Shown piece by piece: positions 1 through 64,000 of a DNA stretch of 64,000 nt. Below the pieces are notes generated by a model. That model did not search any database. It saw only the letters and a list, made by a program, of their open reading frames with translations, and was not told the DNA's origin. The translations under genes and the position numbers were made by a program. Position 1 is the first letter of the stretch. Each line of letters opens with the position of its first letter. The stretch comes from Eledone cirrhosa (lineage: Eukaryota). The DNA is taken from positions 421,476,001 to 421,540,000 of the forward strand of contig OZ024740.1 in the NCBI GenBank assembly GCA_964016885.1, read 5' to 3'.

Positions 1-3000
1 ACTGACAGTACCAGATCTAGAGATGTGTACTACCAACAGTACCAGATCTAGAGATATGTACTACTGAAAGAACTACATCTAGAGATATGTACTACCAGCA
101 ATACCACATTTAGAGATATGTACTACTGACAGTACCACATCTAGAGACATGTAGCAACTACAGTACCACATCTAGAGATATGTACTACCAACAGTACCAC
201 ATCTAGAGATATGTACAACTGACAGTAAAAAATCTAGAGATATGTACTACTGACAGTACCACATCTAGAGATATGTACTACCAACAGTACAACATCTAGA
301 GATATGTACTACCAGCAGTAACACATCTAGAGATATGTACTACCAACAGTATCACATCTAGAGATATGTACTACCAACAGTACCACATTATGAGACATCT
401 ACTAACAGTACCACATCTAGAGATATGTACTACTGACAGTATCACATCTAGAGATATGTACTACTGACAGTACCACATCTAGAGATATGTACTACTGACA
501 GTATCACATCTAGAGATATGTACTACTAACAGTACCACATCTAGAGATATGTACTACCAATTGTACCACATCTAGAGATATGTACTACCAACAGTACCAC
601 ATCTAGAGATATGTACTACAAGCAGTACCACATTTAGAGATATGTACTACCAACAGTACCACATTTAGAGATATGTACTACTGACAGTACCACATCTAGA
701 GACATGTACGAACAACAGTACCACATCTAGAGATATGTACCACTGAAAGTACCACATCTAGAGATATGTACTACCAACAGTACCACATCTAGAGATATGT
801 ACTACCAACAGTACCACATCTAGAGATATGTACTACTGGCAGTACCACATCTCTAGATATATACCAACAACAATCCCACATCTAGACATATGTACTACCA
901 ACTGTACCACATCTACAGATATGTACTACTGAATGTACCACATCTAGAGATATGTACTACCAACAGTACCACATCTAGAGATATGTACTACTGACAGTAC
1001 CACATCTAGAGATATGTACTACTGACAGTATCACATCTAGAGATATGTACTACTGACAGTAACACATCTAGAGATATGTACTACTGACAGTACCACATCT
1101 AGAGATATGTACTACTGACAGTATCACATCTAGAGATATGTACTACTGACAGTACCACATCTAGAGATATGTACTACCAATTGTACCACATCTAGAGATA
1201 TGTACTACCAACAGTACCACATCTAAAGATATGTACTACCAGCAGTACCACATCTAGAGATATGTACTACCAACAGTACCACATTTAGAGATATGTACTA
1301 CTGACAGTACCACATCTAGAGACATGTACGAACAACAGTACCACATCTAGAGATATGTACCACTGAAAGTACCACATCTAGAGATATGTACTACCAACGG
1401 TACCACATCTAGAGATATGTACTACTGACAGTACCACATGTAGAAATATGTACCAACAACAGTACCACATCAAGAGATATGTACTACGAACAGTACCACA
1501 TTTAGAGATATGTACTACTGACAGTACCACATCTAGAGATATGTATTACTGACAGTACCACATCTAGAGATATGTACTACCAACAGTATCTCATCTAGAG
1601 ATATGTACTACTGACAGTACCACATCTAGAGATATGTACTACCAACAGTACCACATTTAGAGATATGTACTACTGACAGTACCACATCTAGAGACATGTA
1701 CGAACAACAGTACCACATCTAGAGATATGTACCACTGAAAGTACCACATCTAGAGATATGTACTACCAACAGTACCACATCTAGAGATATGTACTACCAA
1801 CAGTACCACATCTAGAGATATGTACTACTGGCAGTACCACATCTAGAGATATATACCAACAACAATCCCACATCTAGAGATATGTACTACCAACAGTACC
1901 ACATTTAGAGATATGTACTACTGACAGTACCACATCTAGAGACATGTACAAACAACAGTACCACATCTAGAGATATGTACCACTGAAAGTACCACATCTA
2001 GAGATATGTACTACCAACAGTACCACATCTAGAGATATGTACTACCAACTGTACCACATCTAGAGATATGTACTACTGATTTACCACATCTAGAGATATG
2101 TACTACTGACAGTAACACATCTAGAGATATGTACCAACAACAGTACCACATCAATAGATATGTACTACCAACAGTACCACATTTAGAGATATGTACTACT
2201 GACAGTACCACATCTAGAGACATGTACGAACAACAGTACCACATCTAGAGATATGTACCACTGAAAGTACCACATCTAGAGATATGTACTACCAACGGTA
2301 CCACATCTAGAGATATGTACTACCAACAGTACCACATCTAGAGATATGTACTACTGACAGTACCACATCTAGAGATATGTACTACCAACAGTATCACATC
2401 TAGAGATATGTACTACTGACAGTACCACATCTAGAGATATGTACTACTGACAGTATCACATCTAGAGATATGTACTACTGGCAGTACCACATCTAGAGAT
2501 ATATACCAACAACAAGCCCACATCTAGAGATATGTACTACCAACTGTACCACATCTAGAGATATGTACTACTGATTTACCACATCTAGAGATATGTACTA
2601 CTGACAGTACCACATCTAGAGATATGTACCAACAACAGTACCACATCTAGAAACATGTACCAGCAGTACCGCATCTAGAGATATGTACTACTGAAAGTAC
2701 CACATCTAGAGATATGTACTACCAACAGTACCACATCTACAGATCTGTACTACTGACAGTACCACATCTAGAGATATGTACTAACAATTGTACCACATCT
2801 AGAGATATGTACTACCAACAGTACCACATCTAGAGATATGTACTACCAGCAGTACCACATCTAGAGATATGTACTACCAACGGTACCACATCTAGAGATA
2901 TGTACTACCAACAGTACCACATCTAGAGATATGTACTACTGGCAGTACCACATCTAGAGATATGTACTACTGACAGTACCACATCTAGAGATATGTACTA

Positions 3001-6000
3001 CCAACAGTATCACATCTAGAGATATGTACTACTGACAGTATCACATCTAGAGATATGTACTACTGACAGTACCACATCTAGAGATATGTACTACTGACAG
3101 TATCACATCTAGAGATATGTACTACTGACAGTACCACATCTACAGATATGTACCACTGACAGTACCACATCTAGAGATATGTACTACTGACAAAACCACA
3201 TCTAGATATATGTACTACCAACAGTACCACATCTAGACATATGTACTCCTGACAGTACCACATCTACAGATATGTACTACCAACAGTACCACATCTAGAG
3301 ATATGTACTACTGGCAGTACCACATCTAGAGATATGTACTACTGACAGTACCACATCTAGAGATATGTACTACCAACAGTATCACATCTAGAGATATGTA
3401 CTACTGACAGTATCACATCTAGAGATATGTACTACTGACAGTATCACATCTAGAGATATGTACTACTGACAGTACCACATCTAGAGATATGTACTACTGA
3501 CAGTATCACATCTAGAGATATGTACTACCAACAGTACCACATCTAGAGATATGTACTACTGGCAGTACCACATCTAGAGATATGTACTACTGACAGTACC
3601 ACATCTAGAGATATGTACTACCAACAGTATCACATCTAGAGATATGTACTACTGACAGTATCACATCTAGAGATATGTACTACTGACAGTATCACATCTA
3701 GAGATATGTACTACTGACAGTACCACATCTAGAGATATGTACTACTGACAGTATCACATCTAGAGATATGTACTACTGACAGTACCACATCTACAGATAT
3801 GTACTACTGACAGTACCACATCTAGAGATATGTACTACCAATTGTACCACATCTAGAGATATGTACTACCAACAGTACCACATCTAGAGATATGTACTAC
3901 CAGCAGTACCACATCTAGAGATATGTACTACCAACAGTACCACATTTAGAGATATGTACTACTGACAGTACCACATCTAGAGACATGTACGAACAACAGT
4001 ACCACATCTAGAGATATGTACTACTGACAGTACGACATCTAGAGATATGTACTACTGACAGTACCACATCTAAAGATATGTATTACTGACAGTACCACAT
4101 CTAGAGATATGTACTACCAACAGTACCTCATCTAGAGATATGTACTACCAGCAGTACCACATCTGGAGATATGTACTACCAACGGTACCACATCTAGAGA
4201 TATGTACTACCAACAGTACCACATCTAGAGATATGTACTACTGAAAGTACCACATCTAGAGATATGTACTACCAACAGTACCACATCTAGAGATATGTAC
4301 TACTGGCAGTACCACATCTCGAGATATATACCAACAACAATCCCACATCTAGACATATGTACTACTGACAGTACCACATCTACAGATATGTACTACTGAC
4401 AGTACCACATCTAGAGATATGTACTACCAATTGTACCACATCTAGAGATATGTACTACCAACAGTACCACATCTAGAGATATGTACTACCAGCAGTACCA
4501 CATCTAGAGATATGTACTACCAACAGTACCACATTTAGAGATATGTACTACTGACAGTACCACATCTAGAGACATGTACGAACAACAGTACCACATCTAG
4601 AGATATGTACTACTGACAGTACGACATCTAGAGATATGTACTACTGACAGTACCACATCTAGAGATATGTACTACCAACAGTATCACATCTAGAGATATG
4701 TACTACTGACAATATCACATCTAGAGATATGTACTACTGACAGTACCACATCTAGAGATATGTACTACCAACAGTACCACATCTAGAGATAAGTACTACT
4801 GACAGTACCACATCTAGAGATATGTACTACCAACAGTACCACATCTAGAGATATGTACTACTGACAGTACGACATCTAGAGATATGTACTACTAACAGTA
4901 CCACATCTAGAGATATGTACTACTGACAGTATCACATCTAGAGATATGTACTACTGACAGTACCACATCTAGAGATATGTACTACTGACAGTATCCCATC
5001 TAGAGATATGTACTACTGACAGTACCACATCTACAGATATGTACTACCAATTGTACCACATCTAGAGATATGTACTACCAACAGTACCACATCTAGAGAT
5101 ATGTACTACCAGCAGTACCACATCTAGAGATATGTACTAACAACAGTAACACATTTAGAGATATGTACTACTGACAGTACCACATCTAGAGATATGTACT
5201 ACTGACAGTACCACATCTAGAGATATGTACCAACAACAGTACCACATCAAGAGATATGTACCACCAACAGTACCACATTTAGAGATATGTACTACTGACA
5301 GTACCACATCTAGAGATATGTACCAACAACAGTACCACATCTAGAGATATGTACCACTGAAAGTACCACATCTAGAGATATGTACTACCAACGGTACCAC
5401 ATCTAGAGATATGTACTACCAACAGTACCACATCTAGAGATATGTACTACTGACAGTACCACATCTAGAGATATGTACCAACAACAGTACCACATCAAGA
5501 GATATGTACCACCAACAGTACCACATTTAGAGATATGTACTACTGACAGTACCACATCTAGAGATATGTACCAACAACAGTACCACATCAAGAGATATGT
5601 ACCACCAACAGTACCACATCTAGAGATATGTACTACTGACAGTACCACATCTAGAGATATGTACTACCAACAGTACCACATCTAGAGATATGTACTACCA
5701 GCAGTACCACATCTAGAGATATGTACTACCAACGGTACCACATCTAGAGATATGTACTACCAACAGTGGCACATCTAGAGATATGTACTACTGACAGTAC
5801 CACATCTAGAGATATGTACTACCCACGGTACCACATCTAGAGATATGTACTACCAACAGTACCACATCTAGAGATATGTACTACCAACTGTAACACATCT
5901 AGAGATATGTACTACCAACAGTACCACATCTAGAGATATGTACTACCAGCAGTACCACATCTAGAGATATGTACTACTGAAAGTACACATCTAGAGATAT

Positions 6001-9000
6001 GTACTACCAATAGTACCACATCAAGAGACATGTACCAACAACAGTACCACATCTAGAGATATGTAGTACTGACAAAACCACATCTAGAGATATGTACTAC
6101 TGACGGTACCACATCTAGAGATATGAACTCCTGACAGTACCACATCTAGAGATATGTACTACCAACAGTACCACATTTAGAGATATGTACTACCAACAGT
6201 ACCACATCGAGAGATATGTACTACTGACAGTACCACATCCAGAGATATGTACTACCAACAGTACCACATTTAGAGATATGTACTACTGACAGTACCACAT
6301 CTAGAGACATGTACCAACACCAGTACCACATCTAGATATATGTACTACTGAAAGTACCACATGTAGAGATATGTACTACCAACAGTACCACATCTAGAGA
6401 TATGTATCAACAACAGTACCACATCTAGAGATATGTACTACCAACAGTATCACATCTAGAGATATGTACCACTGACAGTACCACATCTAGAGATATGTAC
6501 TACTGACAAAACCACATCTAGATATATGTACTACCAACAGTACTACATCTAGACATATGTACTCCTGACAGTACCACATCTACAGATATGTACTACCAAC
6601 AGTACCACATCTAGAGATATGTACTACTGGCAGTACCACATCTAGAGATATGTACTACTGACAGTACCACATCTAGAGATATGTACTACCAACAGTATCA
6701 CATCTAGAGATATGTACTACTGACAGTATCACATCTAGAGATATGTACTACTGACAGTATCACATCTAGAGATATGTACTACTGACAGTACCACATCTAG
6801 AGATATGTACTACTGACAGTATCACATCTAGAGATATGTACTACTGACAGTACCACATCTACAGATATGTACTACTGACAGTACCACATCTAGAGATATG
6901 TACTACCAATTGTACCACATCTAGAGATATGTACTACCAACAGTACCACATCTAGAGATATGTACTACCAGCAGTACCACATCTAGAGATATGTACTACC
7001 AACAGTACCACATTTAGAGATATGTACTACTGACAGTACCACATCTAGAGACATGTACGAACAACAGTACCACATCTAGAGATATGTACTACTGACAGTA
7101 CGACATCTAGAGATATGTACTACTGACAGTACCACATCTAGAGATATGTATTACTGACAGTACCACATCTAGAGATATGTACTACCAACAGTACCTCATC
7201 TAGAGATATGTACTACCAGCAGTACCACATCTAGAGATATGTACTACCAACGGTACCACATCTAGAGATATGTACTACCAACAGTACCACATCTAGAGAT
7301 ATGTACTACTGAAAGTACCACATCTAGAGATATGTACTACCAACAGTACCACATCTAGAGATATGTACTACTGGCAGTACCACATCTCGAGATATATACC
7401 AACAACAATCCCACATCTAGACATATGTACTACCAACTATACCACATCTAGAGATATGTACTACTGAATGTACCACATCTAGAGATATGTACTACCAACA
7501 GTACCACATCTAGAGATATGTACTACTGACAGTACCACATCTAGAAATATGTACCAACAACAGTACCACATCAAGAGATATGTACTACCAACAGTACCAC
7601 ATTTAGAGATATGTACTACTGACAGTACCACATCTAGAGATATGTATTACTGACAGTACCACATCTAGAGATATGTACTACCAACAGTACCTCATCTAGA
7701 GATATGTACTACTGACAGTACCACATCTAGAGATATGTACTACCAACAGTACCACATTTAGAGATATGTACTACTGACAGTACCACATCTAGAGACATGT
7801 ACGAACAACAGTACCACATCTAGAGATATGTACCACTGAAAGTACCACATCTAGAGATATGTACTACCAACGGTACCACATCTAGAGATATGTACTACCA
7901 ACAGTACCACATCTAGAGATATGTACTACTGGCAGTACCACATCTAGAGATATATACCAACAACAATCCCACATCTAGAGATATGTACTACCAACTGTAC
8001 CACATTTAGAGATATGTACTACTGATTTAGCACATCTAGAGATATGTACTACTGACAGTACCACATCTAGAGATATGTACCAACAACAGTACCACATCAA
8101 TAGATATGTACTACCAACTGTACCACATTTAGAGATATGTACTACTGACAGTACCACATCTAGAGATATGTACTACTGACAGTACCACATCTAGAGATAT
8201 GTACTACCAACAGTACCTCATCTAGAGATATGTACTACCAGCAGTACCACATCTAGAGATATGTACTACCAACGGTACAACGTCTAGAGATATGTACTAC
8301 CAACAGTACCACATCTAGAGATATGTACTACCAGCAGTACCACATCTAGAGATATGTACCAGACAGTACCACATCTAGAGATATGTACTACCGACGGTAC
8401 CACATCTAGAGATATGTACTACTGACAATACCACATCTAGAGATATGTACTACTGACAGTACCACATCTAGAGATATGTACTACCAACAGTATCACATCT
8501 AGAGATATGTACTACCAACAGTACCACATTATGAGACATCTACCAACAGTACCACATCTAGACATAAGTACTACTGACAGTACCACATCTAGAGATATGT
8601 ACTACCAACAGTATCACATCTAGAGATATGTACCACTGACAGTACCACATCTAGAGATATGTACTACTGACAAAACCACATCTAGATATATGTACTACCA
8701 ACAGTACTACATCTAGACATATGTACTCCTGACAGTACCACATCTACAGATATGTACTACCAACAGTACCACATCTAGAGATATGTACTACTGGCAGTAC
8801 CACATCTAGAGATATGTACTACTGACAGTACCACATCTAGAGATATGTACTACCAACAGTATCACATCTAGAGATATGTACTACTGACAGTATCACATCT
8901 AGAGATATGTACTACTGACAGTATCACATCTAGAGATATGTACTACTGACAGTACCACATCTAGAGATATGTACTACTGACAGTATCACATCTAGAGATA

Positions 9001-12000
9001 TGTACTACTGACAGTACCACATCTACAGATATGTACTACTGACAGTACCACATCTAGAGATATGTACTACCAATTGTACCACATCTAGAGATATGTACTA
9101 CCAACAGTACCACATCTAGAGATATGTACTACCAGCAGTACCACATCTAGAGATATGTACTACCAACAGTACCACATTTAGAGATATGTACTACCAGCAG
9201 TACCACATCTAGAGATATGTACTACCAACGGTACCACATCTAGAGATATGTACTACCAACAGTGGCACATCTAGAGATATGTACTACTGACAGTACCACA
9301 TCTAGAGATATGTACTACCCACGGTACCACATCTAGAGATACGTACTACTGACAGAACCACATCTAGAGATATGTACTACCAACAGAACCACATCTAGAG
9401 ATATGTACTACCAACAGTACCACATCTAGAGATATGTACTACCAACTGTAACACATTTAGAGATATGTACTACCAACAGTACCACATCTAGAGATATGTA
9501 CTACCAGCAGTACCACATCTAGAGATATGTACTACTGAAAGTACACATCTAGAGATATGTACTACCAATAGTACCACATCAAGAGACATGTACCAACAAC
9601 AGTACCACATCTAGAGATATGTAGTACTGACAAAACCACATCTAGAGATATGTACTACTGACGGTACCACATCTAGAGATATGAACTCCTGACAGTACCA
9701 CATCTAGAGATATGTACTACCAACAGTAACACATTTAGAGATATGTACTACCAACAGTACCACATCGAGAGATATGTACTACTGACAGTACCACATCCAG
9801 AGATATGTACTACCAACAGTACCACATTTAGAGATATGTACTACTGACAGTACCACATCTAGAGACATGTACCAACACCAGTACCACATCTAGATATATG
9901 TACTACTGAAAGTACCACATGTAGAGATATGTACTACCAACAGTACCACATCTAGAGATATGTATCAACAACAGTACCACATCTAGAGATATGTACTACC
10001 AACAGTATCACATCTAGAGATATGTACCACTGACAGTACCACATCTAGAGATATGTACTACTGACAAAACCACATCTAGATATATGTACTACCAACAGTA
10101 CTACATCTAGACATATGTACTCCTGACAGTACCACATCTACAGATATGTACTACCAACAGTACCACATCTAGAGATATGTACTACTGGCAGTACCACATC
10201 TAGAGATATGTACTACTGACAGTACCACATCTAGAGATATGTACTACCAACAGTATCACATCTAGAGATATGTACTACTGACAGTATCACATCTAGAGAT
10301 ATATACTACTGACAGTATCACATCTAGAGATATGTACTACTGACAGTACCACATCTAGAGATATGTACTACTGACAGTATCACATGTAGAGATATGTACT
10401 ACTGACAGTACCACATCTACAGATATGTACTACTGACAGTACCACATCTAGAGATATGTACTACCAATTGTACCACATCTAGAGATATGTACTACCAACA
10501 GTACCACATCTAGAGATATGTACTACCAGCAGTACCACATCTAGAGATATGTACTACCAACAGTACCACATTTAGAGATATGTACTACTGACAGTACCAC
10601 ATCTAGAGACATGTACGAACAACAGTACCACATCTAGAGATATGTACTACTGACAGTACGACATCTAGAGATATGTACTACTGACAGTACCACATCTAGA
10701 GATATGTATTACTGACAGTACCACATCTAGAGATATGTACTACCAACAGTACCTCATCTAGAGATATGTACTACCAGCAGTACCACATCTAGAGATATGT
10801 ACTACCAACGGTACCACATCTAGAGATATGTACTACCAACAGTACCACATCTAGAGATATGTACTACTGAAAGTACCACATCTAGAGATATGTACTACCA
10901 ACAGTACCACATCTAGAGATATGTACTACTGGCAGTACCACATCTCGAGATATATACCAACAACAATCCCACATCTAGACATATGTACTACCAACTATAC
11001 CACATCTAGAGATATGTACTACTGAATGTACCACATCTAGAGATATGTACTACCAACAGTACCACATCTAGAGATATGTACTACTGACAGTACCACATCT
11101 AGAAATATGTACCAACAACAGTACCACATCAAGAGATATGTACTACCAACAGTACCACATTTAGAGATATGTACTACTGACAGTACCACATCTAGAGATA
11201 TGTATTACTGACAGTACCACATCTAGAGATATGTACTACCAACAGTACCTCATCTAGAGATATGTACTACTGACAGTACCACATCTAGAGATATGTACTA
11301 CCAACAGTACCACATTTAGAGATATGTACTACTGACAGTACCACATCTAGAGACATGTACGAACAACAGTACCACATCTAGAGATATGTACCACTGAAAG
11401 TACCACATCTAGAGATATGTACTACCAACGGTACCACATCTAGAGATATGTACTACCAACAGTACCACATCTAGAGATATGTACTACTGGCAGTACCACA
11501 TCTAGAGATATATACCAACAACAATCCCACATCTAGAGATATGTACTACCAACTGTACCACATTTAGAGATATGTACTACTGATTTAGCACATCTAGAGA
11601 TATGTACTACTGACAGTACCACATCTAGAGATATGTACCAACAACAGTACCACATCAATAGATATGTACTACCAACAGTACCACATTTAGAGATATGTAC
11701 TACTGACAGTACCACATCTAGAGATATGTACTACTGACAGTACCACATCTAGAGATATGTACTACCAACAGTACCTCATCTAGAGATATTTACTACCAGC
11801 AGTACCACATCTAGAGATATGTACTACCAACGGTACAACGTCTAGAGATATGTACTACCAACAGTACCACATCTAGAGATATGTACTACCAGCAGTACCA
11901 CATCTAGAGATATGTACCAGACAGTACCACATCTAGAGATATGTACTACCGACGGTACCACATCTAGAGATATGTACTACTGACAATACCACATCTAGAG

Positions 12001-15000
12001 ATATGTACTACTGACAGTACCACATCTAGAGATATGTACTACCAACAGTATCACATCTAGAGATATGTACTACCAACAGTACCACATTATGAGACATCTA
12101 CCAACAGTACCACATCTAGACATAAGTACTACTGACAGTACCACATCTAGAGATATGTACTACCAACAGTACCACATCTAGAGATATGTACTACCGACGG
12201 TACCACATCTAGAGATATGTACTACTGACAGAACTACATCTAGAGATATGTACTACTGACAGTACCACATCTAGAGATATGTACTACTGACAGTACCACA
12301 TCTAGAGATATGTACTACCAACAGTATCACATCTAGAGATATGTACTACTGACAATATCACATCTAGAGATATGTACTACTGACAGTACCACATCTAGAG
12401 ATATGTACTACCAACAGTACCACATCTAGAGATAAGTACTACTGACAGTACCACATCTAGAGATATGTACTACCAACAGTACCACATCTAGAGATATGTA
12501 CTACTGACAGTACGACATCTAGAGATATGTACTACTAACAGTACCACATCTAGAGATATGTACTACTGACAGTATCACATCTAGAGATATGTACTACTGA
12601 CAGTACCACATCTAGAGATATGTACTACTGACAGTATCACATCTAGAGATATGTACTACTGACAGTACCACATCTACAGATATGTACTACCAATTGTACC
12701 ACATCTAGAGATATGTACTACCAACAGTACCACATCTAGAGATATGTACTACCAGCAGTACCACATCTAGAGATATGTACTAACAACAGTAACACATTTA
12801 GAGATATGTACTACTGACAGTACCACATCTAGAGACATGTACGAACAACAGTACCACATCTAGAGATATGTACCACTGAAAGTACCACATCTAGAGATAT
12901 GTACTACCAACGGTACCACATCTAGAGATATGTACTACCAACAGTACCACATCTAGAGATATGTACTACTGACAGTACCACATCTAGAGATATGTACCAA
13001 CAACAGTACCACATCAAGAGATATGTACCACCAACAGTACCACATTTAGAGATATGTACTACTGACAGTAACACATCTAGAGATATGTACCAACAACAGT
13101 ACCACATCAAGAGATATGTACCACCAACAGTACCACATCTAGAGATATGTACTACTGACAGTACCACATCTAGAGATATGTACTACCAACAGAACCACAT
13201 CTAGAGATATGTACTACCAACAGTACCACATCTAGAGATATGTACTACCAGCAGTACCACATCTAGAGATATGTACTACAAACGGTACCACATCTAGAGA
13301 TATGTACTACCAACAGTGGCACATCTAGAGATATGTACTACTGACAGTACCACATCTAGAGATATGTACTACCCACGGTACCACATCTAGAGATATGTAC
13401 TACTGACAGAACCACATCTAGAGATATGTACTACCAACAGAACCACATCTAGAGATATGTACTACCAACAGTACCACATCTAGAGATATGTACTACCAAC
13501 TGTAACACATTTAGAGATATGTACTACCAACAGTACCACATCTAGAGATATGTACTACCAGCAGTACCACATCTAGAGATATGTACTACTGAAAGTACAC
13601 ATCTAGAGATATGTACTACCAACAGTACCACATCAAGAGACATGTACCAACAACAGTACCACATCTAGAGATATGTAGTACTGACAAAACCACATCTAGA
13701 GATATGTACTACTGACGGTACCACATCTAGAGATATGAACTCCTGACAGTACCACATCTAGAGATATGTACTACCAACAGTACCACATTTAGAGATATGT
13801 ACTACCAACAGTACCACATCGAGAGATATGTACTACTGACAGTACCACATCCAGAGATATGTACTACCAACAGTACCACATTTAGAGATATGTACTACTG
13901 ACAGTACCACATCTAGAGACATGTACCAACACCAGTACCACATCTAGATATATGTACTACTGAAAGTACCACATGTAGAGATATGTACTACCAACAGTAC
14001 CACATCTAGAGATATGTATCAACAACAGTACCACATCTAGAGATATGTACTACCAACAGTATCACATCTAGAGATATGTACCACTGACAGTACCACATCT
14101 AGAGATATGTACTACTGACAAAACCACATCTAGATATATGTACTACCAACAGTACCACATCTAGACATATGTACTCCTGACAGTACAACATCTACAGATA
14201 TGTACTACCAACAGTACCACATCTAGAGATATGTACTACTGGCAGTACCACATCTAGAGATATGTACTACTGACAGTACCACATCTAGAGATATGTACTA
14301 CCAACAGTATCACATCTAGAGATATGTACTACTGACAGTATCACATCTAGAGATATGTACTACTGACAGTATCACATCTAGAGATATGTACTACTGACAG
14401 TACCACATCTAGAGATATGTACTACTGACAGTATCACATCTAGAGATATGTACTACTGACAGTACCACATCTACAGATATGTACTACTGACAGTACCACA
14501 TCTAGAGATATGTACTACCAATTGTACCACATCTAGAGATATGTACTACCAACAGTACCACATCTAGAGATATGTACTACCAGCAGTACCACATCTAGAG
14601 ATATGTACTACCAACAGTACCACATTTAGAGATATGTACTACTGACAGTACCACATCTAGAGACATGTACGAACAACAGTACCACATCTAGAGATATGTA
14701 CTACTGACAGTACGACATCTAGAGATATGTACTACTGACAGTACCACATCTAGAGATATGTATTACTGACAGTACCACATCTAGAGATATGTACTACCAA
14801 CAGTACCTCATCTAGAGATATGTACTACCAGCAGTACCACATCTAGAGATATGTACTACCAACGGTACCACATCTAGAGATATGTACTACCAACAGTACC
14901 ACATCTAGAGATATGTACTACTGAAAGTACCACATCTAGAGATATGTACTACCAACAGTACCACATCTAGAGATATGTACTACTGGCAGTACCACATCTC

Positions 15001-18000
15001 GAGATATATACCAACAACAATCCCACATCTAGACATATGTACTACCAACTGTACCACATCTAGAGATATGTACTACTGAATCTACCACATCTAGAGATAT
15101 GTACTACCAACAGTACCACATCTAGAGATATGTACTACTGACAGTACCACATCTAGAAATATGTACCAACAACAGTACCACATCAAGAGATATGTACTAC
15201 CAACAGTACCACATTTAGAGATATGTACTACTGACAGTACCACATCTAGAGATATGTATTACTGACAGTACCACATCTAGAGATATGTACTACCAACAGT
15301 ACCTCATCTAGAGATATGTACTACTGACAGTACCACATCTAGAGATATGTACTACCAACAGTACCACATTTAGAGATATGTACTACTGAGAGTACCACAT
15401 CTAGAGACATGTACGAACAACAGTACCACATCTAGAGATATGTACCACTGAAAGTACCACATCTAGAGATAAGTACTACCAACGGTACCACATCTAGTGA
15501 TATGTACTACCAACAGTACCACATCTAGAGATATGTACTACTGGCAGTACCACATCTAGAGATATATACCAACAACAATCCCACATCTAGAGATATGTAC
15601 TACCAACTGTACCACATTTAGAGATATGTACTACTGATTTACCACATCTAGAGATATGTACTACTGACAGTACCACATCTAGAGATATGTACCAACAACA
15701 GTACCACATCAATAGATATGTACTACCAACAGTACCACATTTAGAGATATGTACTACTGACAGTACCACATCTAGAGATATGTACTACTGACAGTACCAC
15801 ATCTAGAGATATGTACTACCAACAGTACCACATCTAGAGATATGTACTACTGACAGTACGACATCTAGAGATATGTACTACTAACAGTACCACATCTAGA
15901 GATATGTACTACTGACAGTATCACATCTAGAGATATGTACTACTGACAGTACCACATCTAGAGATATGTACTACTGACAGTATCACATCTAGAGATATGT
16001 ACTACTGACAGTACCACATCTACAGATATGTACTACCAATTGTACCACATCTAGAGATATGTACTACCAACAGTACCACATCTAGAGATATGTACTACCA
16101 GCAGTACCACATCTAGAGATATGTACTAACAACAGTAACACATTTAGAGATATGTACTACTGACAGTACCACATCTAGAGACATGTACGAACAACAGTAC
16201 CACATCTAGAGATATGTACCACTGAAAGTACCACATCTAGAGATATGTACTACCAACGGTACCACATCTAGAGATATGTACTACCAACAGTACCACATCT
16301 AGAGATATGTACTACTGACAGTACCACATCTAGAGATATGTACCAACAACAGTACCACATCAAGAGATATGTACCACCAACAGTACCACATTTAGAGATA
16401 TGTACTACTGACAGTACCACATCTAGAGATATGTACCAACAACAGTACCACATCAAGAGATATGTACCACCAACAGTACCACATCTAGAGATATGTACTA
16501 CTGACAGTACCACATCTAGAGATATGTACTACCAACAGAACCACATCTAGAGATATGTACTACCAACAGTACCACATATAGAGATATGTACTACCAGCAG
16601 TACCACATCTAGAGATATGTACTACCAACGGTACCACATCTAGAGATATGTACTACCAACAGTGGCACATCTAGAGATATGTACTACTGACAGTACCACA
16701 TCTAGAGATATGTACTACCCACGGTACCACATCTAGAGATATGTACTACTGACAGAACCACATCTAGAGATATGTACTACCAACAGAACCACATCTAGAG
16801 ATATGTACTACCAACAGTACCACATCTAGAGATATGTACTACCAACTGTAACACATTTAGAGATATGTACTACCAACAGTACCACATCTAGAGATATGTA
16901 CTACCAGCAGTACCACATCTAGAGATATGTACTACTGAAAGTACACATCTAGAGATATGTACTACCAACAGTACCACATCAAGAGACATGTACCAACAAC
17001 AGTACCACATCTAGAGATATGTAGTACTGACAAAACCACATCTAGAGATATGTACTACTGACGGTACCACATCTAGAGATATGAACTCCTGACAGTACCA
17101 CATCTAGAGATATGTACTACCAACAGTACCACATTTAGAGATATGTACTACCAACAGTACCACATCGAGAGATATGTACTACTGACAGTACCACATCCAG
17201 AGATATGTACTACCAACAGTACCACATTTAGAGATATGTACTACTGACAGTACCACATCTAGAGACATGTACCAACACCAGTACCACATCTAGATATATG
17301 TACTACTGAAAGTACCACATGTAGAGATATGTACTACCAACAGTACCACATCTAGAGATATGTATCAACAACAGTACCACATCTAGAGATATGTACTACC
17401 AACAGTATCACATCTAGAGATATGTACCACTGACAGTACCACATCTAGAGATATGTACTACTGACAAAACCACATCTAGATATATGTACTACCAACAGTA
17501 CCACATCTAGACATATGTACTCCTGACAGTACCACATCTACAGATATGTACTACCAACAGTACCACATCTAGAGATATGTACTACTGGCAGTACCACATC
17601 TAGAGATATGTACTACTGACAGTACCACATCTAGAGATATGTACTACCAACAGTATCACATCTAGAGATATGTACTACTGACAGTATCACATCTAGAGAT
17701 ATGTACTACTGACAGTATCACATCTAGAGATATGTACTACTGACAGTACCACATCTAGAGATATGTACTACTGACAGTATCACATCTAGAGATATGTACT
17801 ACTGACAGTACCACATCTACAGATATGTACTACTGACAGTACCACATCTAGAGATATGTACTACCAATTCTACCACATCTAGAGATATGTACTACCAACA
17901 GTACCACATCTAGAGATATGTACTACCAGCAGTACCACATCTAGAGATATGTACTACCAACAGTACCACATTTAGAGATATGTACTACTGACAGTACCAC

Positions 18001-21000
18001 ATCTAGAGACATGTACGAACAACAGTACCACATCTAGAGATATGTACTACTGACAGTACGACATCTAGAGATATGTACTACTGACAGTACCACATCTAGA
18101 GATATGTATTACTGACAGTACCACATCTAGAGATATGTACTACCAACAGTACCTCATCTAGAGATATGTACTACCAGCAGTACCACATCTAGAGATATGT
18201 ACTACCAACGGTACCACATCTAGAGATATGTACTACCAACAGTACCACATCTAGAGATATGTACTACTGAATGTACCACATCTAGAGATATGTACTACCA
18301 ACAGTACCACATCTAGAGATATGTACTACTGGCAGTACCACATCTCGAGATATATACCAACAACAATCCCACATCTAGACATATGTACTACCAACTGTAC
18401 CACATCTAGAGATATGTACTACTGAATGTACCACATCTAGAGATATGTACTACCAACAGTACCACATCTAGAGATATGTACTACTGACAGTACCACATCT
18501 AGAAATATGTACCAACAACAGTACCACATCAAGAGATATGTACTACCAACAGTACCACATTTAGAGATATGTACTACTGACAGTACCACATCTAGAGATA
18601 TGTATTACTGACAGTACCACATCTAGAGATATGTACTACCAACAGTACCTCATCTAGAGATATGTACTACTGACAGTACCACATCTAGAGATATGTACTA
18701 CCAACAGTACCACATTTAGAGATATGTACTACTGACAGTACCACATCTAGAGACATGTACGAACAACAGTACCACATCTAGAGATATGTACCACTGAAAG
18801 TACCACATCTAGAGATATGTACTACCAACGGTACCACATCTAGAGATATGTACTACCAACAGTACCACATCTAGAGATATGTACTACTGGCAGTACCACA
18901 TCTAGAGATATATACCAACAACAATCCCACATCTAGAGATATGTACTACCAACTGTACCACATTTAGAGATATGTACTACTGATTTACCACATCTAGAGA
19001 TATGTACCACTGACAGTACCACATCTAGAGATATGTACCAACAACAGTACCACATCAATAGATATGTACTACCAACAGTACCACATTTAGAGATATGTAC
19101 TACTGACAGTACCACATCTAGAGATATGTACTACTGACAGTACCACATCTAGAGATATGTACTACCAACAGTACCTCATCTAGAGATATGTACTACCAGC
19201 AGTACCACATCTAGAGATATGTACTACCAACGGTACAACGTCTAGAGATATGTACTACCAACAGTACCACATCTAGAGATATGTACTACCAGCAGTACCA
19301 CATCTAGAGATATGTACCAGACAGTACCACATCTAGAGATATGTACTACCGACGGTACCACATCTAGAGATATGTACTACTGACAATACCACATCTAGAG
19401 ATATGTACTACTGACAGTACCACATCTAGAGATATGTACTACCAACAGTATCACATCTAGAGATATGTACTACCAACAGTACCACATTATGAGACATCTA
19501 CCAACAGTACCACATCTAGACATAAGTACTACTGACAGTACCACATCTAGAGATATGTACTACCAACAGTACCACATCTAGAGATATGTACTACCGACGG
19601 TACCACATCTAGAGATATGTACTACTGACAGAACTACATCTAGAGATATGTACTACTGACAGTACCACATCTAGAGATATGTACTACTGACAGTACCACA
19701 TCTAGAGATATGTACTACCAACAGTATCACATCTAGAGATATGTACTACTGACAGTATCACATCTAGAGATATGTACTACTGACAGTACCACATCTAGAG
19801 ATATGTACTACCAACAGTACCACATCTAGAGATAAGTACTACTGACAGTACCACATCTAGAGATATGTACTACCAACAGTACCACATCTAGAGATATGTA
19901 CTACTGACAGTACGACATCTAGAGATATGTACTACTAACAGTACCACATCTAGAGATATGTACTACTGACAGTATCACATCTAGAGATATGTACTACTGA
20001 CAGTACCACATCTAGAGATATGTACTACTGACAGTATCACATCTAGAGATATGTACTACTGACAGTACCACATCTACAGATATGTACTACCAATTGTACC
20101 ACATCTAGAGATATGTACTACCAACAGTACCACATCTAGAGATATGTACTACCAGCAGTACCACATCTAGAGATATGTACTAACAACAGTAACACATTTA
20201 GAGATATGTACTACTGACAGTACCACATCTAGAGATATGTACTACTGACAGTACCACATCTAGAGATATGTACTACCAACAGTATCACATCTAGAGATAT
20301 GTACTACTGACAGTATCACATCTAGAGATATGTACTACTGACAGTACCACATCTAGAGATATGTACTACCAACGGTACCACATCTAGAGATATGTACTAC
20401 CAACAGTGGCACATCTAGAGATATGTACTACTGACAGTACCACATCTAGAGATATGTACTACCCACGGTACCACATCTAGAGATATGTACTACTGACAGA
20501 ACCACATCTAGAGATATGTACTACCAACAGAACCACATCTAGAGATATGTACTACCAACAGTACCACATCTAGAGATATGTACTACCAACTGTAACACAT
20601 TTAGAGATATGTACTACCAACAGTACCACATCTAGAGATATGTACTACCAGCAGTACCACATCTAGAGATATGTACTACTGAAAGTACACATCTAGAGAT
20701 ATGTACTACCAACAGTACCACATCAAGAGACATGTACCAACAACAGTACCACATCTAGAGATATGTAGTACTGACAAAACCACATCTAGAGATATGTACT
20801 ACTGACGGTACCACATCTAGAGATATGAACTCCTGACAGTACCACATCTAGAGATATGTACTACCAACAGTACCACATTTAGAGATATGTACTGCCAACA
20901 GTACCACATCGAGAGATATGTACTACTGACAGTACCACATCCAGAGATATGTACTACCAACAGTACCACATTTAGAGATATGTACTACTGACAGTACCAC

Positions 21001-24000
21001 ATCTAGAGACATGTACCAACACCAGTACCACATCTAGATATATGTACTACTGAAAGTACCACATGTAGAGATATGTACTACCAACAGTACCACATCTAGA
21101 GATATGTATCAACAACAGTACCACATCTAGAGATATGTACTACCAACAGTATCACATCTAGAGATATGTACCACTGACAGTACCACATCTAGAGATATGT
21201 ACTACTGACAAAACCACATCTAGATATATGTACTACCAACAGTACCACATCTAGACATATGTACTCCTGACAGTACCACATCTACAGATATGTACTACCA
21301 ACAGTACCACATCTAGAGATATGTACTACTGGCAGTACCACATCTAGAGATATGTACTACTGACAGTACCACATCTAGAGATATGTACTACCAACAGTAT
21401 CACATCTAGAGATATGTACTACTGACAGTATCACATCTAGAGATATGTACTACTGACAGTATCACATCTAGAGATATGTACCACTGACAGTACCACATCT
21501 AGAGATATGTACTACTGACAGTATCACATCTAGAGATATGTACTACTGACAGTACCACATCTACAGATATGTACTACTGACAGTACCACATCTAGAGATA
21601 TGTACTACCAATTGTACCACATCTAGAGATATGTACTACCAACAGTACCACATCTAGAGATATGTACTACCAGCAGTACCACATCTAGAGATATGTACTA
21701 CCAACAGTACCACATTTAGAGATATGTACTACTGACAGTACCACATCTAGAGACATGTACGAACAACAGTACCACATCTAGAGATATGTACTACTGACAG
21801 TACGACATCTAGAGATATGTACTACTGACAGTACCACATCTAGAGATATGTATTACTGACAGTACCACATCTAGAGATATGTACTACCAACAGTACCTCA
21901 TCTAGAGATATGTACTACCAGCAGTACCACATCTAGAGATATGTACTACCAACGGTACCACATCTAGAGATATGTACTACCAACAGTACCACATCTAGAG
22001 ATATGTACTACTGAAAGTACCACATCTAGAGATATGTACTACCAACAGTACCACATCTAGAGATATGTACTACTGGCAGTACCACATCTTGAGATATATA
22101 CCAACAACAATCCCACATCTAGACATATGTACTACCAACTGTACCACATCTAGAGATATGTACTACTGAATGTACCACATCTAGAGATATGTACTACCAA
22201 CAGTACCACATCTAGAGATATGTACTACTGACAGTACCACATCTAGAAATATGTACCAACAACAGTACCACATCAAGAGATATGTACTACCAACAGTACC
22301 ACATTTAGAGATATGTACTACTGACAGTACCACATCTAGAGATATGTATTACTGACAGTACCACATCTAGAGATATGTACTACCAACAGTACCTCATCTA
22401 GAGATATGTACTACTGACAGTACCACATCTAGAGATATGTACTACCAACAGTACCACATTTAGAGATATGTACTACTGACAGTACCACATCTAGAGACAT
22501 GTACGAACAACAGTACCACATCTAGAGATATGTACCACTGAAAGTACCACATCTAGAGATATGTACTACCAACGGTACCACATCTAGAGATATGTACTAC
22601 CAACAGTACCACATCTAGAGATATGTACTACTGGCAGTACCACATCTAGAGATATATACCAACAACAATCCCACATCTAGAGATATGTACTACCAACTGT
22701 ACCACATTTAGAGATATGTACTACTGATTTACCACATCTAGAGATATGTACTACTGACAGTACCACATCTAGAGATATGTACCAACAACAGTACCACATC
22801 AATAGATATGTACTACCAACAGTACCACATTTAGAGATATGTACTACTGACAGTACCACATCTAGAGATATGTACTACTGACAGTACCACATCTAGAGAT
22901 ATGTACTACCAACAGTACCTCATCTAGAGATATGTACTACCAGCAGTACCACATCTAGAGATATGTACTACCAACGGTACAACGTCTAGAGATATGTACT
23001 ACCAACAGTACCACATCTAGAGATATGTACTACCAGCAGTACCACATCTAGAGATATGTACCAGACAGTACCACATCTAGAGATATGTACTACCGACGGT
23101 ACCACATCTAGAGATATGTACTACTGACAATACCACATCTAGAGATATGTACTACTGACAGTACCACATCTAGAGATATGTACTACCAACAGTATCACAT
23201 CTAGAGATATGTACTACCAACAGTACCACATTATGAGACATCTACCAACAGTACCACATCTAGACATACGTACTACTGACAGTACCACATCTAGAGATAT
23301 GTACTACCAACAGTACCACATCTAGAGATATGTACTACCGACGGTACCACATCTAGAGATATGTACTACTGACAGAACTACATCTAGAGATATGTACTAC
23401 TGACAGTACCACATCTAGAGATATGTACTACTGACAGTACCACATCTAGAGATATGTACTACCAACAGTATCACATCTAGAGATATGTACTACTGACAAT
23501 ATCACATCTAGAGATATGTACTACTGACAGTACCACATCTAGAGATATGTACTACCAACAGTACCACATCTAGAGATAAGTACTACTGACAGTACCACAT
23601 CTAGAGATATGTACTACCAACAGTACCACATCTAGAGATATGTACTACTGACAGTACGACATCTAGAGATATGTACTACTAACAGTACCACATCTAGAGA
23701 TATGTACTACTGACAGTATCACATCTAGAGATATGTACTACTGACAGTACCACATCTAGAGATATGTACTACTGACAGTATCACATCTAGAGATATGTAC
23801 TACTGACAGTACCACATCTACAGATATGTACTACCAATTGTACCACATCTAGAGATATGTACTACCAACAGTACCACATCTAGAGATATGTACTACCAGC
23901 AGTACCACATCTAGAGATATGTACTAACAACAGTAACACATTTAGAGATATGTACTACTGACAGTACCACATCTAGAGACATGTACGAACAACAGTACCA

Positions 24001-27000
24001 CATCTAGAGATATGTACCACTGAAAGTACCACATCTAGAGATATGTACTACCAACGGTACCACATCTAGAGATATGTACTACCAACAGTACCACATCTAG
24101 AGATATGTACTACTGACAGTACCACATCTAGAGATATGTACCAACAACAGTACCACATCAAGAGATATGTACCACCAACAGTACCACATTTAGAGATATG
24201 TACTACTGACAGTACCACATCTAGAGATATGTACCAACAACAGTACCACATCAAGAGATATGTACCACCAACCATACCACATCTAGAGATATGTACTACT
24301 GACAGTACCACATCTAGAGATATGTACTACCAACAGAACCACATCTAGAGATATGTACTACCAACAGTACCACATCTAGAGATATGTACTACCAGCAGTA
24401 CCACATCTAGAGATATGTACTACCAACGGTACCACATCTAGAGATATGTACTACCAACAGTGGCACATCTAGAGATATGTACTACTGACAGTACCACATC
24501 TAGAGATATGTACTACCCACGGTACCACATCTAGAGATATGTACTACTGACAGAACCACATCTAGAGATATGTACTACCAACAGAACCACATCTAGAGAT
24601 ATGTACTACCAACAGTACCACATCTAGAGATATGTGCTACCAACTGTAACACATTTAGAGATATGTACTACCAACAGTACCACATCTAGAGATATGTACT
24701 ACCAGCAGTACCACATCTAGAGATATGTACTACTGAAAGTACACATCTAGAGATATGTACTACCAACAGTACCACATCAAGAGACATGTACCAACAACAG
24801 TACTGCATCTAGAGATATGTAGTACTGACAAAACCACATCTAGAGATATGTACTACTGACGGTACCACATCTAGAGATATGAACTCCTGACAGTACCACA
24901 TCTAGAGATATGTACTACCAACAGTACCACATTTAGAGATATGTACTACCAACAGTACCACATCGAGAGATATGTACTACTGACAGTACCACATCCAGAG
25001 ATATGTACTACCAACAGTACCACATTTAGAGATATGTACTACTGACAGTACCACATCTAGAGACATGTACCAACACCAGTACCACATCTAGATATATGTA
25101 CTACTGAAAGTACCACATGTAGAGATATGTACTACCAACAGTACCACATCTAGAGATATGTATCAACAACAGTACCACATCTAGAGATATGTACTACCAA
25201 CAGTATCACATCTAGAGATATGTACCACTGACAGTACCACATCTAGAGATATGTACTACTGACAAAACCACATCTAGATATATGTACTACCAACAGTACC
25301 ACATCTAGACATATGTATCAACAACAGTACCACATCTACAGATATGTACTACCAACAGTACCACATCTAGAGATATGTACTACTGGCAGTACCACATCTA
25401 GAGATATGTACTACTGACAGTACCACATCTAGAGATATGTACTACCAACAGAACCACATCTAGAGATATGTACCAACAACAGTACCACATTTAGAGATAT
25501 GTACAACCAACAGTACCACATCTAGAGATAGGTACTACTGATAGTACCACATCTAGAGACATGTACCAATAACAGTACCACATCTAGACATATGTACTAC
25601 TGAAAGTACCACATCTATAGATATGTACTACCAACAGTACCACATCTATAGATATGTACCAACAACAGTATGAGATCTAGAGATATCTACTACTGACTAT
25701 CACATCAAGAGACATGTACCAACAACAGTACCACATCTAGAGATATGTACTACTAACAGTACCACATCTAGAGATATGTACTACTGACAGTACCACATCA
25801 AGAGACATGTACCAACAACAGTACCACATCTAGAGATATGTACTACTGACAGTACCACATCTAGAGATACGTACTACCAACAGTACCACATCTAGAGATA
25901 TGTACTACCACAGTACCACATCTAGAGATATGTACTACCTACCAACAGTACCACATCTAGAAACGTGTTCCAGCAGTACCACATCTAGAGATATGTACTA
26001 CTAAAAGTACCACATCTAGAGATATGTACTACTGACAGTACCACATCTAGAGATATGTGCTACTTACAGTACCACATCTAGAGATATGTACTACCAACAG
26101 TACCACATCTAAAGATATGTACTACTGACAGTACCTCATCTAGAGATATGTACCAACAACAGTACCACATCTAGAGATAAGTACTACTGACAGTACCACA
26201 TCTAGAGATACGTACTAACAACAGTACCACATCTAGAGATACGTACTAACAACAGTACCACATCAAGAGATATGTACTACCAACAGTACAACATCTAGAG
26301 ATATGTACTACTGACAGTACCACATCTAGAGATATGTACTACCAACAGTACCACATCTAGAGATATGTACTACTGACAGTACCACATCTAGAGATATGTA
26401 CTACTGACAGTACCACATCTAGACATATGTACTACCAACAGTACCACATCAAGAGACATGTACCAACAATAGTACTACATCTAGAGACATGTACTACCCA
26501 CCAACAGTACCACATCTAGAGATATGTACTACTGAAAGTACCACATATAGAGATACGTACTACTTACAGTACCACATCTATAGATATGTACTACCAATAG
26601 TACCACATTTAGAGATATATACTACTGACAGTACCACATCTAGAAACATGTACCAACAACAGTACCACATCTAGATATATGTACTACTGAAAGTACCACA
26701 TCTAGAGATATGTACTACCAACAGTACCACATTTAGAGATATGTACTACTGACAGTACCACATCTAGAGACATGTACCAACAACAGTACCACATCTAGAG
26801 ATATGTACTACTGACAGTACCACATCTAGAGATATGTACTACCAACAGTATCACATCTAGTGATATGTACTACTGACAGTGCCACATCTATAGACATGTA
26901 CAAACAAAGTACTACATCAAGAGATATGTACTAACAGTACCACATCTAGGGATATGTACTACCAACAGTACCACATCTAGAGATATGTACTTCTGACAGT

Positions 27001-28570
27001 ACCACATCTAGAGATATGTACTACCAACAGTACCACATCTAGAGATATGTACTACCAACAGTACCACATCTAGAAACATGTACCAGCACTACCACATCTA
27101 GAGATATGTACTACTGAAAGTACCACATCTAGAGATATGTACTACCAACAGTACCACATCTAGAGATATGTAATACTGACAGTACCACATCTAGAGATAT
27201 GTACCAACAACAGTACCACATCTAGAGATATGTACTACCAACAGTACCACATCTAGAGATATGTACCAGTGACAGTACCACATCTAGAGATATGTACTAC
27301 CAACAGTACCACATTTAGAGATATGTACTACTGACAGTACCACATCTAGAGACATGTACCAACAACAGTACCACATCTAGAGATATGTACTACCAACAGT
27401 ACCACATCTAGAGATATTTACTACTGACAGTACCACATCTAGAGATATATACCAACAACAGTTCCACATCTAGAGATATGTACTACCAACAGTACCACAT
27501 CTAGAGACATGTGCGAACAACAGTACCACATCTAGAGATATGTACTACTGACAGTACCACCTCTAGAGATATGTACTACTGAATGTACCACATCTAGAGA
27601 TATGTACTACCAACAGTACCACATCTAGAGATATGTACTACTGACAGTACAACATCTATAGATATGTACCAACAACAGTACCACATCAAGAGATATGTAC
27701 TACCAACAGTACCACATTTAGAGATATGTACTACTGACAGTACCACATTTAGAGACATGTACCAACAACAGTACCACATCTAGAGATATGTACTACTGAA
27801 AGAACTACATCTAGAGATATGTACTACCAACAGTACTAGATCTAGAGATATGTACAACTGACAGTACCACATCTAGAGATATGTACTACCAGCAGTACCA
27901 CATCTAGAGATATGTACTACCAACGGTACCACATCCAGAGATATGTACTACCAACAGTACCACATCTAGATATCTGTACTACCAGCAGTACCACATCTAG
28001 AGATATGTACTACTGAAAGTACCACATCTAGAGATATGTACTACCAACAGTACCACATTATGAGACATGTACCAACAGTACCATATCTAGAGATATGTAC
28101 TACCAACAGTACCACATCTAGAGATATGTACCACTGACAGTACCACATCTAGAGATATGTACTACCAACAGTACCACATCTAGAGATATGTACTACTGAC
28201 AGAACCACATCTAGAGATATGTACTACCAACAGAACCACATCTAGAGATATGTACTACCAACAGAACCACATCTAGAGATATGTACTACCAACAGTACCA
28301 CATCTAGAGATATGTACTACTGACAGAACCACATCTAGTGATATGTACTACTGACAGTACCACATCTAGAGATATGTACTACCAACAGTACCACATCTAG
28401 AGACATGTACCAACAATACCACATCTAGAGATATGTACTACCAACAGTACCACATCTAGAGATATGTACTACCAACAGTACCACATCTAGAGATATGTAC
28501 CAACAGTACCACATATAGAGATATGTACCAACAGTACCACATCTAGAGGCACATACCAACAGGGCCACAG
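1..28570. repeat. Satellite array A, 31-bp monomer (consensus CTAGAGATATGTACTAC[TG/CA]ACAGTACCACAT), about 920 copies, continuing off the left edge
   Basis: Direct tandem periodicity of 31 bp. Most monomers have one XbaI site (TCTAGA) and two GTAC sites. Occasional 24-35 bp length variants. The array decays at ...ATCTAGAGGCACATACCAACAGGGCCACAG near 28541-28570. Confidence 0.99.
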
Positions 28571-28715
28571 CATCTTATAAGATATAATCAATCAATCAAA
28601 TCAATCAACAAGATCCCAGACCTCCTCAAATTTGACCAATAGAGAATCATTTATTGATCTTTACATTGTTGATACTATCTACTGGTTGCAACTTCTGACA
28701 GAAGGACCAACTTGA

Positions 28716-28820
28716 AATAAAGTGTCTTGCTCAAGGACATAAGCAATCATTCAGTCTGGGAATTGAGCTCGCAAACATGAGGTTGTGAATCCAATTCTCT
28801 AACCACTCGGCCACACACCT
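28716..28820 (-). mobile_element. tRNA-derived SINE 5' fragment (CORE-like)
   Basis: The minus strand reads AGGTGTGTGGCCGAGTGGTTAGAG (Pol III A box-like), then GAGCTCAATTCC (degenerate B box), then GTCCTTGAGCAAGACACTT (CORE-like motif). Similar to the copy at 37066. Confidence 0.7.
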
Positions 28821-28885
28821 TCACATAAGATATAACAGAATAGAAGTACAATTTGTTGCTGTTTATTGTTTTATTATTAGATCCT

Positions 28886-29107
28886 GGGCTGTGGAATGTC
28901 AGTATCGGTAGAGAATCAGACACCATGTTTTGTAGCATAGTGTTCCGGCCCTTTATGATCTGAGTTCAAATCCTGCCGAGGTTAACTTTGCCTTTCATCC
29001 TTACGAGGTCGATAAAATAAAGTACCAGTAATGCACTTGAGTCGGTTTAATCGACTTTCTCGTCCCCCAAAATTGCTGGCCTTGTGCCTATACTAGAAAT
29101 AAATATT
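28886..29107 (+). mobile_element. tRNA-derived SINE, family 2, near full length
   Basis: Degenerate tRNA-like head with B box GAGTTCAAATCC, a central domain GTTAACTTTGCCTTTCATCCTTACGAGGTCGATAAAATAAAGTACCAG and a tail AATTGCTGGCCTTGTGCC. Six related copies are present in the island. Confidence 0.85.
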
Positions 29108-29109
29108 AG

Positions 29110-29235
29110 ATCCTGCCATGGTTAACTTTGCCTTTCATCCTAACCCCTGTCAATAAAATAAAGTACCAGTAACACACTGGGGTCAATTTAATCGACTTTC
29201 TCCTCTCCTTGTATCTAAATTAGAAAGATTTATTA
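29110..29235 (+). mobile_element. SINE family 2, 5'-truncated copy in tandem
   Basis: Repeats GGTTAACTTTGCCTTTCATCCT...ATAAAATAAAGTACCAGTAA...TTTAATCGACTTTCTC from the preceding copy. Confidence 0.8.
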
Positions 29236-29247
29236 GATGCTGTTTAA

Positions 29248-29680
29248 GGGCAGTGGATTGGCAGTATCAGTAGAGCAGTGGACATGCTTTGTGGCATAGA
29301 GTTACGTCCCTTTGCGTTCTCAGTTCAAATCCCGCTGAGGTTAACTTTGCCTTTCATCCTTACTGGGTCAATAAAATAAAGTACCAGTAATGCACTGGAG
29401 TTGGTTTAACCCTTTAACATTTACATTACTCTATATTTACTATTATATTTTCACAGTAAAGGCTTTATCTCACATAATATTGAATCTACAAAATTTTGAT
29501 CTTATTTATTTTGAGAACAATACCTTAACGTCAGTATAAGTGGCTGGTTATGACTGGTTTCAACAGAGAGAGGCGAGAGAATTATGACCAAATACGGCTG
29601 GTTTCAATGCTAAAGGGTTAAATCAACTTTATCCTCCCCAAAAATTGCTGGCCTTGTGCCTAAATCAGAACCTATTATCA
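29248..29680 (+). mobile_element. SINE family 2, interrupted by a MITE at 29410-29617
   Basis: GGGCAGTGGATTGGCAGTATCAGTAGAG...GTTCAAATCCC...central domain. The sequence resumes after the insertion as ATCAACTTTATCCTCCCCAAAAATTGCTGGCCTTGTGCC, colinear with the copy at 28886. Confidence 0.85.
29410..29617. mobile_element. Non-autonomous piggyBac-type MITE (208 bp)
   Basis: TTAA on both sides (29406-29409 and 29618-29621). Termini CCCTTTAACATT...AATGCTAAAGGG form a 12-bp TIR with 1 mismatch. CCC...GGG ends with a TTAA target duplication are piggyBac hallmarks. Confidence 0.85.
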
Positions 29681-29825
29681 GATGTTATTTTATATAAGAA
29701 ATCTAGAGATACATAGACAATCTCTTATATGATATTTGGTTTATTTCAATAAATTAGAGGGAAGAAGGATGTTTATAATGTTTTGAAACGTTCACAGAAT
29801 GGTGAAAGAGGTGTAGCTGATACCG

Positions 29826-30197
29826 TTGATGTTGAGAACTGACCCAGGTTCTACTGCACGTCGGGCTGAGGGGGCCAAACTCCTCAAATACCGGTCGCTC
29901 TCCAACAGGTTTGCGGTTGTTCCCCTGGCAGTGGAAACTTCTGGTGTCCTCGGCCCCAGGGCTACCTCCTTACTCACCACCATAGGCGCTGAGCTGGCCA
30001 GCCGCAGGTGTGAGCCCCGCGAGTTGGAGTGACTTTTCCAGTGCGTCTCCCTTGTCGTCCTCCGGGGAAACGCCTTCTCCATTCTGTCCGCCGGGGCTGT
30101 GGGTGGGCCCCATCGCGTACCAATACATTAGTTAAATACCATTCTTTCATCTCATACAACACAATAAAGACTAAAGTGTTTAAAAAAACCCAAAAAA
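29826..30197 (+). mobile_element. 5'-truncated CRE-clade-like non-LTR retrotransposon (C-terminal restriction-like endonuclease region plus 3' UTR), pseudogenised
   Basis: Translation ARRAEGAKLLKYRSLSNRFAVVPLAVETSGVLGPRA...EPRELE*LFQCVSLVVLRGNAFSIL fits the AE..K..KY / P.AVET.G..G / RGNA..I pattern of CRE-type ORF ends. One in-frame TGA at 30030-30032, a stop at 30129-30131, AATAAA at 30163-30168 and an A-rich end at 30182-30197. Confidence 0.8.
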
Positions 30198-30218
30198 CTG
30201 TACAAGTTATATACATAC

Positions 30219-30300
30219 CTGACCAATCTCTTTCATGTGGGTAGATATACCAACAAAGTACCCGGTGGAAAAACCAACAATGATGTAGCCATCTCCATGC
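30219..30300 (-). CDS. WDR19: WDR19/IFT144 internal coding exon (4th in window, 82 bp): (W)[27 protein letters not shown]
   Basis: Acceptor ttatggcaag|G and donor CAG|gtatgt. The first base completes the TG|G Trp codon from the previous exon. The peptide parallels vertebrate WDR19 [28 protein letters not shown] (recalled). Not in the supplied ORF track. Confidence 0.93.
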
Positions 30301-30439
30301 CTTGCCATAAAATAAATAATATAATATATTAAGGGAGGGGTGGATGGATAAAGGGTTTAATAGGTGGCTGGGGTATATATGGCTGGCTGAGCGGGTGGAT
30401 GTAGGAAGGAATGAATAGATGAGAGGGTGATGGTTGGAA

Positions 30440-30613
30440 AGGTGGATGGATGGGTAGGTGAATGGGTAGGTGGATGGATGGGTGGATGGATGGGTGGATG
30501 GGTGGATGGATGGGTAGGTGGATGAGTGGGTTGGTGGATGGATGGGTGGGTCGATGGGTGGATGGATGGGTGGATGGATGGTTGGGTGGATGGATGGGTA
30601 GGTGGATGGATGG
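30440..30613. repeat. (GGAT/GGGT)n tetranucleotide microsatellite
   Basis: Direct reading: ggtggatggatgggtaggtg... Confidence 0.95.
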
Positions 30614-30700
30614 ACAAAAAATAATGTAACCACTGTTCTCTAACATAGTATGTAAACAAACATGATGTAGGCATAACTGAGAAGATAAAGTTAAGATAAG

Positions 30701-30921
30701 GAATGATGTGGTCATGTGTGGAGTTGCTATAAAATAGGGCGAACACTCTTAAAAGGCAGAGAAAGAAGTTGTTATTGGCCACTTTGAGTAATCAAACCCT
30801 CTATCTATGAGGAATCGAACCCCTTGTAGCAGCCGATGACAACTTCTTTTTATGTTTTTAAGGGTCTTCACCCTATTTTATAAGCTGTTTTATAGCATCT
30901 TCACACATGAGCACACCATTC
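30701..30921. mobile_element. Degenerate foldback or MITE-like element (arms about 80-95 bp)
   Basis: The left arm GAATGATGTGGTCATGTGTGGAGTTGCTATAAAATAGGGCGAACACTCTTAAAA...AAAGAAGTTGTTATTGGC is complementary to the right arm GCCGATGACAACTTCTTTT...TTTTAAGGGTCTTCACCCTATTTTATA...TAGCATCTTCACACATGAGCACACCATTC. Confidence 0.7.
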
Positions 30922-30987
30922 TATATTGGCTGGGTTTTGCTGATTTGGCCAATTTTTAGATGGTACATATCTTTGAACATTATAATA

Positions 30988-31178
30988 GGGCGGTGGATTG
31001 GCAGTATCGGTAGAGGGTCGGACACCATGCTTTGACGCATAGAGTTACGGCCCTTGCCATTCTGTGTTCAAATCTCGCCGGGGTGAACTTTGCCTTTCGT
31101 CCTTACGAGGTCGATAAAATAAAGTACCAGTAATACACTGGTTAATTGCTGGCCTTGTACCAAAAGTAGAAACAATTA
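30988..31178 (+). mobile_element. SINE family 2, internally deleted variant
   Basis: GGGCGGTGGATTGGCAGTATCGGTAGAG...GTTCAAATCTC...central domain...TAATACACTGGTTAATTGCTGGCC. It lacks about 30 bp present in the copy at 28886. Confidence 0.85.
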
Positions 31179-31704
31179 TTTCTTTCATAAAATTAAACAA
31201 GGCTGATAAACTTCAACAGCTAAATCTCCTTAAACTTCAATAATTACTACACCTTCACTGTTAGATATAGCAGCTATTGCCTTAATAGGAGCTGTGCCCT
31301 TATGAATAAGGTACTTCTTAACACTGCAAAAGCTATCATGATCAGGGCATACAAGCTGGCTTATCTAGCCTGGATGTGACTTGGTATTTATTATCCAAAG
31401 ACATCCCAACTGCTCAACATAAATGAGATGCCATCCAGTGTGACAAACCCTCAGACAGCTTTGTACTCCATCTTGACCAGCATGGTTCAGTCCCCCACCA
31501 CCACCACCACCACCCCAGCCACATAGCGACACCTAGCTGAATGTCATACTCTCATGGTCAACTAGTACCCAGCTGAACTCTCAGTGCTTCCCTCAGGCTC
31601 AGTCTTAAAATCTGCGAGCAACACATATACCATTGTGAGTTCATGGTAGATACTTTTCAACTGGGAGCATGGTTTCTATGGCTGTAAGCCCTTCCTAACA
31701 CCAA

Positions 31705-31945
31705 CCACTTTACAGAGTGCACTGGGAAAATGTTTCTGTGACTCCAGCAATACCACCTTACATAGTGAACTGGGCACTTTTCATTGTACCACCAGCAATA
31801 CCACCTTACAGGGTGGACTAGGTGCTTTTGTTATGCCACCAGCACTACCACCTTACATAGTGGACTGGGTGCTTTTTGTTGTGCCACCAGCACTACCCCC
31901 TTACAGGGTGGACTGGGTGCTTTTGTCATGGCACCAGCACCACCT
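31705..31945. repeat. Minisatellite of ~47 bp, about 5 degenerate copies
   Basis: Recurrent CCAGCA[AC]TACCACCTTACA...GTGGACTGGGTGCTTTT. Confidence 0.8.
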
Positions 31946-32124
31946 CAATACAACACTAGGGTACTCATAATTTCAAAACAACACTAGTATTCCGTCTAAA
32001 TCTTTCATGAGATTTCAAATTATCAAACTATTAACCTCATCAAAAGCAGGAATTTGAGAGATGAAATAAGCCTCCTACCTGTATTTTAACAAAGGTAATT
32101 ATCTTGTTATTAAAATCAACCTAC

Positions 32125-32237
32125 CAACAATATGCGGCAATAGTTCCATAAGATTTGTTGAACCTTAATTCAATAGGGTTGTCTGGGTTGTTGATATTGT
32201 AAAGAAGTAGATAACGTTGAGCAATGACAATGCTCAC
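32125..32237 (-). CDS. WDR19: WDR19/IFT144 internal coding exon (3rd in window, 113 bp): VSIVIAQRYLLLYNINNPDNPIELRFNKSYGTIAAYC(W)
   Basis: Acceptor catgtttcag|GTG and donor TG|gtaggt. Phase 0 start and phase 2 end fit both neighbours. Parallels WDR19 [38 protein letters not shown] (recalled). Confidence 0.93.
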
Positions 32238-32282
32238 CTGAAACATGATTAAAACAAAAGTAATTAGTAAAATGTAGTGAAC

Positions 32283-32405
32283 TGGCAGATCATTAGAATG
32301 TTGGATAGGATGCCTTGCGGTATTTCTTCTGGTTATCTTCACATTCTGAGTTCAAATCCCACCAAGGTTATTTTTGCTTTTCATCCTTTTGAGGGTTGAT
32401 GAAAA
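32283..32405 (+). mobile_element. SINE family 2, old degenerate copy
   Basis: TGGCAGATCATTAGAA...TTCTGAGTTCAAATCCCACCAAGGTTATTTTTGCTTTTCATCCTTTTGAGGGTTGAT. Confidence 0.65.
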
Positions 32406-32517
32406 ATGTGTGAAAGCCTTGCTAGGATTTGAATAGAGCTGAAGCAAAACCCACGTGGCATTTTATCTTGTGTTCTAATGACTCTGCCTAGTAGTTGTCA
32501 TCATTGTCACCGGTGGC

Positions 32518-33040
32518 ACCACCACCACTGCTACTACTGCTACCACCACCACCACCACTGCTGCTGCCACCAACATCACTGCCACCACCACCACTGCTAC
32601 CACCACCACCACTACCACTACCACTAACATCACCACCACCACTACCACCACCACCACCACCACTACCACTACCACTAACATCACCACCACCACTACCACC
32701 ACCACCACCAACACCACTGCTACCACCACCACCACCACCACACCACTACTACCATCACCACCACCACCACCACAACCACCACCACCACTGCTACCCCCCC
32801 CCCCCAGCGCCACCACCACTGCTACCACCACCACCACCACACCACCACCACCACCACACTACCACTACCACCACTGCTACCACCAACACCGCCACCACCA
32901 CCACCACCACCACCCCTACTACCAACAACACCACCACTACCACTGCTACTACCACCACCACCATCACCACTATCACTACCACCACCATCACCACTACCAC
33001 AACCACCACTACTACCACCACAACTGCTACCACCACTGCT
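32518..33040. repeat. Imperfect (CCA/CTA)n trinucleotide tract
   Basis: Direct reading. It produces the poly-P/T/H/V/G ORFs in the track. Confidence 0.95.
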
Positions 33041-33162
33041 GGATGTTCTTCCTAATACCAAGCCCTTCACAACCATGTTCTGAGTTCATTTCCTCATGGC
33101 ACCACCACCACTGACAAAAGAAATAATCAATATTAGATGTTCAATAAGAACTATAAACTTAC

Positions 33163-33376
33163 CGTATCTTCTGTCATTGAGCTTCGTTCATCAGTTTTCA
33201 TTTCAGAAAATTGTATTGCACTAGGTTCTCCTCCCAGCTGAGACTGCCGTAGTGTATCTCCATCAGAATTGCTGATAGTTAAGTATTTATCTTCACTAAC
33301 TAAAGCTAATAAATTTTCAGAGCTCCATGCTCCACTGGTTATTTTCTTAGAATGTTTGCCTAAGATCGGTAATTTT
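33163..33376 (-). CDS. WDR19: WDR19/IFT144 internal coding exon (2nd in window, 214 bp): (K)[71 protein letters not shown]
   Basis: Polypyrimidine acceptor ttttgtttctttaag|A and donor ACG|gtaagt. Strong resemblance to WDR19 [64 protein letters not shown] (recalled). WD40-type KH...W motif. Confidence 0.96.
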
Positions 33377-33555
33377 CTTAAAGAAACAAAAAAAATAAGC
33401 AAGAAAATAAATATCAAAATAAAAATGGCAGAATTTTTATTCATTTTTCATTTTGTTTTTATTAAAGGAAGATCTCATTTTGAAATTTTAAAGAGACATT
33501 TGTACAAATATGACTTTACAAAATTTGTACAAACATGACTTTACAAAATTATGCA

Positions 33556-33660
33556 GTGGTGGTGGTGGTGGTGGTGGTAGTGGTGGTGGTGATGTAAGTG
33601 GTAGTGGTAGTGGTGGTGGTGGTGGTGGTGGTGGCAGTGATGTTGGTGGTGATGATAGTG
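33556..33660. repeat. (GGT)n trinucleotide tract
   Basis: Direct reading. Confidence 0.95.
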
Positions 33661-33729
33661 CAAGCAGTGGTTATAACTGGTGCTTGGTAGGTATGTGGTG
33701 TGGTAAATATATACACCAGGTCCGAATAT

Positions 33730-33835
33730 AATTGTTTCTACTTTTGGCACAAGGCCAGCAATTACCCAGTGTATTACTGGTTCTTTATTTTATCGACCCC
33801 GTAAGGATGAAAGGCAAAGTTAACTTTGGCAGAAT
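33730..33835 (-). mobile_element. SINE family 2, 3' half, inverted orientation
   Basis: The plus strand GGCACAAGGCCAGCAATTACCCAGTGTATTACTGGTTCTTTATTTTATCGACCCCGTAAGGATGAAAGGCAAAGTTAAC is the reverse complement of the family 2 central domain and tail. Confidence 0.85.
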
Positions 33836-34040
33836 CAAACTCCTACTGTCACTGTCTCTCTCCCACTCCCACTACCTCCATCTCTCCCACTACCTCTATC
33901 TCCCACTACCTCTGTCTCTCCCTCTCTCCACACCTCTCACTCAGCAATTGTTTGACAAAATAACAATCAACACACTATTCCTACCTCAACACTAAATATT
34001 TCCTCTGCAATCAATACTGTACATGAAAGATTGGGATATA

Positions 34041-34239
34041 CGAGGGTTTGCTGAAAAGTTCATAGGCTGACTATGAAGGAGTGATGCTAGAGCTGTGAAA
34101 TCTTACATGCATTAATTTCAACTCTTCTTGTTAATAACTGCATTGTTTATTTCCAGGGACTATGTTGAAAAATAAACCTCATTTGGTCATTCCATTGAGA
34201 GTATCTTGGTCAGCCTATTTACTTTTCAGCTGACCCTCA
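34041..34239. mobile_element. Mariner-derived MITE (199 bp)
   Basis: TA on both sides. 31-bp TIRs, CGAGGGTTTGCTGAAAAGTTCATAGGCTGAC versus TGAGGGTCAGCTGAAAAGTAAATAGGCTGAC (5 mismatches). A TA-CGAGGG...AAAAGT terminus is typical of mariner elements. Confidence 0.85.
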
Positions 34240-34780
34240 TATATAAGCAATCAGGTTGTTTTGCCTTAGTACTTTGCCTTAGTTCCAATGACCCTTGTGG
34301 TGTGTAATCAATTGACACAGTGTTGAAAGGATAGATTTTTTTTGTTTGAATATGTATTTTTCTGTATTATATTTATAAGGTTCTATGAATTCTATTTTTA
34401 TGTGAAACATCATGATTATAATATATTTTCTTTAAGAGTCAAAGAGGTCATTATCATCAAGCAGAACCCGCCATCCACCCAACAAATAAAAGATTGATAA
34501 TGTACAAGGCAGACAGGTTACTATAACGACTCCACTCATGCATATTACAGACACGTAGGCCAATTAAGGAAGAACACATCAATCATTCATTTTGTTTTGA
34601 ACAGTTTCAGCTCTACATTTGAAAAGAGGGTTGTAGCCCTGAAATATTGAAATATATTGGATAAAACATTACTTTCTTTTGTTTTATCGGTCATCATTAG
34701 TCCTTCCTATTTTTCTACAACATTCAACAGGCTTTTTGAAAATTATTGGCTTCACAATGCTTTGTATTAACTACACTACT

Positions 34781-34930
34781 TTATTTAATTAACTCTTGAA
34801 TATATTATTTATTTATATATTTTAAAGTGGAATATTTATTTAATTAAGTCTTGAATATATTATTTATTTATATATTTTAATGTGGAATATTTATTTAATT
34901 AAGTCTTAAATATATTATTTGTTTATATTT
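34781..34930. repeat. AT-rich 55-bp minisatellite, about 2.7 copies
   Basis: TTATTTAATTAA[CG]TCTT starts at 34781, 34836 and 34891. Confidence 0.85.
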
Positions 34931-35034
34931 TCATTCTATAAGAATTATAAACAATTTGTAATGTTATTTATACAATTGTGAATAAAATTGTTTGGGATAT
35001 ATATAGTGATCAAATGAAGAAGATGGTCAACTAT

Positions 35035-35163
35035 AAGTGTATATGTGTATATATATGTATGTATGTTATAGATGTTTGTGTGCGTGTGTGTGTGTGTGTG
35101 TGTATATATATATGTGTGTGTGTAAATGTTTGTGTGTGTATATGTGTGTGTATATATATATAT
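35035..35163. repeat. (TG)n/(TA)n compound microsatellite
   Basis: Direct reading. Confidence 0.95.
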
Positions 35164-35169
35164 AGTGAA

Positions 35170-35945
35170 AAATGGAACGGGAACAAAACAGAGAGGCAGT
35201 ACAAAGATTTATTAGTTTCACGCTCTTGAGAGTGGCGGGGGGGAACGACGTTTCGGGCATAAGCCCTTCTTCAGGCGAAAGGTGGGTGGGAAGAGAGTTC
35301 CAAGGGTGTGTGGGGGAGTGGTGGAGAGACATTTAGAAAAAGATGGGGGGGGGCGATGGTGGAAGGGGTACAAATAAAAATAAAGATAAACAAGTAGTGG
35401 AAGGGTGTGGGGCGTGTAGGGGTGGTGGCGGATGGAGTGGGGAGAGGGAGGCGGGGTGTCCGAGCAGGGAGGGCTGAAGGTGGTGTTTGTGTATGTGTGT
35501 CGGTGTACGTGTGTGTGTGTATGTGAGAGTTGGGAGAAGAACGAGGTTCCATGTTCAGGAAAAGGTGTGTGTGTGGGGTGGGGTGTAGGTCAGTGTGTGC
35601 GTGCGTGTGGATGGGGAGGGATCAGAGGAGAAGGGGGGATTCCGGAGGCTGAGTGTGTATATATGTGGGGGTACGCACGTGTGTATTGGTGTTTATACAT
35701 TTTGTGGATGTAGGTGGCATGGTTCTAAAAAAGAATTGTGAGTGTATGTCTGTGGGTAAGTTCCTAAGGTAGTTCCGTAGAGGGTGTAAAGAGATGCCGG
35801 ATATTTTCCATGTTAAGGAGTGGATAGTGAGAACGATAGTCGATGGTGTGTAATCCGTTGGTTGTGGTATCGGAAGAGGGGAGATGTGGGGTGCGCGCGC
35901 AGCAGGATATGCAGAGGTTATATTTAATTTGTTGGGATTCAACAA
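35170..35945 (-). mobile_element. Probable Penelope-like element remnant (pseudo-LTR region); boundaries uncertain
   Basis: Hammerhead core preceded, on the minus strand, by a long C/CA-rich tract, GC-richer than the flanks and bounded by a microsatellite. No RT or GIY-YIG motif was recognised. Confidence 0.4.
35243..35280 (-). ncRNA. Minimal hammerhead ribozyme-like motif of the Penelope-like element type
   Basis: The minus strand reads CUGAAGA-A-GGGC-UUAU-GCCC-GAAA-C-GUC. This gives both conserved core boxes (CUGANGA, GAAA), a perfect 4-bp helix II and a GUC/GUU triplet. Helix I is weak. Confidence 0.65.
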
Positions 35946-36004
35946 GCTTAAAAATGTTTATAACTGATATAAAGCACTCAACAGATTAGTGGAGTAAATA
36001 CACA

Positions 36005-36346
36005 ATATATTAATAAATGGAAACTATATTTATAAAACCATATTTATTTTATTATATATATTTCAAGCGCTACTAAGGCAAATTATGGTGCACTTTCATC
36101 AGATAAAATACAGATTTGTTTTATAAATAAATATTGACATACCCGGAAAAAAGACAACCTTAACGGTTGGAGCTATCCAGGAAGCTTCAACCGTTAAGGT
36201 TGTCTTTTTTCTGGGTATGTCAATATTTATTTATAAAACAAATCTGTATTTTATCTGATGAAAGTGCACCATAATTTGCCTTAGTAGCGCTTGAAATATA
36301 TATAATAAAATAAATATGGTTTTATAAATATAGTTTCCATTTATTA

Positions 36347-36352
<6 letters not shown>
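36005..36352. repeat. Near-perfect palindrome or foldback element: 170-bp arms, 8-nt loop, 2 mismatches
   Basis: 36005-36174 is the reverse complement of 36183-36352 except at G36145/T36212 and G36170/T36187. The loop is ATCCAGGA. Confidence 0.97.
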
Positions 36353-36383
<31 letters not shown>

Positions 36384-36525
36384 AGTGTGTGTTTGTTTGT
36401 GTATGTGTATATATGTTTGTGTGTGTGTATGTATTTGTGTATATATGTTTGTGTGGGTGTGGATGTGTGTGTATGTGTGTACATGTGTGTGTATGTGTGT
36501 GTGTGTATGTATTTGTGTATATATG
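36353..36525. repeat. (TA)n then imperfect (TG)n microsatellite
   Basis: Direct reading. Confidence 0.95.
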
Positions 36526-36787
36526 TTTCTTCTTGCTCCTACCAATTTGTAAGTCTGGATCATAATCTATATAATGATTGTACTCTTTTACTCTTTTACC
36601 TGTTCCAACCATCCGGCTGAGGCCATGCTGCACACCCCACACCCCGTTTTTTTTTGTTTTTTTTTCGTATCAACAATCTGCCAAAATCATTCTAAAATTT
36701 ATGCAAGTTTTATTTAGAATGCTCTGAAATGTTTTCATTCATGCCAGAATTCAGCCTTCTCTGCCAATGGTGCTATCTGTTTGTCTC

Positions 36788-36791
<4 letters not shown>

Positions 36792-36841
<50 letters not shown>
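36792..36841. repeat. Perfect (TG)n microsatellite
   Basis: Direct reading. Confidence 0.97.
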
Positions 36842-36842
<1 letters not shown>

Positions 36843-36922
36843 AGGGGGGATATCAGGTGTAGTGTTGGCCATAGAGGTTTTAAAGGCTGCAGTTTGATAA
36901 AATAACAGGAAAAATACATTAC

Positions 36923-37021
36923 TTTGATGATTGGTGATTGTAGATTAATAAATTTCCTTTTAGGGTCCCAATTGCCAGAAGCTGATTCTTTTTTGACCAT
37001 GATAAAAATGTTAATGGGTCT
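36923..37021 (-). CDS. WDR19: WDR19/IFT144 internal coding exon (1st in window, 99 bp): [32 protein letters not shown](K)
   Basis: Acceptor atatttcag|A and donor AA|gtaatg. The phase-2 end joins the next exon as AA|A. Parallels WDR19 [33 protein letters not shown] (recalled). Not in the supplied ORF track. Confidence 0.95.
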
Positions 37022-37065
37022 CTGAAATATAAAATAATCAGGTGAAAAGATAGATTAGAATTGGT

Positions 37066-37330
37066 GGAGGTGTGTGGCCTAGTGGTAAGGGTATTGAACT
37101 TAACATAATGTTGTGGGTTTGATCCCTGGAATGGGTTGTGTGTTCTGTTCTTGAGAAAAACACCTCATTTCATGTTACTCCAGTATACTCAGCTGAAAAA
37201 GTATACCAGCAGCAGCTGGGAGTTTAACCCTGCAATGGACTAGCATCTTGTTCAGGGGGAGTCTTGTACTCTCAGTAGCTTCATGCCATGAAAAGCACCA
37301 GCCTGATAGCCTCTAGGTTCAAGACAGACT
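37066..37330 (+). mobile_element. tRNA-derived SINE (CORE-like), degenerate
   Basis: GGAGGTGTGTGGCCTAGTGGTAAGG (A box), GGGTTTGATCCC (B box) and TGTTCTTGAGAAAAACAC (CORE-like). Related to 28716-28820. Confidence 0.7.
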
Positions 37331-37506
37331 TTAGATTTTATACTAATTACGTCATGGATGAACCATTTTAGACATTTGAAGAACACAAAAGCATTTATAC
37401 CAAAATAAATATTACATTTTTTTTTTTTTAGATCTCTGAAATGATTCTTCCATTTATAATTGTTTCAGGTTCAATATACTGCTAGCAGCGAAAGTGGATG
37501 TTAAAA

Positions 37507-37533
37507 TGATGATGATGATGATGATGATGATGT
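37507..37533. repeat. (GAT)n microsatellite, possibly a retroposon 3' tail
   Basis: GCTAGCAGCGAAAGTGGATGTTAAAATGATGATGATG... Confidence 0.8.
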
Positions 37534-37602
37534 CTCGACTTATTTCACTTACTAAAGTTGTATAAGAAGCCCAGAATTATAACTGATTCCTCATATTTGA
37601 TA

Positions 37603-40600
37603 GACAGGGTTGAGAGGACCCCTCAGTCATGTCAAGGACAAGACAGTCTCACTGGTGATCTACACTGACAGAGTTGAGAGGACCCCTCAGTCATATCAAG
37701 GACAAGACAGTCTCACTGGTGATTTACACTGACAGGGTTGAGAGGACCCCTCAGTCATGTCAAGGACAAGACAGTCTCACTGGTGATTTACACAGACAGG
37801 GTTGAGAGGACCCCTCAGTCATGTCAAGGACAAGACAGCCTCCCTGGTGATCTACACTGACAGGGTTGAGAGGATCCCTCAGTCATGTCAGGGACAAGAC
37901 AGTCTCACTGGTGATCTACACTGACAGGGTTGAGAGGACCCCTCAGTCATGTCAAGGACAAGACAGCCTCCCTGGTGATCTACACTGACAGGGTTGAGAG
38001 GATCCCTCAGTCATATCAGGGACAAGACAGCCTCCCTGGTGATCTACACTGACAGGGTTGAGAGGACCCCTCAGTCATGTCAGGGACAAGACAGTCTCAC
38101 TGGTGATCTACACTGACAGGGTTGAGAGGACCCCTCAGTCATGTCAAGGACAAGACAGCCTCCCTGGTGATCTACACTGACAGGGTTGAGAGGATCCCTC
38201 AGTCATGCCAGGGACAAGACAGTCTCCCTGGTGATCTACACTGACAGGGTTGAGAGGATCCCTCAGTCATGTCAGGGACAAGACAGCCTCCCTGGTGATC
38301 TACACTGACAGGGTTGAGAGGACCCCTCAGTCATGCCAGGGACAAGACAGTCTTACTGGTGATCTACACTGACAGGGTTGAGAGGATCCCTCAGTCATGT
38401 CAGGGACAAGACAGTCTCCCTGGTGATCTACACTGACAGGGTTGAGAGGACCCCTCAGTCATGCCAGGGACAAGACAGTCTTACTGGTGATCTACACTGA
38501 CAGGGTTGAGAGGATCCCTCAGTCATGTCAGGGACAAGACAGTCTCCCTGGTGATCTACACTGACAGGGTTGAGAGGACCCCTCAGTCATGTCAGGGACA
38601 AGACAGTCTTACTGGTGATCTACACTGACAGGGTTGAGAGGACCCCTCAGTCATGTCAGGGACAAGACAGTCTCCCTGGTGATCTACACTGACAGGGTTG
38701 AGAGGATCCCTCAGTCATGTCAGGGACAAGACAGTCTTACTGGTGATCTACACTGACAGGGTTGAGAGGACCCCTCAGTCATGTCAGGGACAAGACAGTC
38801 TCCCTGGTGATCTACACTGACAGGGTTGAGAGGACCCCTCAGTCATGTCAGGGACAAGACAGTCTTACTGGTGATCTACAATGACAGGGTTGAGAGGATC
38901 CCTCAGTCATGTCAGGGACAAGACAGCCTCCCTGGTGATCTACACTGACAGGGTTGAGAGGATCCCTCAGTCATGCCAGGGACAAGACAGCCTCCCTGGT
39001 GATCTACACTGACAGGGTTGAGAGGATCCCTCAGTCATGTCAGGGACAAGACAGTCTTACTGGTGATCTACAATGACAGGGTTGAGAGGATCCCTCAGTC
39101 ATGCCAGGGACAAGACAGCCTCCCTGGTGATCTACACTGACAGGGTTGAGAGGACCCCTCAGTCATGTCAGGGACAAGACAGTCTTACTGGTGATCTACA
39201 ATGACAGGGTTGAGAGGATCCCTCAGTCATGTCAGGGACAAGACAGTCTCACTGGTGATCTACACTGACAGGGTTGAGAGGACCCCTCAGGCATGCCAGG
39301 GACAAGACAGCCTCCCTGGTGATCTACACTGACAGGGTTGAGAGGATCCCTCAGTCATGCCAGGGACAAGACAGCCTCCCTGGTGATCTACACTGACAGG
39401 GTTGAGAGGATCCCTCAGTCATGTCAGGGACAAGACAGCCTCCCTGGTGATCTACACTGACAGGGTTGAGAGGACCCCTCAGGCATGCCAGGGACAAGAC
39501 AGCCTCCCTGGTGATCTACACTGACAGGGTTGAGAGGACCCCTCAGGCATGCCAGGGACAAGACAGTCTCACTGGTGATCTACACTGACAGGGTTGAGAG
39601 GACCCCTCAGGCATGCCAGGGACAAGACAGCCTCCCTGGTGATCTACACTGACAGGGTTGAGAGGACCCCTCAGGCATGCCAGGGACAAGACAGCCTCCC
39701 TGGTGATCTACACTGACAGGGTTGAGAGGACCCCTCAGGCATGCCAGGGACAAGACAGCCTCCCTGGTGATCTACACTGACAGGGTTGAGAGGATCCCTC
39801 AGTCATGCCAGGGACAAGACAGCCTCCCTGGTGATCTACACTGACAGGGTTGAGAGGATCCCTCAGTCATGTCAGGGACAAGACAGCCTCCCTGGTGATC
39901 TACACTGACAGGGTTGAGAGGACCCCTCAGGCATGCCAGGGACAAGACAGCCTCCCTGGTGATCTACACTGACAGGGTTGAGAGGACCCCTCAGGCATGC
40001 CAGGGACAAGACAGTCTCACTGGTGATCTACACTGACAGGGTTGAGAGGACCCCTCAGGCATGCCAGGGACAAGACAGCCTCCCTGGTGATCTACACTGA
40101 CAGGGTTGAGAGGACCCCTCAGGCATGCCAGGGACAAGACAGCCTCCCTGGTGATCTACACTGACAGGGTTGAGAGGACCCCTCAGGCATGCCAGGGACA
40201 AGACAGCCTCCCTGGTGATCTACACTGACAGGGTTGAGAGGATCCCTCAGTCATGCCAGGGACAAGACAGCCTCCCTGGTGATCTACACTGACAGGGTTG
40301 AGAGGATCCCTCAGTCATGTCAGGGACAAGACAGCCTCCCTGGTGATCTACACTGACAGGGTTGAGAGGACCCCTCAGGCATGCCAGGGACAAGACAGCC
40401 TCCCTGGTGATCTACACTGACAGGGTTGAGAGGACCCCTCAGGCATGCCAGGGACAAGACAGTCTCACTGGTGATCTACACTGACAGGGTTGAGAGGACC
40501 CCTCAGGCATGCCAGGGACAAGACAGCCTCCCTGGTGATCTACACTGACAGGGTTGAGAGGATCCCTCAGTCATGCCAGGGACAAGACAGCCTCCCTGGT

Positions 40601-43600
40601 GATCTACACTGACAGGGTTGAGAGGATCCCTCAGTCATGTCAGGGACAAGACAGCCTCCCTGGTGATCTACAATGACAGGGTTGAGAGGATCCCTCAGTC
40701 ATGCCAGGGACAAGACAGCCTCCCTGGTGATCTACACTGACAGGGTTGAGAGGATCCCTCAGTCATGCCAGGGACAAGACAGCCTCCCTGGTGATCTACA
40801 ATGACAGGGTTGAGAGGATCCCTCAGTCATGCCAGGGACAAGACAGCCTCCCTGGTGATCTACACTGACAGGGTTGAGAGGATCCCTCAGTCATGCCAGG
40901 GACAAGACAGCCTCCCTGGTGATCTACACTGACAGGGTTGAGAGGATCCCTCAGTCATGTCAGGGACAAGACAGCCTCCCTGGTGATCTACACTGACAGG
41001 GTTGAGAGGATCCCTCAGTCATGCCAGGGACAAGACAGCCTCCCTGGTGATCTACACTGACAGGGTTGAGAGGATCCCTCAGTCATGCCAGGGACAAGAC
41101 AGCCTCCCTGGTGATCTACACTGACAGGGTTGAGAGGATCCCTCAGTCATGTCAGGGACAAGACAGCCTCCCTGGTGATCTACACTGACAGGGTTGAGAG
41201 GATCCCTCAGTCATGCCAGGGACAAGACAGCCTCCCTGGTGATCTACACTGACAGGGTTGAGAGGATCCCTCAGTCATGTCAGGGACAAGACAGCCTCCC
41301 TGGTGATCTACACTGACAGGGTTGAGAGGATCCCTCAGTCATGCCAGGGACAAGACAGCCTCCCTGGTGATCTACACTGACAGGGTTGAGAGGATCCCTC
41401 AGTCATGCCAGGGACAAGACAGCCTCCCTGGTGATCTACAATGACAGGGTTGAGAGGATCCCTCAGTCATGCCAGGGACAAGACAGCCTCCCTGGTGATC
41501 TACACTGACAGGGTTGAGAGGATCCCTCAGTCATGTCAGGGACAAGACAGCCTCCCTGGTGATCTACACTGACAGGGTTGAGAGGATCCCTCAGTCATGT
41601 CAGGGACAAGACAGCCTCCCTGGTGATCTACACTGACAGGGTTGAGAGGACCCCTCAGTCATGTCAGGGACAAGACAGTCTTACTGGTGATCTACACTGA
41701 CAGGGTTGAGAGGACCCCTCAGTCATGTCAGGGACAAGACAGTCTCCCTGGTGATCTACACTGACAGGGTTGAGAGGATCCCGCAGTCATGTCAGGGACA
41801 AGACAGTCTTACTGGTGATCTACACTGACAGGGTTGAGAGGACCCCTCAGTCATGTCAGGGACAAGACAGTCTCCCTGGTGATCTACACTGACAGGGTTG
41901 AGAGGACCCCTCAGTCATGTCAGGGACAAGACAGTCTTACTGGTGATCTACAATGACAGGGTTGAGAGGATCCCTCAGTCATGTCAGGGACAAGACAGCC
42001 TCCCTGGTGATCTACACTGACAGGGTTGAGAGGATCCCTCAGTCATGCCAGGGACAAGACAGCCTCCCTGGTGATCTACACTGACAGGGTTGAGAGGATC
42101 CCTCAGTCATGTCAGGGACAAGACAGTCTTACTGGTGATCTACAATGACAGGGTTGAGAGGATCCCTCAGTCATGCCAGGGACAAGACAGCCTCCCTGGT
42201 GATCTACACTGACAGGGTTGAGAGGACCCCTCAGTCATGTCAGGGACAAGACAGTCTTACTGGTGATCTACAATGACAGGGTTGAGAGGATCCCTCAGTC
42301 ATGTCAGGGACAAGACAGTCTCACTGGTGATCTACACTGACAGGGTTGAGAGGACCCCTCAGGCATGCCAGGGACAAGACAGCCTCCCTGGTGATCTACA
42401 CTGACAGGGTTGAGAGGATCCCTCAGTCATGCCAGGGACAAGACAGCCTCCCTGGTGATCTACACTGACAGGGTTGAGAGGATCCCTCAGTCATGTCAGG
42501 GACAAGACAGCCTCCCTGGTGATCTACACTGACAGGGTTGAGAGGACCCCTCAGGCATGCCAGGGACAAGACAGCCTCCCTGGTGATCTACACTGACAGG
42601 GTTGAGAGGACCCCTCAGGCATGCCAGGGACAAGACAGTCTCACTGGTGATCTACACTGACAGGGTTGAGAGGACCCCTCAGGCATGCCAGGGACAAGAC
42701 AGCCTCCCTGGTGATCTACACTGACAGGGTTGAGAGGACCCCTCAGGCATGCCAGGGACAAGACAGCCTCCCTGGTGATCTACACTGACAGGGTTGAGAG
42801 GACCCCTCAGGCATGCCAGGGACAAGACAGCCTCCCTGGTGATCTACACTGACAGGGTTGAGAGGATCCCTCAGTCATGCCAGGGACAAGACAGCCTCCC
42901 TGGTGATCTACACTGACAGGGTTGAGAGGATCCCTCAGTCATGTCAGGGACAAGACAGCCTCCCTGGTGATCTACACTGACAGGGTTGAGAGGACCCCTC
43001 AGGCATGCCAGGGACAAGACAGCCTCCCTGGTGATCTACACTGACAGGGTTGAGAGGACCCCTCAGGCATGCCAGGGACAAGACAGTCTCACTGGTGATC
43101 TACACTGACAGGGTTGAGAGGACCCCTCAGGCATGCCAGGGACAAGACAGCCTCCCTGGTGATCTACACTGACAGGGTTGAGAGGACCCCTCAGGCATGC
43201 CAGGGACAAGACAGCCTCCCTGGTGATCTACACTGACAGGGTTGAGAGGACCCCTCAGGCATGCCAGGGACAAGACAGCCTCCCTGGTGATCTACACTGA
43301 CAGGGTTGAGAGGATCCCTCAGTCATGCCAGGGACAAGACAGCCTCCCTGGTGATCTACACTGACAGGGTTGAGAGGATCCCTCAGTCATGTCAGGGACA
43401 AGACAGCCTCCCTGGTGATCTACACTGACAGGGTTGAGAGGACCCCTCAGGCATGCCAGGGACAAGACAGCCTCCCTGGTGATCTACACTGACAGGGTTG
43501 AGAGGACCCCTCAGGCATGCCAGGGACAAGACAGTCTCACTGGTGATCTACACTGACAGGGTTGAGAGGACCCCTCAGGCATGCCAGGGACAAGACAGCC

Positions 43601-46600
43601 TCCCTGGTGATCTACACTGACAGGGTTGAGAGGATCCCTCAGTCATGCCAGGGACAAGACAGCCTCCCTGGTGATCTACACTGACAGGGTTGAGAGGATC
43701 CCTCAGTCATGTCAGGGACAAGACAGCCTCCCTGGTGATCTACAATGACAGGGTTGAGAGGATCCCTCAGTCATGCCAGGGACAAGACAGCCTCCCTGGT
43801 GATCTACACTGACAGGGTTGAGAGGATCCCTCAGTCATGCCAGGGACAAGACAGCCTCCCTGGTGATCTACAATGACAGGGTTGAGAGGATCCCTCAGTC
43901 ATGCCAGGGACAAGACAGCCTCCCTGGTGATCTACACTGACAGGGTTGAGAGGATCCCTCAGTCATGCCAGGGACAAGACAGCCTCCCTGGTGATCTACA
44001 CTGACAGGGTTGAGAGGATCCCTCAGTCATGTCAGGGACAAGACAGCCTCCCTGGTGATCTACACTGACAGGGTTGAGAGGATCCCTCAGTCATGCCAGG
44101 GACAAGACAGCCTCCCTGGTGATCTACACTGACAGGGTTGAGAGGATCCCTCAGTCATGCCAGGGACAGGACAGCCTCCCTGGTGATCTACACTGACAGG
44201 GTTGAGAGGATCCCTCAGTCATGTCAGGGACAAGACAGCCTCCCTGGTGATCTACACTGACAGGGTTGAGAGGATCCCTCAGTCATGCCAGGGACAAGAC
44301 AGCCTCCCTGGTGATCTACACTGACAGGGTTGAGAGGATCCCTCAGTCATGTCAGGGACAAGACAGCCTCCCTGGTGATCTACACTGACAGGGTTGAGAG
44401 GATCCCTCAGTCATGCCAGGGACAAGACAGCCTCCCTGGTGATCTACACTGACAGGGTTGAGAGGATCCCTCAGTCATGCCAGGGACAAGACAGCCTCCC
44501 TGGTGATCTACAATGACAGGGTTGAGAGGATCCCTCAGTCATGCCAGGGACAAGACAGCCTCCCTGGTGATCTACACTGACAGGGTTGAGAGGATCCCTC
44601 AGTCATGTCAGGGACAAGACAGCCTCCCTGGTGATCTACACTGACAGGGTTGAGAGGATCCCTCAGTCATGTCAGGGACAAGACAGCCTCCCTGGTGATC
44701 TACACTGACAGGGTTGAGAGGATCCCTCAGTCATGCCAGGGACAAGACAGCCTCCCTGGTGATCTACACTGACAGGGTTGAGAGGATCCCTCAGTCATGC
44801 CAGGGACAAGACAGCCTCCCTGGTGATCTACACTGACAGGGTTGAGAGGATCCCTCAGTCATGCCAGGGACAAGACAGCCTCCCTGGTGATCTACACTGA
44901 CAGGGTTGAGAGGATCCCTCAGTCATGCCAGGGACAAGACAGCCTCCCTGGTGATCTACAATGACAGGGTTGAGAGGATCCCTCAGTCATGTCAGGGACA
45001 AGACAGCCTCCCTGGTGATCTACACTGACAGGGTTGAGAGGATCCCTCAGTCATGCCAGGGACAAGACAGTCTCCCTGGTGATCTACACTGACAGGGTTG
45101 AGAGGATCCCTCAGTCATGTCAGGGACAAGACAGCCTCCCTGGTGATCTACACTGACAGGGTTGAGAGGACCCCTCAGTCATGTCAGGGACAAGACAGCC
45201 TCCCTGGTGATCTACACTGACAGGGTTGAGAGGACCCCTCAGTCATGTCAGGGACAAGACAGCCTCCCTGGTGATCTACACTGACAGGGTTGAGAGGACC
45301 CCTCAGTCATGTCAGGGACAAGACAGTCTTACTGGTGATCTACACTGACAGGGTTGAGAGGACCCCTCAGTCATGTCAGGGACAAGACAGTCTTACTGGT
45401 GATCTACACTGACAGGGTTGAGAGGACCCCTCAGTCATGTCAGGGACAAGACAGCCTCCCTGGTGATCTACACTGACAGGGTTGAGAGGACCCCTCAGTC
45501 ATGTCAGGGACAAGACAGCCTCCCTGGTGATCTACACTGACAGGGTTGAGAGGACCCCTCAGTCATGTCAGGGACAAGACAGTCTTACTGGTGATCTACA
45601 CTGACAGGGTTGAGAGGACCCCTCAGTCATGTCAGGGACAAGACAGCCTCACTGGTGATCTACACTGACAGGGTTGAGAGGACCCCTCAGTCATGTCAGG
45701 GACAAGACAGCCTCCCTGGTGATCTACACTGACAGGGTTGAGAGGACCCCTCAGTCATGTCAGGGACAAGACAGTCTTACTGGTGATCTACACTGACAGG
45801 GTTGAGAGGACCCCTCAGTCATGTCAGGGACAAGACAGCCTCACTGGTGATCTACACTGACAGGGTTGAGAGGACCCCTCAGTCATGTCAGGGACAAGAC
45901 AGCCTCCCTGGTGATCTACACTGACAGGGTTGAGAGGACCCCTCAGTCATGTCAGGGACAAGACAGCCTCCCTGGTGATCTACACTGACAGGGTTGAGAG
46001 GACCCCTCAGTCATGTCAGGGACAAGACAGCCTCCCTGGTGATCTACACTGACAGGGTTGAGAGGACCCCTCAGTCATGTCAGGGACAAGACAGTCTTAC
46101 TGGTGATCTACACTGACAGGGTTGAGAGGACCCCTCAGTCATGTCAGGGACAAGACAGTCTTACTGGTGATCTACACTGACAGGGTTGAGAGGATCCCTC
46201 AGTCATGTCAGGGACAAGACAGTCTTACTGGTGATCTACACTGACAGGGTTGAGAGGATCCCTCAGTCATGTCAGGGACAAGACAGCCTCCCTGGTGATC
46301 TACACTGACAGGGTTGAGAGGACCCCTCAGTCATGTCAGGGACAAGACAGCCTCCCTGGTGATCTACACTGACAGGGTTGAGAGGACCCCTCAGTCATGT
46401 CAGGGACAAGACAGCCTCCCTGGTGATCTACACTGACAGGGTTGAGAGGACCCCTCAGTCATGTCAGGGACAAGACAGTCTTACTGGTGATCTACACTGA
46501 CAGGGTTGAGAGGACCCCTCAGTCATGTCAGGGACAAGACAGTCTTACTGGTGATCTACACTGACAGGGTTGAGAGGACCCCTCAGTCATGTCAGGGACA

Positions 46601-49600
46601 AGACAGCCTCCCTGGTGATCTACACTGACAGGGTTGAGAGGACCCCTCAGTCATGTCAGGGACAAGACAGCCTCCCTGGTGATCTACACTGACAGGGTTG
46701 AGAGGACCCCTCAGTCATGTCAGGGACAAGACAGTCTCACTGGTGATCTACACTGACAGGGTTGAGAGGATCCCTCAGTCATGCCAGGCACAAGACAGTC
46801 TTACTGGTGATCTACACTGACAGGGTTGAGAGGACGCCTCAGTCATGTCAGGGACAAGACAGCCTCCCTGGTGATCTACACTGACAGGGTTGAGAGGACC
46901 CCTCAGTCATGTCAGGGACAAGACAGTCTTACTGGTGATCTACACTGACAGGGTTGAGAGGATCCCTCAGTCATGTCAGGGACAAGACAGCCTCCCTGGT
47001 GATCTACACTGACAGGGTTGAGAGGACCCCTCAGTCATGTCAGGGACAAGACAGTCTTACTGGTGATCTACACTGACAGGGTTGAGAGGATCCCTCAGTC
47101 ATGCCAGGGACAAGACAGTCTCCCTGGTGATCTACACTGACAGGGTTGAGAGGACCCCTCAGTCATGCCAGGGACAAGACAGCCTCCCTGGTGATCTACA
47201 CTGACAGGGTTGAGAGGACCCCTCAGTCATGTCAGGGACAAGACAGTCTTACTGGTGATCTACACTGACAGGGTTGAGAGGATCCCTCAGTCATGCCAGG
47301 GACAAGACAGTCTTACTGGTGATCTACACTGACAGGGTTGAGAGGACCCCTCAGTCATGTCAGGGACAAGACAGTCTTACTGGTGATCTACACTGACAGG
47401 GTTGAGAGGATCCCTCAGTCATGCCAGGGACAAGACAGCCTCCCTGGTGATCTACAATGACAGGGTTGAGAGGACCCCTCAGTCATGTCAGGGGCAAGAC
47501 AGTCTCACTGGTGATCTACACTGACAGGGTTGAGAGGACCCCTCAGGCATGCCAGGGACAAGACAGTCTTACTGGTGATCTACACTGACAGGGTTGAGAG
47601 GATCCCTCAGTCATGTCAGGGACAAGACAGTCTTACTGGTGATCTACACTGACAGAGTTGAGAGGACCCCTCAGTCATATCAAGGACAAGACAGCCTCCC
47701 TGGTGATCTACAATGACAGGGTTGAGAGGACCCCTCAGTCATGTCAGGGACAAGACAGTCTTACTGGTGATCTACACTGACAGGGTTGAGAGGATCCCTC
47801 AGTCATGTCAGGGACAAGACAGCCTCCCTGGTGATCTACACTGACAGGGTTGAGAGGATCCCTCAGGCATGCCAGGGACAAGACAGTCTTACTGGTGATC
47901 TACACTGACAGGGTTGAGAGGACCCCTCAGTCATGTCAGGGACAAGACAGTCTCCCTGGTGATCTACACTGACAGGGTTGAGAGGATCCCTCAGTCATGC
48001 CAGGGACAAGACAGTCTCCCTGGTGATCTACACTGACAGGGGTGAGAGGATCCCTCAGTCATGCCAGGGACAAGACAGCCTCCCTGGTGATCTACACTGA
48101 CAGGGTTGAGAGGACCCCTCAGTCATGTCAGGGACAAGACAGTCTTACTGGTGATCTACACTGACAGGGTTGAGAGGACCCCTCAGTCATGTCAGGGACA
48201 AGACAGTCTTACTGGTGATCTACACTGACAGGGTTGAGAGGACCCCTCAGTCATGTCAGGGACAAGACAGTCTTACTGGTGATCTACACTGACAGGGTTG
48301 AGAGGACCCCTCAGTCATGCCAGGGACAAGACAGCCTCCCTGGTGATCTACACTGACAGGGTTGAGAGGATCCCTCAGTCATGTCAGGCACAAGACAGTC
48401 TTACTGGTGATCTACACTGACAGGGTTGAGAGGACCCCTCAGTCATGTCAGGGACAAGACAGTCTCCCTGGTGATCTACACTGACAGGGTTGAGAGGATC
48501 CCTCAGTCATGCCAGGGACAAGACAGCCTCCCTGGTGATCTACACTGACAGGGTTGAGAGGATCCCTCAGTCATGTCAGGGACAAGACAGCCTCCCTGGT
48601 GATCTACACTGACAGGGTTGAGAGGATCCCTCAGTCATGTCAGGGACAAGACAGCCTCCCTGGTGATCTACACTGACAGGGTTGAGAGGACCCCTCAGTC
48701 ATGTCAGGGACAAGACAGTCTCACTGGTGATCTACACTGACAGGGTTGAGAGGATCCCTCAGTCATGTCAGGCACAAGACAGTCTTACTGGTGATCTACA
48801 CTGACAGGGTTGAGAGGATCCCTCAGTCATGCCAGGGACAAGACAGTCTTACTGGTGATCTACACTGACAGGGTTGAGAGGATCCCTCAGTCATGCCAGG
48901 GACAAGACAGTCTTACTGGTGATCTACACTGACAGGGTTGAGAGGATCCCTCAGTCATGCCAGGCACAAGACAGTCTTACTGGTGATCTACACTGACAGG
49001 GTTGAGAGGATCCCTCAGTCATGCCAGGGACAAGACAGTCTCCCTGGTGATCTACACTGACAGGGTTGAGAGGATCCCTCAGTCATGTCAGGCACAAGAC
49101 AGTCTTACTGGTGATCTACACTGACAGGGTTGAGAGGATCCCTCAGTCATGCCAGGGACAAGACAGTCTCACTGGTGATCTACACTGACAGGGTTGAGAG
49201 GATCCCTCAGTCATGCCAGGGACAAGACAGTCTCCCTGGTGATCTACACTGACAGGGTTGAGAGGATCCCTCAGTCATGCCAGGGACAAGACAGTCTCAC
49301 TGGTGATCTACACTGACAGGGTTGAGAGGATCCCTCAGTCATGCCAGGGACAAGACAGTCTCACTGGTGATCTACACTGACAGGGTTGAGAGGATCCCTC
49401 AGTCATGTCAGGCACAAGTCAGTCTTACTGGTGATCTACACTGACAGGGTTGAGAGGATCCCTCAGTCATGCCAGGGACAAGACAGTCTCCCTGGTGATC
49501 TACACTGACAGGGTTGAGAGGATCCCTCAGGCATGCCAGGGACAAAACAGTCTTACTGGTGATCTACACTGACAGGGTTGAGAGGATCCCTCAGTCATGC

Positions 49601-52600
49601 CAGGGACAAGACAGTCTCCCTGGTGATCTACACTGACAGGGTTGAGAGGATCCCTCAGTCATGCCAGGGACAAGACAGTCTCACTGGTGATCTACACTGA
49701 CAGGGTTGAGAGGATCCCTCAGTCATGTCAGGGACAAGACAGCCTCCCTGGTGATCTACACTGACAGGGTTGAGAGGATCCCTCAGTCATGTCAGGCACA
49801 AGACAGTCTTACTGGTGATCTACACTGACAGGGTTGAGAGGATCCCTCAGTCAGGCCAGGGACAAGACAGTCTCACTGGTGATCTACACTGACAGGGTTG
49901 AGAGGATCCCTCAGTCATGCCAGGGACAAGACAGTCTCCCTGGTGATCTACACTGACAGGGTTGAGAGGATCCCTCAGTCATGCCAGGCACAAGACAGTC
50001 TTACTGGTGATCTACACTGACAGGGTTGAGAGGATCCCTCAGTCATGCCAGGGACAAGACAGTCTCACTGGTGATCTACACTGACAGGGTTGAGAGGATC
50101 CCTCAGTCATGCCAGGGACAAGACAGTCTCCCTGCTGATCTACACTGACAGGGTTGAGAGGATCCCTCAGTCATGCCAGGGACAAGACAGTCTCACTGGT
50201 GATCTACACTGACAGGGTTGAGAGGATCCCTCAGTCATGTCAGGGACAAGACAGTCTTACTGGTGATCTACACTGACAGGGTTGAGAGGATCCCTCAGTC
50301 ATGCCAGGGACAAGACAGTCTCACTGGTGATCTACACTGACAGGGTTGAGAGGATCCCTCAGTCATGCCAGGGACAAGACAGTCTCCCTGGTGATCTACA
50401 CTGACAGGGTTGAGAGGATCCCTCAGTCATGCCAGGGACAAGACAGTCTCACTGGTGATCTACACTGACAGGGTTGAGAGGACCCCTCAGTCATGCCAGG
50501 GACAAGACAGTCTCCCTGGTGATCTACACTGACAGGGTTGAGAGGATCCCTCAGTCATGCCAGGGACAAGACAGTCTCCCTGGTGATCTACACTGACAGG
50601 GTTGAGAGGATCCCTCAGTCATGCCAGGGACAAGACAGTCTCACTGGTGATCTACACTGACAGGGTTGAGAGGACCCCTCAGGCATGCCAGGGACAAAAC
50701 AGCCTCCCTGGTGATCTACACTGACAGGGTTGAGAGGATCCCTCAGTCATGTCAGGGACAAGACAGTCTTACTGGTGATATACACTGACAGGGTTGAGAG
50801 GACCCCTCAGTCATGCCAGGGACAAAACAGCCTCCCTGGTGATCTACGCTGACAGGGTTGAGAGGATCCCTCAGTCATGCCAGGGACAAGACAGTCTCAC
50901 TGGTGATCTACACTGACATGGTTGAGAGGACCCCTCAGGCATGCCAGGGACAAAACAGCCTCCCTGGTGATCTACACTGACAGGGTTGAGAGGACCCCTC
51001 AGTCATGTCAGGGACAAGACAGTCTTACTGGTGATATACACTGACAGGGTTGAGAGGATCCCTCAGTCATGCCAGGGACAAAACAGCCTCCCTGGTGATC
51101 TACACTGACAGGGTTGAGAGGATCCCTCAGTCATGTCAGGGACAAGACAGTCTTACTGGTGATATACACTGACAGGGTTGAGAGGACCCCTCAGTCATGC
51201 CAGGGACAAAACAGCCTCCCTGGTGATCTACACTGACAGGGTTGAGAGGATCCCTCAGTCATGTCAGGGACAAGACAGTCTCCCTGGTGATCTACACTGA
51301 CAGGGTTGAGAGGATCCCTCAGTCATGCCAGGGACAAGACAGTCTTACTGGTGATCTACACTGACAGGGTTGAGAGGATCCCTCAGTCATGTCAGGGACA
51401 AGACAGTCTCCCTGGTGATCTACACTGACAGGGTTGAGAGGACCCCTCAGTCATGTCAGGGACAAGACAGTCTTACTGGTGATCTACACTGACAGGGTTG
51501 AGAGGATCCCTCAGTCATGTCAGGGACAAGACAGTCTCCCTGGTGATCTACACTGACAGGGTTGAGAGGACCCCTCAGTCATGTCAGGGACAAGACAGTC
51601 TTACTGGTGATCTACACTGACAGGGTTGAGAGGACCCCTCAGTCATGTCAGGGACAAGACAGTCTTACTGGTGATCTACACTGACAGGGTTGAGAGGATC
51701 CCTCAGTCATGCCAGGGACAAGACAGTCTTACTGGTGATCTACACTGACAGGGTTGAGAGGACCCCTCAGTCATGTCAGGGACAAGACAGTCTCCCTGGT
51801 GATCTACACTGACAGGGTTGAGAGGACCCCTCAGTCATGTCAGGGACAAGACAGTCTTACTGGTGATCTATACTGACAGGGTTGAGAGGACCCCTCAGTC
51901 ATGTCAGGGACAAGACAGTCTCCCTGGTGATCTACACTGACAGGGTTGAGAGGATCCCTCAGTCATGCCAGGGACAAGACAGCCTCCCTGGTGATCTACA
52001 CTGACAGGGTTGAGAGGATCCCTCAGTCATGTCAGGGACAAGACAGTCTCCCTGGTGATCTACACTGACAGGGTTGAGAGGACCCCTCAGTCATGTCAGG
52101 GACAAGACAGTCTTACTGGTGATCTATACTGACAGGGTTGAGAGGATCCCTCAGTCATGTCAGGGACAAGACAGTCTTACTGGTGATCTATACTGACAGG
52201 GTTGAGAGGACCCCTCAGTCATGTCAGGGACAAGACAGTCTCCCTGGTGATCTACACTGACAGGGTTGAGAGGATCCCTCAGTCATGTCAGGGACAAGAC
52301 AGTCTCCCTGGTGATCTACACTGACAGGGTTGAGAGGATCCCTCAGTCATGCCAGGGACAAGACAGTCTTACTGGTGATCTACACTGACAGGGTTGAGAG
52401 GACCCCTCAGTCATGTCAGGGACAAGACAGTCTTACTGGTGATCTACACTGACAGGGTTGAGAGGATCCCTCAGTCATGCTAGGGACAAGACAGTCTTAC
52501 TGGTGATCTACACTGACAGGGTTGAGAGGATCCCTCAGTCATGTCAAGGACTAGACAGTCTCCCTGGTGATCTACACTGACAGGGTTGAGAGGATCCCTC

Positions 52601-55600
52601 AGTCATGCTAGGGACAAGACAGTCTTACTGGTGATCTACACTGACAGGGTTGAGAGGACCCCTCAGTCATGTCAGGGACAAGACAGTCTTACTGGTGATC
52701 TACACTGACAGGGTTGAGAGGATCCCTCAGTCATGCTAGGGACAAGACAGTCTTACTGGTGATCTACACTGACAGGGTTGAGAGGATCCCTCAGTCATGT
52801 CAAGGACTAGACAGTCTCCCTGGTGATCTACACTGACAGGGTTGAGAGGATCCCTCAGTCATGCTAGGGACAAGACAGTCTTACTGGTGATCTACACTGA
52901 CAGGGTTGAGAGGACCCCTCAGTCATGTCAGGGACAAGACAGTCTTACTGGTGATCTACACTGACAGGGTTGAGAGGATCCCTCAGTCATGCTAGGGACA
53001 AGACAGTCTTACTGGTGATCTACACTGACAGGGTTGAGAGGACCCCTCAGTCATGTCAAGGACTAGACAGTCTCCCTGGTGATCTACACTGACAGGGTTG
53101 AGAGGATCCCTCAGTCATGCTAGGGACAAGACAGTCTTACTGGTGATCTACACTGACAGGGTTGAGAGGATCCCTCAGTCATGTCAGGGACAAGACAGTC
53201 TTACTGGTGATCTACACTGACAGGGTTGAGAGGACCCCTCAGTCATGCCAGGGACAAGACAGTCTTACTGGTGATCTACACTGACAGGGTTGAGAGGATC
53301 CCTCAGTCATGCTAGGGACAAGACAGTCTTACTGGTGATCTACACTGACAGGGTTGAGAGGACCCCTCAGTCATGTCAGGGACAAGACAGTCTTACTGGT
53401 GATCTACACTGACAGGGTTGAGAGGACCCCTCAGTCATGCCAGCGACAAGACAGTCTCCCTGGTGATCTACACTGACAGGGTTGAGAGGATCCCTCAGTC
53501 ATGCCAGCGACAAGACAGTCTCCCTGGTGATCTACACTGACAGGGTTGAGAGGATCCCTCAGTCATGTCAGGGACAAGACAGTCTTACTGGTGATCTACA
53601 CTGACAGGGTTGAGAGGATCCCTCAGTCATGTCAGGGACAAGACAGCCTCCCTGGTGATCTACACTGACAGGGTTGAGAGGATCCCTCAGTCATGTCAGG
53701 GACAAGACAGTCTCCCTGGTGATCTACACTGACAGGGTTGAGAGGATCCCTCAGTCATGTCAGGGACAAGACAGTCTCCCTGGTGATCTACACTGACAGG
53801 GTTGAGAGGATCCCTCAGTCATGTCAGGGACAAGACAGTCTCCCTGGTGATCTACACTGACAGGGTTGAGAGGATCCCTCAGTCATGTCAGGGACAAGAC
53901 AGTCTCCCTGGTGATCTACACTGACAGGGTTGAGAGGATCCCTCAGTCATGCCAGGGACAAGACAGTCTTACTGGTGATCTACACTGACAGGGTTGAGAG
54001 GACCCCTCAGTCATGTCAGGGACAAGACAGTCTTACTGGTGATCTACACTGACAGGGTTGAGAGGACCCCTCAGTCATGTCAGGGACAAGACAGCCTCCC
54101 TGGTGATCTACACTGACAGGGTTGAGAGGATCCCTCAGGCATGCCAGGGACAAGACAGTCTTACTGGTGATCTACACTGACAGGGTTGAGAGGACCCCTC
54201 AGTCATGTCAGGGACAAGACAGTCTTACTGGTGATCTACACTGACAGGGTTGAGAGGATCCCTCAGTCATGCCAGGGACAAGACAGCCTCCCTGGTGATC
54301 TACAATGACAGGGTTGAGAGGACCCCTCAGTCATGTCAGGGACAAGACAGTCTTACTGGTGATCTACACTGACAGGGTTGAGAGGATCCCTCAGTCATGT
54401 CAGGGACAAGACAGTCTTACTGGTGATCTACACTGACAGGGTTGAGAGGATCCCTCAGTCATGCCAGGGACAAGACAGCCTCCCTGGTGATCTACAATGA
54501 CAGGGTTGAGAGGACCCCTCAGTCATGTCAAGGACAAGACAGTCTCCCTGGTGATCTACACTGACAGGGTTGAGAGGATCCCTCAGTCATGTCAAGGACT
54601 AGACAGTCTCCCTGGTGATCTACACTGACAGGGTTGAGAGGACCCCTCAGTCATGTCAGGGACAAGACAGTCTTACTGGTGATCTACACTGACAGGGTTG
54701 AGAGGATCCCTCAGTCATGTCAGGGACAAGACAGTCTTACTGGTGATCTACACTGACAGGGTTGAGAGGACCCCCTCAATCATGCCAGGGACAAGACAGT
54801 CTTACTAGTGATCTACACTGACAGGGTTGAGAGGACCCCTCAGGCATGTCAGGGACAAGACAGTCTTACTGGTGATCTACAATGACAGGGTTGAGAGGAC
54901 CCCCTCAATCATGCCAGGGACAAGACAGTCTTACTAGTGATCTACACTGACAGGGTTGAGAGGACCCCTCAGGCATGTCAGGGACAAGACAGTCTTACTG
55001 GTGATCTACAATGACAGGGTTGAGAGGACCCCCTCAATCATGCCAGGGACAAGACAGTCTTACTGGTGATCTACACTGACAGGGTTGAGAGGATCCCTCA
55101 GGCATGCCAGGGACAAGACAGCCTCCCTGGTGATCTACACTGACAGGGTTGAGAGGATCCCTCAGTCATGCCAGGGACAAGACAGTCTCACTGGTGATCT
55201 ACACTGACAGGGTTGAGAGGATCCCTCAGTCATGCCAGGGACAAGACAGTCTTACTGGTGATCTACACTGACAGGGTTGAGAGGACCCCTCAGGCATGCC
55301 AGGGACAAAACAGCCTCCCTGGTGATCTACACTGACAGGGTTGAGAGGATCCCTCAGTCATATCAGGGACAAGACAGTCTTACTGGTGATATACACTGAC
55401 AGGGTTGAGAGGACCCCTCAGTCATGTCAGGGACAAGACAGTCTTACTGGTGATCTACACTGACAGGGTTGAGAGGATCCCTCAGTCATGTCAGGGACAA
55501 GACAGTCTTACTGGTGATCTACACTGACAGGGTTGAGAGGACCCCTCAGTCATGTCAGGGACAAGACAGTCTCCCTGGTGATCTACACTGACAGGGTTGA

Positions 55601-58600
55601 GAGGATCCCTCAGTCATGTCAGGGACAAGACAGTCTCCCTGGTGATCTACACTGACAGGGTTGAGAGGATCCCTCAGTCATGTCAGGGACAAGACAGTCT
55701 TACTGGTGATCTACACTGACAGGGTTGAGAGGATCCCTCAGTCATGCCAGGGACAAGACAGTCTTACTGGTGATCTACACTGACAGGGTTGAGAGGATCC
55801 CTCAGTCATGTCAGGGACAAGACAGTCTTACTGGTGATCTACACTGACAGGGTTGAGAGGATCCCTCAGTCATGTCAGGGACAAGACAGTCTTACTGGTG
55901 ATCTACACTGACAGGGTTGAGAGGATCCCTCAGTCATGTCAGGGACAAGACAGTCTTACTGGTGATCTACACTGACAGGGTTGAGAGGATCCCTCAGTCA
56001 TGTCAGGGACAAGACAGTCTCCCTGGTGATCTACACTGACAGGGTTGAGAGGATCCCTCAGTCATGTCAGGGACAAGACAGTCTCCCTGGTGATCTACAC
56101 TGACAGGGTTGAGAGGATCCCTCAGTCATGTCAGGGACAAGACAGTCTTACTGGTGATCTACACTGACAGGGTTGAGAGGATCCCTCAGTCATGCCAGGG
56201 ACAAGACAGTCTTACTGGTGATCTACACTGACAGGGTTGAGAGGACCCCTCAGTCATGTCAGGGACAAGACAGTCTCCCTGGTGATCTACACTGACAGGG
56301 TTGAGAGGATGCCTCAGTCATGTCAGGGACAAGACAGTCTCCCTGGTGATCTACACTGACAGTTTTGAGAGGATCCCTCAGTCATGTCAGGGACAAGACA
56401 GTCTTACTGGTGATCTACACTGACAGGGTTGAGAGGATCCCTCAGTCATGTCAGGGACAAGACAGTCTCACTGGTGATCTACACTGACAGGGTTGAGAGC
56501 ATCCCTCAGTCATGTCAGGGACAAGACAGTCTCCCTGGTGATCTACACTGACAGGGTTGAGAGGATCCCTCAGTCATGCCAGGGACAAGACAGTCTCACT
56601 GGTGATCTACACTGACAGGGTTGAGAGGATCCCTCAGTCATGTCAGGGACAAGACAGTCTCCCTGATGATCTACACTGACAGGGTTGAGAGGATCCCTCA
56701 TTCATGCCAGGGACAAGACAGTCTCCCTGGTGATCTACACTGACAGGGTTGAGAGGATCCCTCAGTCATGTCAGGGACAAGACAGTCTCCCTGGTGATCT
56801 ACACTGACAGGGTTGAGAGGATCCCTCAGTCATGCCAGGGACAAGACAGTCTTACTGGTGATCTACACTGACAGGGTTGAGAGGATCCCTCAGGCATGCC
56901 AGGGACAAGACAGCCTCCCTGGTGATCTACACTGACAGGGTTGAGAGGATCCCTCAGTCATGTCAGGGACAAGACAGTCTTACTGGTGATCTACACTGAC
57001 AGGGTTGAGAGATCCCTCAGTCATGCCATGGAGAAGACAGTCTTACTGGTGATCTACACTGACAGGGTTGAGAGGATCCCTCAGTCATGTCAGGGGACAA
57101 GACAGTCTCACTGGTGATCTACACTGACAGGGTTGAGAGGATCCCTCAGTCATGTCAGGGACAAGACAGTCTTACTGGTGATCTACACTGACAGGGTTGA
57201 GAGGATCCCTCAGTCATGCCAGGGACAAGACAGTCTCCCTGGTGATCTACACTGACAGGGTTGAGAGGATCCCTCAGTCATGTCAGGGGACAAGACAGTC
57301 TCACTGGTGATCTACACTGACAGGGCTGAGAGGATCCCTCAGTCATGTCAGGGACAAGACAGTCTCACTGGTGATCTACACTGACAGGGTTGAGAGGATC
57401 CCTCAGTCATGCCAGGGACAAGACAGCCTCCCTGGTGATCTACACTGACAGGGTTGAGAGGACCCCTCAGTCATGTCAGGGACAAGACAGTCTTACTGGT
57501 GATCTACACTGACAGGGTTGAGAGGATCCCTCAGTCATGACAGTGACAAGACAGCCTCCCTGGTGATCTACAATGACAGGGTTGAGAGGACCCCTCAGTC
57601 ATGTCAGGGACAAGACAGTCTTACTGGTGATCTACACTGACAGGGTTGAGAGGACCCCTCAGTCATGTCAGGGACAAGACAGTCTTACTGGTGATCTACA
57701 CTGACAGGGTTGAGAGGATCCCTCAGTCATGTCAAGGACAAGACAGTCTCCCTGGTGATCTACACTGACAGGGTTGAGAGGATCCCTCAGTCATGTCAGG
57801 GACAAGACAGTCTCACTGGTGATCTACACTGACAGGGTTGAGAGGACCCCTCAGTCATGTCAGGGACAAGACAGTCTTACTGGTGATCTACACTGACAGG
57901 GTTGAGAGGATCCCTCAGTCATGCCAGGGACAAGACAGCCTCCCTGGTGATCTACAATGACAGGGTTGAGAGGACCCCTCAGTCATGTCAGGGACAAGAC
58001 AGTCTTACTGGTGATCTACACTGACAGGGTTGAGAGGATCCCTCAGTCATGTCAGGGACAAGACAGTCTTACTGGTGATCTACACTGACAGGGTTGAGAG
58101 GATCCCTCAGTCATGCCAGGGACAAGACAGCCTCCCTGGTGATCTACACTGACAGGGTTGAGAGGACCCCTCAGTCATGTCAGGGACAAGACAGTCTTAC
58201 TGGTGATCTACACTGACAGGGTTGAGAGGATCCCTCAGTCATGTCAGGGACAAGACAGTCTCACTGGTGATCTACACTGACAGGGTTGAGAGGATCCCTC
58301 AGTCATGTCAGGGACAAGACAGTCTTACTGGTGATCTACACTGACAGGGTTGAGAGGATCCCTCAGTCATGTCAGGGACAAGACAGTCTTACTGGTGATC
58401 TACACTGACAGGGTTGAGAGGATCCCTCAGTCATGTCAGGGACAAGACAGTCTTACTGGTGATCTACACTGACAGGGTTGAGAGGATCCCTCAGTCATGT
58501 CAGGGACAAGACAGTCTTACTGGTGATCTACACTGACAGGGTTGAGAGGATCCCTCAGTCATGTCAGGGACAAGACAGTCTTACTGGTGATCTACACTGA

Positions 58601-61600
58601 CAGGGTTGAGAGGACCCCTCAGTCATGTCAGGGACAAGACAGTCTTACTGGTGATCTACACTGACAGGGTTGAGAGGATCCCTCAGTCATGTCAGGGACA
58701 AGACAGTCTTACTGGTGATCTACACTGACAGGGTTGAGAGGATCCCTCAGTCATGTCAGGGACAAGACAGTCTTACTGGTGATCTACACTGACAGGGTTG
58801 AGAGGACCCCTCAGTCATGTCAGGGACAAGACAGTCTTACTGGTGATCTACACTGACAGGGTTGAGAGGATCCCTCAGTCATGTCAGGGACAAGACAGTC
58901 TTACTGGTGATCTATACTGACAGGGTTGAGAGGACCCCTCAGTCATGTCAGGGACAAGACAGTCTCCCTGGTGATCTACACTGACAGGGTTGAGAGGATC
59001 CCTCAGTCATGTCAGGGACAAGACAGTCTCCCTGGTGATCTACACTGACAGGGTTGAGAGGATCCCTCAGTCATGCTAGGGACAAGACAGTCTTACTGGT
59101 GATCTACACTGACAGGGTTGAGAGGACCCCTCAGTCATGTCAGGGACAAGACAGTCTTACTGGTGATCTACACTGACAGGGTTGAGAGGATCCCTCAGTC
59201 ATGCTAGGGACAAGACAGTCTTACTGGTGATCTACACTGACAGGGTTGAGAGGATCCCTCAGTCATGTCAAGGACTAGACAGTCTCCCTGGTGATCTACA
59301 CTGACAGGGTTGAGAGGATCCCTCAGTCATGCTAGGGACAAGACAGTCTTACTGGTGATCTACACTGACAGGGTTGAGAGGACCCCTCAGTCATGTCAGG
59401 GACAAGACAGTCTTACTGGTGATCTACACTGACAGGGTTGAGAGGATCCCTCAGTCATGCTAGGGACAAGACAGTCTTACTGGTGATCTACACTGACAGG
59501 GTTGAGAGGACCCCTCAGTCATGTCAAGGACTAGACAGTCTCCCTGGTGATCTACACTGACAGGGTTGAGAGGATCCCTCAGTCATGCTAGGGACAAGAC
59601 AGTCTTACTGGTGATCTACACTGACAGGGTTGAGAGGATCCCTCAGTCATGTCAGGGACAAGACAGTCTTACTGGTGATCTACACTGACAGGGTTGAGAG
59701 GATCCCTCAGTCATGTCAGGGACAAGACAGTCTTACTGGTGATCTACACTGACAGGGTTGAGAGGACCCCTCAGTCATGTCAGGGACAAGACAGTCTTAC
59801 TGGTGATCTACACTGACAGGGTTGAGAGGATCCCTCAGTCATGTCAGGGACAAGACAGTCTTACTGGTGATCTACACTGACAGGGTTGAGAGGATCCCTC
59901 AGTCATGTCAGGGACAAGACAGTCTTACTGGTGATCTACACTGACAGGGTTGAGAGGACCCCTCAGTCATGTCAGGGACAAGACAGTCTTACTGGTGATC
60001 TACACTGACAGGGTTGAGAGGATCCCTCAGTCATGTCAGGGACAAGACAGTCTTACTGGTGATCTATACTGACAGGGTTGAGAGGACCCCTCAGTCATGT
60101 CAGGGACAAGACAGTCTCCCTGGTGATCTACACTGACAGGGTTGAGAGGATCCCTCAGTCATGTCAGGGACAAGACAGTCTCCCTGGTGATCTACACTGA
60201 CAGGGTTGAGAGGATCCCTCAGTCATGCCAGGGACAAGACAGTCTTACTGGTGATCTACACTGACAGGGTTGAGAGGACCCCTCAGTCATGTCAGGGACA
60301 AGACAGTCTTACTGGTGATCTACACTGACAGGGTTGAGAGGATCCCTCAGTCATGCTAGGGACAAGACAGTCTTACTGGTGATCTACACTGACAGGGTTG
60401 AGAGGATCCCTCAGTCATGTCAAGGACTAGACAGTCTCCCTGGTGATCTACACTGACAGGGTTGAGAGGATCCCTCAGTCATGCTAGGGACAAGACAGTC
60501 TTACTGGTGATCTACACTGACAGGGTTGAGAGGACCCCTCAGTCATGTCAGGGACAAGACAGTCTTACTGGTGATCTACACTGACAGGGTTGAGAGGATC
60601 CCTCAGTCATGCTAGGGACAAGACAGTCTTACTGGTGATCTACACTGACAGGGTTGAGAGGATCCCTCAGTCATGTCAAGGACTAGACAGTCTCCCTGGT
60701 GATCTACACTGACAGGGTTGAGAGGATCCCTCAGTCATGCTAGGGACAAGACAGTCTTACTGGTGATCTACACTGACAGGGTTGAGAGGACCCCTCAGTC
60801 ATGTCAGGGACAAGACAGTCTTACTGGTGATCTACACTGACAGGGTTGAGAGGATCCCTCAGTCATGCTAGGGACAAGACAGTCTTACTGGTGATCTACA
60901 CTGACAGGGTTGAGAGGACCCCTCAGTCATGTCAAGGACTAGACAGTCTCCCTGGTGATCTACACTGACAGGGTTGAGAGGATCCCTCAGTCATGCTAGG
61001 GACAAGACAGTCTTACTGGTGATCTACACTGACAGGGTTGAGAGGATCCCTCAGTCATGTCAGGGACAAGACAGTCTTACTGGTGATCTACACTGACAGG
61101 GTTGAGAGGACCCCTCAGTCATGCCAGGGACAAGACAGTCTTACTGGTGATCTACACTGACAGGGTTGAGAGGATCCCTCAGTCATGCTAGGGACAAGAC
61201 AGTCTTACTGGTGATCTACACTGACAGGGTTGAGAGGACCCCTCAGTCATGTCAGGGACAAGACAGTCTTACTGGTGATCTACACTGACAGGGTTGAGAG
61301 GACCCCTCAGTCATGCCAGCGACAAGACAGTCTCCCTGGTGATCTACACTGACAGGGTTGAGAGGATCCCTCAGTCATGCCAGCGACAAGACAGTCTCCC
61401 TGGTGATCTACACTGACAGGGTTGAGAGGATCCCTCAGTCATGTCAGGGACAAGACAGTCTTACTGGTGATCTACACTGACAGGGTTGAGAGGATCCCTC
61501 AGTCATGTCAGGGACAAGACAGCCTCCCTGGTGATCTACACTGACAGGGTTGAGAGGATCCCTCAGTCATGTCAGGGACAAGACAGTCTCCCTGGTGATC

Positions 61601-64000
61601 TACACTGACAGGGTTGAGAGGATCCCTCAGTCATGTCAGGGACAAGACAGTCTCCCTGGTGATCTACACTGACAGGGTTGAGAGGATCCCTCAGTCATGT
61701 CAGGGACAAGACAGTCTCCCTGGTGATCTACACTGACAGGGTTGAGAGGATCCCTCAGTCATGTCAGGGACAAGACAGTCTCCCTGGTGATCTACACTGA
61801 CAGGGTTGAGAGGATCCCTCAGTCATGCCAGGGACAAGACAGTCTTACTGGTGATCTACACTGACAGGGTTGAGAGGACCCCTCAGTCATGTCAGGGACA
61901 AGACAGTCTTACTGGTGATCTACACTGACAGGGTTGAGAGGACCCCTCAGTCATGTCAGGGACAAGACAGCCTCCCTGGTGATCTACACTGACAGGGTTG
62001 AGAGGATCCCTCAGGCATGCCAGGGACAAGACAGTCTTACTGGTGATCTACACTGACAGGGTTGAGAGGACCCCTCAGTCATGTCAGGGACAAGACAGTC
62101 TTACTGGTGATCTACACTGACAGGGTTGAGAGGATCCCTCAGTCATGCCAGGGACAAGACAGCCTCCCTGGTGATCTACAATGACAGGGTTGAGAGGACC
62201 CCTCAGTCATGTCAGGGACAAGACAGTCTTACTGGTGATCTACACTGACAGGGTTGAGAGGATCCCTCAGTCATGTCAGGGACAAGACAGTCTTACTGGT
62301 GATCTACACTGACAGGGTTGAGAGGATCCCTCAGTCATGCCAGGGACAAGACAGCCTCCCTGGTGATCTACAATGACAGGGTTGAGAGGACCCCTCAGTC
62401 ATGTCAAGGACAAGACAGTCTCCCTGGTGATCTACACTGACAGGGTTGAGAGGATCCCTCAGTCATGTCAAGGACTAGACAGTCTCCCTGGTGATCTACA
62501 CTGACAGGGTTGAGAGGACCCCTCAGTCATGTCAGGGACAAGACAGTCTTACTGGTGATCTACACTGACAGGGTTGAGAGGATCCCTCAGTCATGTCAGG
62601 GACAAGACAGTCTTACTGGTGATCTACACTGACAGGGTTGAGAGGACCCCCTCAATCATGCCAGGGACAAGACAGTCTTACTAGTGATCTACACTGACAG
62701 GGTTGAGAGGACCCCTCAGGCATGTCAGGGACAAGACAGTCTTACTGGTGATCTACAATGACAGGGTTGAGAGGACCCCCTCAATCATGCCAGGGACAAG
62801 ACAGTCTTACTAGTGATCTACACTGACAGGGTTGAGAGGACCCCTCAGGCATGTCAGGGACAAGACAGTCTTACTGGTGATCTACAATGACAGGGTTGAG
62901 AGGACCCCCTCAATCATGCCAGGGACAAGACAGTCTTACTGGTGATCTACACTGACAGGGTTGAGAGGATCCCTCAGGCATGCCAGGGACAAGACAGCCT
63001 CCCTGGTGATCTACACTGACAGGGTTGAGAGGATCCCTCAGTCATGCCAGGGACAAGACAGTCTCACTGGTGATCTACACTGACAGGGTTGAGAGGATCC
63101 CTCAGTCATGCCAGGGACAAGACAGTCTTACTGGTGATCTACACTGACAGGGTTGAGAGGACCCCTCAGGCATGCCAGGGACAAAACAGCCTCCCTGGTG
63201 ATCTACACTGACAGGGTTGAGAGGATCCCTCAGTCATATCAGGGACAAGACAGTCTTACTGGTGATATACACTGACAGGGTTGAGAGGACCCCTCAGTCA
63301 TGTCAGGGACAAGACAGTCTTACTGGTGATCTACACTGACAGGGTTGAGAGGATCCCTCAGTCATGTCAGGGACAAGACAGTCTTACTGGTGATCTACAC
63401 TGACAGGGTTGAGAGGACCCCTCAGTCATGTCAGGGACAAGACAGTCTCCCTGGTGATCTACACTGACAGGGTTGAGAGGATCCCTCAGTCATGTCAGGG
63501 ACAAGACAGTCTCCCTGGTGATCTACACTGACAGGGTTGAGAGGATCCCTCAGTCATGTCAGGGACAAGACAGTCTTACTGGTGATCTACACTGACAGGG
63601 TTGAGAGGATCCCTCAGTCATGCCAGGGACAAGACAGTCTTACTGGTGATCTACACTGACAGGGTTGAGAGGATCCCTCAGTCATGTCAGGGACAAGACA
63701 GTCTTACTGGTGATCTACACTGACAGGGTTGAGAGGATCCCTCAGTCATGTCAGGGACAAGACAGTCTTACTGGTGATCTACACTGACAGGGTTGAGAGG
63801 ATCCCTCAGTCATGTCAGGGACAAGACAGTCTTACTGGTGATCTACACTGACAGGGTTGAGAGGATCCCTCAGTCATGTCAGGGACAAGACAGTCTCCCT
63901 GGTGATCTACACTGACAGGGTTGAGAGGATCCCTCAGTCATGTCAGGGACAAGACAGTCTCCCTGGTGATCTACACTGACAGGGTTGAGAGGATCCCTCA
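37603..64000. repeat. Satellite array B, 64-bp monomer (GACAGGGTTGAGAGGA[T/C]CCCTCAGTCATG[T/C]CAGGGACAAGACAG[T/C]CT[CC/TA/CA]CTGGTGATCTACACT), about 412 copies, continuing off the right edge
   Basis: Direct 64-bp periodicity, highly homogeneous. BamHI site in the T variant. Confidence 0.99.

What the first reader, a model, noticed from the sequence alone, without database searches (positions are those of the whole stretch)
1..64000. Four exons of the ciliary gene WDR19 form an island between two different giant satellite arrays that appear to be intronic
Seen: four minus-strand exons (99+214+113+82 = 508 nt) splice in frame within 30219-37021. I found no preceding exon between 37021 and array B and no following exon between 30219 and array A. 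Known: WDR19/IFT144 is a conserved IFT-A core subunit of more than 1300 aa, so more exons must exist on both sides. Inference: the flanking introns are more than 27 kb and more than 30 kb long and consist almost entirely of satellite, so Pol II must transcribe through over 55 kb of tandem repeat. This resembles satellite-driven intron gigantism in Drosophila Y-loop axonemal genes, here in a cilia gene of a probable mollusc.
Basis: partly seen in the sequence, partly recalled or inferred. Interest (0 to 1): 0.75.

Follow-up and report, generated by a model that had tools for sequence, protein, structure and literature searches.

The report
Octopus cilia gene swollen by repeats
In an octopus-group genome the intact cilia gene WDR19 is spread over 302,000 bases because several of its introns, including the two beside this exon island, are filled with tandem repeats; its non-ciliary neighbour and much DNA near chromosome ends are built the same way, so this is likely a by-product of local repeat growth rather than a cilia-specific device.

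Summary
Observation confirmed. The four exons are exons 5-8 of a single-copy, intact 36-exon octopod WDR19 (302 kb, no gaps). The flanking introns are 37,280 and 35,885 bases, 96% and 92% tandem repeat. A third intron holds 125 kb, and 80% of intron DNA is long arrays. A contig from another sample ends at exon 5's borders, as a spliced mRNA would.

The Y-loop/cilia reading is not supported. The next gene, EZH2, has a 236-kb array-filled intron. The sampled dynein domains are compact. Long arrays cover 45% of 40 samples within 40 Mb of chromosome ends, against 5.5% of 32 interior samples. The three arrays probed occur nowhere else in the assembly. Seeds include a dispersed repeat and the genes' own splice junctions.

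Closest kinds: avian 'sequence stuttering', frog subtelomeric minisatellites, amphioxus 'mirages'. Here the arrays are larger and the gene is AT-rich. Four searches found no cephalopod report. The scan noted this pattern before, in other genes of this genome and in other WDR19 introns. Novelty: new variant of a known kind. Interest 0.5.

The parts
1..28548 (.). Array A: 31-bp minisatellite in WDR19 intron 8; whole array 33,028 bases, about 1,068 units, running 4.5 kb beyond the window start
   Evidence: 332 of 332 exact genome-wide probe hits lie in this array
1..30218 (-). Window part of WDR19 intron 8 (35,885 bases in all, 92% array); it ends at exon 9, outside the window at C1:421470333-421470242
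30219..30300 (-). WDR19 exon 8 (82 nt)
31704..31944 (.). Small array (about 5 units of 48 bp) in intron 7, from the same dispersed repeat as the 48-mer and 66-mer arrays of introns 10 and 33; a likely example of the seed stage
32125..32237 (-). WDR19 exon 7 (113 nt)
33163..33376 (-). WDR19 exon 6 (214 nt)
36923..37021 (-). WDR19 exon 5 (99 nt); covered border to border by a 1,023-nt contig of run X4
37022..64000 (-). Window part of WDR19 intron 4 (37,280 bases in all, 96% array); it begins at exon 4, outside the window at C1:421550427-421550302
37064..37310 (.). Copy of a high-copy dispersed repeat (SINE-like; label from recall, not from a call)
   Evidence: summed depth far above the flank in 4 of 4 runs
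37603..64000 (.). Array B: 64-bp minisatellite in WDR19 intron 4; whole array 35,652 bases, about 557 units, running 9.3 kb beyond the window end; its unit resembles part of a dispersed repeat still attached at the far edge
   Evidence: 460 of 460 exact genome-wide probe hits lie in this array

Best explanation
The island is exons 5-8 of an intact, single-copy WDR19 gene whose introns hold unrelated tandem arrays, which likely grew in place from short local sequences because the gene lies in a repeat-prone domain near a chromosome end. Shown: the gene model, the intron sizes, the privacy of three arrays, the enrichment of such arrays within about 40 Mb of the ends of the four largest chromosomes, and nested block duplications inside the arrays. 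Inferred steps: (1) a short local stretch (unique intron DNA, part of a dispersed repeat, or an exon-intron junction) is duplicated head to tail; (2) unequal exchange in a presumably recombination-rich distal domain duplicates blocks of many units, so the array grows to 10-200 kb; (3) selection removes only changes that harm exons, so each array stays between two exons; (4) RNA polymerase II reads through the arrays and the spliceosome picks the true sites, probably by exon definition, ignoring the decoy copies. No function of the arrays is needed.
For: All 36 exons are in order on one strand of C1. Exons 2-36 give 1,341 codons without a stop, 88% identical to P0001; exon 1 is predicted from an ATG codon followed by a donor. 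There is no N in 454 kb. Long arrays make up 235,343 of 295,800 intron bases. Probes: 460 of 460, 332 of 332 and 1,987 of 1,987 exact hits lie in the home array; 8 of 12 arrays have no BLAST hit in 80 sampled 10-kb loci or in the array-masked region. Position: 15 of 40 distal samples against 1 of 32 interior samples are at least 80% array (Fisher p 4e-4; means 45% and 5.5%), and the leading units printed differ from sample to sample. The non-ciliary neighbour EZH2 has a 236,128-base intron and another holding a 20-kb array. Local seeds: intron 10 begins with 33 extra copies of the last 32 nt of exon 10 plus its donor (score 104 against a null maximum of 26). The EZH2 46-mer carries that gene's own acceptor plus five exon bases, 3,389 copies of the 17-nt core. 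The 48-mer and 66-mer each hit 19 of 80 sampled loci, and the 48-mer forms a separate array at C1:5 Mb. Block duplication: exact repeats of 6,487 bases in array B and 6,406 in intron 16; an 18-kb-period duplication in EZH2 includes two insertions copied at 100% identity. Splicing: a 1,023-nt contig of run X4 covers 36923-37025 with one difference, the pattern expected if exon 4 precedes exon 5.
Against: The 40-Mb cut was set after seeing C1. In the held-out samples the contrast is weaker: 6 of 20 against 1 of 20, Fisher p 0.09, Mann-Whitney p 0.007. Distal genes need not be inflated: cullin loci near contig ends (C9:52 Mb, C6:100 Mb, C2:386 Mb) are compact, and one interior sample (C4:270 Mb) is all array. 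Recombination rate, length polymorphism between individuals and the orthologous introns of other octopods were not testable, so unequal exchange and recent growth are inferred. The kind of run X4 is not on record and the contig's letters beyond exon 5 were not printed; the exon 8/9 joint is inferred only from its length (774 nt downstream against 409 nt of exons 6-8). Arrays A, i16, i28 and i18 have no identified seed. Neutrality was not tested.
Confidence: 0.8

Rival explanations
1. The arrays belong to a Y-loop-like expression programme for ciliary or sperm-tail genes, using giant satellite introns to time or gate expression.
For: WDR19 is an IFT-A ciliary gene (role recalled). 5 of its 35 introns exceed 10 kb and 3 exceed 30 kb, against 1 of 50 and 0 of 50 gaps at 7 cullin loci. 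An earlier unchecked note reports a similar intron in the cilia gene AK7.
Against: EZH2 next door is inflated as much. 1 of 83 gaps at 20 dynein N2 loci exceeds 10 kb and none exceeds 30 kb (this domain is only about a tenth of each dynein, by recall). Neighbouring DNA at C1:416-425 Mb is similarly array-rich. The arrays are complex, 10-125 kb, and three are shown private; kl-3 and kl-5 hold megabases of simple satellite (PMC6508621, abstract).
Confidence: 0.06
2. The arrays exist but their lengths are partly assembly artefacts (stacked haplotypes or falsely duplicated blocks).
For: Exact internal duplications of 6.4-6.5 kb in arrays B and i16 and about 9 kb in EZH2 could be false duplications. 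No long reads were available to lay, and no contig was shown to bridge the unique flank into array B.
Against: There are no gaps. The arrays are rich in variants (92 distinct units among 552 in B, 231 among 1,026 in A), and the longest exact repeats are 6.5 and 1.3 kb, shorter than typical accurate long reads (recalled). Array borders grade into related local sequence. Summed contig depth over array B units in run X1 is several hundred times the flank's (about 750-fold); the tool warns that this is no copy number, so it is only a weak check.
Confidence: 0.1
3. The arrays help splicing: units with AG-GT or splice-site look-alikes act as recursive stepping stones through the giant introns.
For: The intron-16 array carries 4,329 donor-like sites scoring at or above the lower quartile of the gene's true donors, 3,443 of one AG-GT form. 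The EZH2 array carries thousands of copies of the true acceptor followed by GT.
Against: 4 of 10 WDR19 arrays have no such site and array A has only 10 in 33 kb, so giant introns here do not need them. Use of any intron-10 decoy donor runs into a stop seven codons into the intron. Amphioxus mirages carry such sites without disturbing splicing (PMC3087553, passages).
Confidence: 0.07
4. The arrays are ordinary heterochromatic satellite families (centromeric or shared between chromosomes) that were inserted into the gene.
For: The 48-mer family occurs as an array at a second locus (C1:5 Mb, 93% identical).
Against: Three probes hit only their home array in 3.0 Gb. Only 2 of 78 array pairs share any 14-mer. 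Two arrays begin in the host gene's own exon border.
Confidence: 0.03

Closest known systems
Avian 'sequence stuttering' on dot chromosomes (Hron et al. 2026, PMC12954441; read: abstract, outline, section 7 and Discussion whole)
   Same: [quoted passage not shown] Some arrays copy an exon edge with its splice site (there a median of 36 bp and 1-44 copies; here 32 nt and 33 extra copies in WDR19 intron 10).
   Different: There: small GC-rich bird chromosomes devoid of interspersed repeats, exon-stutter spans 112-23,555 bp, length polymorphism shown. Here: the distal arm of a 443-Mb chromosome, AT-rich coding sequence (GC 38%, GC3 33%), arrays up to 125 kb (204 kb in EZH2), dispersed repeats present and serving as seeds, polymorphism untested.
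Extended subtelomeres of Xenopus tropicalis (Bredeson et al. 2024, author name recalled; PMC10794172; read: 12 passages)
   Same: Tandem arrays are enriched in the terminal ~30 Mb of chromosomes; some are amplified fragments of SINEs or LINEs (a 52-bp SINE piece); unequal crossing over is proposed.
   Different: Recombination was mapped there and is not available here. The word 'intron' does not occur in that paper's main text. Here most units tested are private to one locus and reach 100-200 kb inside genes.
Amphioxus 'mirages' (Adh3, globins; PMC3087553; read: 12 passages)
   Same: Minisatellite-like tandem copies of exon-intron boundaries with cryptic splice signals that do not disturb splicing.
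   Different: There 3-6 units in BflGb6; here 33 extra copies in WDR19 intron 10 and over 3,000 in EZH2.
Drosophila Y-loop intron gigantism, kl-3 and kl-5 (PMC6508621, abstract and outline; PMC11207136, 12 passages)
   Same: An axoneme-related gene whose span is mostly tandem repeat that is likely transcribed.
   Different: There: megabases of simple satellite, over 99% of the locus, Y-linked, about 90 h of spermatocyte transcription, dedicated RNA-binding proteins. Here: 302 kb, 80% of intron DNA, complex units, and a non-ciliary neighbour built alike.
WDR19/IFT144 (PF23389; PDB 8fgw_C, 8bbf_A)
   Same: Full-length orthologue, 88% identical to the Octopus-labelled P0001 over 1,339 aligned residues.
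   Different: Nothing unusual in the protein; only the introns.

Membership tests
WDR19/IFT144 | WDR19 first beta-propeller (PF23389) over the cut-off | tested here: met
   4 of 4 window exons, 38.9-99.4 bits against a cut-off of 27
WDR19/IFT144 | Full-length intact frame of about 1,340 aa, colinear with orthologues | tested here: met
   1,341 codons in exons 2-36 without a stop; 88%, 79% and 71% identical to P0001, P0002, P0003
WDR19/IFT144 | Single functional copy (not an orphan duplicate) | tested here: met
   33 of 34 matches to P0001 lie at this locus; the other is a decayed processed fragment on C3
Drosophila Y-loop intron gigantism | Megabase introns, over 99% of the locus simple satellite | tested here: not met
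   Largest intron 125,076 bases; units of 24-71 bp; 80% of intron bases
Drosophila Y-loop intron gigantism | Restricted to a few sperm or axoneme genes | tested here: not met
   EZH2 has a 236,128-base array intron; dynein N2 loci are compact
Drosophila Y-loop intron gigantism | Y-linked heterochromatin, spermatocyte-specific slow transcription, dedicated RNA-binding proteins | not testable with these tools
   No sex-linkage, tissue or nascent-RNA data; no holder on record as RNA
Avian sequence stuttering | Locally expanded motifs confined to single introns, exons intact | tested here: met
   privacy shown for 3 of 3 arrays probed; two other arrays derive from a dispersed repeat
Avian sequence stuttering | Occasional copies of exon edges with the splice site | tested here: met
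   1 of 10 WDR19 arrays (intron 10); also the EZH2 46-mer
Avian sequence stuttering | Extensive intron length variation between individuals | not testable with these tools
   Only assembled contigs and reduced-representation raw reads were listed
Avian sequence stuttering | GC-rich genes on dot microchromosomes without interspersed repeats | tested here: not met
   Coding GC 38%, GC3 33%; 443-Mb chromosome; dispersed repeats abundant. Works like it; not filed as a member.
Frog-type subtelomeric minisatellite domain | [quoted passage not shown] | tested here: met
   15 of 40 against 1 of 32 samples at least 80% array; held-out 6 of 20 against 1 of 20. Contig ends are taken as chromosome ends; telomeres were not looked for.
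Frog-type subtelomeric minisatellite domain | Arrays amplified from fragments of dispersed elements | tested here: met
   48-mer and 66-mer each hit 19 of 80 sampled loci; array B's unit resembles its attached flank. The element's class was not determined.
Frog-type subtelomeric minisatellite domain | High recombination rate correlated with array density | not testable with these tools
   No genetic map
Amphioxus mirages | Tandem copies of an exon-intron boundary with cryptic splice signals | tested here: met
   WDR19 intron 10 and EZH2; not the two arrays inside the window
Amphioxus mirages | Normal splicing despite the copies | tested here: inconclusive
   The X4 contig is long enough to pass exon 10 into exon 11 (774 nt against 742), but those letters were not printed

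The most novel reading that the evidence does not exclude
Octopod chromosomes end in domains of about 40 Mb in which nearly half the DNA is giant, mostly locus-private minisatellite grown inside ordinary genes, an AT-rich and much larger form of avian stuttering. In them, essential genes such as WDR19 and EZH2 are spliced correctly across thousands of copies of their own splice sites by using those copies as recursive steps, so that arrays with AG-GT units are favoured to become the longest.
Probability: 0.1. Interest if true: 0.82.

Novelty: new variant of a known kind. Interest (0 to 1): 0.5.

Why it matters
If the lengths hold, conserved single-copy genes in this octopod are transcribed through 100-200 kb private arrays, some made of their own splice sites. 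That gives a natural test of how the spliceosome picks one true site among thousands of near-identical decoys. It also separates the two mechanisms proposed for avian stuttering: the gene here is AT-rich, which argues against a need for GC-rich or G-quadruplex stress and favours position-dependent unequal exchange, as proposed for frog subtelomeres. In practice it warns that short-read assemblies and annotation tools with intron-length limits will break such genes. It does not point to a cilia-specific programme.

Tried and rejected
Orphan duplicate or pseudogene island: rejected; all other exons are found in order and the frame is intact. Missing exons inside the island: none.

Cilia or dynein specificity: rejected. 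Shared satellite family: rejected for three arrays.

Origin of the 125-kb intron-16 array from the exon-16 donor: it looked similar by eye, but its best score against any exon edge was within the null (18.5 against a null mean of 19.9). Origin of array A from exon 4: 84 BLAST hits, the six printed at 81-83% over 36 nt, best 39.2 bits, score 24.5 against a null maximum of 24 in 60 resamplings. It is a distal hit, below the 42.1-bit threshold used in PMC12954441, and one of 10 arrays tested, so it is left as probable chance. The 35-mer of intron 23 hit 26 of 80 loci but is AT-rich low-complexity sequence, so it was not counted as a dispersed-repeat seed.

Cover of array B's first units in runs X5 and X8 (other organisms) is not taken as an orthologous array, because the unit resembles a dispersed repeat. 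No RNA holder was listed; this is no evidence on expression. Reads were laid only on 36860-37750, so the exon 8/9 joint and array A's border have no read check.

Literature: searches returned no paper on intronic satellite or minisatellite arrays in cephalopods (listings only). PMC9068888 has no occurrence of 'satellite' or 'telomer' in its main text (passages). Searches were for comparators. No supplements were read; repeat tables in supplements of cephalopod genome papers could bear on the novelty claim.
Full report
1. The observation. The window is a 31-bp array (5-28548), a 9-kb island and a 64-bp array (37603-64000). Four minus-strand exons (37021-36923, 33376-33163, 32237-32125, 30300-30219) have AG/GT borders and splice into one open frame of 508 nt. 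All four match the WDR19 first propeller PF23389 over the cut-off at consecutive positions, and the longest matches human WDR19 at E 4e-22. The window is C1:421476001-421540000 of a 3.0-Gb assembly; C1 is 443 Mb. The nearest proteins are labelled Octopus bimaculoides (94% over this exon) and Argonauta hians (86%), so the animal is an octopod.

2. The whole gene. A search with the Octopus-labelled protein P0001 gave 34 matches, 33 of them in order on the minus strand of C1. I fetched the surrounding 454 kb, which has no N, and built the model. Exons 2-36 give 1,341 codons without a stop, 88% identical to P0001. All 34 introns between them end in AG; 33 begin with GT and one with GC. A predicted 6-nt exon 1 lies 2,478 bases further up, for a span of 302 kb. 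The window's exons are 5-8. Intron 4 is 37,280 bases (array B 35,652) and intron 8 is 35,885 (array A 33,028). Other arrays: intron 10 (48-mer, 16.6 kb, and 49-mer, 1.7 kb), intron 16 (24-mer, 124,632 of 125,076 bases), intron 23 (35-mer, 3.8 kb), intron 28 (39-mer, 12.5 kb), intron 33 (66-mer, 5.4 kb). Long arrays are 235,343 of 295,800 intron bases. The median intron is 1,986 bases. The 34th match, on C3, is an 82%-identical decayed fragment with exons 6 and 7 fused, that is, a processed copy.

3. Is it spliced? None of the 10 listed holders of the island is on record as RNA. On 36860-37750, run X4 (same organism code as the best holder, another sample, kind not on record) has a 1,023-nt contig that covers 36923-37025 with one difference and nothing of the intron below. 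The four-base overhang with one mismatch is what the end of exon 4 would give against the end of intron 4. The 774 nt beyond exon 5 exceed exons 6-8 (409 nt), so a colinear mRNA would also cross intron 8. The outer letters were not printed, so both joints are inferred. In run X1 the same exon is covered together with its intron flank, as genomic DNA would be.

4. What the arrays are. Exact probes hit only the home array in the whole assembly: 460 of 460 for B, 332 of 332 for A, 1,987 of 1,987 for intron 16. Of 78 pairs among 13 local arrays, 2 share any 14-mer. Against 80 sampled 10-kb loci plus the array-masked region, 8 of 12 arrays have no hit. The 48-mer and 66-mer each hit 19 of 80 loci and so come from a dispersed repeat; the 48-mer also forms a separate array at C1:5 Mb and a five-unit seed at window 31704. 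Array B's unit matches its far flank over 22 nt at 86% and over 12 nt exactly, and that flank is a dispersed repeat, so B likely grew from an element that is still attached. Intron 10 starts with 33 extra copies of the last 32 nt of exon 10 plus its donor; this is the only clear case among 10 arrays screened (score 104, null maximum 26). I looked for it after reading PMC12954441. Inside the arrays, variant units recur in blocks; the longest exact repeats are 6,487 bases in B, 1,290 in A and 6,406 in intron 16.

5. Is it about cilia? No sign of it. The next gene upstream is EZH2. One of its introns is 236,128 bases, mostly a 46-mer whose unit contains the gene's own acceptor and five exon bases, with 3,389 copies of the 17-nt core; another intron holds a 20-kb 28-mer array. 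At 20 dynein heavy-chain N2 loci, 1 of 83 gaps between exon hits exceeds 10 kb and none 30 kb; at 7 cullin loci, 1 of 50 and none (one domain per gene, hit lists incomplete). I sampled 80 stretches of 10 kb at round coordinates. On C1-C4, long non-simple arrays cover 45% of 40 samples within 40 Mb of an end (15 of 40 at least 80% covered) and 5.5% of 32 interior samples (1 of 32; Fisher p 4e-4). Without the densely sampled right arm of C1 the distal figure is 7 of 23 (40%). Eight samples on smaller chromosomes average 22.5%. The cut was chosen after seeing C1; the held-out searches give 6 of 20 against 1 of 20 (Fisher p 0.09, Mann-Whitney p 0.007). Against the reading: distal cullin loci are compact and one interior sample is all array, so position raises the odds but does not decide.

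6. How it most likely works. Shown: anatomy, privacy of three arrays, local seeds for some, block duplications, distal enrichment. Inferred: a short local duplication seeds an array; unequal exchange in a presumably recombination-rich distal domain multiplies blocks; exons bound the growth; polymerase II reads through; the true splice sites are chosen by exon definition. Use of an intron-10 decoy donor would hit a stop seven codons into the intron. At a recalled 1-3 kb per minute the gene would take a few hours to transcribe, far from the 90 hours of the fly Y-loops. Confidence 0.8. Rivals: mis-sized assembly 0.1, recursive stepping stones 0.07, Y-loop-like programme 0.06, imported satellite families 0.03.

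7. Comparison with what is known. It works like avian sequence stuttering (PMC12954441; section 7 and Discussion read): intron-confined local arrays and exon-edge copies are met, length polymorphism is untested, and the GC-rich dot-chromosome setting is not met (GC3 33%). It is therefore not filed as a member. The distal enrichment and element-derived units parallel frog subtelomeres (PMC10794172, passages). The junction copies parallel amphioxus mirages (PMC3087553, passages). The Y-loop criteria of size and gene restriction are not met (PMC6508621, abstract; PMC11207136, passages). Searches found no cephalopod report, and PMC9068888 does not mention satellites; supplements were not read. The scan's own notes, mostly unreviewed, report the same pattern in other genes of this genome and in other introns of this gene. 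They gave me the avian and amphioxus papers; the regional reading was mine before the first look-up.

8. Verdict. New variant of a known kind, in a new animal group, at larger scale and in AT-rich genes. Interest 0.5.

Noticed in passing
G000:C1:421613195-421849322 (EZH2 intron; L049-L053, L134-L152): A 236,128-base intron of EZH2 filled by a 46-mer whose unit is the gene's own acceptor plus five exon bases: 1,263 copies of the exact 22-nt site and 3,389 of the 17-nt core; the array runs up to the true acceptor.
   Followed up: partly
G000:C1:421817375-421844514: Inside that EZH2 array, two insertions (1,455 and 4,636 bases, the longer LINE-like with a 1,027-codon frame) occur twice at 100% identity with an 18,027-base period: a very recent block duplication or a false duplication in the assembly.
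   Followed up: partly
G000:C1:421466449-421468179 (WDR19 intron 10): Exon stuttering: 33 extra copies of the end of exon 10 and its donor; read-through meets a stop seven codons into the intron.
   Followed up: yes
G000:C1:421315803-421440434 (WDR19 intron 16): A 124.6-kb 24-mer array starting 27 bases after the donor, with 4,329 donor-like sites on the transcribed strand.
   Followed up: partly
L044:5327-5571 (G000:C3, near 277.46 Mb): A decayed processed fragment of WDR19 with exons 6 and 7 fused, 82% identical; it implies past germ-line expression.
   Followed up: yes
window 52128-58614 and from 60004 onward: An exact 6,487-base repeat with a 7,876-base period inside array B; the first place to check with long reads.
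   Followed up: no
array A against exon 4 (C1:421550427-421550302, nt 51-86): Array A's unit is 81-83% alike over 36 nt to the middle of exon 4, four exons upstream; borderline against the null, unexplained.
   Followed up: partly
G000:C1:421315213 (WDR19 exon 17 donor): One GC-AG intron among the 34 modelled.
   Followed up: no
L045:795-3308 and L047:7783-9186: Downstream of WDR19, an LTR-retrotransposon-type frame (reverse transcriptase, RNase H, integrase) and a LINE-type frame with a PHD finger.
   Followed up: no
G000:C19:6705821-6710174 and 6806589-6811056: Two dynein heavy-chain N2 loci with matching exon pattern and scores, in opposite orientation, 100 kb apart: a recent inverted duplication or an assembly duplicate.
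   Followed up: no
L076, L103, L118: Short tandem arrays with 512-516-base units in 3 of 80 samples on C1, C3 and C2; not compared with each other.
   Followed up: no
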